Assembly: GCA_037439965.1 (NCBI GenBank)
Contig: JBBIVB010000003.1
Coordinates: forward strand, 1-48,144
From: Candidatus Veblenbacteria bacterium
GTDB lineage: Bacteria > Patescibacteriota > Patescibacteriia > Veblenbacterales > UBA10138
DNA: 48,144 nucleotides
Reading direction: 5' to 3'
In this document: one piece after another, positions 1 to 48,144 of the stretch
Position numbering within the stretch: the stretch's first letter is position 1
How the letters are laid out: each line of letters opens with the position of its first letter
The notes under the pieces: model-generated
What the model saw: the letters and a program-made list of their open reading frames with translations, nothing else
The model's database searches: none
Told to the model about the DNA's origin: nothing
Translations under genes and position numbers: made by a program

Positions 1-41
1 ATGATTTAGGGGCGCAAGGTAAAGGAGTGGTAGTAAGATAA
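1..41 (+). CDS. 3' end of an unidentified gene entering the window (...DLGAQGKGVVVR*)
   Basis: Open frame from position 3 to TAA at 39-41, converging on the hairpin at 58-82. Too short to identify. Confidence 0.4.
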   Translation, partial: DLGAQGKGVVVR

Positions 42-57
42 TTTTTATTATAAAAAT

Positions 58-82
58 AAGCTGGATAAACACTATCCAGCTT
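58..82. terminator. Probable terminator hairpin between convergent genes
   Basis: AAGCTGGATA-aacac-TATCCAGCTT perfect 10-bp stem with T-rich flanks; overlaps the stop codon of the minus-strand gene. Confidence 0.5.
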
Positions 83-818
83 TGGTTTTGGGTGATAAGT
101 GTCTAATAGTACTTCCTATAGCAAAGCAGTTAGCTACTAGAAGAGTACAATGGCCAGTTTTGGTATAGGAGAGAATATAACATAGACAAGTTAATCCTTG
201 TAAGCAAAATTTTATTTTGCCTAAATAATTTGATTTTACTTGTGCCTGTCCATGGTAACGCCCTTTGCTTTTTAAATACCATACTGAAATACCAATAAAA
301 AGTAAAAAACTATCAAGAATTAAAAAGGTTAAAGCATTCCACCACCATTGCCAAATTATTTGCCAGTAACTAATAGCGACCAAGCCAGCAAAAATTTTAT
401 CACAAACAGGATCAAGCGCTGCACCCAATTCAGTAATCTGCTTCATTTTTCTGGCAAGTATTCCATCAAAAATATCACTGAAAAAAGCCCAACTGATTAA
501 TACTAGATACCATTCCAAGCTAGCTTCATAGTAGACTAGCAATAAATAAATTAAACCAGCAGGGATGCGGCTTAGAGAAAGTAGGTTACTAACACTGATA
601 ACGTCTTTCTCAATACCTTTATCAATAGTTTCTGAAATACGACGAGAGATAGGTAGATAATGTATAAATTTAATAATAGACTGACGTATCAAAAGACGTT
701 TTTCTGGCCTAGGGATAAAGAAATCAGACAGTTCGCCTAAGGTTACATCTTTAACCTCAACAATTTTTTCAGCTATATGTTCAGCACGCTTAAAAAAACC
801 ATTAAGTAAAGCAGGCAT
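72..818 (-). CDS. CDP-alcohol phosphatidyltransferase family protein (PgsA-like) with N-terminal extension
   Basis: SNLLSLSRI, the D-x2-DG-x2-AR...G-x3-D-x3-D motif (SDIFDGILARK...LGAALDPVCDK), LGKIK and several TM helices. GGAGG SD upstream. Confidence 0.88.
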   Translation of the reverse strand: MPALLNGFFKRAEHIAEKIVEVKDVTLGELSDFFIPRPEKRLLIRQSIIKFIHYLPISRRISETIDKGIEKDVISVSNLLSLSRIPAGLIYLLLVYYEASLEWYLVLISWAFFSDIFDGILARKMKQITELGAALDPVCDKIFAGLVAISYWQIIWQWWWNALTFLILDSFLLFIGISVWYLKSKGRYHGQAQVKSNYLGKIKFCLQGLTCLCYILSYTKTGHCTLLVANCFAIGSTIRHLSPKTKAG

Positions 819-834
819 ATACCTCCCTCTTTCA

Positions 835-900
835 TTTTTTAAAGTATTTTGTTAGTTTTTATTTGTGTTTACTTTACTGCAAAAATCAAATAAAAGTCAA
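835..900 (-). promoter_or_regulatory. Sigma70-type promoter plus boxA-like motif for the pgsA-like gene
   Basis: Minus strand: TTGACT (900-895), N18, TAAAGT (876-871), then ATACTTTAAAAAA (847-835). Confidence 0.45.
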
Positions 901-2001
901 GCTAGGTTAGGAAAGCTCGTGACTAATCATGGTCTGGTAGATATTCCATTTTTTTTACCCATAGCTACCCGCGGTGTTGTTAAAGGTTTGGCGGTTAATG
1001 ATTTAAAGAGTTTAGGAGCGCAAATAATTTTATCCAACACTTATCATTTATGGCTTAAACCGGGATTGGAGTTAGTTAAAAAAGTAGGCGATTTACATAA
1101 GTTTATCGGATGGTCGGGTCCAATTTTAACTGACTCGGGTGGTTTTCAAGTTTTTAGTTTAAGTAAAATTAGGCGATTGAATGATCGAGGTGTAGAATTT
1201 TTAGTGCCGGAGAGCGGTGAAAAAAGATTTTTAACACCCAAACTTGCTTTGGAAATCCAGGCTGTTTTAGGTTCTGATATTGCTATGGTTTTAGATGAAT
1301 GCGTTGGTTATCCAGTACCGGAAGCTCGAGCAGCAGAAGCAGTGGAACGTACTAGTTTATGGGCGCAAGAGCAAATAGATTATTGGCCTAAAGTAAAAAC
1401 CTTAGGGCAGCAATTATTTGGCATTGTTCAGGGTTCGGTTTTTCCAAAACTCCGCGAGCAAAGTGCTAAAACTATTACTAAGCTTCCTTTTGATGGAATA
1501 GCTTTAGGTGGTTTGGCAGTAGGCGAAACACCAGAACAAATGTATCAAGTTTTAGATTATACCGTGCCGTTGTTGCCGGAGCATAAGTTAAGATATTTAA
1601 TGGGTGTTGGCTATCCAGAAAATATTGTGCAAGCAGTGAAAAGGGGAATAGATTGTTTTGATTGTGTGATACCAACCCGAGAAGCTAGACACGGGCGTCT
1701 TTATATTTGGCCTGAAATACGCTTTCAAGATGAAGATAAGTTTTTAAGCTTATTATCACAAGCTGATTTTTATCAAACCATTAATATTGAGCGGGCGCCA
1801 TGGCAGAATGATTTAGCTGTGCTTAACACTGGCTGTAATTGTTTGGCTTGTGCAGAATTAAAAACTACGCGGGCATATTTGCATCATTTATTTGATGTTA
1901 AAGAGGCGCTGGCTGAAAGATTAGCCACCATTCATAATTTGCATTTTTATTTAGAGTTAATGAAGCTGATCAGACGGGCCATCGAGCGAGATATTTTATA
2001 G
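865..2001 (+). CDS. tgt: tRNA-guanine(34) transglycosylase
   Basis: NTYHL, LTDSGGFQVFSL, LDEC, GIVQG, GGLAVGE, YLMGVG and FDCVIPTR motifs; Zn site CNCLAC...HN. GTG start. Confidence 0.97.
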   Translation: MFTLLQKSNKSQARLGKLVTNHGLVDIPFFLPIATRGVVKGLAVNDLKSLGAQIILSNTYHLWLKPGLELVKKVGDLHKFIGWSGPILTDSGGFQVFSLSKIRRLNDRGVEFLVPESGEKRFLTPKLALEIQAVLGSDIAMVLDECVGYPVPEARAAEAVERTSLWAQEQIDYWPKVKTLGQQLFGIVQGSVFPKLREQSAKTITKLPFDGIALGGLAVGETPEQMYQVLDYTVPLLPEHKLRYLMGVGYPENIVQAVKRGIDCFDCVIPTREARHGRLYIWPEIRFQDEDKFLSLLSQADFYQTINIERAPWQNDLAVLNTGCNCLACAELKTTRAYLHHLFDVKEALAERLATIHNLHFYLELMKLIRRAIERDIL

Positions 2002-2049
2002 ATAGATAAATATGGATTTTATTGGGGCGAGGAATTATAATAATAGTGT

Positions 2050-2400
2050 ATGAACTTCGTTCGTGAAGAAGCTACTAAAATTACCCTTAGTGTCATAGGT
2101 GATATTTGGCGTTTTCCAGGCTGGTGGTATACCCGTGGCACTAAAGAAGTAGGTAGTTGGTGTTGGCAGCAAATTCATGATACCTGGGAAAGATTAGCCA
2201 TTGCTTTATTTGTTAAATACTTTTTTAAACCGATGTATGGTGATTATACTTTGTCAGGCAGAATCATCAGTATTTTTATGAGGTTTGTTTTGATAATAGT
2301 AAAGTTAATAAGATTAGTTTTTTGGTTTTTATTTTATTCACTAATTTTTATTTTATGGCTAGTAATTTTGCCATTATCCTTAATTTTAATTTTTGTTTGA
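2050..2400 (+). CDS. Small hypothetical membrane protein upstream of the Clp ATPase
   Basis: 116 aa, Trp/aromatic-rich (FPGWWYTRG, FFKPMYGDY) with a long hydrophobic C-terminus. Confidence 0.8.
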   Translation: MNFVREEATKITLSVIGDIWRFPGWWYTRGTKEVGSWCWQQIHDTWERLAIALFVKYFFKPMYGDYTLSGRIISIFMRFVLIIVKLIRLVFWFLFYSLIFILWLVILPLSLILIFV

Positions 2401-2457
2401 AATGTCCAGTAATATAACTTTCAGTATATTTTATTGCATCTGCATCTTAAGAGATCA

Positions 2458-2514
2458 GTCATGCTGAATTTATTTCAGCATCTAGTAAAGATCCTGAATT
2501 GAGTTCAGGATGAC
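2458..2514. repeat. REP/RPE-like double-hairpin palindromic element (GTCAT...ATGAC)
   Basis: GTCATGCTGAATTTATTTCAGCATCT-agtaa-AGATCCTGAATTGAGTTCAGGATGAC: two inverted, related units, each of which is itself a hairpin. Confidence 0.8.
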
Positions 2515-2565
2515 GAAATAATAAAAATATCTTGTATTTTGAATTTTACATTTTAAATTATTTTT

Positions 2566-5115
2566 ATGCCAAGGTTGCTATGGACAATTAAACCAACTTT
2601 AAGCTCCTTATTAGTCAGGAGACTAAGGGAGAATTGGGAACGTTATATTGATGGCACAGCTTTATTTATTAGTGTGATATTATTTGTTTTGTTTTTATGG
2701 CGATTGCATGTTTATTTAGAACATTGGTCAGATATTTTAGATGCTATTTTTCCTCCTTCACCAGTAGCCAAATTTTGTTGGTTGGCAGTATTATTCATTT
2801 GTTATACTATTTATCGTTTTAACCGTTTAAACCAAGAAAGGTCCTATTTAAAAGGTGATGAGGCTATTATAAAAATTGAAGAACATTTAAGTCCTGAGAT
2901 GTGGCTATTGTTAGAGCAGGCTTGGCGTTATGCTACTAAATTTAGGCATGGAGAAGTGTCAGAAATCCATTTATTAGCCGCTTCTCTTAAAACCAGCACT
3001 GGGCAAGCAATTTTTTCTCGCTTAGGAGTTAATCCTGATAAATTATTTTCTACTCTTTCTAACGCTTTAGCCAAAGTAACTAAAGGTAGGCCAGCTCAAT
3101 TATCAAGTTCATGTCAAGCGACTTTAATTAAAACAGGTGAATTAGCTTTAGCTAGGCGCAGTCATTTAGTTGAGGTAGGAGAATTAATTATGGCTATAGC
3201 AAATGGCGAATCCTTAGCGCGCCAAGTATTAGATGAGCTAGCCATAGAAACTAAAATGATTGCCAATATCACCACTTGGTTTGCTTTACGCCGCCGTTTA
3301 AAAAAAGAATTAGCCCGCAGAGCTCGCAGAGCTTCTTGGCGCCCCAAGTACGCCTTGGATCGAGCTTATTTAGCAGTAGCTACACCCTTGCTAGATCAAA
3401 TCAGTCGCGATTTAACATATTTAGCAGCACGCGGTTATCTAAAGCCCTGTGTGGGTAGAGATAAAGAAATGCAGGAAATTTTCCGTCTGATTGAAGGTGG
3501 TAAATCTAGTGTGGTATTAGTGGGCGAGCCAGGAATTGGTAAAACCGCCATTATTGAAGGCATTGCTCAAGCCATGGTGTCTGAAGAAGTGCCAGAGCCT
3601 TTACAAGATAAAAAATTATTAGCTTTATCAGTACCAGCATTAGTTGGCAGTGGTGAAGTGGAAAGCAGAGTACTGCAAGTAATGAATGAGATAGCGCGAG
3701 CTGGTAATATCATTTTATTTATTGATGATATACACAATTTAGTTGGTCATTTAGCTAATGGCAAAGAGAGTTTAGATGTTGCTGATATGATAGCTAATTT
3801 TATCTCTGAGTCCAAAATTATTACTCTAGCTACTACTACACCAACTGATTGGCTAGATTATTTGGATAAAACTTTTTTAGGTAATGTTTTGGATAAAGTA
3901 AAAATAGAAGAACCAGAAGATGATATAGCTATACAAATATTAGAAGCTACTATACCCTTATTAGAATATCAGCATCATATTTATTTTTCTTATGACTCAT
4001 TAGCTAAGGCGGTAGAATTATCGCGGCGTTATCTGCCAGATAAATTTTTACCTGAAAAAGCCATTAAGTTATGTGAGGAAGCAGCAGTATTTATTAGACA
4101 GCATAAAGGAGAGAAGGCTACTATTACAGCCGAAGATATATCTCAATTAGTATCTAGTAAAGTAAATGTGCCAATAACCCAAGTAACTGCCATTGAGGGC
4201 GAGCGATTATTAAACTTGGAAAATATTTTACATCAGAGGATTATTGGCCAAGATGAGGCAGTTAAAATGGTATCGGCGGCTTTGCGACGGGCGCGCGTAG
4301 AATTGAAAGCTAGGAATGGTCCGATTGCTACTTTTTTGTTTTTAGGCCCTACTGGCGTTGGCAAAACAGAGCTAGCTAAGACCGTGGCGGCTGAATATTT
4401 CAATGGCGAAGATAAGATGATTAGGTTAGATATGTCTGAATTTCAAACTACCGATAGTATCTATCGTTTAATTGGCGCGCCGCCAGGTTTAGGTAAAGAG
4501 CAAGGATTTTTAACAGAGGCGGTAAGACAAAAGCCGTACTCATTGATTTTATTAGATGAATTTGAAAAATCACATCCAGATATTCTTAATGTCTTTTTGC
4601 AGTTATTTGATGATGGCCGTTTAACTGATTCTACTGGCAGGACAGTTGATTTTACCAATACTATTATTATTGCCACCTCTAATGCTGGTACACAATTTAT
4701 TCAAGATAGTTTAAAATCAGGAGTACCTATAGCTGATATTAGACGAATGCTTCTGGAAGGGGAGTTAAAAAATTATTTTAAACCAGAATTAATTAACCGT
4801 TTTGACGGAGTAATTGTTTTTGCGCCACTTGGTTTGTCAGAGGTAATAGCTATCACTAAGTTATTATTAACTAAATTAGCTCGTACCTTGCAAGCCAAAG
4901 GTATTACTTTAAAAGCTAGCGAAGCAGCGGTAGAAGAATTAGCTAGGGAAGGTTTTGATCCTTTATATGGTGCTAGGCCTTTGCAGCGTACTATTCAGGA
5001 TAAAGTTGATAATGCTTTGGCTAATTATTTATTAACCGGCAAGCTTGGTCGTCGTGATATAGTGGTGTTAGAGTCAGGTGGTGTAATTAAAGTAGAGAAA
5101 GCTACTAAACTTTAA
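2566..5115 (+). CDS. Clp/Hsp100 family AAA+ ATPase (ClpA/C-like) with N-terminal transmembrane segments
   Basis: Two hydrophobic helices, a Clp N-domain, D1 Walker [10 protein letters not shown]2 [20 protein letters not shown] and GARPLQR. Confidence 0.93.
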
Positions 5116-5119
5116 ATTT

Positions 5120-5680
5120 ATGGAACTAAGAATTGAGCGTCCACAATCTGGATATCTAGGGCAAACCACTGGAGCATTAGCTGGCTCCATTTTAGGTTTG
5201 GTTATTTTAGTAGGTGGTTTGATTTTTATTATTAAAACTGGCGCTAAAAATAATTCCAAGCCAGCTAATAATTTAGCAGAGGAGATTGTTTGGGAAGATA
5301 ATTTAAATCTTGATAAATTTAATGCTAATAATATTAAACAGACTCCTTTGTCAGATAAATTACAAATAGAAATAATTAGGTCGGGTCATGGTGATAGAGA
5401 AAGTAAATCAGGGGATAAATTAGAAGTTAATTATACAGGATGGTTGACTGATGGTACTAAATTTGATTCAAGCTATGATCGTGGAACCCCTTTTGTTTTT
5501 ACATTAGGCGCTGGAGAGGTAATTAAAGGCTGGGATCAAGGTTTACGAGGTATGGTAGTAGGAGAAAAAAGAAAACTAATTATTCCAGCCAACTTGGCTT
5601 ACGGAAAGCAGGGAAATGGAGAAATTATTCCTTCCAATGCTATTTTAATTTTTGAAGTAGAGTTGCTTAAGATAGAATAG
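5120..5680 (+). CDS. FKBP-type peptidyl-prolyl cis-trans isomerase, N-terminally membrane anchored
   Basis: [34 protein letters not shown] and LIFEVEL; one N-terminal TM helix. Confidence 0.95.
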
Positions 5681-5684
5681 TCAT

Positions 5685-6187
5685 ATGACCAAAGGTCGTT
5701 TAGTAATCTACTTAATGATTACCTTGGTAGTTTTGTTATTGGTATTTTATGTTTGGTTAGTTTATGAAGTTCAAGCGCCGCATAAAAATTTAGTCAAAGT
5801 GCAAGTGTATTTTGGCAATAGTATTAATGATCCAGAAGTTTTAGATTGTAAAAAGAATTTTTTAGTAGAGCGATGGGTAGTAAAACAGTCTAATTTAGCA
5901 GATTTAGCCAAAGTGGCTATAAATGAATTATTAGCAGGGCCAACCATAAAAGAAAAAGCAGCTGGATTTTTACTAGTATTAATCCGGGAGTAAAATTACA
6001 AAAATTAGACATAGTGGGTGAAGAAGTAAGTGTTGATTTTGATGAAACATTAGAAAAAGCAGTAGGTGGTTCTTGCCGAGTAGCAGCTATCAGGTCACAA
6101 ATTACTAAAACTTTATTACAATTTCCTAGTTTTAAAAAAGTAATAATTTCCATTAATGGACGCACTGAAGATATTTTACAACCATAA
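5685..6187 (+). pseudogene. GerMN domain surface protein, frameshifted at the T5 run 5967-5971
   Basis: The 5' ORF has ELLAGPT..EK..GF. Adding one T restores FTSINPGVKL...VDFDETLEKAVGGSCRVAAIRSQITKTLLQF...ISINGRTEDILQP*, a GerMN-type C-terminus ending at TAA 6185-6187. Confidence 0.85.
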
Positions 6188-6320
6188 TAAAGTCTGTGCG
6201 TTTAATGCCATCACCAACTACCGCGGGGACTTAGAGAGTATTTAGCAATTTATTTTTTAAACATTCTGATTTTTTAACCTAAAACCAAGAACTATTGGAT
6301 AGGAACTAATAACTTAATTT

Positions 6321-6998
6321 ATGACCAAAGGTTTTTCTATTATTTTTATTGTGATTTGTTTTTTGTTTTTTGTAGTAGTGACGGTGGTTAGTTTTTTATT
6401 GCTTCGGGAAAATTATTATGAAAGTTCTTTGGCGACGGTTATTAATCTTGAATTGAACAAAAGAGATGAGTTATTTAATTTAATTCAAATAACCACTCCA
6501 AAAGCGGATCAAGTTATAGAAAGTCCGTTGGTGATAAAAGGTAAAGCTAGAGGAAGTTGGTATTTTGAAGCATCTTTTCCAGTAAAACTTTTAGATAATC
6601 AGGGTAAGATATTAGCACAAGGCATAGCTCAGGCACAGAGTGATTGGATGACAGAAAATTTTGTGCCTTTCGTAGCTACCTTAACTTTTACTAAACCTAC
6701 TAGTACAGCAGGTACTTTGATTTTACAAAAAGATAACCCCTCAGGCTTGCCAGAACATGATGTGCAAATTAGTATCCCGTTATTATTTAAACAAGATAGT
6801 CAAGTAAATACTAAACCGTGTATTATAACCGGTTGCAGTAAACAGCTTTGTGCTGAGGATGAGGTTGTTACCACCTGTGAATTTAAACCTGAATATGTTT
6901 GTTATACCAAAGCAGTTTGTGAGCGTCAGGCAGATGGTAAATGCAGTTGGACCAAAACAATTGATTTAGAGGTTTGTTTGAATGAGTTTAAAGAATAA
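6321..6998 (+). CDS. Membrane-anchored protein with Gmad2 Ig-like domain and C-terminal cysteine-cluster domain
   Basis: N-terminal TM; SPLVIKGKARGSWYFEASFPVKL...DWMT..FVPF...KDNPSG (Gmad2); CIITGCSKQLC...TTCEF...CY..A.C....G.C.W. Confidence 0.85.
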   Translation: MTKGFSIIFIVICFLFFVVVTVVSFLLLRENYYESSLATVINLELNKRDELFNLIQITTPKADQVIESPLVIKGKARGSWYFEASFPVKLLDNQGKILAQGIAQAQSDWMTENFVPFVATLTFTKPTSTAGTLILQKDNPSGLPEHDVQISIPLLFKQDSQVNTKPCIITGCSKQLCAEDEVVTTCEFKPEYVCYTKAVCERQADGKCSWTKTIDLEVCLNEFKE

Positions 6999-7056
6999 TA
7001 AATTGTCTGGTAAAAGATACGTTTAATTTATTATTAAAAACTGGTAAACTTTAAGT

Positions 7057-7965
7057 ATGGCAGAAAATTTAGGCTATACTAAACCTTTATTTATCTTGGC
7101 TTTTGACCATCGTTCTTCTTTTATTCGTGATCTCTTGGGTTTAGAAGGCAAATTGACTAATGCTGATGTTAATAAAATCAGTGAGTTAAAATATTTAATT
7201 TACCAAGGTTTTGTTAAAACGGTAGAGAATAAATTAGTACCTAAAGATAATGCTGCGATTTTAGTAGATGAACAATTTGGAAATAAAATATTACTGGAAG
7301 CAAATATTAAAGGTTATCAAGTTTGTTTATCAGTAGAAAAAAGTGGGCAGCAGGAATTTGTTTTGGAATATAGAGACAATTTTGTAGAGCATATTAAAAA
7401 ATATGATCCAGCATTTGTTAAAGCATTAATTCGCTACAATCCAGAAGGCGATAATGAGTTAAACAGATATCAACAACAGAAATTAAAACAGCTTAGTGAT
7501 TGGTGTCGGAAAAATGATTACAAATTTTTAATTGAAACTTTAGTGCCGGCTACACCAAAACAGTTAGCTCAAGCAGGTGATATTAAAAAGTATGATGAGG
7601 AAATCCGCCCTTCCTTAGTGCTTAAAATGATTACTGAATTGCAAAACGCCGGAATAGAGCCTGATGTTTGGAAAATTGAAGGTATGATTAAACCCCAATA
7701 TTACCAAAACACTATAAAGCAGATAAAAGCAGGTGGGCGAGATAATGTTAGTTTAATCATTTTAGGTAGAGGTGAGAATCCTCAAAAGATGGAGAGATGG
7801 CTTAAGGTTGGCAAGGGAATTGATGGAGTAATAGGCTTTGCTATTGGTCGTACTATTTTTTTACCAACCTTAAAAGAATATTTAGCTAAAAAGGTTACTA
7901 GTCAGCAAGTAATAGATAAAATTGCTGACCAATATTATCATTTCTATAAAATTTTTAACTCCTAA
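7057..7965 (+). CDS. DUF2090 / class I aldolase-like protein (IolC C-terminal domain type)
   Basis: LFILAFDHR, ILVDEQFG, VEKSG, KALIRYNP, PDVWKIEG, IILGRG and GFAIGRTIF motifs. Confidence 0.85.
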   Translation: MAENLGYTKPLFILAFDHRSSFIRDLLGLEGKLTNADVNKISELKYLIYQGFVKTVENKLVPKDNAAILVDEQFGNKILLEANIKGYQVCLSVEKSGQQEFVLEYRDNFVEHIKKYDPAFVKALIRYNPEGDNELNRYQQQKLKQLSDWCRKNDYKFLIETLVPATPKQLAQAGDIKKYDEEIRPSLVLKMITELQNAGIEPDVWKIEGMIKPQYYQNTIKQIKAGGRDNVSLIILGRGENPQKMERWLKVGKGIDGVIGFAIGRTIFLPTLKEYLAKKVTSQQVIDKIADQYYHFYKIFNS

Positions 7966-7969
7966 ATTT

Positions 7970-8941
7970 ATGATGCGTGAAGCTATTTTAAATTTTCCCA
8001 ATCAGTTTGAATATAATCCGCAAATTCAACCAGCTCCGCTGGCAAAAAACTACAAAAGTTTTGTCTTGAGTGCTATTGGCGGCAGTTTATTAGCAGCGCG
8101 TTTAGTTAAGGCTGTTAAACCAGAGGTCGATTTAACTTTGCATGGCGATTATGGCTTACCGCAGCTGCCGGCTAATAAATCAAAACAAAGTTTATTTTTA
8201 ATTGTATCTTATTCTGGCAACACCGAAGAGCCGCTAGATACTTTTAAGCAAGCTCTGCAAAATAATTATGATTGTTTGGCTATTTCTACAGGTGGTACTT
8301 TGTTGGAATTAGCCCAAGAATATAGTGTTCCTTACATCAAAATTCCTAACACTGGAATACAGCCTAGAATGGCTTTAGGTTTTAATTTTAAAGCTATTTT
8401 AAAAGCCATGGGCGGGCAGAATATTCTGCGTCAATCAAGTTTGTTGGCTATTAGTTTAAATTTAATTAAAAACCGGGAGATGGGAAAAAAGTTGGCTAAA
8501 AAATTAATTAATTATATCCCGGTAATTTATAGTTCTACTCGTAATCAAGCGGTGGCTTATAATTGGAAAATTAAATTTAACGAAACCGGAAAAATACCAG
8601 CTTTTTGCAATGTATTACCTGAAATGAATCATAATGAAATGACAGGATTTGATGCTATAGCTAGTACTAAAAAATTATCACGCCAATTTAAATTTATCTT
8701 TTTAAAAGATGATGAAGACAATCCACGCATCATGGCTAGAATGGAAATTTTAGAAAGAATATACAGTGAACATAAATTACCAGTGGAAATAGTGCTTATG
8801 AAAGGCAATTCTAGACTAGTTAAAATATTTTCCTGTATTATGTTGGCTGATTGGACTGCCTTTTATTTAGCTAAAAGTTATGATGTGGAATCGGAGGCGG
8901 TGCCGATGGTAGAGAAATTTAAGAAATTAATAAAACTGTAG
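7970..8941 (+). CDS. Bifunctional phosphoglucose/phosphomannose isomerase (SIS domains)
   Basis: GGS, SYSGNTEE, STGG, QPR, WK..FNE..K and PEMNHNE motifs. Start moved to ATG 7970, after the upstream stop. Confidence 0.9.
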   Translation: MMREAILNFPNQFEYNPQIQPAPLAKNYKSFVLSAIGGSLLAARLVKAVKPEVDLTLHGDYGLPQLPANKSKQSLFLIVSYSGNTEEPLDTFKQALQNNYDCLAISTGGTLLELAQEYSVPYIKIPNTGIQPRMALGFNFKAILKAMGGQNILRQSSLLAISLNLIKNREMGKKLAKKLINYIPVIYSSTRNQAVAYNWKIKFNETGKIPAFCNVLPEMNHNEMTGFDAIASTKKLSRQFKFIFLKDDEDNPRIMARMEILERIYSEHKLPVEIVLMKGNSRLVKIFSCIMLADWTAFYLAKSYDVESEAVPMVEKFKKLIKL

Positions 8942-9064
8942 TAAATAATTAAATAAAAACTTCATTTTATTTTTAACAAAAGACAATACTTTTATTACTA
9001 TTGCAACAGGTATTGGTAGGTCGAGTACACTATGGTGTACTTATTCGTAAAAGAGTTACAGGTA

Positions 9065-9098
9065 CTCTCGCGATATAACCGTGAGGGATTTTTGTTTT
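9065..9098 (+). terminator. Intrinsic terminator-like hairpin upstream of glyQS
   Basis: CTCTCGCG-atataac-CGTGAGGG stem (with G-U pairs) followed by ATTTTTGTTTT. Confidence 0.5.
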
Positions 9099-9126
9099 AA
9101 CCATTTGTTTTAAGGCAATCTTTATT

Positions 9127-9160
9127 TATTGATTTATGACTAGTATTGATTTATGATTAG
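9127..9160 (+). repeat. 17-bp tandem direct repeat (2 copies, 1 mismatch)
   Basis: TATTGATTTATGACTAG TATTGATTTATGATTAG. Confidence 0.85.
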
Positions 9161-9166
9161 TGGTAT

Positions 9167-9195
9167 TTGCCAGAATACAAAAAATTTATTAAAGT
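9167..9195 (+). promoter_or_regulatory. Sigma70-type promoter of glyQS (near-leaderless)
   Basis: TTGCCA-N17-TAAAGT; ATG 9 nt after the -10; no SD. Confidence 0.55.
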
Positions 9196-9204
9196 AAAGG
9201 CATT

Positions 9205-10623
9205 ATGGCTAAGGTTAAAAAGACATCATCCGTAGAAGATAAAATGGATAAGATAGTTTCGCTCTGTAAGCGACGCGGTTTTATTTTTCCTTCTTCGGAA
9301 ATTTATGGTGGGCTTAACTCTTGTTATGATTATGGACCGTTGGGAGTGGAGTTAAAAAACAACCTAAAAAAGGCATGGTGGAAAAATATGGTGCAATTAA
9401 GGCCTGAAGTAGTTGGTCTTGATTCTTCAATTCTAATGCATCCTAAAATCTGGGAAGCTTCAGGGCACCTGGCTAGTTTTACTGACCCATTAGTTGATTG
9501 TAAATCCTGCAAAAAACGTTTTCGGGCTGATCATTTACTAGAAGATTTTCGTAGTCTTTATCCTAAATGGCAAAAAGAGCCCCCTAAACAGATAAGTGAC
9601 CTAAAATGTCCAGATTGTAATGGTGAATTAACTGTTAAGCGTGATTTTAATTTAATGTTTAAGACTTTCTTGGGTCCTGTAGAGGAGGAGGCGGCGCAGG
9701 TGTATTTACGGCCTGAAACCGCGCAGGGTATTTATGTTAATTTTAATAATGTTCAGCAAGCGGCACGCCTGAAAATTCCTTTTGGTATAGCGCAGATTGG
9801 TAAAGCTTTCCGTAATGAAATTACGCCTGGTAATTTTACTTTCCGCACACGTGAATTTGAGCAAATAGAAATGCAGTGGTTTATCAATCCCCGTGACGCA
9901 GATAAATGGTTTGATTATTGGTTAAAAGAAAGAGTGGCTTGGTATGTAAGCTTGGGTATGACCAAAGAGCATCTACATAATAGAGAACACAAGAAAAATG
10001 AATTAGCACATTATGCCAAGCGAGCAGTTGATATAGAATACCAATTCCCCTTTGCTGGCAACGAAGGATTTAAAGAACTAGAGGGTGTACACAATCGAGG
10101 CGATTGGGATTTGTCCCGGCATAGTAAGTTTTCTGGTCGAGATTTATCATATCGCGATGAAGTTGGTAGGGAAAATTATATACCTTGGGTTATTGAAACT
10201 TCCGGCGGTGTTGATAGGGCGGTTTTAGCATTTTTGCTTGATGCTTATACCGAGGTGGAAGGTGGTCGCACTACCACTACTGAATCCACTAAGGAAAAAG
10301 AAGTAGTATTAAAGTTGCATCCTCAGTTAGCTCCTATTAAAGTGGCTGTTTTGCCGTTATCTAAAAAACCAGAACTGACTCGGGTAGCGCAAGATATTTA
10401 TTCCAAATTAAGCAATTATTTTATGACAGACTATGACGAAGTAGGTTCTATTGGCAGGCGTTACCGCAGGCAAGACGAAATCGGTACTCCTTACTGTGTA
10501 ACGGTTGATTTTGCTAGTTTAGAAGACAAAAAAGTAACAGTCCGTGATCGTGATTCTATGATTCAGGAACGCTTAGCTATTGAAGAATTAACTAGCTATT
10601 TACGATCTAAATTGCCATCATAA
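9205..10623 (+). CDS. glyQS: Glycine--tRNA ligase, homodimeric type
   Basis: KRRGFIFPSSEIYGG, YLRPETAQG, GKAFRNEITP, FRTREFEQ and IGRRYRRQDEIGTP. Confidence 0.97.
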   Translation: MAKVKKTSSVEDKMDKIVSLCKRRGFIFPSSEIYGGLNSCYDYGPLGVELKNNLKKAWWKNMVQLRPEVVGLDSSILMHPKIWEASGHLASFTDPLVDCKSCKKRFRADHLLEDFRSLYPKWQKEPPKQISDLKCPDCNGELTVKRDFNLMFKTFLGPVEEEAAQVYLRPETAQGIYVNFNNVQQAARLKIPFGIAQIGKAFRNEITPGNFTFRTREFEQIEMQWFINPRDADKWFDYWLKERVAWYVSLGMTKEHLHNREHKKNELAHYAKRAVDIEYQFPFAGNEGFKELEGVHNRGDWDLSRHSKFSGRDLSYRDEVGRENYIPWVIETSGGVDRAVLAFLLDAYTEVEGGRTTTTESTKEKEVVLKLHPQLAPIKVAVLPLSKKPELTRVAQDIYSKLSNYFMTDYDEVGSIGRRYRRQDEIGTPYCVTVDFASLEDKKVTVRDRDSMIQERLAIEELTSYLRSKLPS

Positions 10624-10630
10624 AAATAAG

Positions 10631-11899
10631 ATGATAGTTAAACGTTTGCGTTTAAGTAATAGGTTACCTGTAATTTTAGCTGATATTAAAGCCACTGAAG
10701 CTGTAACAGTTTTGGTTTTGGTGCACACTGGCTCTAGACAAGAATCAGCTAAAGAAGCTGGTTTATCTCACTTTTTAGAGCACATGGTTTTTAAAGGCAC
10801 TACTAGTTGGCCAACTGCTTCTCAATTAACTCATTTGATCGATAGTTTAGGTGCTGATTACAATGCTTTTACCAGTAAAGAAATTACTGGTTTTTATATT
10901 AAAGCAGCTAGTGAGCATTTACCTATGATTTTACATATTTTATCAGAGATGGTTTGGCAGCCGATTCTCGACAAGGAAGAAATAAAACGAGAAAAAGAAG
11001 TAATTGTGCAGGAGATAAATATGTATGAAGATAACCCGATTATGTATGTGGAAGATTTATTGGAGCAAAAAATGTTTGCAGGGCATCCTTTGGGTAGGTT
11101 AATTAGTGGTACTCGTGAATCAGTTCGTTCGCTAAAATCAGAACAAGTTAGAAAATATCTAAATAAATTTTATCAGCCACAGAATATGTTGGTGATAGCA
11201 GCTGGCAAAATAACAGCTTCCCATAAAAAATATTTTGCTAAATATTTTTCTACCCCGCGTCCTCGAGCTAGCCGTCTCGTATTTAAATCTCCTCGAGTTA
11301 CTATTACTAAACCGCAAATTATTCTAAAACATAAAGAAACAGAGCAAGTACAAATAGCCATTGGTTTTAAAGCTTTACCTTTACGGAGCAAGGATGCAAT
11401 AACCTTGGAAATTTTGTCTACTATTTTAGGCGGCAATATGAGCTCTCGTCTTTTTGTAAGGATAAGGGAACGTGAGGGTTTGTGTTATTTTATTAAAACT
11501 GGTGTCCAGGCTTATGAACAAGCTGGCTTGGTGGTAATTCAAGCTGGTTTGGATAAAGATCGTTTGCCGCAGGCTATAAAATTAATTAAAGAAGAGTTAA
11601 GTCGGATAACTAAAGAACTCGTAACTAGTGCTGAATTAACCAAAGCCAAAGATTATCTTAAAGGTAGATTATTATTAGCCTTGGAAGATTCAGCCGGAGT
11701 TGCAGATTGGTTAGGTAAACAGATAATGCTGGAACATAAATTAGAAACCACCAAGCAGGTTTTGGCTAAGTTGCAAGCAGTGACGCCAGGTGGTTTAAAA
11801 CGGTTAGCGCGTGCGATATTCAAGCCAGAATGTTATACTTTAGCTGTAATTGGTCCTTATCAGAATACAAAAATTTTGGATAATTTATTAAGGAAATAA
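10631..11899 (+). CDS. M16 family (pitrilysin-like) zinc metallopeptidase
   Basis: Inverzincin HFLEHMVFKGT, NAFT, and MSSRLF.RIREREGLCY. Confidence 0.95.
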   Translation: MIVKRLRLSNRLPVILADIKATEAVTVLVLVHTGSRQESAKEAGLSHFLEHMVFKGTTSWPTASQLTHLIDSLGADYNAFTSKEITGFYIKAASEHLPMILHILSEMVWQPILDKEEIKREKEVIVQEINMYEDNPIMYVEDLLEQKMFAGHPLGRLISGTRESVRSLKSEQVRKYLNKFYQPQNMLVIAAGKITASHKKYFAKYFSTPRPRASRLVFKSPRVTITKPQIILKHKETEQVQIAIGFKALPLRSKDAITLEILSTILGGNMSSRLFVRIREREGLCYFIKTGVQAYEQAGLVVIQAGLDKDRLPQAIKLIKEELSRITKELVTSAELTKAKDYLKGRLLLALEDSAGVADWLGKQIMLEHKLETTKQVLAKLQAVTPGGLKRLARAIFKPECYTLAVIGPYQNTKILDNLLRK

Positions 11900-11906
11900 A
11901 TAATAT

Positions 11907-12962
11907 ATGACTTATCAACAGCATCATTTAACCGATATTTCTTGGGTGAGTATTGTCAAGGTGGTTATAGTGTTAGTTTTATTTTATTTACTTTATTCTA
12001 TTCTAGATATTTTAGGTTTAGTTTTTGTGGCAATGGTCATAGCTGCTGCTTTTGGGCCGTGGGTAGATTGGTTATATAAGCGCCGGGTACCCAGAGCCTT
12101 ATCGGTAATTAGTATATATGTGGTAATTTTTCTAATAATGGCATTGGTGGTTTATTTATTGATACCACCTCTAGTTACACAGATTCATCAATTAGCCAAT
12201 GTTTTACCTAGTTATTATTCGCAAGCTATTTCTGGTCTATCACAAGTACAACAAACAACAGATTTAGAAGCAGCAAATACTATTAAAGATTTTTTGAAAG
12301 ATATTGGTTTAGGTTTAACTAAAGCCGCTTCTTCTATTGTTGGTATGGTGACAGGAATTTTTGGTGGCATTGTGCAGTTGACTATAGTTTTAGTGATAAG
12401 TTTTTATTTGATAGTTCAGGAAGACGGTTTAAAACGTTTTTTAAGGTCTTTAACACCAACCAAATATCAACCTTATATTATACAGCTGTTGGGGAGAATT
12501 AATATTAAACTAGGCGCTTGGTTTAGGGCACAATTAGTATTAATGTTAGCCGTGGGCATCTTGACCTTTATAGGTTTGCAACTAGTTGGTATGGATTATG
12601 TCTTGATATTAGCTTTATGGGCAGGTTTAACAGAAATAATTCCTTATGTTGGTCCTATTATTGGTGCTATTCCAGCGGTCTTTTTAGCTTTTACTATTTC
12701 TCCTTGGCAGGGTTTGATAGTAACTTTGATTTATATAGTGGTACAGCAGTTAGAAAATAATATTTTAGTACCTAGCATTATGCGTCGGGCAGTAGGTTTG
12801 AATCCTATTATTTCCATCGTCGTTATTTTAATAGGCGCCAAGTGGGGTGGAATTATGGGAGCGGTTTTATCTATTCCCTTGGCTACAGTTTTAGCTGTTA
12901 TTTTATCTGATGTGTTTGATGATTGGAAAACCGATGATAGTGGCGGACTACAGATTTGGTAG
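11907..12962 (+). CDS. AI-2E family transporter (PerM/UPF0118-like)
   Basis: Many TM helices; IPYVGP, QQLENNILVP, GLNP and GAVLSIP motifs. Confidence 0.92.
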   Translation: MTYQQHHLTDISWVSIVKVVIVLVLFYLLYSILDILGLVFVAMVIAAAFGPWVDWLYKRRVPRALSVISIYVVIFLIMALVVYLLIPPLVTQIHQLANVLPSYYSQAISGLSQVQQTTDLEAANTIKDFLKDIGLGLTKAASSIVGMVTGIFGGIVQLTIVLVISFYLIVQEDGLKRFLRSLTPTKYQPYIIQLLGRINIKLGAWFRAQLVLMLAVGILTFIGLQLVGMDYVLILALWAGLTEIIPYVGPIIGAIPAVFLAFTISPWQGLIVTLIYIVVQQLENNILVPSIMRRAVGLNPIISIVVILIGAKWGGIMGAVLSIPLATVLAVILSDVFDDWKTDDSGGLQIW

Positions 12963-12991
12963 AACAAATTAAAAAGGAGTAATTTCAAGAC

Positions 12992-13666
12992 ATGGCTGGA
13001 ATTTTATATATCGTAGGAACGCCCATTGGCAACCTTGAAGATATAACTTTAAGGGCCGTTAGGATATTGCAGGAAATAGATTGGGTAGTGTGTGAAGATA
13101 CTAGAGTAGCTAGTAAATTGCTAAATTATCTACAAATAGATAAAAAATTATACTCACTGCATCAGCATAGTAACGAGGTTGTTTTGGCTGCAGTTTTAAA
13201 TTTATTAAAACAAGGGCAGATTTTAGCTTATATTACTGATGCTGGTACACCAGGTATAGCTGACCCAGGAGGTTTATTAGTAGCCGAAGCAGTAAAACTT
13301 GGAATAAAAGTAATTCCTATTCCTGGCGTCTCGGCTTTATCTTGTGCTTTATCAGTAGCCGGCATAAATTTACAAGAATTTGTTTTTTTAGGTTGGCCGC
13401 CGCATAAAAAAGGTCGGCAAACTTTTTTTAAGCAAGTTGCGGAAAGCCAGTACCCAGTAGTTTTCTTTGAATCTACTTATCGTATAGTTAAAACACTTAA
13501 GCAGTTGTCCGCTATAATACCTTCTAGAAAATTAATTATCGCCCGTGAATTAACAAAAAAATTTGAAACTATTTATCGTGGCACGGGTGCAGAAATCTTG
13601 AACCAGCTCAAAGATACCTCGACTAAAGGCGAGTTCGTTGTTATTGTTAATAAAGAAGACAGGTAG
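12992..13666 (+). CDS. rsmI: 16S rRNA (cytidine1402-2'-O)-methyltransferase
   Basis: LYIVGTPIGNLEDIT, CEDTR, DAGTPGIADPG, RELTKKFE and KGEFV. Confidence 0.96.
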   Translation: MAGILYIVGTPIGNLEDITLRAVRILQEIDWVVCEDTRVASKLLNYLQIDKKLYSLHQHSNEVVLAAVLNLLKQGQILAYITDAGTPGIADPGGLLVAEAVKLGIKVIPIPGVSALSCALSVAGINLQEFVFLGWPPHKKGRQTFFKQVAESQYPVVFFESTYRIVKTLKQLSAIIPSRKLIIARELTKKFETIYRGTGAEILNQLKDTSTKGEFVVIVNKEDR

Positions 13667-13669
13667 AAT

Positions 13670-15082
13670 ATGGGCAAATTTTACATTACAACACCAATTT
13701 ATTATGTGAATGATAAACCACATCTGGGTCATGCTTATACTACTTTATGCGCTGATGTTTTAGCGCGCTGGCATAGGCAGCAAGGAGATAAGGTTTTCTT
13801 TTTGACTGGCACTGATGAGCATGGTGCTAAAGTTGAGCAAGCGGCCCAAAGTAGTGGTTTAACACCCCAAGAGTTTGTGGATAAAACTTCGCAAACTTTT
13901 AAAGATGCTTGGGCCAAACTTGGATTGTCTTATGATTATTTTATTCGTACTTCTCAATCAGAACATGAAAAAGTAGTTCAGGATTTACTTAAGCGGATTT
14001 ATGACCGGGGATATATTTATGCTGGCGAATATAGGGGACTTTATTGTGTTGGTTGTGAAAAATTTTTGCAGGAAGGCGATTTGGTAAATGGTGTTTGCCA
14101 GTTACATCCTAACGAGAAGCCGGTGACTCAAAAGGAAAAAAATTATTTTTTCAAATTATCAGCCTTTCGAGAAAAATTACTGAAAGCTATAGAGCAGAAT
14201 AAATATCAAATTTTTCCTGAAGAGCGAAAAAATGAAGTCGTAGGAAAACTAAAACAAGGATTAGAAGATGTTTCTATTTCCCGTTCCCAAGTAACTTGGG
14301 GAGTGCCGGTGCCGTGGGATGATACACAAACCGTTTATGTTTGGATTGATGCTCTAATCAATTATTATTCAGCTACTCAATTTGTAAGTAACGCTCAAGG
14401 TTTTTGGCCGACCCAGGTTCATTTACTAGGTAAAGATATTTTATGGTTTCATGCGGTAATTTGGGAAGCACTTTTAATGGCTGCTGATTTGTCATTGCCT
14501 CAAATTGTAGCTGCCCATGGTTTTTTTACTGTAGATGGGCAGAAAATGTCTAAATCTTTAGGTAATGTAATTGACCCGGCTGATTTAGTAAATGAATTTG
14601 GGCTTGAAGCCACCAGATATCTTATTTTATCGCAATTGTCTTTTACTACCGATGGCGATATTTCCCTAAATCGTTTTCGCGAACGTTACCAAAGTGATTT
14701 GGCTAATGGTTTGGGTAATACTTTTTCTCGTGTTACAAATATGGCAGAAAAGTTTTGCCAAGGTAAAGTATCTCGCGGGGAGGTAGAATTATGTATTGAT
14801 AAAGAGTTAGATAATTTTAAATTTGATGCTGCTTTGGGTTTAATAATAAGAGCTTCAAGATTAATTGATCGACAGATTGACGAAGAGAAGCCATGGAATC
14901 TAACCAAGAAAAGTGATAATAAAAAAGCAGCCGAGTTAATTGAAGGTTGGATTAAACAATTAAGGGGTATAGCCAAAGCATTAGAGCCTTTTATGCCGCA
15001 AACTAGTAATACTATTCAACAAGCGCTTTCTACTGATACAATTACTAAAGTGGCACCTTTATTCCCTCGGTTAAATTCATAA
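13670..15082 (+). CDS. metG: Methionine--tRNA ligase (short form)
   Basis: YITTPIYYVN, HLGH, GTDEHG, YVWIDAL and KMSKS; ends LFPR. Confidence 0.97.
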   Translation: MGKFYITTPIYYVNDKPHLGHAYTTLCADVLARWHRQQGDKVFFLTGTDEHGAKVEQAAQSSGLTPQEFVDKTSQTFKDAWAKLGLSYDYFIRTSQSEHEKVVQDLLKRIYDRGYIYAGEYRGLYCVGCEKFLQEGDLVNGVCQLHPNEKPVTQKEKNYFFKLSAFREKLLKAIEQNKYQIFPEERKNEVVGKLKQGLEDVSISRSQVTWGVPVPWDDTQTVYVWIDALINYYSATQFVSNAQGFWPTQVHLLGKDILWFHAVIWEALLMAADLSLPQIVAAHGFFTVDGQKMSKSLGNVIDPADLVNEFGLEATRYLILSQLSFTTDGDISLNRFRERYQSDLANGLGNTFSRVTNMAEKFCQGKVSRGEVELCIDKELDNFKFDAALGLIIRASRLIDRQIDEEKPWNLTKKSDNKKAAELIEGWIKQLRGIAKALEPFMPQTSNTIQQALSTDTITKVAPLFPRLNS

Positions 15083-15142
15083 TTAAATTTATTTTATCAC
15101 TAGCAACTAAGAATTAGTGGCTAGGAATGAGGAACTAAACTT

Positions 15143-15676
15143 ATGACATTATTTGACGGTTTTTTACTATTAATACTCTTTGCTTTTATTTGGTTTGGGG
15201 TGTGGTTTGGGTTCATTCATACTCTGGGAGCATTATTAGGCACTATAGCCGGAGCTTTCTTTGCCAGCAGATTATATCTACCAGTTTTTTCTTTGGTAAT
15301 TTATTGGACTGGCTATGATGATGATTGGCTTAAAATTCTGATATTTTTTATAATTTTTATAATAATCAATAGATTGGTTGGTTTTGTTTTTTATTTATTA
15401 GATAGAACTTTCCGATTTGTTAGTTTTATACCTTTTTTAAAAACTATCAATCGTTTAAGTGGAGCGGCTTTAGGACTATTAGAAGGCGGCTTGTCTTTAG
15501 GATTAGTTTTATATCTTACCGGGTCGGTAACTTTACCAGATTGGTTACAGCAGGCAATTGCCAATTCTGATATAGCGCAAAGTCTAATTGTGTTAGCTGG
15601 TGTGTTGATTCCATTATTGCCAGAAGTGTTGGAAAGGATTCAGCCTTACGTGCCGAATGTTAATTTATCTATTTAA
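15143..15676 (+). CDS. CvpA family membrane protein
   Basis: Four TM helices with FD...G..GFI and INRLSGAALGLLEG, typical of CvpA. Confidence 0.85.
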   Translation: MTLFDGFLLLILFAFIWFGVWFGFIHTLGALLGTIAGAFFASRLYLPVFSLVIYWTGYDDDWLKILIFFIIFIIINRLVGFVFYLLDRTFRFVSFIPFLKTINRLSGAALGLLEGGLSLGLVLYLTGSVTLPDWLQQAIANSDIAQSLIVLAGVLIPLLPEVLERIQPYVPNVNLSI

Positions 15677-15679
15677 TAA

Positions 15680-16519
15680 ATGTTGATTGATACTCATTGT
15701 CATTTGAATTTTCGGGCGTTTAAAGATGATGTAGATAAAGTAATAAAACACGCAGATGAGGCAGGGGTGTTTCGCATTATTAATGTTGGCAGTCAATGGG
15801 AAACAAGCAAGCGGGCGGTAAAGTTAGCACAAACTTATGGTACTTTATATGCTGCCATTGGGCTTCATCCAATACATCTCTATGAACAGGAAGTAGATGA
15901 GGAAGAAACACATTTTAAAACCAGGACTGAGATTTTTGATATTAAAAAATATACTGAATTAGCTCATGGTGCTAAAGATAAAGTAGTAGCTGTGGGGGAG
16001 TGTGGTTTGGATTATCATCGTTTTCCTGACAAGGTTGACCAAACTGAAGTTAAGACTAGACAACAAGAATTATTTAAGCAGCATATTAAGTTGGCCAGTG
16101 AAGTGGGTTTACCAATCATTATTCATTGTCGCGAAGCTTATGATGATATTTTTAAAATTTTAGAAACATCGATTAGTGAAGGTTTATTATCCAAGCGTGG
16201 TGTTAGCCATTGTTTTTTAGGAACGAAAGCGCAGGCTAAGAAACTATTAGATTTAGGGTTTTTATTATCATTTACTGGTATTATTACTTTTAAGAACGTC
16301 AAGTCTGAATTATTAGAAGTAGTAAAACAAACACCTTTAGAGCGAATAATGATAGAAACTGATGCTCCTTATTTAGCACCTCAAGCTTATCGGGGAATGC
16401 TTAATGAGCCGGCTTATGTGGTAGAAGTTGCCAAAAAAATCGCCGAGTTAAAAAATATAGATTTTAAGGAAGTAGCCAAAATTACCACCCAGAATGCTAT
16501 AGATTTATTTAATCTATAA
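15680..16519 (+). CDS. tatD: TatD family hydrolase/nuclease
   Basis: IDTHCHL, GLHP, VGECGLDY, IIHCR, HCF and IETDAPYL. Confidence 0.95.
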   Translation: MLIDTHCHLNFRAFKDDVDKVIKHADEAGVFRIINVGSQWETSKRAVKLAQTYGTLYAAIGLHPIHLYEQEVDEEETHFKTRTEIFDIKKYTELAHGAKDKVVAVGECGLDYHRFPDKVDQTEVKTRQQELFKQHIKLASEVGLPIIIHCREAYDDIFKILETSISEGLLSKRGVSHCFLGTKAQAKKLLDLGFLLSFTGIITFKNVKSELLEVVKQTPLERIMIETDAPYLAPQAYRGMLNEPAYVVEVAKKIAELKNIDFKEVAKITTQNAIDLFNL

Positions 16520-16547
16520 AGACCAAAATATAATATTATTTATTTTA

Positions 16548-16573
16548 AGGAACAATTTGCGTGAATTGTTTCT
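16548..16573 (+). terminator. Possible terminator after tatD
   Basis: GGAACAATT-tgcgtg-AATTGTTTC stem with a T-rich tail. Confidence 0.4.
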
Positions 16574-16592
16574 AGATTTTATTTTGTAACTA

Positions 16593-16654
16593 TTGACAAG
16601 TAGGTTATTTTTATAATAATATGGAATGCTATAAAAAATTTGGTTCTTTAAAAA
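16593..16654 (+). promoter_or_regulatory. Sigma70 promoter plus boxA-like motif
   Basis: TTGACA (16593-16598), N18, TAATAT; GTTCTTTAAAAA at 16643-16654. Confidence 0.6.
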
Positions 16655-16675
16655 TCAATCAAGAATAGGTGCTAT

Positions 16676-17464
16676 ATGAACGATATAAGTGGTCTTGATC
16701 TAGGTCCGTGTTTACAATGGTATACTGTTAATGAAAAAAGGATTCAATTTGTACTTTCACCTGTATTTAAATCAAAATCTCCAATTGATATTCAAACTAA
16801 AAATATTTCTGATCTGCCGATTACTAAAGAAATTCTAGGCGGTGCATGGCAGCTTTATCCAGAATCAGCCAGACAAAGATCAATTTTGCGATTGATTATT
16901 GGAGGCTCTAAAAAATGGTTTCATAAAAGTTCAAGCCCAAATATTATAACTACTACCTATAATATAGGTAAGGCTTTATCACCAACCGCTATTGTTCCCG
17001 GTAGAACCGACTATATTTGGGAACCTGATAATAAACAGGCAAGAATATATCTTTATGAAATGGATGTTAAGTCAAGTATTGCAACTATTGTTCTAATTCA
17101 GACATTTTTGCATGAAATAGCTCATACCTTGTTAGTTTCAGCCTATTACTTACGTAATTATAGATTGTGTATGCCAGACGAAAAGGATATCGCAGGCATA
17201 AGCTTTTTTCAAAAATTTTTAAAAGTAGCGAGTAAATATTCACCAATCTCACATTATGCTAGCTTTTACCCTCTCCAATGTTTATCTTTAAAAGACACAA
17301 AGAGATATTATATAAATGTCAGTGAGCATATTTGTGAGAGTGTGGCAGCTTATTTATTAGGCTTCACCTTTTGTTTAGAGGAAGATAAGTGCTGGACCCC
17401 CTTTAAGGGTCGAGCTGACCTCTATGATTTGATTGCTGACTTCCTTGAAGCACGGTGCAAATAA
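16676..17464 (+). CDS. Hypothetical zincin-like metallopeptidase
   Basis: HExxH (FLHEIAH) with downstream SHYA...SEHICESVAAY; no obvious signal peptide. Confidence 0.65.
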   Translation: MNDISGLDLGPCLQWYTVNEKRIQFVLSPVFKSKSPIDIQTKNISDLPITKEILGGAWQLYPESARQRSILRLIIGGSKKWFHKSSSPNIITTTYNIGKALSPTAIVPGRTDYIWEPDNKQARIYLYEMDVKSSIATIVLIQTFLHEIAHTLLVSAYYLRNYRLCMPDEKDIAGISFFQKFLKVASKYSPISHYASFYPLQCLSLKDTKRYYINVSEHICESVAAYLLGFTFCLEEDKCWTPFKGRADLYDLIADFLEARCK

Positions 17465-17478
17465 AATAGTATATTTTT

Positions 17479-17510
17479 AAGGTTTGGATAATTATTTCCA
17501 AACCTTTTTT
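17479..17510 (+). terminator. Intrinsic terminator
   Basis: AAGGTTTGGA-taattatt-TCCAAACCTT followed by a T run. Confidence 0.8.
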
Positions 17511-17529
17511 ATTTTGTTATCATTAGAAT

Positions 17530-18573
17530 ATGAGTTTGGAGTTTATTGTTTTATTACTGATAGTTTTAGGCGGGTTTATCGTCTTATTTTTATTACTAAA
17601 ATCGCGTTTTTCTAAAGGTTCGCTAGTTGATCAAAACAGCTTGCTATTATTGCAAAATCAGCTTAATGAAATTACCAGAACTTTGGATAATAAATTAGGG
17701 GAATCTACTAAAGTTATACAACAGCAATTTGGTGAGTCGGCTAAGATTATCCGCGATGTTACTGAGCGTTTAACTAAGTTAGATGAAACTAATCGGCAAG
17801 TGGTTAACTTTGCTGACCAATTACAAAATTTACAAGATATTTTAAAAAATCCCAAGCAACGAGGAATTTTGGGTGAATATTATTTAGAAACTTTACTTAA
17901 AAATGTTTTACCAACAGGTAGTTACCAAATGCAGTATGAATTTCGCGATGGAACAGTTGTGGATGCGGTCGTTTTTGTTAAAGATAGGATTATCCCTATA
18001 GATTCTAAATTTTCTTTGGAAAATTATAATCGTCTGGTCGAAGAACGCGATGCGGCAGAACGCGAAAGATTAGAAAAAGCTTTTAAAGCTGATTTGAAAA
18101 ATCGCATTGACGAAACAGCTAAGTATGTAAAGCCAGGTGAAAAAACTATGGACTTTGCTTTTATGTTTATTCCCCACGAAGCAATTTATTATGATTTGCT
18201 AGTGGCGCAAGTTGGTGCAGTAAAAGTTAATACTCGCGATTTGATTGAATACGCTTTTAAAGAAAAACATGTGATTATTGTTTCGCCAACTTCCTTTTTA
18301 GCTTATTTGCAAACTGTGCTGCAGGGATTAAAAGCTTTACAAATTGAAGAATCAGCTAAAGAAATTAGGAAAAATGTGGAAGCGTTAGGCAGACATTTAT
18401 CATCTTATGATGAATATATGCGTAAACTTGGTAATAATCTTGGTACCACTGTGAATATGTATAATTCAGCTTACAAAGAGTTTGCTAAAGTAGATAAAGA
18501 TGTGATGAAAATTTCAGGCAAAGCTATTGAAATTGAACCATTAAGTTTAGATAAACCAAAAAATGAAGAATAA
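17530..18573 (+). CDS. rmuC: DNA recombination protein RmuC
   Basis: N-terminal TM and coiled coil; NPKQRG.LGE..LE, IPIDSKF, AFMFIP.E and VSPT. Confidence 0.93.
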   Translation: MSLEFIVLLLIVLGGFIVLFLLLKSRFSKGSLVDQNSLLLLQNQLNEITRTLDNKLGESTKVIQQQFGESAKIIRDVTERLTKLDETNRQVVNFADQLQNLQDILKNPKQRGILGEYYLETLLKNVLPTGSYQMQYEFRDGTVVDAVVFVKDRIIPIDSKFSLENYNRLVEERDAAERERLEKAFKADLKNRIDETAKYVKPGEKTMDFAFMFIPHEAIYYDLLVAQVGAVKVNTRDLIEYAFKEKHVIIVSPTSFLAYLQTVLQGLKALQIEESAKEIRKNVEALGRHLSSYDEYMRKLGNNLGTTVNMYNSAYKEFAKVDKDVMKISGKAIEIEPLSLDKPKNEE

Positions 18574-18591
18574 TGATACTTTAAATATTTT

Positions 18592-18693
18592 AGGCTAAGA
18601 TAGCGTTCGAAAAATGTGGATTAGATTTAGTAGTTTTTTAAAAGCAGGAGGGTCATAAAATTTAGACCTAATATTGTGAGCGCATCTTAGCCT
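18592..18693. ncRNA. Candidate structured RNA 1 (102 nt, long terminal stem with bulged A)
   Basis: AGGCTAAGAT-A-GCGTTC pairs with GAGCGC-ATCTTAGCCT; T-rich tail. Family not recognised. Confidence 0.35.
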
Positions 18694-18766
18694 TTTATTT
18701 TTTAAATATTAAAAAAGTATTGTTAATAAAATAATGAAGAAGAAATAGCAATTTTTAAAAATAATT

Positions 18767-18868
18767 GCAGCGATGACACGTTTCTATACACTACTTCCTT
18801 TCTGATTTTTTTGGGTACTAGTAGTTTGGTCAGTTTGAACTCACTAAAACTACGCAGTGTCACGCTGC
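18767..18868. ncRNA. Candidate structured RNA 2 (102 nt, terminal stem with bulged A)
   Basis: GCAGCG-A-TGACAC pairs with GTGTCA-CGCTGC; internal GTAGTTT/AAACTAC helix; T-rich tail. Family not recognised. Confidence 0.35.
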
Positions 18869-18938
18869 TTTTTTATTTGTTCAGTTTTACTTATTTTATT
18901 AAAATTTCTCTTAAATTAGCTAAAAATAATATAAATAA

Positions 18939-18967
18939 TTGACATATCTTAAATAACAAGTTATAAT
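18939..18967 (+). promoter_or_regulatory. Consensus sigma70 promoter of the atp operon
   Basis: TTGACA-N17-TATAAT, exact consensus. Confidence 0.85.
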
Positions 18968-19005
18968 ATTCCCTTAGGGTATTTAATTTTATCTTTTATG
19001 ATTTT

Positions 19006-19293
19006 ATGGTTGCTTTTGAAACCCGAAATTGGTGGCGAACACCATTGCAGATTTTTTCCGAAATCACCGGTTTGATTGTAGTACCAATAGTAGCCGCTCT
19101 TTATTTAGGTAAATGGTTGGACAAAAAATATAATAGTGAACCGTGGTTAACGGTAATAACAGTTTGTATTGGAATCACTATGGCAGTAATTTTCGTCTAT
19201 CGTATAGCTTATAAATATATTAGAGAAATTGAGAAAGAAGCAAGAAAGGTAAAATATCATAATGATCATAGCTCAAGAGATACTAGTAGTTAA
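19006..19293 (+). CDS. AtpZ/AtpI family ATP synthase accessory protein
   Basis: Two TM helices with LGKWLD...SEPW; first gene of the atp operon. Confidence 0.85.
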   Translation: MVAFETRNWWRTPLQIFSEITGLIVVPIVAALYLGKWLDKKYNSEPWLTVITVCIGITMAVIFVYRIAYKYIREIEKEARKVKYHNDHSSRDTSS

Positions 19294-20146
19294 TCATTTA
19301 GTTGATGAAGCATCATCAACTACAGCTGATATTAGGAGTACTGAAATTAAACATGAAGTACCACTTTATTCTGAATCAATCTTTAATATTGGTAATTTTA
19401 CAGTTACTAATTCGTTACTTAATTCTTGGCTAGTAGTAATATTAATAACTATTTTTTTTATTAGTTTAAGTAAGATTATAAAACAAATTCCTTCCCGACT
19501 TCAGACAGGGATAGAAATAATTATAGAAGGGGCCTTAAAAATAGCTGATTCAGTCACTGGGGATAGAAAAAAGACCTTGAGAATTTTTCCTTTAGTTTTT
19601 GCTTTATTTTTATTTATTTTACTTAATAACTGGTTAGGTTTATTACCAGGAGTTGGTTCTATTGGATTTATTAAGGAAACATCTGGTCATAGAATTTTTA
19701 TTCCTTTATTAAGGGGCGCTACAGCTGATTTTAATACTACTTTGGCGTTAGCTGTGATGTCTGTTTTTGGTGCTAATATTTTTGGTATCATAGTGGTTGG
19801 AGTTTGGAAATATTTTAATAAATTCGTCAATTTACGAGCCTTAGCTAAAATACCAAAAAGAGTTATTAAGGAGCCAACTATTATTATGGTTAATACAATT
19901 AAATTTTTCGTTGGTCTAATAGAAATAGTTGGCGAAATAGCTAAAGTGGCTTCCTTATCTTTTCGATTGTTTGGAAATATCTTTGCGGGTGAAGTATTAC
20001 TTACTTCAATTGCTATTATTTTTGCTTTTATAGCACCAATTCCTTTTATGTTTTTGGAAATAATAGTAAGTATTATCCAGGCATTAATATTTGCTATGTT
20101 AACACTAGTTTATTTTACAGTAGCTAGTACAGAAGAAGAGCATTAA
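19262..20146 (+). CDS. atpB: ATP synthase Fo subunit a
   Basis: NWLGLLPG, TADFNTTLALA and SLSFRLFGNIFAGE (essential Arg). Confidence 0.96.
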   Translation: MIIAQEILVVNHLVDEASSTTADIRSTEIKHEVPLYSESIFNIGNFTVTNSLLNSWLVVILITIFFISLSKIIKQIPSRLQTGIEIIIEGALKIADSVTGDRKKTLRIFPLVFALFLFILLNNWLGLLPGVGSIGFIKETSGHRIFIPLLRGATADFNTTLALAVMSVFGANIFGIIVVGVWKYFNKFVNLRALAKIPKRVIKEPTIIMVNTIKFFVGLIEIVGEIAKVASLSFRLFGNIFAGEVLLTSIAIIFAFIAPIPFMFLEIIVSIIQALIFAMLTLVYFTVASTEEEH

Positions 20147-20217
20147 TATTTAATAATTAATTATTGTTGGTTAAACGGCGACATTAAAAAATAATTATTT
20201 TGTCGAAACTAGTTTAA

Positions 20218-20451
<234 letters not shown>

Positions 20452-20523
20452 TAATCAATTATCAAACAGTGTCTCTGGATTTTCAGAGACATTGTAGAAA
20501 GTTGATTACTTAATAAAAATTTT

Positions 20524-21048
20524 ATGGAAGACATTATTAAATCATTTCATATAGATTGGAAATTAATGATAGCGCAGCTGATTAATTTTGGTATTGTCGT
20601 TTTTGTGGTGTGGCGTTTTGGTTTGCAGCCGCTAATCGGTACCATGGATAAGCGAAATAAAGAGATAGAAAAAGGTTTAGCTGATGCCAAAAGAATTGAG
20701 GAAGAAATTAAACAGTTGGCAGTAACTAAAGAGGAAATAATTAAGGAAGCAAAAAAGCAGGCAGAAAATGTTAGACAAGAGGCGGAGGCGGCAGCTGAAG
20801 CGCAAAGGCAGGAAACATTAACTAGAGTGCGAATAGAGGCGGCCAAAGTATTAGAAGAGGAAAAACAGAAGTTTGCTGTGGAGAAAGAACGATTATTGCA
20901 TGAAGTTAGAAGGCAGGCAGCTAGTTTGATAGTGCAGGCTACAGCTAAAGTATTAGGTAAAACAGTAACGCCTACTTTAGATCGTAAGGTAGTAGAAGAG
21001 TCAATTCAGGAAGTAGTCAATAAACAGTATCATAATCATAAAAAATAA
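20524..21048 (+). CDS. atpF: ATP synthase Fo subunit b
   Basis: AQLINF TM segment followed by an Ala/Glu/Lys coiled coil. Confidence 0.95.
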   Translation: MEDIIKSFHIDWKLMIAQLINFGIVVFVVWRFGLQPLIGTMDKRNKEIEKGLADAKRIEEEIKQLAVTKEEIIKEAKKQAENVRQEAEAAAEAQRQETLTRVRIEAAKVLEEEKQKFAVEKERLLHEVRRQAASLIVQATAKVLGKTVTPTLDRKVVEESIQEVVNKQYHNHKK

Positions 21049-21050
21049 TT

Positions 21051-21446
21051 ATGAAAAAGACACCTCGTTATTATGCTAAAGAGTTATTAACCGCGGTTTT
21101 AAAAAATCCCAGTGACTGTGAGTTGTTAATTACCAGATTTTGGCAACAGATGTTAATTAATAAATATTTTGGTTGGCGAAGAAGGATACTTCAGGAAATA
21201 GATGATTTATGGTACGAGCTTACGGAGCAAACTAAAGTCATAGTAACTACTAGCAGGGAGTTATCAGCTTCGGAAAAACAGATTATTATTAAACAAATTA
21301 AAACTAGCTTACCAAACGATTGCTATATTGATTGGCAGCTCAAACCTCATTTATTGGGTGGGGTAATAATTACGATAAATGGCGAGCGATACGATTTGAG
21401 TTTTAAAGGGCAGTTGGATAAACTTTATTTTAAACTTAGTCAATAA
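21051..21446 (+). CDS. atpH: ATP synthase F1 subunit delta (short, divergent)
   Basis: Operon position; RYYAK.L N-terminus and P.LLGGVII....RYDLS C-terminus. Confidence 0.85.
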
Positions 21447-21469
21447 TTATTAATTTTTGGAAAGTTTGT

Positions 21470-22975
21470 ATGTCACAATTAACTAAAGATTTTTTGCTTA
21501 AATCATTAACTAGTAAATTGGCTGAATTTGAAAAAAGTATAGTTGGGGAAAAGATAGGAACGGTGGTGGAAGTAGGCGATGGTATTGCTAAAATTTCAGG
21601 CTTAGCTGAAGTAATGGCTGGCGAAATGATAGAATTTTCTAAAGGTATTTTTGGTGTAGCTTTAAATTTAGAAGAATCAATGGTAGGCGCTATGATTTTG
21701 GGAGATTATCTGGAGATTAAAGAAGGTGATACAGTTAAATCTACCGGCCGTATTTTATCTGTGCCTTGTGGAGCAGGGGTAATTGGACGAGTGGTTAATC
21801 CTTTAGGCGAGCCGTTGGATAGCAAAGGTCCGGTGAAGTCAGAAACTTATTATCCAGTAGAAAAAATAGCTCCCGGTGTTATTACTAGACAGAAAGTTAA
21901 TACACCTTTACAGACCGGTATTAAAGCTATTGATTCTATGATTCCTATAGGCCGTGGGCAGCGTGAGCTTATTATTGGTGACCGCCAAACAGGTAAAACT
22001 GCTTTAGCGATTGACACTATTATTAATCAAAAAGGACAAAATATTTTTTGTATTTATGTAGCCATTGGTCAAAAGGAATCTAAAGTAGCCAAAATATTAG
22101 CTAAATTAGAAGAAGTGGGCGCCATGGAATATACTGCGGTGGTACTGGCTGGCGCTTCGGATCCAGCAGCTTTGTCGTTTTTAGCGCCATATGCAGGTTG
22201 TGCGATGGGTGAATATTTTATGGATAAAGGTGAAGATGTATTACTTGTCTATGATGATTTATCAAAACACGCTGTAGCTTATAGACAAATTTCTTTACTC
22301 TTGCGAAGACCACCAGGACGTGAAGCTTATCCGGGAGATATTTTTTATTTACACTCACGCCTCTTAGAGCGTTCAGCAAAAATGAGCAAGGATTATGGCG
22401 GTGGTAGTTTGACCGCTTTGCCGATTATTGAGACTCAAGCTGGCGATGTATCGGCTTATATTCCTACTAACGTGATTTCCATTACCGATGGACAAATTTA
22501 TTTAGAAAGTGATCTTTTCTATCAAGGTATCAGGCCGGCAGTAAATGTTGGTTTGTCAGTTTCTCGTGTTGGTTCGTCAGCACAAATTAAAGCTATGAAA
22601 GAAGTGGCTGGTAAGCTTCGTCTTGACGTAGCCCAGTATCACGAGTTAGCCGCTTTCGCCCAATTTGGTTCAGATCTTGATGAAGCTACTAAAAAACGGT
22701 TAGAGCGCGGCAAACGTGTTACTGAAGTATTAAAACAAGGCCAATATGAACCAATGGATGTTGCTTGGCAGATAGTTATTTTATATGCGGCAGTTAATGG
22801 TTATTTAGATGATATTCCTGTAGAACAGATTAAATCTTTTGAGAAACGTTTAACTGATCATCTAAGGAGAAATCCACTAGTTAAAATGATTCATGAGAAA
22901 AAGGAACTAATTCCAGAAATTGAGGAACAAATAAAATCAGTGATTAATGAAGTTAAACAATTAGAAGTAAAATAA
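21470..22975 (+). CDS. atpA: ATP synthase F1 subunit alpha
   Basis: GDRQTGKT and [12 protein letters not shown]. Confidence 0.99.
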
Positions 22976-22983
22976 TTAATTTT

Positions 22984-23925
22984 ATGTCCCAAGCATCTAG
23001 AGAAAGTAGGCGGCGTATACGCTCCATCAAAAATATAAGGCAGATAACTCGTGCTATGGAAATGGTAGCAGCCTCTAAAATGCGCAAAGCAGTAGCCAAC
23101 GTATTAGCCACCCGCGTCTATGCTAATTTGGGCTGGCAGATGTTACAGGAATTGGTTAAGCGTACTGACCCTAAACATCATCCTTTATTGCGTAAACCAG
23201 AAAAAATTAAGCGTGTTGGTTTGGTTGTTGTTACTTCTAATAGGGGACTATGCGGTGGCTTTAATCATCAATTAACTAATAGGGCGAATTTATATATTCA
23301 AAGGTACCGCGAACAAGAGGTAGAGTTAGAGGCAGATTTAGTAGCGGTTGGTAAACGTGGACGTGATATTATGTTTAGGCATGGATATACCATAGTGGCG
23401 GAGTTTATCAAAGCAGATATTACTACTAAAATCGACGAAGTGACTCCAATTGCTAAATTACTAATCGACGACTATTTGCATGGTAAGTATAATCGTATTG
23501 TGATGGCCTATACTGATTTCGTTTCTCCGGTAGTACAGAAACCACGCCTAAAACAATTATTACCAATTGAATTAGAAGAAGATCTAGAATTAGGGCGAGT
23601 CCGGTTACCTGATTTAAATAAAACAAATCAATCAATAAAAGAGGAGATGATTGATTTTTATAATTATGAATATTTGTTTGAGCCTAGTCCAGATCAAGTG
23701 TTGGAAGATTTGCTACCAAGATTATTGGAGATACAAATTTACCAAGCATTATTAGAATCTGATGCCTCAGAGCATTCAGCAAGAATGTTAGCTATGCGTA
23801 ACGCTTCTGATGCGGCTAATGATATGATTTCTTCTTTAACCTTAATTTATAACCAAGCACGGCAGCAATCTATTACTGCTGAATTAGCAGATATTACAGG
23901 CGGCCGAGTAGCGGTGGAGGGATAG
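22984..23925 (+). CDS. atpG: ATP synthase F1 subunit gamma
   Basis: ITRAMEMVAASK, RGLCG, SEHSARM and RQQSITAEL. Confidence 0.98.
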   Translation: MSQASRESRRRIRSIKNIRQITRAMEMVAASKMRKAVANVLATRVYANLGWQMLQELVKRTDPKHHPLLRKPEKIKRVGLVVVTSNRGLCGGFNHQLTNRANLYIQRYREQEVELEADLVAVGKRGRDIMFRHGYTIVAEFIKADITTKIDEVTPIAKLLIDDYLHGKYNRIVMAYTDFVSPVVQKPRLKQLLPIELEEDLELGRVRLPDLNKTNQSIKEEMIDFYNYEYLFEPSPDQVLEDLLPRLLEIQIYQALLESDASEHSARMLAMRNASDAANDMISSLTLIYNQARQQSITAELADITGGRVAVEG

Positions 23926-23986
23926 TGATAGATAACAAATGGCCAATAGCTAATATTATCTTACTAAATAATTTATAAAAACTTAG

Positions 23987-25390
<1,404 letters not shown>

Positions 25391-25462
25391 CAAGAGTAAA
25401 AGGATAAAGTAAGAGTTTTTCTTCTTAAATTCTCTTATTACTTACACTTAACTCGTATTATA

Positions 25463-25906
25463 ATGAAGACAATTCATTTTCAAATAGCAACACCAGAACG
25501 CGTGGTTTTTGATGCACCCAACGCTGAAGCTATTACTTTGCCGACTAAAATGGGTGAAATAACAATTTTACCTGACCATTTACCTTTAGTAGCATCATTA
25601 GCAGCCGGTGAAGTACGGGTTAAAGTTGGCGGTGAAGAAGTATCTATGGCGGTTGCAGGTGGATTTATTGAAGTGAAACCTGGCAAGGTGGTGGTTTTGG
25701 CCGATAATGCCGAGCGGGCAGAGGAAATTGATGAAAAACTGGCCGAAGAAGCGTGCGAGCGAGCTAGTAAGTTAATGCAGGAGAAAAGAGCGGATGCTGA
25801 AGAATACGCAGGGCTCTCTGCTAAACTGGAAAGGGAGTTGGCACGTCTTAAAGTGGTACGTAAACATCGCGAACGAAAAACTTTAGGCCCTAAAATTGAG
25901 GAATAA
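25463..25906 (+). CDS. atpC: ATP synthase F1 subunit epsilon
   Basis: IATPER, GEITILPDH, GGFIEV and a C-terminal helical hairpin. Confidence 0.96.
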   Translation: MKTIHFQIATPERVVFDAPNAEAITLPTKMGEITILPDHLPLVASLAAGEVRVKVGGEEVSMAVAGGFIEVKPGKVVVLADNAERAEEIDEKLAEEACERASKLMQEKRADAEEYAGLSAKLERELARLKVVRKHRERKTLGPKIEE

Positions 25907-25935
25907 AATTTCATTATAAGTTAAATATTTTAGCC

Positions 25936-25992
25936 TTGACATTTTTTGATTGTTCATCTATTATGAATTATTAAAAATGTCGTTCTTTATAC
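25936..25992 (+). promoter_or_regulatory. Sigma70 promoter plus boxA-like motif
   Basis: TTGACA-N17-TATTAT (25936-25964); GTTCTTTATAC at 25982-25992. Confidence 0.65.
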
Positions 25993-26016
25993 AAATTAAC
26001 AAAAGGAAAAAAATTT

Positions 26017-26451
26017 ATGTCTCATAATTGTGAAAGTTTGGTTTTACGCTGTATGGATTGGCGTTTGTGGTCAGGATTGGAGGATTGGTTTACTAGTTCG
26101 GGTATGGCACAAGGCGGGTTTGACCTCGTATCAGTTGCTGGAGCTGTCAAAAGCTTAACATCTCCCAGTGGCGAAGCAGAAAAGGAGTTTATACTTAAGC
26201 ATATTAAAATTTCTCGCGATCTGCATCACATTAAGCGTGTGATTATTATCAATCACACTGATTGCGGTGGCTATGGTGGTAGCCAAAAGTTTTCTGATCA
26301 GCAAGCAGAACTAGAATTTCATAGAAATGAATTAAACCAAGCAGTTGCTATTATTTCAGAACGTTTTCCTGAAATTACTATAGAGAAATATCTTGCTTTG
26401 TTAAAAGAGCAATCTGGTAAATGGCAGGTTACTGTAGAAAAAGTTTCCTAA
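26017..26451 (+). CDS. Beta-class carbonic anhydrase-like protein
   Basis: Zn ligands CMDWR and HTDCG; VAGA motif. Confidence 0.8.
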   Translation: MSHNCESLVLRCMDWRLWSGLEDWFTSSGMAQGGFDLVSVAGAVKSLTSPSGEAEKEFILKHIKISRDLHHIKRVIIINHTDCGGYGGSQKFSDQQAELEFHRNELNQAVAIISERFPEITIEKYLALLKEQSGKWQVTVEKVS

Positions 26452-26470
26452 ATTTTAATCAAAAATAAAG

Positions 26471-26504
26471 ATGCCGGTAATTTTCCTTATCGGCATTATT
26501 TTTT
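26471..26504 (+). terminator. Intrinsic terminator
   Basis: ATGCCGGTAA-ttttcc-TTATCGGCAT followed by a T run. Confidence 0.7.
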
Positions 26505-26718
26505 AGTGTTTTATTTTGATTTTAGATGCAAAATATACCAGCGCAAGAGTTAATAAGGTTTCCTAATAATATTATAAACATTCACAGCAAGTGTTATAAC
26601 CCTCTGGTTGTGGTTATTAAATTATTAAATAAGTGTATTAATATTACCTAATTACTCTTAAAAAATTTAGAATTAAGTGTAAATACAATAGCTTTTCATA
26701 CGATAACATCTAGTCTAA

Positions 26719-26739
26719 TTTATCAATGATTGATAAACT
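26719..26739 (+). promoter_or_regulatory. 9-1-9 palindrome overlapping an extended -10 of the helicase gene
   Basis: TTTATCAAT-G-ATTGATAAA (26719-26737); TGaTAAACT (26731-26739) 6 nt before ATG. Confidence 0.5.
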
Positions 26740-26745
26740 AAAGTT

Positions 26746-29700
26746 ATGGTGAAAAAGCTAGTAACTAGTCATTTGCTTAAAGATTTAAACCAAGAGCAGG
26801 AAGCGGCGGTAACGCACGGTGATGGACCTTTATTAATTGTGGCCGGTGCTGGTACTGGTAAAACTACAGTAATTACCAAGCGAGTTGCCTGGTTGATTGA
26901 ACAGGGTTTGGCCAAACCAGATCAGATTTTGGCTTTGACCTTTACCGACAAGGCGGCTCAAGAAATGGAAGAGCGGGTGGATAAATTATTGCCTTTGGGC
27001 TATGTAAATTTATGGATTTCTACTTTCCATTCTTTTGCTGAGCGCATACTTAAAGATTATGGTTTAGATATTGGTTTGCCGGGCGATTTTAAGCTTTTGA
27101 CCACCACAGAACAGTGGCTTTTGGTTAAACAAAATTTGGATAAATTTGATTTGGATTACTATCGGCCTTTGGGTAATTCTACAAAATTTGTTCATGCGCT
27201 CTTAAAACATTTTTCCCGTGCTAAGGATGAGGAGGTATATCCAGAAGATTATTTAAAGCTAGTCGAGAGTAAAAAATTGGATGCAGGTTTGGGAGAATAT
27301 GTTAAAAAAACAAAAACCAAAAATCAAAAATCAAAATTAAAGCAACTTGATGTGGAAGCCGAGGTGGAAGAGGGAGAGATTTTGAGGCTGGAAGAAGTGG
27401 CGCGGGCTTATCATGTTTATCAAAAATTATTATTAGATAATAATGCATTAGATTTTGGTGATTTAATTAATTATTGTTTAAAACTTTTCCGTCAACGTCC
27501 TAAAATTTTAAAACATTTCCGCGAGCAATTTAAATATATTTTGATTGATGAATTTCAAGATACTAATTATGCGCAGTATGAGTTAATTAAAATTTTAGCT
27601 CAACCAGCTAACAACATAACAGTGGTAGGTGATGACGATCAGTCTATTTTTAAATTTCGCGGCGCTTCTATTTCCAATATTTTGGAATTCAAAAAGGATT
27701 ATCCTAAAAGTAAAGAAATATTGCTTACTACTAATTATCGCAGTACGCAAGATATTTTAGATTTATCTTATAAATTTATTCAGCAGAATAATCCTTACCG
27801 GTTGGAAGTTAAATTAAGTCAAGGTGTAAAAAAATTATCTAAAAAATTAAAAGCCATTGATAAAGGTCAAGGCCAAATAGAACTTTTGACTTTTAGTAAT
27901 ATGCACCAAGAAGCTTTTGGGGTAGTAAATAAAATAATTACCTTAAAGAACAAAGACGCCGGAGCCTCTTGGAATGATTTTGCTATTTTAGTTAGAGCTA
28001 ACGCTTCAGCTGAACCGTTTTTACAATCTTTACGCAAAGCTAGTATACCTTTTGAATATGTAGCCAGCCGCGGCCTTTATCGGGAAGAAATAATTTTAGA
28101 TTTAATTGCTTATTTTAAGTTGTTGGATAATTATCATGAATCGCAAAGTTTGTATAGGGTCTTAACTACTCCTTGGTTTAAATTACCCAATGGTGATTTA
28201 TCCAGTCTTCTTTATTTTGCCAACCGCAAAAACCTTTCTTTATATGAGGCCCTAACTTTAGCTAAAACTATTCCTTTATCAACTGAAGCCCAATCAATAG
28301 TTGATAACTTATTAAATTTTATCACTAAACATTCTAGTTTTGCTCGCGAGAAAACTGTTTCAGAAACTTATTTGCGTGTGATACACGATATTGGGGTAAG
28401 CGATTGGTTGGTACAAAATCAGGATAATTATGAGGTTATTAAACAAGCCAATTTCCTCTCCGCCTTTTTCAAGGAAATTCAGGAGTTTGAATTAGATAAT
28501 AGTGATAAAAGTTTAAACAATTTTTTGAATTTATTTGAGTTGGGGTTAGAAGCTGGGGAAGAAGGTGAATTACCGCCAGCTTGGGAAGAGGGTCCAGAGA
28601 TGGTAAAAGTAATAACAGTGCATTCAGCTAAAGGTTTAGAGTTTAAATATGTATTCATTGTGCAATTAGTGGATAGACGTTTTCCTTCTACCGAACGTCG
28701 CGAAACCATCGCTTTACCAACAGAATTAATTAAAGAAATTTTACCAGAAGGCGATGTGCATTTACAGGAAGAACGGCGTTTATTTTATGTTGCAATGACG
28801 CGAGCCAAGCGCGGTTTATATTTTACCTATGCACTTGATTATTTTGGTAAACAAAAAAGAAAACCTTCGCAATTTTTATATGAACTGGGCTTAATATCAA
28901 AAGATGCGGATAGTAAGTTATCATTAAAAGATGAACCAATGTTAGTCAATCCAGGAACTATTAGCAAAAGAAGAGTTGCATATGCTGTTCCTGAACAATT
29001 TTCTTTTTCATCTATTTCTAGTTATTTAAAATGTCCTTTGGAATTTAAATATCGTTATTTGCTTAAAATTCCTACGCCAGGTAATGCTCATTTAAGTTTT
29101 GGTTCTAGTATGCACAAGACCTTGGAAAATTTTATGAAACTTTGGCAAAGCCGTTTATCATCGGAACAATTAGGATTATTTGGTGTAGATAGTAAAATTA
29201 AAAACAAAGCGCAATTACCAGCTTTTAAAGAATTAGAAAAAATTTATCAAGCATCTTGGTTAGATGATTGGTATGAGAGTAAGCGGGAGCGGGATGATTT
29301 TAAAAAAAGGGGATTAAAACAAATTAAGATTTTTTATGAGGCAATTAAAGATAATCCACCTCAACCAAAATATATTGAACAATTTTTCAAAATAAAATTT
29401 GGAGATTATAAATTTGTTGGCAAAATAGATAGAATAGATAGTGTTAGGGGTGGGCTTAATATTATTGATTATAAAACCGGCGAAAATCCCCCTCGTAATT
29501 TAGAGAAAGTAGATCGGGATCAATTATTAATTTATCAGTTAGCGGTGCAGGAATTTTTGCAAGAAAAAGTATTAAATTGTCAGTATTGGTATTTAAATAA
29601 AAATGTTTGGTCTAACCCTTTCTTAGGTTCACAGGAAGAGTTAGTTGATTTAAAAGATCGCTATATAGAAATTATAAAACAAATTATTGAATCTATAAGA

Positions 29701-29766
29701 ACCGACAATTTTGCCGAGATTCATAAAGATGGTGGTCATGATTGTCAATATAAGTTTTTAACGTAA
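26746..29766 (+). CDS. UvrD/PcrA-family SF1 DNA helicase fused to a C-terminal PD-(D/E)xK nuclease (AdnAB/AddA-like)
   Basis: AGAGTGKT, DEFQD, VGDDDQSI, NYRS, HSAKGLEF and EERRLFYVAMTRAK; nuclease part CP..F, GKIDRID, IIDYKTG and QLLIY. Confidence 0.93.
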   Translation: MVKKLVTSHLLKDLNQEQEAAVTHGDGPLLIVAGAGTGKTTVITKRVAWLIEQGLAKPDQILALTFTDKAAQEMEERVDKLLPLGYVNLWISTFHSFAERILKDYGLDIGLPGDFKLLTTTEQWLLVKQNLDKFDLDYYRPLGNSTKFVHALLKHFSRAKDEEVYPEDYLKLVESKKLDAGLGEYVKKTKTKNQKSKLKQLDVEAEVEEGEILRLEEVARAYHVYQKLLLDNNALDFGDLINYCLKLFRQRPKILKHFREQFKYILIDEFQDTNYAQYELIKILAQPANNITVVGDDDQSIFKFRGASISNILEFKKDYPKSKEILLTTNYRSTQDILDLSYKFIQQNNPYRLEVKLSQGVKKLSKKLKAIDKGQGQIELLTFSNMHQEAFGVVNKIITLKNKDAGASWNDFAILVRANASAEPFLQSLRKASIPFEYVASRGLYREEIILDLIAYFKLLDNYHESQSLYRVLTTPWFKLPNGDLSSLLYFANRKNLSLYEALTLAKTIPLSTEAQSIVDNLLNFITKHSSFAREKTVSETYLRVIHDIGVSDWLVQNQDNYEVIKQANFLSAFFKEIQEFELDNSDKSLNNFLNLFELGLEAGEEGELPPAWEEGPEMVKVITVHSAKGLEFKYVFIVQLVDRRFPSTERRETIALPTELIKEILPEGDVHLQEERRLFYVAMTRAKRGLYFTYALDYFGKQKRKPSQFLYELGLISKDADSKLSLKDEPMLVNPGTISKRRVAYAVPEQFSFSSISSYLKCPLEFKYRYLLKIPTPGNAHLSFGSSMHKTLENFMKLWQSRLSSEQLGLFGVDSKIKNKAQLPAFKELEKIYQASWLDDWYESKRERDDFKKRGLKQIKIFYEAIKDNPPQPKYIEQFFKIKFGDYKFVGKIDRIDSVRGGLNIIDYKTGENPPRNLEKVDRDQLLIYQLAVQEFLQEKVLNCQYWYLNKNVWSNPFLGSQEELVDLKDRYIEIIKQIIESIRTDNFAEIHKDGGHDCQYKFLT

Positions 29767-29767
29767 T

Positions 29768-30058
29768 ATGTTTCAATCAATAAAAAAAGTATTATCATCT
29801 CGTTTAGGTGAGCATGGAATTTTACAGCAGGCGATAGCTGCTCAAATAATTGAATTGGTAAAAAATTATATCAGAGGAAGGTGGGGAAAAAGCGCTAAAG
29901 ATAGCTTAAGGGGTGTATTTTTAAAGCAAGATACTTTAGAAATAATGGTCTCATCTTCCGTGGTAGCACAGGAATTTAAATTAGCTGAAATGGAAATTTT
30001 AGAAGTCTTAGAAAAAGAGTTTCCAAATAGAGTTAAAAGATTAAAGATTTTTGGCTAA
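29768..30058 (+). CDS. DciA/DUF721 family protein
   Basis: 96 aa with the L.I.VSSSVVAQE.K....EIL..L pattern typical of DciA. Confidence 0.7.
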   Translation: MFQSIKKVLSSRLGEHGILQQAIAAQIIELVKNYIRGRWGKSAKDSLRGVFLKQDTLEIMVSSSVVAQEFKLAEMEILEVLEKEFPNRVKRLKIFG

Positions 30059-30196
30059 AATTAGCATATATTTTATACATCACTAAGGACTATTAAACTC
30101 TTGTATAAGCCTTGAAAAAATGATAAAATTAAGGGTATAGGGGATACCCTTATTTTATTACTCTTAAGAGAGGTTTCGTATTGGTAAATCTAACCC

Positions 30197-30266
30197 CCTG
30201 TCATTCCCGCGAAAGCGGGAATGACAGGAATCTAGAATCTTGATTCCCGATTGGATCGGGGATGAC
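30197..30266. repeat. dRS3/REP-like palindromic element (GTCATTCCC...GGGGATGAC)
   Basis: Perfect 14-bp stem CCTGTCATTCCCGC-GAAA-GCGGGAATGACAGG containing ATTCCC-N8-GGGAAT, followed by a second unit GATTCCCGATTGGATCGGGGATGAC. Confidence 0.8.
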
Positions 30267-30285
30267 GCAAAAAGGAGGAAAACCT

Positions 30286-30675
30286 GTGACTTTAAAACGA
30301 TATTTAATCTTAATGATTATTAGCACGTTGGTGGCTTGGGCGGCCTGGTGGGCAGTGGTTAATTATTTAGACCCCCAAGCTACTGGAAATTTAAGTTTTT
30401 GGTTTTTTTATTTGTCTTTATTAATTGCTATAGTAGGCACCGCTACTTTGATAGGTTTTGGTTTGCGTCGTTTAATTCATCGCCATGATGTTATTTTCCG
30501 CCAAGTATCCATATCTTTTCGGCAAGGAATTTTATTGGGCATAGCAATTATTTTAAGTTTATTATTGCAAGGGCAGAATTTATTTACTTGGTGGAATTTT
30601 GTTATTCTAATAGCAATTTTAACAATAATAGAATTTTTCTTTTTATCCGTTAGGCGAGCACCGCCTACACAATAA
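30286..30675 (+). CDS. Hypothetical four-TM membrane protein
   Basis: Hydrophobic, with DP, FFYLSL, SFRQG and IEFFF motifs. Start moved to GTG 30286 behind AGGAGG (30273-30278). Confidence 0.8.
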   Translation: MTLKRYLILMIISTLVAWAAWWAVVNYLDPQATGNLSFWFFYLSLLIAIVGTATLIGFGLRRLIHRHDVIFRQVSISFRQGILLGIAIILSLLLQGQNLFTWWNFVILIAILTIIEFFFLSVRRAPPTQ

Positions 30676-30686
30676 TTTAAATTTTT

Positions 30687-31736
30687 ATGATAGACAAACT
30701 GCAAGAATTAAAAAAACGCGCTTTAGCAGAATTATCTGGCTTGGAATTGCCAGAACATTTGCGTGCCTGGGAAATAAAATTTTTCGGTCGCAAGGGTGAA
30801 TTGACTAAAGTTTTAAAATCTCTACAAGAAGTAGCACAAGAAGAAAAACCAAGGTTGGGTTTATTGGCCAATCAAGTGAAAGGCGAATTAAAGGCAGCAT
30901 TTAAGGCTTGCCAGCAAAAGTTGGGTAGTGGTTTAAAATCAAGAAAAATAGACGTTACTTTGCCTGGCATTAAAGTTAACCGTGGGCATTGGCATCCTAT
31001 TTCTATTATTCAAAAAGAATTAGAAGATTTATTTAAATCAATGGGATTTATGGTTTTGGATGGTCCAGAATTAGAGTCCGAGTATTTTAATTTTGAAGCG
31101 TTGAATATTCCAGCATGGCATCCAGCGCGTGATATTCAAGATACTTTTTATTTAAAAGGTGGAGATGGTGATAATCAATCCGCCTCGTCTTCACTTAGAC
31201 GAGACGGGTGGTTATTGCGTACTCATACTTCACCTATGCAGGTGCGAGCTTTGTTAAAATACGGACCACCTTTGCGTGCAGTGGTTCCAGGTCGAGTATT
31301 TCGTTATGAATCCACCGATGCCTCTCATGAGCATACTTTTTATCAGGTAGAAGGATTAATGGTAGATAAGGGAATTAATATAGCTCACTTAATTGCTGTG
31401 ATGAAAGAACTTTTGGGAGGTATTTTTAAGCGGGAAGTAGAAATTAGGCTACGACCTGGGTATTTTCCTTTTGTGGAGCCTGGTTTTGAACTAGATATCA
31501 AGTGTTTTATTTGTGATGGTCAGGGTTGTAGTGTTTGTAAACAATCGGGCTGGGTGGAACTTTTACCTTGTGGTTTGATACACCCTCGCGTTTTGGAATA
31601 TGGCGGCGTTGACTCTAAAGAATATTCAGGTTTTGCTTTTGGTTTGGGTTTATCTAGATTAGTAATGATGAAATATCATATTGATGATATTCGCCTGTTT
31701 TTATCAGGTGATTTAAGATTTTTAGAGCAATTCTGA
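30687..31736 (+). CDS. pheS: Phenylalanine--tRNA ligase alpha subunit
   Basis: NFEALN, HPAR..QDTF, LRTHTS, YFPFVEP and GFAFGLG. Confidence 0.98.
   Translation: MIDKLQELKKRALAELSGLELPEHLRAWEIKFFGRKGELTKVLKSLQEVAQEEKPRLGLLANQVKGELKAAFKACQQKLGSGLKSRKIDVTLPGIKVNRGHWHPISIIQKELEDLFKSMGFMVLDGPELESEYFNFEALNIPAWHPARDIQDTFYLKGGDGDNQSASSSLRRDGWLLRTHTSPMQVRALLKYGPPLRAVVPGRVFRYESTDASHEHTFYQVEGLMVDKGINIAHLIAVMKELLGGIFKREVEIRLRPGYFPFVEPGFELDIKCFICDGQGCSVCKQSGWVELLPCGLIHPRVLEYGGVDSKEYSGFAFGLGLSRLVMMKYHIDDIRLFLSGDLRFLEQF
31180..31207. repeat. GC-rich palindrome inserted in frame within pheS
   Basis: CCGCCTCGTCT-tcactt-AGACGAGACGG (10 of 11 pairs), encoding part of SASSSLRRDG between DTFY and LLRTHTS. Confidence 0.6.
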
Positions 31737-31746
31737 AATGAGTATT

Positions 31747-31814
31747 TGGTTCACAGTTAGCAGTTTATAAAGTAAAAACTGTTAACTGCAGACTATGAAC
31801 CATAAACTAAACTT
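31747..31814. repeat. Inverted heptamer arrays forming a long intergenic hairpin
   Basis: TGGTTCA CAGTTAG CAGTTTA ... AAACTGT TAACTGC AGACTAT GAACCAT AAACTAA. Confidence 0.6.
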
Positions 31815-34283
31815 ATGTACATTTCTTACAATATAATTAAAGAATTATTAGCTAAACCAAAAGATCTTTCAGGCAAGGAGTTAGCAGAGGTTATGACCAT
31901 GGCTATAGTGGAAGTGGAAGGTTATGTATCTGAGGCAGAAAAATGGAGTCAGATGGTAATAGGTAAAGTGGAGGTTATCAAACCTCATCTTAATGCTGAT
32001 AAATTAAAATTAGTTACAGTTGATTTAGGTCAAACTAAAGCCGAAGTAGTTTGCGGCGGTGTTAATTTAAAAGAAGGCATGTTAGTTGCTTTTGCTCATC
32101 CAGGAGCTCGGGTAAGGTGGCATGGTCAAGGCGATTGGCAGATTTTAAAAGTAGCCACCATTAGGGGAGTGGAAAGTAAAGGTATGATTTGTTCAGCAGC
32201 CGAAATTGGTTTACAAGACTCTAAGGAACCAGAGTATGGCATTATGGATTTGTCCTATTTAAAAATCAAGCCGGGTACGCCATTAGCCCAAGCTTTAGGT
32301 AAAGATGATTTAATTTTGGAATTAGATAATAAGTCAATTACTCATCGGCCAGATTTATGGGGACATTTAGGGGTAGCTAGAGAATTAGCAGTATTATGGA
32401 AAACTCAAGTTATTTTACCTAAGTTAGCTGATATTAAACCAGATACGGAACAAATAAAAGATTTAAAAATCTCTATCAAAGAGCCTGATTTGTGTCAGCG
32501 TTATATAGGAGTTGTAGTAGATAATGTGAAAGTAGAGCCATCGCCAGCTTGGCTTAAGAATAGAGTAGAGGCTTTAGGTATGCGCTCTATTAATAACGTG
32601 GTAGACATTGCCAATTATGTGATGTTAGAAATAGGTCAGCCTTTGCATACTTTTGATTTAGCTAAACTCGCTTCGTCTCATATTATTGTGCGCAGAGCTA
32701 AACAGGGCGAAATTTTTGTTTCTTTAGATGAAACAGAGAGAAAACTTTCTGCTGATACTTTGGTAATTGCTGATTCAAGCCGCGCTCAAGCTATTGCTGG
32801 TATAATAGGCGGACAATCATCTGAAGTTATTTCCACCACCACTAAATTACTAATAGAATCAGCCACTTTTGAAAGTAGAGGAATTAGAAAAACATCGTTA
32901 GCTTTAGGTCTGCGCACCGAGGCCAGTATTCGTTATGAAAAAGCTCAAGATCCAGAGTTGGCTGAAATTGGTATTAAACGCTTTATTTATTTACTTAAAA
33001 CAATTTGTCCAACCATAAAGATTACCAGTCCTTTGGTAGATGAATATCCTGGTAAGCCCTTGCCAGTGAGTATAGAACTTAGTCCCTCGTGGATAGTAGA
33101 AAGAATTGGCTCCAAGATTAAGTATGAAGAAATAAAAAAGATTTTAGAAAGTTTAGGTTTTGAAATTTGGAATAAAGATAAAGACGCTTGGATGGTAAAA
33201 GTGCCTTCATGGCGCGCTACCGGTGACGTTACCATTCCAGAAGATTTAATTGAGGAAGTAGCCCGTATTTATGGTTATGGCAATATTAAACCAGTTTTAC
33301 CAAAGTTTGAGATTAAACCGCCTCCCCAAGACGAATACCAGGATTTACGCTGGAAAATGCGAGAATTACTAGTAGGTGCTGGTTGGACAGAAACTTTAAG
33401 CTATTCTTTTGTGGGAGAAAAATCAATGCGCGGTTTTGGTATGTTACATAATAATCACTATATTACAACCAAGCTTTGTCTTACGCTTGTTAATCCGATT
33501 GATAGTGAAAAAAATATGTTGCGGCCAAGTTTGTTGCCCAATTTAGTACAACAAGTAGCAGGAAATTTACGTTGGTTTGATGAGGTGCGTTTATTTGAAA
33601 TAGGGCGTATTTTTATAAATGAAGCTGGTAATTTTACTGCTAAAGACAAACAAACAACAAAGCTTCCTAAACAACCATACCATTTAGCTTTATTGGCTGT
33701 ATCTAAGAAAGGCAGTGACGAATTAATATTTAGAGAAGTAAAAGGAATATTAATAGAATTAGGGCTACGGCTTGGTTTGAATTTTATCTTTCGTCAACCA
33801 ACTGAAATCAACCACGATTGGTATAACAAAGAAGTAACGCTTGATATTTTTGTTGGTAAGGTGCTAGTTGGCCATCTTGGTATTTTGAATTCAGAGTTGA
33901 TAAGCCTTTATGATTTACCTATTAATTCAGTAGCAGTAGAAATTAGTCTAGATGCTTTGCCAGCCGTATCAAAATTATTAAAGTATAAATCACTTTATAA
34001 ATATCCGGGAATAATTCGCGATCTGTCCTTAGTAATATCAAACCAGGTTATTTGGGATGATATAGCTTCTTCATTAAAAGACACTTCGCCTCTACTTGAA
34101 TCTTTTGAGCTGTTTGATGTTTATGAATCGGCAGAATTAGGTAAAGGTAAGCGTAGTATTGCTTTTCATTTAACTTTCCGTCATCCTAAGAAAACATTAA
34201 AAAGCGAAGAAGTAGATAAGATAGTTTCCAAAATTAAGAAAATTTTAATTAATAAATTTAATGCAGAGGTTAGAGATCATTAA
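31815..34283 (+). CDS. pheT: Phenylalanine--tRNA ligase beta subunit
   Basis: HLNADKL, RGVESKGMICS, HRPDL, GQPLHTFD, DLIEEVARIYGY and C-terminal FDX-ACB domain. Confidence 0.98.
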   Translation: MYISYNIIKELLAKPKDLSGKELAEVMTMAIVEVEGYVSEAEKWSQMVIGKVEVIKPHLNADKLKLVTVDLGQTKAEVVCGGVNLKEGMLVAFAHPGARVRWHGQGDWQILKVATIRGVESKGMICSAAEIGLQDSKEPEYGIMDLSYLKIKPGTPLAQALGKDDLILELDNKSITHRPDLWGHLGVARELAVLWKTQVILPKLADIKPDTEQIKDLKISIKEPDLCQRYIGVVVDNVKVEPSPAWLKNRVEALGMRSINNVVDIANYVMLEIGQPLHTFDLAKLASSHIIVRRAKQGEIFVSLDETERKLSADTLVIADSSRAQAIAGIIGGQSSEVISTTTKLLIESATFESRGIRKTSLALGLRTEASIRYEKAQDPELAEIGIKRFIYLLKTICPTIKITSPLVDEYPGKPLPVSIELSPSWIVERIGSKIKYEEIKKILESLGFEIWNKDKDAWMVKVPSWRATGDVTIPEDLIEEVARIYGYGNIKPVLPKFEIKPPPQDEYQDLRWKMRELLVGAGWTETLSYSFVGEKSMRGFGMLHNNHYITTKLCLTLVNPIDSEKNMLRPSLLPNLVQQVAGNLRWFDEVRLFEIGRIFINEAGNFTAKDKQTTKLPKQPYHLALLAVSKKGSDELIFREVKGILIELGLRLGLNFIFRQPTEINHDWYNKEVTLDIFVGKVLVGHLGILNSELISLYDLPINSVAVEISLDALPAVSKLLKYKSLYKYPGIIRDLSLVISNQVIWDDIASSLKDTSPLLESFELFDVYESAELGKGKRSIAFHLTFRHPKKTLKSEEVDKIVSKIKKILINKFNAEVRDH

Positions 34284-36329
<2,046 letters not shown>

Positions 36330-36339
36330 TTCTAAGGGC

Positions 36340-36368
36340 TTGCCAACTTTATTGCCTTATGTTAATCT
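36340..36368 (+). promoter_or_regulatory. Promoter of secE-nusG-rplK-rplA
   Basis: TTGCCA-N17-TAATCT with TG extension; followed by hairpin AAGGCCC-caggata-GGGCCTT. Confidence 0.55.
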
Positions 36369-36439
36369 AGTTTTTAGTTAAGGCCCCAGGATAGGGCCTT
36401 TTAAAAGACAGAAAATTCAATAAATTTCACTATTTTATT

Positions 36440-36628
36440 ATGCCCAATCCTATAATTAATTATTTTAAACAATCAGTGGAAGAGCTTAAGAAAGTAGTCT
36501 GGCCTACGAGGAAAGAAGCTACCCAGCACACTCTTTTAGTGATCGGCATTTCTTTAGGGATAGCAATTTTTTTAGGAGCTTTGGATTATATTTTTAATTT
36601 AGGTTTAGAGAATTTATTAGCCAAGTAA
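36440..36628 (+). CDS. secE: Preprotein translocase subunit SecE
   Basis: ELKKVVWPTR, single TM helix, located upstream of nusG. Confidence 0.95.
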   Translation: MPNPIINYFKQSVEELKKVVWPTRKEATQHTLLVIGISLGIAIFLGALDYIFNLGLENLLAK

Positions 36629-36670
36629 AAGTAATTTTAATTTTTACATTTTTAATTTTAAATTTTTAAC

Positions 36671-37216
36671 ATGCCTAGGCAACAATTACAACAAGGTCGT
36701 CGATGGTATGCCATTCATACCTACTCTGGTTATGAAGAAAATGTAGCCCGTAATTTAAAGCAGCGTATTGAAACTATGGATATGGGTGATAAGATTTTTA
36801 ATATTTTAATTCCCACCGAGAAAAAAATTCGCATCAAAAATGGCAAACGTAAAGTAATAGAAGAAAAAATTTTTCCAGGCTACGTGCTGGTAGAAATGAT
36901 TGTAACTGATGATTCTTGGTATGTGGTGCGTAATACACCTAACGTCACTGGATTTATTGGCAGCGGTACCACCCCAACGCCAGTATCCGAAGAGGAAATG
37001 AAGTCTTTGCAAAAAAGAATGGGAATCGAAGAGCCAACTTATCAGGTTGATGTTACTCTTGGTACGCCAGTAAAAATTATCGATGGTCCATTTAAGGATT
37101 TTGATGGAAAAATTTCCGAAGTAGATCCTACTCGCGGCAAAGTTAAAGTTTTGGTTTCTATGTTTGGTAGAGAGACACCAGTGGAGCTTGATTTTTTACA
37201 AATCCAAAAGATATAA
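36671..37216 (+). CDS. nusG: Transcription termination/antitermination factor NusG
   Basis: WYAIHTYSGYE, FPGYVLV, KOW motif and FGRETPVEL. Confidence 0.98.
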   Translation: MPRQQLQQGRRWYAIHTYSGYEENVARNLKQRIETMDMGDKIFNILIPTEKKIRIKNGKRKVIEEKIFPGYVLVEMIVTDDSWYVVRNTPNVTGFIGSGTTPTPVSEEEMKSLQKRMGIEEPTYQVDVTLGTPVKIIDGPFKDFDGKISEVDPTRGKVKVLVSMFGRETPVELDFLQIQKI

Positions 37217-37252
37217 TTTTGCATTTTGATTTTTAAATTTTAAATTTTTCAT

Positions 37253-37681
37253 ATGGCGACTAAGAAAGTAAAAACGATTATCAAATTACAAATTCCCGCA
37301 GGTAAAGCTACACCAGCGCCACCAGTCGGTCCGGCTTTAGGTCAACATGGTTTGAATTTACAAGAGTTTTGTACCAAGTTTAATGCCGCCACTCGTGATA
37401 AAGGTAGTGATATTATTCCTTGTGAAATTACAGTATTTGAAGACCGTACTTATACTTTTATTTTAAAAACTCCACCAGCCGCGGAATTATTAAAAAAAGC
37501 TGCTGGTATTACTAAAGGTTCAGGAAAACCATTACAAGAAAAGGTAGGAAAAATAACCAAGAAACAAATTGAGGAAATCGCTAAAATAAAAATGACAGAT
37601 TTAAACGCCTATGATTTAGCTGCAGCTTGTAAAATTATTGAAGGAACAGCTAGACAAATGGGCTTAATAATTGAGGGTTAA
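37253..37681 (+). CDS. rplK: 50S ribosomal protein L11
   Basis: [15 protein letters not shown] and GTARQMG. Confidence 0.98.
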
Positions 37682-37737
37682 ATTACTGATTTTCTATTTA
37701 TCAATCACTGGACAGTATTCTAAATTCTAATTATTAA

Positions 37738-37779
37738 GGTAGGAGGTTCGCTCTCTAATAGCGAGTCGCTAAAACTACC
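37738..37779 (+). promoter_or_regulatory. Putative L1-binding autoregulatory RNA element
   Basis: GGTAG-GAG...hairpin TCGCT/AGCGA...TAAAA-CTACC directly upstream of rplA, resembling the L1-binding kink of 23S rRNA and L1 leaders. Confidence 0.65.
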
Positions 37780-37797
37780 AACAGGAGAATATATCTC

Positions 37798-38481
37798 ATG
37801 TCTAAAACAGGGAAAAAATATCAAAGTGCCAGTTCTCAAATAGAGGCAGGGAGGCGTTATTCTATAAAAGATGCTATTGAATTATTAAAAAAAATGCCTC
37901 AGCCAAAATTTGATCAGTCAGTAGAGTTACATTTGAAATTAGGGATTGATATGACGCAAGCTAATCAGCAAGTGCGTGGCTCAGTCATGTTACCTTATGG
38001 TACTGGTAAAGTTAAAAAAATAGCTGTTTTTTGTGGTGAGGAAAAAGCCAAGGAAGCTAAAGAAGCTGGTGCTAGTTTGGTGGGTGGTGAGGAGTTGATT
38101 AAACAAATTGGTCAAACTGGTAAATGTGATTTTGAAGTAGCTATTGCCACACCAGAGATGATGAAAAAAATGGCGTCGATTGCTAAAATTTTAGGACAAA
38201 AAGGTCTAATGCCTAATCCTAAAACCGAAACCATTACTAATGACATTGGTAAAACTATTAAAGAAATGAACACTGGAAAGATAAATTATCGTGTTGATGA
38301 TTCTGGTAATATTCATCAAATTGTTGGTAAGTTATCTTTTGATACTGAAAAATTACAAAAAAATATAGAAGTTTTATTGGAGGCTATTAAGCACGCTAAA
38401 CCATCTGGAGTTAAAGGGACTTATATCAGAAACGTAGTGTTAACTACTACTATGGGACCAGGAGTGCCATTAGCTATTTAG
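37798..38481 (+). CDS. rplA: 50S ribosomal protein L1
   Basis: KFDQSVE, QVRG, LGQKGLMPNPK and TTMGPG. Confidence 0.98.
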   Translation: MSKTGKKYQSASSQIEAGRRYSIKDAIELLKKMPQPKFDQSVELHLKLGIDMTQANQQVRGSVMLPYGTGKVKKIAVFCGEEKAKEAKEAGASLVGGEELIKQIGQTGKCDFEVAIATPEMMKKMASIAKILGQKGLMPNPKTETITNDIGKTIKEMNTGKINYRVDDSGNIHQIVGKLSFDTEKLQKNIEVLLEAIKHAKPSGVKGTYIRNVVLTTTMGPGVPLAI

Positions 38482-38554
38482 TTCATAAGTTTACAGTTTG
38501 CAAGTTAAATTTAAAAGTCTATAGATTATAGACTATTAACTCTCAATCAAATTT

Positions 38555-39130
38555 ATGATTTTATCTGACAAAGATATTAAGAAGGCCTTAGCATCTGGTC
38601 GGATTAAAATAACACCCACTCCTAATTTAGCTGAACAACTTGGTTCTTGTTCTATAGATTTGCATTTAGGTAATACTTTTAGGATATTTAAAAATTCGCA
38701 ATATCCTTACATTGACTTACAGAAAAGTATTGATATTGGAGAGTTAATGGAAGAGATTAACATTTCCGACGCCAAGCCTTTTATTATGCAGCCGGGTGAT
38801 TTTGTGTTGGCTTCTTTAGCTGAAAGTTTAGAGTTAGCTAATGATATCTTAGGTCGTTTAGAGGGGCGTAGTTCTTTGGGTAGATTAGGTATTATTGTTC
38901 ATGGTACAGCTTCGGTTTTTGATCCTGGTTGGATTGGCGTACCCACCATAGAGTTAGGTAATTTAGGTATGATGCCGGTAGCGCTGTATCCTGGCATGCG
39001 CATTTGTGCTTTTACTTTTGAAGAGGTAACTAGTGCAGTGGAGGTACCTTACTGTTTTAAAAAAGGCAATAAGTACGCTGGTCAGATTAAACCATTGGCT
39101 TCTAAATTAACTCAAGAAATTAAAAGTTAA
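38555..39130 (+). CDS. dcd: dCTP deaminase
   Basis: MILSD, SIDLHLG, EGRSSLGRLG..VH, DPGW, ELGN and KYAGQ. Confidence 0.93.
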   Translation: MILSDKDIKKALASGRIKITPTPNLAEQLGSCSIDLHLGNTFRIFKNSQYPYIDLQKSIDIGELMEEINISDAKPFIMQPGDFVLASLAESLELANDILGRLEGRSSLGRLGIIVHGTASVFDPGWIGVPTIELGNLGMMPVALYPGMRICAFTFEEVTSAVEVPYCFKKGNKYAGQIKPLASKLTQEIKS

Positions 39131-39132
39131 AT

Positions 39133-39705
39133 ATGTCTCATAAAAGAAATACTACTAGATTAATAGTACTGGTGGGAGAGAAATTATCGGGTAAAGAGGT
39201 AGTTAGTAATTATTTGGTTAAAAAATACGGTTTTACTAAACTGCGTTTTTCTAAAATTTTAGTTGACATTTTAAATTGTCTACATTTACCTATTACCCGA
39301 GTTAATCAAGCAAGCCTAGCTAGTGCTTTAAGGGAACGTTTTGGTGGCGGAATATTAGCTGAGACTTTGATTAAAGAAATTAAAGATAAATATTTTAAAA
39401 AAGTAGTCATAGATGGCTTGCGCCATCCGGCAGAATACGAAACTTTAAATAAAATACCAAAAAGTGTTTCGGTTTATATTACAGCTAGTTTGCTAACACG
39501 TTTTAAGCGAGCTAAGTCAAGAAAAGAAAAAGTTGGTGAGTCGCGATTTACTTTAGAAGATTTTAAACGCGAGGAAAAGTTACCTACAGAGATTTTTATT
39601 AAAAGTTTAGGCAAAAAAGCTAAAGTCAAGATAGTAAACGAAGGCGGTTTGAAAGATTTATATACACAAATTGAGGAGAAGTTAGTTAAAAAATTTATTA
39701 AATAG
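39133..39705 (+). CDS. P-loop nucleoside monophosphate kinase-like protein (AAA/CoaE-like)
   Basis: VGEKLSGK P-loop, VVIDGLR..E and R..R...R lid motif. Confidence 0.75.
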   Translation: MSHKRNTTRLIVLVGEKLSGKEVVSNYLVKKYGFTKLRFSKILVDILNCLHLPITRVNQASLASALRERFGGGILAETLIKEIKDKYFKKVVIDGLRHPAEYETLNKIPKSVSVYITASLLTRFKRAKSRKEKVGESRFTLEDFKREEKLPTEIFIKSLGKKAKVKIVNEGGLKDLYTQIEEKLVKKFIK

Positions 39706-39707
39706 TC

Positions 39708-40130
39708 ATGAAACTTCAAATTAAAAAGTTAGATCCTCGTGCTAAACTACCAACCTATGCCCACCCGGGAGACGCAGGTTTAGATATTTATACTTTAGAG
39801 GAAGTTACAATTAAGCCAGGAGAACGCCAGAGTATTAAAACAGGAATTGCTTTAGCTATTCCAGATGGTTATGTTGGTTTAGTTTGGGATAAAAGTGGTC
39901 TTGCTTTTAAATACGGTTTAAAAAGTATGGCTGGAGTGATTGATGCTGGTTACCGTGGAGAACTAATGATTTGTCTTTTTAATACCAGCAGTGAACCATA
40001 TACTTTTAAAAGTGGTGAAAAATTAGTTCAACTACTAATTCAGAAGGTAGACAGAGTAGAAATTGAGGAAGTAGATGAATTAGATAATACCTCTCGATCT
40101 GATGGTCGATGGGGTAGTACGGGAAAATAG
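39708..40130 (+). CDS. dut: dUTP diphosphatase
   Basis: DAGLD, KSGLA, GVIDAGYRGE, QLLI and R..GRWGSTG. Confidence 0.96.
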   Translation: MKLQIKKLDPRAKLPTYAHPGDAGLDIYTLEEVTIKPGERQSIKTGIALAIPDGYVGLVWDKSGLAFKYGLKSMAGVIDAGYRGELMICLFNTSSEPYTFKSGEKLVQLLIQKVDRVEIEEVDELDNTSRSDGRWGSTGK

Positions 40131-40440
40131 TGTTATATCTAGAGTATTTTTATTTCCAAGTAGCTTTTAATTAAGGTGCCAAAATTAGTAGTATATTAGG
40201 TTAATCTTACAGAAATGAAATAGACAAAAACAGAAGCCTTAAGCCTTTACATTTTGGCATCCATAAAGGGGCCAGAATTGATTTACGCGATTATTTGGCT
40301 ATACTATATCTGAATTTGAAGATTTGATAAATATAACTTTTCCTTGGCGAGATTTTTGTTGTTTTTTTGTGATATTTGTTATTTTTTTATTATTAAGCTA
40401 ATCTTAGTATTAGTGTCGTTTGATTAATGAAATAAAATTT

Positions 40441-41355
40441 ATGCAACAGTATTTAAGTTTATTGCAAGAAGTTTTAGAGCGAGGTGAGAAGCGTCAGGAT
40501 AGAACCGGCATTGGTACCATGTCAATCTTTGGTATCCAGAGAAAATTTGATTTACGCGAAGGTTTTCCTTTAGTCACTACCAAAAAAGTTAAAATTGAAA
40601 ATATTATTATAGAACTGTTATGGTTTTTAAAAGGCGATACTAATATTAAATATTTAGTAGATAGAAATGTTAATATTTGGAACGAGTGGCCATTTCAAGA
40701 TTATTTAAAGGCTAATAATTTAGAGAAGGATTATCCGATTTATTCTGAAGGGTGGCGTAATAAGATGAAAGAATTTATTGAACAGATTAAAAATGATGAT
40801 AATTTTGCTAAAGAGTGGGGAGAATTAGGGCCGGTTTATGGTAAACAATGGCGTAGATGGGAAGGAAAAGATGGTAAGTTTTATGACCAAATTCAATGGG
40901 TAATTAATGAAATAAAAACAAATCCTAACTCAAGGCGTATTATAGTAAACGCTTGGAATGTAGCTGATGTTATGTCACATAAAAAATCCACTCCGCCTTT
41001 ATGTCATACCATGTTTCAGTTCTATGTAATTAATAATAGACTAGATTGCCAGCTTTATCAGCGGAGTGCTGATTTAGCTTTGGGCGTACCTTATAATATA
41101 GCAAGTTATAGCGCTTTAATGATGATAATAGCTCAGGAATGCGGTTTAACACCGGGTATTTTTACACATACCTTTGGCGATGCACATATTTATTTAAATC
41201 ATATCGAAGGCGTTAAAGAACAATTAACTAGGAAACCCTTTCATTTGCCAAAATTAATTATTAGTAGAAAACCAATGGGTGAGTTGACAATTGATGATTT
41301 TAAGTTGGAAAATTATCAGTGTCATCCTTTTATTAAATTTGAAATTGCGGTTTAA
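40441..41355 (+). CDS. thyA: Thymidylate synthase
   Basis: DRTGIGT, ELLWFLKG, LGPVYG.QWR, PPLCH and QRSAD..LGVPYN. ATG 40441 (MQQYL) preferred over TTG 40420. Confidence 0.97.
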   Translation: MQQYLSLLQEVLERGEKRQDRTGIGTMSIFGIQRKFDLREGFPLVTTKKVKIENIIIELLWFLKGDTNIKYLVDRNVNIWNEWPFQDYLKANNLEKDYPIYSEGWRNKMKEFIEQIKNDDNFAKEWGELGPVYGKQWRRWEGKDGKFYDQIQWVINEIKTNPNSRRIIVNAWNVADVMSHKKSTPPLCHTMFQFYVINNRLDCQLYQRSADLALGVPYNIASYSALMMIIAQECGLTPGIFTHTFGDAHIYLNHIEGVKEQLTRKPFHLPKLIISRKPMGELTIDDFKLENYQCHPFIKFEIAV

Positions 41356-41359
41356 TTTT

Positions 41360-41887
41360 ATGAATTTTTCAGTAATTGCAGCAATTGATAAAAATAGGGG
41401 TTTAGGTAAAGCAGGTAAACTAGCTTGGAATTTATCGGGTGATATGAAGCATTTTAAGTCAGTTACTTGCGAAGTTTCTAAAGCCGGCGCAATGAATGCC
41501 GTGATCATGGGTAGAACCACCTGGGAATCTTTGCCAGAAAAATATCGACCATTACCTAATAGGATAAATGTGATACTTACTAGAAATCGTGATTTTAAAG
41601 TTCCTCAGGGAGTTATTTTAGCCACTTCACTTGATGAAGCGTTGGATATATTATCAGCACTCGATAGTGTAGTGAATCAAATCTTTGTGATAGGCGGATC
41701 TTCGGTATATGCCCAAGCAGTAATACACCCATCTTGTAATAAGATTTATTTAACCGAAATTAATAAAGTTTTTGATTGCGATGTTTATTTTCCTATGTTG
41801 CCAAATGGTTTTATTAAAAAAGAGGAATCAAAAACAGTAACCAAAGATGGTATTGATTATAAATTTGTAATTTACGAACGCACATGA
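41360..41887 (+). CDS. folA: Dihydrofolate reductase
   Basis: IAA, LAW.L.GDM.HF, IMGRTTWESLP, RPLPNR, IGG and CDVYFP. Start at ATG 41360. Confidence 0.96.
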   Translation: MNFSVIAAIDKNRGLGKAGKLAWNLSGDMKHFKSVTCEVSKAGAMNAVIMGRTTWESLPEKYRPLPNRINVILTRNRDFKVPQGVILATSLDEALDILSALDSVVNQIFVIGGSSVYAQAVIHPSCNKIYLTEINKVFDCDVYFPMLPNGFIKKEESKTVTKDGIDYKFVIYERT

Positions 41888-42576
41888 AGCGAGGTTTATT
41901 TATAGCTATTGAAGGAACAGATGGTTCGGGTAAAGCTACTCAATTTAAATTACTAACTAACACTTTAAAACGCGTAGGTTATAAATTTGCTACGGTTGAT
42001 TTTCCACAGTATGGCAAACCATCTGCCTGGTTTGTAGAACAATATTTAAATGGTAAATATGGTAAGTCGCAAGATATTTCACCTCAAATTGCTTCCATAT
42101 TTTATGCTCTAGATAGATTTCAGGTTGCTTCTCAAGTTGAGCAATGGCTTAAACAAGGTAAAATAGTAGTGGCTAACAGATATGTTTTATCTAATGCCGC
42201 TCATCAAGGTGGCAAAATTAAAAAATTATCTGAACGACGAAGGTACTGGCAGTGGCTATTTAATTTAGAATATAAATTATTAAGGGCCCCTAAGCCAGAT
42301 ATTAATATTTTATTGCATTTACCGGCCAAACAGGCACAGAGGTTGGTGTTAAAAAAAACTCCTCGACGGTACATTAAATTAGGAGCTAAACGTGATATTC
42401 ATGAACTAGATTTAAAACATCTGCAAGCAGCAGAAAAGGTTTATTTAGAATTAGCTAAGATTTACCATTTGCCAGTAATAGAATGTATACAAAAAGGAAG
42501 GCTATTGACACCTAAAGAAATTCATTATAAAGTGTGGAAAATAGTAGAAAGAAAATTGACTAAAATTGTTCACTAA
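41884..42576 (+). CDS. tmk: Thymidylate kinase
   Basis: FIAIEGTDGSGK.TQ, FP.Y, ALDR, NRY..SN.A.Q, PD and DIHE. Confidence 0.92.
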   Translation: MKRGLFIAIEGTDGSGKATQFKLLTNTLKRVGYKFATVDFPQYGKPSAWFVEQYLNGKYGKSQDISPQIASIFYALDRFQVASQVEQWLKQGKIVVANRYVLSNAAHQGGKIKKLSERRRYWQWLFNLEYKLLRAPKPDINILLHLPAKQAQRLVLKKTPRRYIKLGAKRDIHELDLKHLQAAEKVYLELAKIYHLPVIECIQKGRLLTPKEIHYKVWKIVERKLTKIVH

Positions 42577-42577
42577 A
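42505..42577 (+). promoter_or_regulatory. Promoter inside the tmk 3' end plus boxA-like motif for the 63-aa ORF
   Basis: TTGACA (42505-42510), N17, TAAAGT (42528-42533); GTTCACTAAA at 42568-42577. Confidence 0.45.
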
Positions 42578-42596
42578 TTAAAAGGAGTATAAAAGT

Positions 42597-42788
42597 ATGC
42601 TAGAACTTAGTACAGAATTGGTGCGAGAGTTAGTTACTGCACCTTGGCGTTTATTTTATGATTCATTATATATTAATGAATTGACTCAAATAAGTCAAGC
42701 AAAGAATTCGTTAATGCAGGCTGTGAATGAAACAGAGAATTTAAGGTTAAAGTGGAGGGAGGAAATAATAATGCCAAGAATAATCTAA
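42597..42788 (+). CDS. Small hypothetical protein (63 aa)
   Basis: AAGGAG SD, its own promoter and a downstream terminator; no recognisable domain. Confidence 0.6.
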   Translation: MLELSTELVRELVTAPWRLFYDSLYINELTQISQAKNSLMQAVNETENLRLKWREEIIMPRII

Positions 42789-42791
42789 AGT

Positions 42792-42832
42792 TAGCCCAGC
42801 TCGTTATTAAATAAATATGCTGGGCTATTTTT
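42792..42832 (+). terminator. Intrinsic terminator
   Basis: TAGCCCAGC...GCTGGGCTA stem followed by TTTTT. Confidence 0.65.
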
Positions 42833-42842
42833 ATGCTAAAAT

Positions 42843-44303
42843 ATGAATATGCCATTAGGATCAGTAATTGGTTTAGAAATACACGTGCAACTCAAAACAA
42901 AGTCAAAAATGTTTTGCGCCTGTGATAATACTGGTGAAATCAAACCGTCTAATACTACAGTTTGCCCAATATGTTTAGGGCATCCTGGTGTTTTACCAGT
43001 GGCTAATAAAGAAGCCATTAAGATGGCACTTAAAGTAGCACTAGCCTTAAATCTGCAGGTTAATTTACATTCTAAATTTGACCGCAAAAATTATTTCTAT
43101 CCAGATTTACCTAAAGGTTATCAAATTTCGCAATATGATGAGCCATTGGCACAGGAAGGTTTTTTAGAAATAGTTACTAAAGATGGGGTACGAAAAGTTG
43201 CTATTGAACGATTACATTTAGAGGAAGATACAGGAAAATTATTACATATTAAAAATAAATCTCTGGTAGATTTTAATCGCGCTGGCACGCCTTTAATAGA
43301 GATTGTTACTAAACCCCAGGCGATGACACCAAGTGAAGTTAAAGTTTTTTTACAGCAGCTGCGTACCATTATGCGCTATTTGGAAGTTTCCGAGGCTGAT
43401 ATGGAAAAAGGACATCTAAGGGTGGATGTTAATGTATCCTTGCGACCTAGAGGTGAAAGTAAGCTTTACCCTAAAGTAGAGCTTAAAAATTTAAATTCTT
43501 TCCGTTCTGTAGAGCGGGGATTGGAATATGAAATAAAAAGGTTAACTGGATTATGGGAGCGGGGCGAATATCCAAAAAATAATTCTACCCGCGGCTGGAA
43601 TGATGCTAGGGGTATAAGCGAGGAGCAAAGAACAAAAGAGGAGGTTTCTGATTACCGTTATTTTCCGGAACCAGATTTGCAGCCACTCAATTTTACTAAA
43701 GAAGAAATTGAGGAGATTAAAAAGAGTTTACCAGAATTACCGCAAGATAAAATTAAACGTTTAACAAAACAATATGGATTGCTTGCTAGTGAGGCAAATA
43801 TTTTGGTTAGTGATTTGCCAGTGGTTGATTATTTTGAAAGTGTAGTTACAAAATTAATCAAACAAAATGAGGAAATAGAGAAAAAACAAGCGGTCAAATT
43901 AGTATTTAATTGGCTGGTTAACAAATTATTTCAGTTGTTTAATGAAAAAGGTATAACCATTATTAAACTCCCTTTTAATCAAGAGCAATTTGTTGATTTT
44001 TTATTGTTAGTAGCTTCAAGAAGAGTTAATTCTACTAATGCACAGATTTTATTAAAACACATGATGGAAACAGGACAAGATCCGCAAAGTATCTTAGATT
44101 CGGAAGATTTAAGCCAAAGCAGCAATATCAATTTGGAGGAAATTATTAATAAGATAATTGTTCAGTATCCCGAACAGTTGGCGCAGTATAAAGCAGGTAA
44201 AACTCCAGTGTTAAAATTTTTCCTTGGTGCTGTAATGCGAGAAACCAAAGGTAAGATTGATCCTATAGAAGCTGAAGAATTGCTTAAACAGAAGTTGTCA
44301 TAA
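42843..44303 (+). CDS. gatB: Asp/Glu-tRNA(Asn/Gln) amidotransferase subunit B
   Basis: IGLEIHVQL, FDRKNYFYPDLPKGYQISQ, HLEED, RAGTPLIEIVT and YRYFPEPDL. True start may be ATG 42849. Confidence 0.97.
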   Translation: MNMPLGSVIGLEIHVQLKTKSKMFCACDNTGEIKPSNTTVCPICLGHPGVLPVANKEAIKMALKVALALNLQVNLHSKFDRKNYFYPDLPKGYQISQYDEPLAQEGFLEIVTKDGVRKVAIERLHLEEDTGKLLHIKNKSLVDFNRAGTPLIEIVTKPQAMTPSEVKVFLQQLRTIMRYLEVSEADMEKGHLRVDVNVSLRPRGESKLYPKVELKNLNSFRSVERGLEYEIKRLTGLWERGEYPKNNSTRGWNDARGISEEQRTKEEVSDYRYFPEPDLQPLNFTKEEIEEIKKSLPELPQDKIKRLTKQYGLLASEANILVSDLPVVDYFESVVTKLIKQNEEIEKKQAVKLVFNWLVNKLFQLFNEKGITIIKLPFNQEQFVDFLLLVASRRVNSTNAQILLKHMMETGQDPQSILDSEDLSQSSNINLEEIINKIIVQYPEQLAQYKAGKTPVLKFFLGAVMRETKGKIDPIEAEELLKQKLS

Positions 44304-44340
44304 ATAATTTTTATTAATTGCTGCGCAATGTTCTAAATTA

Positions 44341-44394
44341 TTGACTTTTTTGTTATTGGAGTAAACTTATTTTACAGAAATTGTTTCTTTAAAA
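44341..44394 (+). promoter_or_regulatory. Promoter-like sequence plus boxA-like motif of a decayed gene
   Basis: TTGACT-N15-TAAACT (short spacer); GTTTCTTTAAAA at 44383-44394. Confidence 0.4.
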
Positions 44395-44419
44395 TTCAAT
44401 AGAAAGCGAGAGTGATATC

Positions 44420-44979
44420 ATGGAATTATTATGTTATATATATGAGGTAAAGAGAAAAAATATTACACAGTGGAAATTTATTAATGCTGATGGAATTTGT
44501 AAAAAGGTTAATATTTGTGATGATTGTTTTAAAAAATATACAAAGACCCGATAAAAATTATTGCGAGATTCATAAGGAGAATTTTGTTATTTTATATATT
44601 TTATAGATTTTACTTCTGCTTGCCGTGGCTGTATTGAGCAAGCCGTTAGAGCAGAAAAAGAAACAAATAGTGCTAGTGTATAGGAAGAATGGAAAAAAGT
44701 TAGCAAATTGACTACTAAAAAATATAAAGCGGAGTTCCTTAAATTGATAAGGGCCGCTACCTAAAATCGATTAGCAGAAGAATTATGTTGGCTTTGGCCA
44801 AGCATGTTAAAATGCAGCGTTATAATCTTTCTTCTAATCAGGTGATAAAGGAAGACTTAGAACAGCTTAAGATAAATAAATCTTTGGTAGTAACTATGCT
44901 GTCATCCTTAGATCCTAAGAAGCGTTATCTCCCCCCTAAGTTGATAAACTTAGGGGGTTTTTATAAATCTTTTAATTAA
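44420..44979 (+). pseudogene. Decayed Cys-rich hypothetical gene with several stops and frameshifts
   Basis: Successive protein-like fragments: MELLCYIY...ICDDCFKKY / NYCEIHKE / SACRGCIEQAVRAEKE..*EEWKK...* / MLALAKHVKMQRY...; flanked by a promoter and a terminator. Confidence 0.5.
44932..44962 (+). terminator. Intrinsic terminator overlapping the miaA stop
   Basis: CCCCCTAAGTT-gata-AACTTAGGGGG-TTTTT perfect 11-bp stem. Confidence 0.75.
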
Positions 44980-45921
44980 TTTTTCCGCTTGCTGGTAATT
45001 TTTAACCCAGTTAATTTGTGGCATTTTTTTGGACCAAGTTAGTTGCCGTTTAGCAAATTGACAGGTGTGTTGTTTAATTAATTCTATTGCTGCTTTTAAA
45101 TTTGTATCATTTTTTATAACCGATATTAATTCTTGATAACCAATGGTTTTAAGAGCAGGGGAGTGAGGATAATTTTTTAATAGCCAGCGTACCTCTTTTA
45201 ATAAACCTTTCTTTATCATTTGATCTACCCGTTTGTTGATTTGCGAATAAAGTCGTGGGCGAGGAGGATTAATTCCGATGATTAGATAATTAGAAAGAGG
45301 TTTTTTTTGTTGACTGCCAAAAAATGATTTATTGTTGGTTAAAATATATTCTAGGGCTCTAATTAATCGCCGGTAATTTTTTTTATCAATTTTTTTATAA
45401 GTTACGGTGTCTAATTTTTTAATTTTAGCGAGCAGTTCTTTGATTGATAATTTAGCCAATTTCTTCCTTAATTTAAGATTGGGTTTACCTGGTGGTAATT
45501 GATAACCCTCTACTATACTAGAAACATACAGTCCTGTGCCGCCTACTATAATTGGAAGCTGGAATTTAGAAGCTGAAAGTTTGGAAAGCTTTTTAAGTAG
45601 TTGGTATGTTTCTTTTTGAAATTGAGCAACGGAATATATTTGGTTAGGTTTTTTACAAGATATAAAAAAATGTGGAACTTTCTTAACAAAATAAATTTTT
45701 TTTCTACCAAAAATCTTTCGCCATTGATTATTAGCCATTTGCCAGTAGCCAGCCGGTTGATTTGTTCCAATAGGTAGTCCTTGATAAATCTGTCTTGAGT
45801 CGGCTGAAATTAACACGCCGTTGAATTTCTTAGCTAGTTTTAAAGCTAGCTCAGTTTTACCAGACGCTGTTGGGCCTACAATGGCGATTAAAGGATAGCC
45901 GTTGACTTTATGATGCATCAT
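44950..45921 (-). CDS. miaA: tRNA (adenosine37-N6)-dimethylallyltransferase
   Basis: GPTASGKT, SADSRQIY, VGGTGLY, RLIRALE, IGYQE and AKRQLTW. Confidence 0.97.
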   Translation of the reverse strand: MMHHKVNGYPLIAIVGPTASGKTELALKLAKKFNGVLISADSRQIYQGLPIGTNQPAGYWQMANNQWRKIFGRKKIYFVKKVPHFFISCKKPNQIYSVAQFQKETYQLLKKLSKLSASKFQLPIIVGGTGLYVSSIVEGYQLPPGKPNLKLRKKLAKLSIKELLAKIKKLDTVTYKKIDKKNYRRLIRALEYILTNNKSFFGSQQKKPLSNYLIIGINPPRPRLYSQINKRVDQMIKKGLLKEVRWLLKNYPHSPALKTIGYQELISVIKNDTNLKAAIELIKQHTCQFAKRQLTWSKKMPQINWVKNYQQAEKLIKRFIKTP

Positions 45922-45969
45922 TACTAGAATAAAATAAATAAAATAATTTAGAAAAAGAGTTCATTTAAA
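45902..45969 (+). promoter_or_regulatory. Promoter (antisense within the miaA 5' end) plus boxA-like motif
   Basis: TTGACT-N17-TAGAAT (45902-45930); GTTCATTTAAA at 45959-45969. Confidence 0.5.
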
Positions 45970-46006
45970 TAATAACAAAATATAGCTAAAAATAAAGGGT
46001 ATAAAT

Positions 46007-46414
46007 ATGCCTGATTTTAAGATTATAGTAGTTGATGGAGATCAAGTAGCGAGAGAGCTTTTATATAATGATTTGATTAACGCAGGTTATCATCATATAA
46101 AATTGTTTGGCAGTTTAGAGGATGTTTTGCGATTATTAAAGTTAAGGAAAAACAGCGTTGATTTGATTATTACCGAGATGAAATATAGTAAGACTCATAA
46201 ATTAGAAGTTATAGATTTATTATATTCCATCAGAAAACGAAAATTATACCGACCGAATTCTCAAAAATTAGTAAAAGTTTTAATACTTTCTACTTACGCC
46301 AACGAAGAAAATGTTAGTGTTTGCCTTGCAGCTGGTGCTGACGATTTTATGTCAAAGCCTTATCAAGTTTTATATTTATTAGATACAGTTAAAACGCTGT
46401 TATCAGAATCTTAG
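46007..46414 (+). CDS. Stand-alone receiver (CheY-like) domain protein, atypical (phosphoacceptor Asp replaced by Glu)
   Basis: KIIVVDGD, DLIITE, VLILST and AGADDFMSKP. Confidence 0.85.
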   Translation: MPDFKIIVVDGDQVARELLYNDLINAGYHHIKLFGSLEDVLRLLKLRKNSVDLIITEMKYSKTHKLEVIDLLYSIRKRKLYRPNSQKLVKVLILSTYANEENVSVCLAAGADDFMSKPYQVLYLLDTVKTLLSES

Positions 46415-46470
46415 AACATTATTTTTCTAATCTGCTGAATATTTAATTATCTGTTAGATTTTATTTATCT

Positions 46471-46499
46471 TTGACAAGGATATTATATAGTGATAATAT
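46471..46499 (+). promoter_or_regulatory. Sigma70 promoter
   Basis: TTGACA-N17-TAATAT; AAGGAG SD before ATG 46563. Confidence 0.65.
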
Positions 46500-46562
46500 A
46501 CTCTCTTAAAATTGCATATTAAAATTTACCATTTTTAAACCAGTTTACTAAGGAGAATAAAT

Positions 46563-47012
46563 ATGAAAAAAAATATTCTTGTTGTGAATGGAGGTAGTGC
46601 GGACTTTGCTGCTCGTATTAAGATGGCGTTCATTATAATATTTGGCGTAGAAGCACCTAGAATAGTGGAAACCAACTCAATTGATGGCGCTTTTGAACTA
46701 TGTGCAACGGGTGTAAATGAAGGTCATCCTATAGATAGTCTAATAGGCAGAATACCATCCCACGATTGTTCAAAAATTGATCTCTTGATGATTAGTGGGC
46801 TTAACAACATCGACCTTTTATCTTTGATTGAAAACTTTAAAAGATTTGGTTTTGATGGCAAAATCTTCTACTTAGTAGATGATGATATCAACCCTAATAT
46901 ATCTGAAAGTTTAGTCAGAGCTGGAGTAGATGATATTCTACTTCGCCCCACCGTAGATGATATAGAATACAGTTTACGACGGGCATTTTCTCAAAAACCC
47001 CTTATACCTTAA
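46563..47012 (+). CDS. Highly divergent receiver-like domain protein
   Basis: KNILVVN, IDLLMIS and RAGVDDILLRP follow the CheY fold pattern, but the acidic pocket, phospho-Asp and Lys are substituted. Confidence 0.6.
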   Translation: MKKNILVVNGGSADFAARIKMAFIIIFGVEAPRIVETNSIDGAFELCATGVNEGHPIDSLIGRIPSHDCSKIDLLMISGLNNIDLLSLIENFKRFGFDGKIFYLVDDDINPNISESLVRAGVDDILLRPTVDDIEYSLRRAFSQKPLIP

Positions 47013-47034
47013 AATCAAAATAACCCAAATTACT

Positions 47035-47072
47035 AACCGCTATTATCTTAATTGTAAGTGATGGCGGTTTTT
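47035..47072. terminator. Terminator between convergent genes
   Basis: AACCGCTATTA...TGATGGCGGTT stem followed by TTTATTT. Confidence 0.7.
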
Positions 47073-48144
47073 ATTTGATTAAATTTCCAGCTAAATGCCA
47101 GGCTGTAGCTTTGGTAATTTTTACAAAAACAAATTGGCCTAGTAAGTTTTGAGAATAAGTAAAACGCACTGGTTTTAAACCTTCAGTTCGCCCTTCTAAT
47201 ATGTAGTTAGCAATAGAAGTTCTTTTACTTGAGGTAACTAACACTTTTTGTTTGGTGTTGATTAATTTTTTATTATGATCGAGGGCGGTTTGTTTAAGTA
47301 TTTCATTTAATTTTTTTTCTCTACGCATTTTTTCTTTTTTTGATACATTATCCAGCATTTTAGCGGCTACTGTACCTGGTCGCGGAGAAAATTGTGCCAA
47401 ATATGCCATATCATATTTTACTTTCTTAAATAAATCTAAAGTAGCTTGGAAATGTTTTTTAGTCTCGCCAGGAAAACCAACTATGCAATCAGTAGTTATA
47501 GTAACTTTTGGCATTTTTTTACGTAAAGCAGTTATTACTTTTTTATATTCGGCAATAGTATAAGGGCGTAGCATTTTTCGCAAGATATAATCGTGTCCCG
47601 CTTGTACTGGTAGATGAGCGTGGTGGGGAATTTTTTTATAGCGAACTAAAGTGTTAATCAATTCATCGCTAAACCATTTAGGATGTGGTGAGGTATAGCG
47701 CAACCAATAATTACCTTTAAATGAAGCGCAAATGGCTAATAGTTGTGGAAATTTAAATAATCCTTTTTTAGTAAAATAATTTGCTTGTAATTCTGGTAAA
47801 GCAGGAATTTTATAGCGGCGTTGGAATTTTTTGAACCAGCTTATAAATTTCTCATCTACTTTTACCATATATTTATTAACAATTTGACCAAGCAGTGTTA
47901 TTTCTTTGAAGCCTTGTTTTATTAAACTAGCGACCTCCTCTAAAATTTCTTGCGGTGAACGCGATACTTCCCGACCACGAGTATAAGGAACAGCGCAATA
48001 AGTGCAAAAAGAATTACAGCCAGTCATAATTGGTACATAAGCCTGAAATTTATTAGTGTATTTAGGTTTTATTGCAAAGTAATTATCAGCAAATTTTTGG
48101 CGATGAATACTTTTTTGTTTCATTGTCATATTTTTAAGTTTGAC
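47071..48144 (-). CDS. miaB: tRNA methylthiotransferase MiaB (5' end outside the window)
   Basis: Radical SAM CNSFCTYC, PYTRGRE.SR, HLPVQAG, IVGFPGET, FSPRPGT and a TRAM domain; frame open to the window edge; near miaA. Confidence 0.92.
   Translation of the reverse strand, partial: VKLKNMTMKQKSIHRQKFADNYFAIKPKYTNKFQAYVPIMTGCNSFCTYCAVPYTRGREVSRSPQEILEEVASLIKQGFKEITLLGQIVNKYMVKVDEKFISWFKKFQRRYKIPALPELQANYFTKKGLFKFPQLLAICASFKGNYWLRYTSPHPKWFSDELINTLVRYKKIPHHAHLPVQAGHDYILRKMLRPYTIAEYKKVITALRKKMPKVTITTDCIVGFPGETKKHFQATLDLFKKVKYDMAYLAQFSPRPGTVAAKMLDNVSKKEKMRREKKLNEILKQTALDHNKKLINTKQKVLVTSSKRTSIANYILEGRTEGLKPVRFTYSQNLLGQFVFVKITKATAWHLAGNLIK

Follow-up and report, generated by a model that had tools for sequence, protein, structure and literature searches.

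A boxA-like word behind predicted promoters of lineage-specific genes in a family of ultra-small bacteria

Among ultra-small bacteria of one family, a sense-oriented boxA-like word lying close behind predicted promoters is a real feature. The stretch analysed, referred to here as the window, comprises 48,144 nt of a Candidatus Veblenbacteria bacterium (GCA_037439965.1, JBBIVB010000003.1:1-48144) and carries lineage-specific genes as several self-contained transcription units, which occupy variable slots flanked by conserved genes. Across the family, the pattern TTGACW-N16-18-TANNNT-N2-32-GTTCTTT occurs 86 times in 20 of 21 genomes, against 11 occurrences with the word reverse-complemented and 7 with the pattern reversed; these counts include paralogous leader copies and kin genomes, are not independent and therefore overstate the number of independent events. 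When the promoter is combined with CTTTAAAA, 58 matches in the 21 genomes stand against 7 for the reversed word.

The usual tail after GTTCTTT at these promoters is AACAA. Counted by hand, 45 of the 86 matches carry an R-A-H-A tail, where about 4 would be expected from base composition, and 21 carry AACA; among the 58 CTTTAAAA sites, 18 are preceded by GTT (about 1 expected) and 4 have GATCTTTAAAA. The word begins 4-6 nt past the -10 element, at the predicted RNA start, in 38 of the 86 cases (hand count; total length 45-48), and at the remaining sites, those of the window included, it lies 8-35 nt downstream. What is kept across the family loci is a word of 11-13 nt, and it is the promoter spacers and hairpins that have diverged in sequence. 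Promoter-leaders are retained across genera while the cargo ORF differs, unrelated ORFs being driven in different genera, and some sites, with G018 and G020 among the examples, are paralogous copies of one promoter-leader module.

Within the source genome, the earlier note's proposal of one shared motif that stands out from shuffled DNA holds for near-exact matches but not for the loose form. GYTCTTTAANA with at most one mismatch is found in 8 of 166 promoter-downstream stretches of 60 nt, against 2.4 ± 1.4 in shuffles (none of 200 reaches 8) and 1 in antisense, an excess that in this genome, taken by itself, amounts to a handful of sites. At up to two mismatches the figures are 31 of 166 against 23.8 (15 of 200 shuffles reach 31), at up to three 102 of 166 against 100.1 ± 5.6, and a regular expression spanning most of the reported variants gives 17 of 166 against 12.3 ± 3.3 in shuffles and 14 in antisense. 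Outside the window's contig, GTTCTTTAAAA with at most two mismatches occurs in 16 of 158 stretches (8.7 ± 3.0 in shuffles, 6 of 300 reaching 16), and none of six other motif variants is significant there. In the intergenic DNA of this genome G[CT]TCTTT[AG]A is present 18 times against 8.1 ± 2.8, and the word ranks first to third when set against every word of equal composition in the promoter plus 60 nt stretches; k-mer z-scores over the same stretches did not surface the motif. From the shuffle counts it follows that the tight core is real and that loose instances are indistinguishable from chance by sequence alone. Per-site shuffle p-values were set aside as circular, the consensus being the zincin site itself.

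All seven motif strings reported for the window are present at the positions given for them, and a TTGAC(A/T)...TAnnnT pair does precede each of them. Six of the pairs fit a sigma70-type promoter with spacers of 16-18 nt and 10-11 of 12 matches; the seventh (44341-44367) has a 15-nt spacer and falls outside the 16-18 nt range used in the promoter scans. Counted over the entire window, promoter-like sites with at least 9 of 12 matches do not exceed shuffles (77 against 78.8, 79 against 68.6 and 40 against 36.7); the evidence for them is thus limited to where they lie (intergenic, in sense to a gene) and how good they are (10-12 of 12). Nor are full promoters reserved for accessory genes, as had been claimed, since the atp operon (18939-18967, 12/12) and rplK (37188-37217, 10/12) have them too. 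Mismatches to GYTCTTTAANA number 0 for the zincin site, 1 for the gatB slot, 2 for carbonic anhydrase (CA) and for pgsA, 3 for receiver 1 and for a 63-aa ORF, and 4 for receiver 2. The seven had been put forward as a single class, which survives for zincin, CA and the gatB slot, with receiver 1 as a conserved variant, but not for pgsA, the 63-aa ORF and receiver 2; these three look like ordinary promoters with chance look-alikes. The downstream terminators are likewise borne out in part, the hairpin scan listing terminator-like hairpins after four of the seven units (58-82 on the minus strand, 17479-17506, 26470-26497 and 44932-44957) and nothing behind either receiver or the 63-aa ORF. Folding of the seven leaders brought out no common RNA structure, and Rfam gave no match in the window at gathering scores. 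Pairing of the word with the SD region was considered and dropped, as it was not consistent in the seven leaders.

The zincin unit has the following features.
16537..17527, no strand: stretch inserted with respect to G001, a genome of the same genus, and containing the zincin unit
16593..16622, + strand: zincin promoter, sigma70-like, TTGACA-18-TAATAT
16643..16653, + strand: boxA-like word GTTCTTTAAAA, a perfect match to GYTCTTTAANA
16676..17464, + strand: zincin gene, 262 aa, HEIAH (HExxH), no Pfam family
17479..17516, + strand: terminator-like hairpin and T-run after the zincin gene

Lying 20 nt past the -10 element and 22 nt ahead of the ATG, the word matches the GTTCTTTAA core of the family rrn boxA; no hairpin adjoins it (fold z -0.5). 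In the same-genus genome tatD abuts rmuC, and the flanks of the ~990-bp insertion (~16515-16605 and ~17455-17535) are 76% alike, each with a terminator-like hairpin and a T-run. A search of 60 relatives turned up a zincin homologue in one. The homologue in G031 is without a comparable leader, and a scan of genome contigs that used the single zincin protein as query found nothing. The idea that such promoters reflect local tuning over cassette insertion fails in its best case, this unit being an insertion, and across genera unrelated ORFs share a promoter-leader.

The CA unit and the gatB slot comprise the features below.
25936..25964, + strand: CA promoter TTGACA-17-TATTAT, after atpC
25982..25992, + strand: boxA-like variant GTTCTTTATAC, 2 mismatches to GYTCTTTAANA
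26017..26451, + strand: CA gene, Pro_CA_2 (putative carbonic anhydrase), followed by the hairpin at 26470-26497
44341..44367, + strand: promoter-like TTGACT-15-TAAACT with its short spacer, after gatB
44383..44394, + strand: gatB-slot word GTTTCTTTAAAA, one T more than the canonical word, 1 mismatch at 44384-44394
44420..44554, + strand: 44-aa Cys-rich ORF behind the gatB-slot leader, previously taken for a pseudogene
44932-44957: bidirectional terminator-like hairpin

Over 113 nt, the CA promoter and leader share 83% identity with a sequence in G005, a genome from a different genus; there an unrelated 174-aa ORF comes next and the word is conserved as GTTCTTTATAA. Promoter and leader are absent from G001, whose CA-like gene is decayed. 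A DNA search with the CA leader returned G005 only, the weaker matches proving spurious on inspection. GTTCTTTAT recurs after promoters three times in G011 and also in G018, and the CA site has GTTCTTTA in common with the 16S-leader boxA; no hairpin adjoins the word (fold z +0.85). The gatB-slot leader, too, is matched in G005 (GTTCTTTAAAAAC...ATAGAAAGG), before an unrelated 326-aa secreted protein.

The remaining four sites are laid out as follows.
45902..45930, + strand: receiver 1 promoter TTGACT-17-TAGAAT, its -35 within the miaA coding sequence
45944..45979, + strand: receiver 1 leader block TAATTTAGAAAAAG-N-GTTCATTTAAATAATAACAAA
46007..46414, + strand: receiver 1 gene, a stand-alone receiver-domain protein (Response_reg)
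46471-46499, + strand: receiver 2 -35/-10 pair, TTGACA-17-TAATAT, spacer 17
46471..46524, + strand: receiver 2 promoter plus GCATATTAAAA (46514-46524), before a 149-aa ORF
871..900, - strand: pgsA promoter TTGACT-18-TAAAGT inside the tgt ORF (-35 895-900, -10 871-876)
837..847, - strand: pgsA-site motif ATACTTTAAAA, 2 mismatches
72-818, - strand: pgsA gene, CDP-alcohol phosphatidyltransferase
42505..42577, + strand: 63-aa ORF promoter-like TTGACA-17-TAAAGT (42505-42533) inside tmk, plus GTTCACTAAA (42568-42577)

Receiver 1 is headed by a different conserved leader block, a putative variant of the class, which is nearly invariant across four genera (G000, G005, G008 and G011) and contains the reported GTTCATTTAAA (45959-45969), not a canonical boxA. 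The block also sits where the promoter of the divergent miaA should be. For receiver 2 the promoter is plausible and the motif, at 4 mismatches, unsupported. The pgsA-site motif is not conserved at the same place in G001 (same genus) or G005 (other genus) and is judged probably chance, or unproven; among the 58 family sites with CTTTAAAA, its ATAC prefix comes second in frequency (6 sites by hand count). The 63-aa ORF site is judged a chance match because it has 3 mismatches and the G005 homologue has neither promoter nor motif ahead of it.

The resemblance to boxA suggested previously is upheld by the rRNA leaders of the lineage itself, the word being the core of its own 16S-leader boxA. That element, TG[CT]TCTTT[AG]A[TC]AAGTGA, is kept in 7 of 7 aligned family leaders, ~150 nt downstream of the 16S promoter and with a long hairpin before it, and 5 of the 7 copies read GTTCTTT. 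The zincin, CA and gatB-slot sites have the same core; the four loose window sites do not fit. The tails differ, ...AAYAAGTGA in rrn against ...AAAAA at many mRNA sites, and close to the promoter the rrn leaders share another conserved word, AAC(C)TTTAAAAC; some of the CTTTAAAA signal may therefore stem from a different element. As to the factors, the suggested check for nusB finds the gene in 20 of 21 genomes. There is also a gene for an inositol monophosphatase of SuhB type, Rho was found in 0 of the 21 family genomes, and nusG lies in the window.
36671-37216: nusG

Long hairpins directly follow the word in 10 of 10 leaders selected for folding from outside the window (z -2.4 to -8.0), nine of these being family loci chosen for visible repeats and the tenth from G000 contig 28; the word is single-stranded beside the stem, which measures 15-22 bp. 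Rfam returned nothing but unrelated tRNAs downstream of 19 family boxA loci, and one T-box plus rRNA ends at 10 G000 loci.

The genes behind the word are mostly Pfam-less, in keeping with the proposed association with orphan genes: 33 of 42 lack a Pfam family, against 12 of 44 promoter-led controls (Fisher p = 2e-6), with crude gene calls (longest ORFs) and a control of one genome, 44 of 50 proteins drawn. An SD-like stretch is also commoner before them, as had been noted, with 10 of 18 motif genes SD-led in this genome against 18 of 87, and 24 of 42 in the family; genome-wide, an SD-like tetramer precedes 164 of 802 genes, against 131 of 802 at a control offset. The further description of core genes as leaderless is unsupported, the predicted atp and rplK leaders being ~30 nt long; what the data show is that core genes mostly go without an SD.

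The best explanation as a whole, which we regard as somewhat probable, is that the word would act in RNA, the nascent 5' leader being bound by NusB-S10 and the output of the orphan genes set in this way. Transcription start sites, NusB-S10 binding and any effect on expression are what we infer from the patterns described. Together with NusG, and probably also with NusA and the SuhB-like protein, NusB-S10 would bring RNA polymerase into an rrn-type modified state, and this state would set the output of the SD-led orphan genes in one of two ways: the polymerase might read through terminator-like hairpins, or translation initiation might be limited, as at E. coli suhB. Rho-dependent termination cannot be what is targeted, given that the search for Rho came up empty. 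Counting against NusB-S10 are the four of seven reported sites that do not fit, the zincin and CA leaders, which are without the hairpin that follows boxA in the folded family loci, and the preferred position at the predicted start, which also suits a promoter-proximal element acting in DNA. Such an element, whether promoter-proximal or initially transcribed, or an operator of a global repressor or activator of the lineage-specific gene class, is rather unlikely. The 38 sites just past the -10 have the fixed position typical of promoter-linked DNA elements and the entire promoter-leader is conserved as a block, yet the other sites, window sites included, are scattered downstream, the word is non-palindromic, strictly oriented (86 against 11) and single-stranded next to the stem in folded loci, and the same core recurs far past the 16S promoter, behind a hairpin, in the place expected of boxA.

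An RNA-level role without Nus factors, whether in stabilising the 5' end, in directing RNase processing or in giving ribosomes or S1 a place to land alongside the SD, is unlikely. The motif goes with SD-led genes in an SD-poor genome and long hairpins come directly after it in the ten leaders selected for folding, long stems being typical RNase III substrates; however, the word coincides exactly with the rrn boxA core, is U-rich without complementarity to the 16S 3' end and shows no consistent SD-region pairing in the window leaders. That the word has no function, and reflects AT-rich leaders and common descent of copied promoter-leader cassettes, is already disfavoured and very unlikely: although in this genome loose matches do not rise above chance, a number of the family sites are nearly identical copies and the pgsA site is not conserved, the word is kept while spacers and hairpins differ, exceeds the reversed and reverse-complement words 8-fold and is conserved across genera even where the cargo ORF is replaced.

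Extending the NusB-S10 reading, it is possible, if doubtful, that two expression regimes coexist, conserved genes being SD-independent and lineage-specific, often exchangeable genes residing on portable promoter-boxA(-hairpin)-SD modules that would recruit NusB-S10 and stay put while the cargo swaps. Such recruitment, if true, would tie accessory output to free S10, and so to ribosome synthesis. Should NusB-S10 bind, Nus factors would regulate accessory genes as a class across a large, uncultured section of the bacterial tree, and the word would be a cheap metagenome marker for such genes and their start sites. The swapped-cargo leaders suggest how new genes gain expression in reduced genomes.

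Among known systems, the lambda nut sites have boxA followed by the boxB hairpin, an order shared by the folded loci, where boxA and then a hairpin lie near the promoter. Lambda boxB is far shorter than the 15-22 bp stems here, and no N-like protein is known in this group. rrn antitermination (boxB hairpin, boxA and boxC, with NusB, S10, NusA, NusG, SuhB and S4) shares the core and the adjacent hairpin, and the genes nusB, nusG and a suhB-like one occur in this lineage; boxA of the rrn leader is preceded by the hairpin and followed by AAGTGA, whereas in the mRNAs the hairpin, where present, comes after boxA, and the window sites are hairpin-less. In gamma-proteobacteria, suhB and a ParE-like toxin gene are regulated through a GYTCTTTAANA word that lies no more than 50 nt from the start codon (Baniulyte et al. 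2017, PMC5725501). The likeness lies in a 5' UTR word near the start codon, in an SD nearby, and in there being several putative sites in each genome, with an accessory gene included. The suhB mechanism described there ends in Rho termination, whereas no Rho was found here; here, moreover, the word is often at the predicted 5' end, its genes are biased to Pfam-less and SD-led ones, and a long hairpin follows it in the folded family loci. BoxA control of ordinary genes is documented for a few gamma-proteobacterial genes, working with Rho, and search results turned up no literature tying boxA or NusB to the present group. Here this word precedes dozens of genes, most of them unknown, in an ultra-small bacterial family in which Rho was not found and SD sites are rarely used. 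In B. subtilis, NusB binds the rrn boxA-like AUGAUCUUUGAAA (PMC13753749), so that NusB binding to variants of the UCUUU(G/A)AAA type extends beyond the proteobacteria. AUGAUCUUUGAAA is known only on rRNA leaders, whereas the words described here stand on predicted mRNA leaders, and GUUCUUUAAAAA and GUUCUUUAACAA are candidate NusB-S10 targets in this lineage.

The source genome (G000), an assembly of 801 kb in 35 contigs with 35% G+C and a completeness rating of 99%, contributes the window as one entire contig with 51 larger ORFs. These are housekeeping genes for the most part (tgt, clpB, the atp operon, pheST, gyrB, secE-nusG-rplKA, thyA-folA-tmk, gatB and miaA), interspersed with a few small accessory or unknown genes. 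The earlier note had described, at seven such sites, a separate layout of full sigma70-type promoter, boxA-like word, gene and terminator; this observation is confirmed in part and its interpretation supported in part. All seven motif strings and their TTGAC(A/T)...TAnnnT pairs were recovered where they had been reported, the gatB-slot promoter (44341-44367) having a 15-nt spacer. Terminator-like hairpins follow four of the seven units, but the scan found none after the other three. A full promoter alone is no mark of accessory genes, since core units possess one too (atp 12/12, rplK 10/12), and the predicted promoters of the seven sites rest on their quality and placement because promoter-like matches (≥9/12) are no commoner across the window than in shuffles.

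The 16S (contig 7) and 23S (contig 19) genes of G000 are unlinked, each with its own promoter. Aligned 16S leaders from seven genomes of the family (21 related genomes, including G000) share a common order of promoter, AAC(C)TTTAAAAC, long hairpin and TG[CT]TCTTT[AG]A[TC]AAGTGATAGGAAAA, the last containing boxA, the NusB-S10 signal of rRNA leaders. The hairpin 5' of boxA, GAAAAAACAGTG...CTCTGTTTTTTC, is kept in all seven leaders, as is AAC(C)TTTAAAAC, located ~20 nt past the -10 (locus L002 on contig 7 and six relatives), which may be a second conserved 16S-leader word distinct from boxA. Five of the seven leader boxA sequences read GTTCTTT; the best word of the earlier note, GTTCTTTAA, is therefore the core of the rrn boxA of the family. 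nusB was found in 20/21 family genomes, and G000 carries nusG, within the window, and a SuhB-type gene. The RNA-binding domain of Rho was detected in 0/21 family genomes by a search that was positive in nine control genomes. Directly upstream of the 16S promoter on contig 7 lie a KhpA-type KH-domain gene and trmD, with a canonical GCTCTTTAACAATC 95 nt 5' of them (near 5285, minus strand; L022).

Enrichment of the word in G000 was assessed at 166 intergenic promoter-like sites (TTGACA, 16-18 nt, TAnnnT, ≤2 mismatches), by scoring the 60 nt downstream of each. A regular expression covering most of the variants in the earlier note matched 17/166 stretches versus 12.3±3.3 in dinucleotide shuffles and 14 on the antisense strand. 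The published boxA consensus GYTCTTTAANA (PMC5725501) occurred at chance frequency with ≤3 mismatches (102/166 versus 100.1 in shuffles); with ≤1 mismatch it was found in 8/166 stretches versus 2.4±1.4, a count reached by 0/200 shuffles, and once in antisense. With the contig of the window excluded, GTTCTTTAAAA (≤2 mismatches) was present in 16/158 stretches versus 8.7±3.0 (6/300 shuffles), and six other motif variants showed no significant excess. Ranked against equally composed words in the promoter+60 stretches, CTTTAAAA and GTTCTTTA came top, with counts of just 6 and 4, and G[CT]TCTTT[AG]A occurred 18 times in intergenic DNA versus 8.1±2.8. In G000 alone, the proposed enrichment thus holds for a small core with ≤1 mismatch, whilst five of the seven instances (2-4 mismatches) are indistinguishable from chance.

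Composite patterns were then scanned across the 21 family genomes. Promoter-N5-35-CTTTAAAA gave 58 matches, versus 7 with the word reversed and 2 for the reversed whole pattern, and promoter-N2-32-GTTCTTT gave 86 in 20/21 genomes, versus 7 for the reversed pattern and 11 for the reverse-complement word, ratios that inflate the number of events because kin genomes and paralogous leaders are non-independent. Despite this, the direction and size of the family-wide effect are clear. By hand count, the bases preceding CTTTAAAA at its 58 sites were GTT (18), ATA (6), GAT (4) and GCT (2), and the tails of the 86 GTTCTTT sites read R-A-H-A in 45 cases (~4 expected from composition; binomial) and AACA in 21.

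The genes behind the word were compared using the first ORF of ≥60 aa within 450 nt of 42 word sites, taken from 30 loci of the CTTTAAAA scan and 19 loci hand-picked from the GTTCTTT scan for a canonical tail near the -10, with gene content disregarded; one locus had no ORF and some had more than one. Only 9/42 of these ORFs belong to a Pfam family (E ≤1e-4), compared with 32/44 control ORFs, including ribosomal proteins (Fisher p = 2e-6). The controls were first ORFs behind word-less G000 intergenic promoters, 50 drawn at random from 84, of which one containing X and five long ones were dropped. Judged on a crude longest-ORF call of 818 genes, G000 is poor in Shine-Dalgarno (SD) sequences: SD-like tetramers occur at -20 to -4 in 164/802 genes versus 131/802 at a control offset, and no G peak was found upstream of start codons, though the 16S 3' end is usual (CACCUCCUUUCU, CCUCC). 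Start codons have an A-rich context at -5/-4 and a T at -1 in 75% of 604 ATG starts; in several core genes of the window (6321, 15143, 24005) AGGAACTAATAACT(A/T)AA(C/T)TT lies immediately 5' of the ATG. SD-like tetramers precede 10/18 word-led genes of G000 versus 18/87 other promoter-led genes, and 24/42 word-led ORFs of the family. Given this Pfam deficit and SD excess, the separate layout (promoter, boxA-like word, SD, orphan gene) is borne out across the family, in the form of a statistical tendency.

Amongst the seven sites, the zincin site (16643) has a perfect word, ahead of a gene with an HExxH motif, no Pfam family and a homologue in 1/60 relatives searched. In the same-genus relative G001, tatD abuts rmuC, and the zincin unit is therefore an insertion of ~990 bp. 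It is flanked by repeats of 76% similarity (16515-16605 and 17455-17535), each composed of a terminator-like hairpin plus TTTTATTTTGT, and the -35 of its promoter sits within the upstream copy. In G005, a relative from another genus, the slot holds three other genes, one behind TTGACA-17-TATTAT and GATCTTTAAAAAA:

G005 contig 3, 45400-48200 (L079): tatD-rmuC slot with an ArsR-like regulator, a 240-aa secreted protein and a TonB-C-like protein

The tatD-rmuC slot is a variable-gene hot spot. At the carbonic anhydrase (CA)-like site (25982), promoter and leader share 83% identity over 113 nt with G005, versus 70% for the adjoining atpC, with an unrelated 174-aa ORF as their cargo in G005. No promoter occupies this position in G001, and the CA-like gene of that genome, directly 3' of atpC (contig 7; L033), is decaying: its start codon is replaced by ATA and its frame is short. 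The gatB slot (44383) contains a word with an additional T followed by a 44-aa Cys-rich ORF; a similar G005 leader carries a canonical GTTCTTTAAAAAC and then an unrelated 326-aa secreted protein. Receiver 1 (45959) has a 36-nt leader block near-invariant across four genera, but it is non-canonical as boxA, and the cause of its conservation is ambiguous because the block overlaps the expected promoter region of the divergent miaA. The remaining sites fared less well: the pgsA-like site (847) is absent as a conserved site from G001 and G005, receiver 2 is unsupported, with 4 mismatches, and the G005 homologue of the 63-aa ORF (47 aa, before gatB) lacks promoter and motif. That ORF was rejected as an orphan, its counterpart making it a conserved small protein; the two (window 42597-42788; L014, 3043-3186, minus strand) have similar C-termini, ...MPR(I/M)(I/M).

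The best reading, by analogy with the rrn leader, is that the word would act as an RNA element loading NusB-S10, with GUUCUUUAAAAAU and GUUCUUUAACAAA as candidate binding words. Since no Rho was found, the word cannot counter Rho as boxA does in E. coli. Two effects are plausible: polymerase might read through intrinsic, terminator-like hairpins, intrinsic termination being reportedly hampered by the rrn complex (PMC13753749), or translation might be repressed as in the case described for suhB (PMC5725501). A rival explanation is that the word is a DNA-level promoter-proximal element; in 38/86 GTTCTTT sites the total length is 45-48, placing the word 4-6 nt past the -10, where the RNA is predicted to begin. 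Alternatively, it could be an RNA signal independent of Nus. At about 11 of 19 loci inspected a long inverted repeat directly follows the 13-nt word, six share a structured leader, ...tcgtag...CCTGGGAGGGGAG..., and four have neither architecture. All ten folded leaders (nine from the hairpin loci and one from contig 28 of G000) form a 15-22-bp stem starting 13-16 nt from the word start (z -2.4 to -8.0); a stem of this kind is absent from the zincin (z -0.5) and CA (z +0.85) leaders of the window. A further rival makes the word part of functionless copied cassettes; against it, the stem sequences vary among loci while the word is retained.

The structured leader lies 3' of the boxA word and 5' of small membrane proteins, and matched nothing in Rfam:

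G000 contig 8, near 16319, minus strand: ...tcgtag... leader
G000 contig 15, near 13605, minus strand: ...tcgtag... leader
Loci L113, L115, L116, L118, L127 and L129: ...tcgtag... leader

In G005 and G006, a further relative, one copy lies ~420-455 nt from nusB, in divergent orientation. Contig 15 of G000 also carries a T-box leader (7355-7690, minus strand; L029; 86 bits, slightly below the gathering score of 93), which starts 19 nt past GTTCTTTAAG.

Amongst the papers listed by literature searches combining boxA or NusB with Patescibacteria or CPR, none was relevant. In gamma-proteobacteria, boxA 5' of protein-coding genes is described at 407 putative sites in 314/940 genomes (PMC5725501). 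The family differs from that precedent in the number of sites per genome and their family-wide occurrence, in the position of the word at the predicted RNA 5' end, followed by a hairpin, in the bias towards Pfam-less, SD-led genes, in having no detected Rho, and in the reuse of one leader for differing cargo.

Follow-up and report, generated by a model that had tools for sequence, protein, structure and literature searches.

The window (the whole stretch of DNA analysed, 48,144 nt) carries three open reading frames at the coordinates given beforehand, as an ORF check established: (i) 116 aa at 2050-2400; (ii) 849 aa at 2566-5115; and (iii) 186 aa at 5120-5680. The first two encode a small protein and a Clp/Hsp100-type ATPase, and these form the pair considered here; the third encodes an FKBP. 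The features of the pair are the following:

2050..2400, + strand: gene of the 116-aa candidate membrane subunit, a predicted helical hairpin (ORF; alignments of 30 and 114 sequences; AF2; linkage; dN/dS)
2401..2565, + strand: spacer of 165 nt between the 116-aa gene and the ATPase gene, with an imperfect palindrome within
2566..5115, + strand: putatively membrane-anchored Clp/Hsp100-type ATPase, whole gene, 849 aa (Pfam, NCBIfam, AF2, PDB)
2656..2820, + strand: N-terminal transmembrane hairpin predicted in the ATPase, with segments at residues about 31-50 and 63-85 (hydropathy; AF2)
2866..3237, + strand: Clp_N domain, residues 101-224 (PF02861, 27.7 bits, cut-off 20.7; AF2)
3250..3336, + strand: long basic linker helix specific to the family, residues 229-257 (AF2; W238)
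3388..4125, + strand: D1, degenerate AAA+ module (alignments, motif counts, dN/dS)
4198..4815, + strand: D2, catalytically intact AAA_2 module (Pfam AAA_2, 182 bits; motif counts)
4834..5061, + strand: D2-small (C-terminal) domain (PF10431, 72.7 bits)

The ATPase contains Clp_N, AAA, AAA_lid_9, AAA_2 and ClpB_D2-small, in the order of class I Clp/Hsp100 proteins, with all five Pfam models above cut-off; its AF2 model has a pLDDT of 85.6. Where the initial annotation had placed two transmembrane helices ahead of the Clp N-domain, hydropathy does mark two hydrophobic segments (residues 33-51, KD 2.22; residues 61-79, KD 1.66), and AF2 builds helices at 12-50 and 66-91, followed by an eight-helix Clp_N; the transmembrane call was made from hydropathy and the AF2 model rather than from a dedicated topology predictor. 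At least one strong N-terminal hydrophobic segment is present in all 73 ATPase relatives checked, and 44 of the 73 have an N-terminal CxxCxGxG zinc ribbon, for which Pfam gives sub-threshold matches only. The basic linker helix that follows Clp_N in the model includes a Trp, W238, that is invariant (71 sequences). Clp_N and the zinc ribbon of the relatives are features of substrate-handling chaperones, a counter-point to the non-threading mode proposed below.

Alignment with the ClpC proteins of S. aureus and B. subtilis, and with the genome's own ClpC, bears out what had been read from the letters of the ATPase: an altered D1 (Walker B, pore loop and Arg-finger segment), a D2 with intact catalytic motifs and a GAPPGLG pore loop, and the lack of both a ClpB middle coiled coil and a ClpP-docking loop. 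In D1, Walker A is intact, Walker B reads FIDD versus FIDE, the pore loop ([11 protein letters not shown]) has lost K-Y-R through a 4-residue deletion, and the Arg-finger segment reads LGNVLD versus LERRFQ, both Arg fingers being gone. In D2, by contrast with D1, Walker A, Walker B, sensor-1, Arg finger and sensor-2 are all intact, while the pore loop (GAPPG--LG versus GAPxGY[IV]G) is shortened and has no aromatic residue. At the D1-D2 junction, the alignment passes at query residue ~511 from ClpC residue 403 straight to 462, skipping even the short M-domain of ClpC; there is no insert and hence no M-domain, and a deletion of 7-13 residues lies where ClpC carries its (I/V)GF loop. At the level of sequence, these data support the view of the ATPase as a membrane-anchored Hsp100 paralogue without the M-domain of ClpB and without the ClpP loop of ClpA/C/E.

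Counts over 117 linked ATPases (relatives) make it clear that the motif losses are traits of the whole family. The D1 pore Tyr is retained in none of the 117, and none has a ClpP-type [ILVM]G[FL] loop; D1 Walker A is canonical in 77, D1 Walker B reads DE in 29, and an Arg stands at either D1 finger position in 23. D2 Walker A is kept by all 117, and D2 Walker B DE, sensor-1 Asn and the Arg finger by 116 each. The D2 pore Tyr/Phe survives in seven, four of the seven in the query's class (GY/F-xG); it is absent from 110, of which 64 are gapped at that column, and the former Tyr position is occupied variably (L, M, V, S, T, Q or a gap). This lack of conservation argues against a substitute grip; the seven aromatic sequences, for their part, suggest that the ancestral machine may have threaded and that some members may still thread. 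A dN/dS of ~0.11 over the first 497 ATPase residues (the N-terminal half, D1 included) indicates purifying selection.

The product of the 116-aa gene, previously described as a Trp-rich membrane protein, indeed has 8 Trp in its 116 residues and a hydrophobic helix, and the alignments of 30 and 114 sequences share the motifs FPxWWY and KPMYGDYxxxGRxIS. Its AF2 model (pLDDT 97.1) is a long two-helix hairpin with helices at 2-49 and 68-115: helix 1 is amphipathic, with a periodic polar face, and the C-terminal helix 2 is hydrophobic throughout a length of 44 residues. As for topology, hydropathy suggests two membrane spans and AF2 one continuous 48-residue helix; forms fused to the ATPase apparently have three hydrophobic segments. 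The dN/dS of the small gene is ~0.20 against the same-genus orthologue. The protein has no Pfam or NCBIfam match; among the matches listed, 120 of 120 relatives are without a Pfam domain and all are named 'hypothetical', the ESM Atlas matches are unnamed 'hypothetical protein' clusters only, and the best PDB match of the hairpin model in Foldseek has an E of 2.6.

The initial annotation had set conserved linkage to this gene as a test. The small domain was located in 120 genomes: in 29 it is fused to the ATPase, in 89 the two are same-strand neighbours (gaps mostly -70 to +23 nt), in one the gap is 457 nt, and in the last there is no ATPase in the 1.3 kb available. Similarly, the ATPase lies directly 3' of the small gene in 29 of 30 relatives' loci. 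The natural fusions reinforce this conserved linkage: the 116-aa gene is a true partner of the ATPase gene. A complex prediction with ATPase residues 1-275 and the small protein scored 0.22 and 0.24 (mark, 0.32), a result that bears on binding in neither direction.

The small-domain profile matches 233 of the 401 Patescibacteria genomes sampled and 1673 cluster representatives among 1.84 billion proteins, and among named matches the pair family occurs exclusively in Patescibacteria. Within the query's class, each of the 20 phylum-sample genomes that carry the small domain is matched by the D1 profile at E <= 5e-125, whereas the four without it reach ClpC-level scores only (E >= 1e-98). The D1-region profile (A4) was also tried as a phylum-wide separator of family ATPases from ClpC; beyond the query's class it could not tell the two apart, since divergent fused members reach the same scores as canonical ClpC (about 330-345 bits). 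A full-text search, with most subscription journals outside its scope, found no description of the pair in print, and the main text of a Saccharibacteria Tn-seq paper (PMC10633639) does not mention Clp, AAA or chaperone.

The imperfect palindrome of the spacer (~2458-2515; fold z-score -3.5) is a dispersed repeat of the query's genome, with similar copies on C6, C2, C11, C16, C1, C22 and C23. In a same-genus relative the gap between the two genes is 4 nt, versus 165 nt in the query. An Rfam search of 1900-7100 gave no match, and a scan for promoters and terminators stayed at chance level (17 found versus 14.7 expected).

Downstream of the ATPase, a membrane-anchored FKBP and GerMN/Gmad2 genes had been reported. 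The FKBP does have a single hydrophobic segment (residues 20-38) ahead of its FKBP_C domain (92-183), and Pfam recognizes Gmad2 in gene 6321-6998; the GerMN gene (PF10646) is present but has to be corrected, as it is frameshift-split near 5954-5993 in the assembly (its relative in G005 is an intact 162-aa gene). In the window, the ATPase, FKBP, GerMN and Gmad2 genes have a common direction, short gaps and a predicted membrane anchor in each product. Their membership of one unit did not hold, however: of 20 same-class loci, only one has FKBP, GerMN and Gmad2 after the ATPase. Apart from the small gene, no recurrent neighbour is found in more than 23 of 120 loci, and neighbourhood clustering returns lineage-limited contexts only, with no consistent functional hint: (i) a dcw-like context, mraZ-mraW-x-pair-MraY-like GT4-DUF192, in ~15 of 120 loci; (ii) Dus...NusB-RNase III around the pair in ~14 of 120; and (iii) RecO-DUF11...GlyRS-M16 in the query's class.

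A phylogeny and a check for canonical clpB and clpP had likewise been proposed. In the tree, 31 family rows group in a single clade (SH-aLRT 100) that is separate from CPR ClpC, other ClpC and ClpB; the ATPase thus falls outside canonical ClpC. The same genome encodes a canonical ClpC, with MYR, ERRF, GYIG and IGF motifs, as well as canonical ClpP, DnaK and FtsH; no ClpB was found in it. Only two AAA_2 matches of this genome lie above cut-off. The ATPase scores far below every NCBIfam equivalog cut-off, and its nearest solved structures are ClpC and ClpB.

Hsp100 machines are the textbook threading motors. Given shortened pore loops without the gripping Tyr, no ClpP loop and no M-domain, the ATPase most likely neither threads processively nor feeds a protease, and its usual label of Clp protease subunit probably misstates its role. 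The earlier claim that it is neither a protease ATPase nor a disaggregase stands insofar as the defining parts of ClpA/C/E and of ClpB are absent; the interpretation built around that claim is supported in part. The function proposed here for the pair, with a confidence slightly better than even, is that of a D2-driven, ClpP-independent membrane remodelling machine. The two genes would yield one Patescibacteria-specific, membrane-embedded Hsp100 complex, made as a single polypeptide in other lineages. The ATPase would face the cytoplasm, anchored through its own transmembrane hairpin, and the 116-aa protein would bind it as an obligatory long helical-hairpin membrane subunit. D1 would be a conserved, catalytically degenerate scaffold ring, presumably hexameric and binding nucleotide at most, and D2 the sole motor. 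ATP turnover in D2 would probably move the N-domain and the basic linker helix against the membrane module, and the result may be the remodelling, release or assembly of a client associated with the membrane, along the lines of NSF or Torsins.

Other readings of the pair have to be weighed against this one. The ATPase could still be a threading machine that unfolds or extracts membrane proteins in the way of Msp1 or of a protease-less FtsH, working with non-aromatic D2 loops and with the hairpin as a lateral gate or adaptor. A fully intact D2, the membrane anchor, the retained Clp_N, the DnaJ-like zinc ribbon of relatives and the aromatic residue kept by seven of them all suit such a machine; nevertheless, it is unlikely, given a D1 Tyr lost throughout the family and a D2 aromatic residue that is gone, often with a gap in its place, from the other 110 and has no conserved replacement. 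It is also conceivable that a membrane channel or pore is built jointly by six hairpin subunits and the transmembrane hairpins of the ATPase, and is gated or powered by the D2 ring; it would be a Patescibacteria-specific translocon, uptake/export device or extractor, for which PTEX HSP101-EXP2 and Bcs1 are the comparison systems. Such a channel is distinctly improbable: the hairpin matches no solved structure and the neighbourhood scan linked no cargo genes to the pair, although the polar face of helix 1, the long hydrophobic helix 2, the obligatory pairing or fusion and the restriction to Patescibacteria among named matches would agree with it.

The initial proposal that the ATPase, FKBP and GerMN/Gmad2 proteins build or take apart a surface structure, in the manner of ClpV and the T6SS, has in its favour the shared gene direction, short gaps and predicted membrane anchors in the window. 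It is disfavoured and regarded as very unlikely, in view of the one locus in 20 with this gene order, the frameshifted GerMN gene of the query and a ClpV equivalog score of about half its cut-off (given below). Finally, the many canonical motifs missing from D1 and from both pore loops might suggest a decaying, non-functional ClpC paralogue. Conservation contradicts this, with near-invariant D2 catalytic motifs over 117 sequences, dN/dS of about 0.1-0.2, an intact reading frame with a confident AF2 model, and a family present in 233 of 401 genomes, so that decay is hardly credible at all.

The pair represents a large and widely kept Hsp100 branch in which one ring is dead, the gripping tyrosines and any coupling to a protease or to Hsp70 are missing, and the partner is apparently integral to the membrane and matches no solved fold. 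The default label of the family genes, 'ATP-dependent Clp protease ATP-binding subunit', is thereby challenged, and the pair emerges as a core unit of the reduced-genome, ultra-small Patescibacteria. If the channel proposal were true, it would be a new ATP-powered translocon or extractor, a housekeeping device in over half of the Patescibacteria sampled; its cargo in these host-scavenging cells might be protein or lipid, carried across the membrane or extracted from it.

The closest of the systems already described is class I ClpC (structures 6em8, 3j3t and 9rai, from S. aureus and B. subtilis): it shares the order Clp_N-D1-D2-D2-small, is the best PDB sequence match (E = 2.5e-138) and the best fold match (E = 8.8e-61), and in D2 the ATPase is ~45% identical to the ClpC of its own genome. 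It differs from ClpC in its predicted N-terminal transmembrane hairpin, its obligatory small membrane partner and its separate clade, as well as in lacking the M-domain, the (I/V)GF ClpP loop, the pore-loop tyrosines and the D1 catalytic residues. The top NCBIfam model is that of ClpB/Hsp104 (TIGR03346; 581 bits, mostly over D2, cut-off 1232), and neither protein has a ClpP loop; however, the ATPase lacks the long M-domain coiled coil that couples to DnaK and has no pore tyrosines (KYR, GYVG), its D1 is degenerate, and it is predicted to be membrane-embedded. ClpA (TIGR02639) gives 505 bits against a cut-off of 993, and, unlike ClpA/ClpC/ClpE, the ATPase has neither the ClpP-docking loop nor, owing to D1, two competent AAA+ rings. 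ClpV/TssH (TIGR03345) gives 447.7 bits against 884.95, and no T6SS genes were found among the scanned neighbours.

In the two-ring AAA+ machines of the NSF, Pex1/Pex6 and p97 type, one ring is an inactive scaffold and the other the motor, a likeness to the ATPase; they belong, however, to another AAA+ clade, have aromatic pore loops in their active rings and are not integral to the membrane. Torsins, as described in one paper (PMC5425593), are membrane-associated, Clp/Hsp100-related AAA+ proteins that lack aromatic pore loops and depend on membrane partners. The likeness of the ATPase to Torsins and LAP1/LULL1 of the eukaryotic ER and nuclear envelope would lie in the mode of work, not in family membership: Torsins have a single AAA+ module in the ER lumen and no Arg finger of their own, while the ATPase has two modules and its family keeps the D2 Arg finger; and the Torsin partner is a degenerate AAA+ fold, while that of the ATPase is a predicted helical hairpin. 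The pair would be a bacterial counterpart of the Torsin problem, namely how a pore-loop-less Clp relative works at a membrane, and, as it is small, conserved and sometimes fused, that question becomes directly testable.

The small Trp-rich membrane protein of 116 aa is the real partner of the membrane-anchored Clp/Hsp100 ATPase. In the window, both are encoded in a run of plus-strand ORFs separated by short gaps, from TGT to the Gmad2 gene (ORF calling, table 11):

865-2001, plus strand: TGT ORF (table-11 ORF)
2050-2400, plus strand: 116-aa ORF (table-11 ORF), no Pfam match
2566-5115, plus strand: 849-aa ORF, the ATPase (Pfam Clp_N, AAA, AAA_lid_9, AAA_2, ClpB_D2-small)
5120-5680, plus strand: 186-aa ORF (Pfam FKBP_C)
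5685-5993, plus strand: 102-aa ORF (table-11 ORF)
6321-6998, plus strand: 225-aa ORF (Pfam Gmad2)

A homologue of the small protein is present in 54 of 60 relatives' genomes. Of 30 loci fetched, the query's included, 29 have the ATPase gene immediately after the small gene in the same orientation (the exception, within a 1.5-kb flank, is L030). Of 401 genomes in an even sample of the phylum Patescibacteria, 120 matched a 30-sequence profile of the small domain. Many of these matches fall inside frames of 815-911 aa; all ten frames checked are natural fusions, with the small domain at the ATPase N-terminus, and in all ten unfused loci checked from other classes the two genes are adjacent. Linkage was then counted in 120 fetched loci (20 from the query's class, Patescibacteriia, and the 100 best remaining matches of that profile), all selected for holding the small domain. 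In 118 of them the domain is (i) fused to the ATPase (29 loci) or (ii) encoded next to it (80 by ORF calling and 9 more after a six-frame check), the gaps being mostly of -70 to +23 nt. The other two are L091, with a 457-nt gap, and L168, without an ATPase in the 1.3 kb up to the contig end.

A 114-sequence profile found the small domain in 233/401 genomes and in 213/339 high-quality ones (genome G212 being counted in the denominators of the phylum tallies only). Searched against 1.84 billion proteins, it matched 1673 cluster representatives, of which 739 reach E <= 1e-10. Within the best 150 of the 1673, 148 have 104-238 aa, one has 414 aa and one 880 aa. In the query's class, the 20 sampled genomes with the small domain all match a D1 profile at E <= 5e-125, and the four without it score at ClpC level only. 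The 165-nt spacer between the pair in the window (2401-2565; 4 nt only in a same-genus relative) contains an imperfect palindrome at about 2458-2515 (fold z-score -3.5). The palindrome has copies on seven or more other contigs (e.g., C6:4092-4149 and C2:38469-38522), which suggests a small, REP/MITE-like repeat dispersed in the genome.

The small protein, which has eight Trp, was modelled by AF2 (pLDDT 97.1) as two long helices (2-49 and 68-115) joined by a conserved KPMYGDY...GR turn. According to 114 sequences, helix 1 is amphipathic and helix 2 has 44 uniformly hydrophobic residues with a near-invariant Arg at position 78; by hydropathy, helix 2 reads as two spans, versus one helix in AF2. 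Fused forms seem to carry three hydrophobic segments. No match to the small protein was found in Pfam, NCBIfam or PDB.

The downstream genes, initially grouped with the pair, do not belong to a conserved unit: of 20 same-class loci, only one has the FKBP (one hydrophobic segment by hydropathy), the 102-aa ORF and the Gmad2 gene behind the ATPase. Apart from the small gene, no neighbour recurs in more than 23/120 loci, and the recurrent contexts, all of them housekeeping, are lineage-limited: (i) mraZ-mraW-(119 aa)-pair-MraY-like GT4-DUF192 (~15 of 120 loci, including L065, L069, L075, L084, L085 and L088), a division/cell-wall-like cluster in one group of same-class genomes, in which the 119-aa gene has no known family and the small gene precedes the ATPase; (ii) Dus-pair-NusB-RNase III (~14 of 120); and (iii) RecO-DUF11-...-pair-GlyRS-M16, in the query's class. 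In many same-class loci (L056-L073), a 625-650-aa DUF11-repeat protein and then RecO lie upstream of the pair; the matching region would precede the contig start in the window. The block 5120-6998 (membrane-anchored FKBP, GerMN, Gmad2/eight-cysteine gene) stands behind the ATPase only here and in G005, from the closest other genus, where ATPase and FKBP are separated by an additional gene (204 aa) without a known family. A frameshift near 5954-5993 divides the GerMN gene (PF10646; 5685-6184) into an N-terminal part (5685-5993) and a C-terminal part in another frame (5954-6184); the gene is intact (162 aa) in G005, and either a genuine break or an assembly error may account for the split.

Aligned with solved ClpC and with the canonical ClpC of this genome, the ATPase bears out every motif point of the initial annotation. 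In D1, a 4-residue deletion takes out K-Y-R from the pore loop, Walker B is FIDD, and LGNVLD stands where ClpC has LERRFQ. D2 has lost none of its catalytic motifs (Walker A, Walker B, sensor-1, Arg finger, sensor-2), and its loop is GAPPG--LG in place of GAPxGY[IV]G. The M-domain is skipped, and the (I/V)GF ClpP loop is missing through a deletion of 7-13 residues. The two transmembrane helices proposed ahead of the Clp N-domain are supported by two N-terminal hydrophobic segments (hydropathy) and by an AF2 model built from 71 relatives (mean pLDDT 85.6), in which helices 12-50 and 66-91 form a hairpin, followed by an eight-helix Clp_N (101-224), a long helix (229-257), D1 and D2. ClpC and ClpB are the closest solved folds. 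No NCBIfam Clp equivalog reaches its cut-off, all being far below: ClpB 581 bits versus 1232, ClpA 505 versus 993 and ClpV 448 versus 885.

A search with ATPase residues 1-470 gave 73 top matches of 661-944 aa, whose D1 loops all lack aromatic residues, and then ordinary ClpC of ~812 aa; the named relatives in the database are all Patescibacteria.

Motif states in 117 ATPases linked to the small domain (the query and 116 from loci fetched throughout the phylum)
D1 pore Tyr kept: 0/117
D1 Walker A canonical: 77/117
D1 Walker B DE: 29/117 (DD in 12)
Arg at a D1 finger position: 23/117
D2 Walker A kept: 117/117
D2 Walker B DE kept: 116/117
D2 sensor-1 Asn kept: 116/117
D2 Arg finger kept: 116/117
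D2 pore Tyr or Phe kept: 7/117 (5 Y, 2 F)
ClpP-type loop present: 0/117

Against a same-genus orthologue, with dS near saturation, dN/dS is ~0.11 over the first 497 ATPase residues, hence D1 is constrained, not decaying; it is ~0.20 for the small gene, dS again being near saturation. Three N-terminal architectures can be distinguished: (i) the plain hairpin of the query; (ii) a hairpin preceded by a CxxCxGxG...CxxC zinc ribbon (44/73 search matches, 26/88 unfused loci, 0/28 fused loci), whose Pfam Anti-TRAP and DnaJ_CXXCXGXG matches are sub-threshold only; and (iii) the small domain fused on.

In a quick IQ-TREE phylogeny of 55 rows picked by hand (22 unfused and 9/28 fused members, 16/29 CPR ClpC loci, five other ClpC, one CPR ClpB-like protein, and E. 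coli ClpB and ClpA), the family forms a single clade on a long stem (SH-aLRT 100) and does not fall within canonical ClpC. It stands apart from CPR ClpC (99), other ClpC (95) and ClpB (99), the branching order among groups not being fixed. Fused forms make up two basal groups and unfused forms one clade (100), which hints that the split state may be derived.

The genome (801 kb, completeness 99.3%; the window is its contig 3) also encodes ClpP, DnaK, FtsH and, on contig 23, a textbook ClpC (MYR, ERRF, short M-domain, GYIG, IGF loop). Since only the ATPase and this ClpC exceed the AAA_2 cut-off, no ClpB was found in the genome. Some same-class relatives have a third Hsp100 gene of ~875-895 aa which groups with E. 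coli ClpB (G033:C3, locus L207; G025:C37; G034:C9:96074-98182); none was found in the query genome.

The pair would form a hexameric ATPase ring at the cytoplasmic face, held to the membrane by the ATPase's own hairpins and by hairpin subunits. D1 would act as scaffold and D2 as the only motor, ATP driving the remodelling of a membrane-associated client with neither processive threading nor coupling to ClpP or DnaK. Chief among the alternatives is a residual threading or extraction activity, which keeps some support from the retention of Clp_N and of the zinc ribbon and from the D2 aromatic in 7/117 members, where the GY/F-xG loop persists (L064, L066, L070, L072, L097, L098 and L109; not in the other 110). 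Four of these seven come from the query's class, so the loss of the D2 grip was repeated or recent rather than a single event at the root. The boldest alternative takes the pair as a channel or translocon. No description of the family was found in a full-text literature search, most subscription journals being outside its coverage, and the main text of a Saccharibacteria genetics paper (PMC10633639) makes no mention of Clp or AAA proteins. Torsins are Clp/Hsp100-related, membrane-associated, dependent on a membrane cofactor and without aromatic pore loops (PMC5425593); they are the closest functional precedent for the proposed action of the pair.
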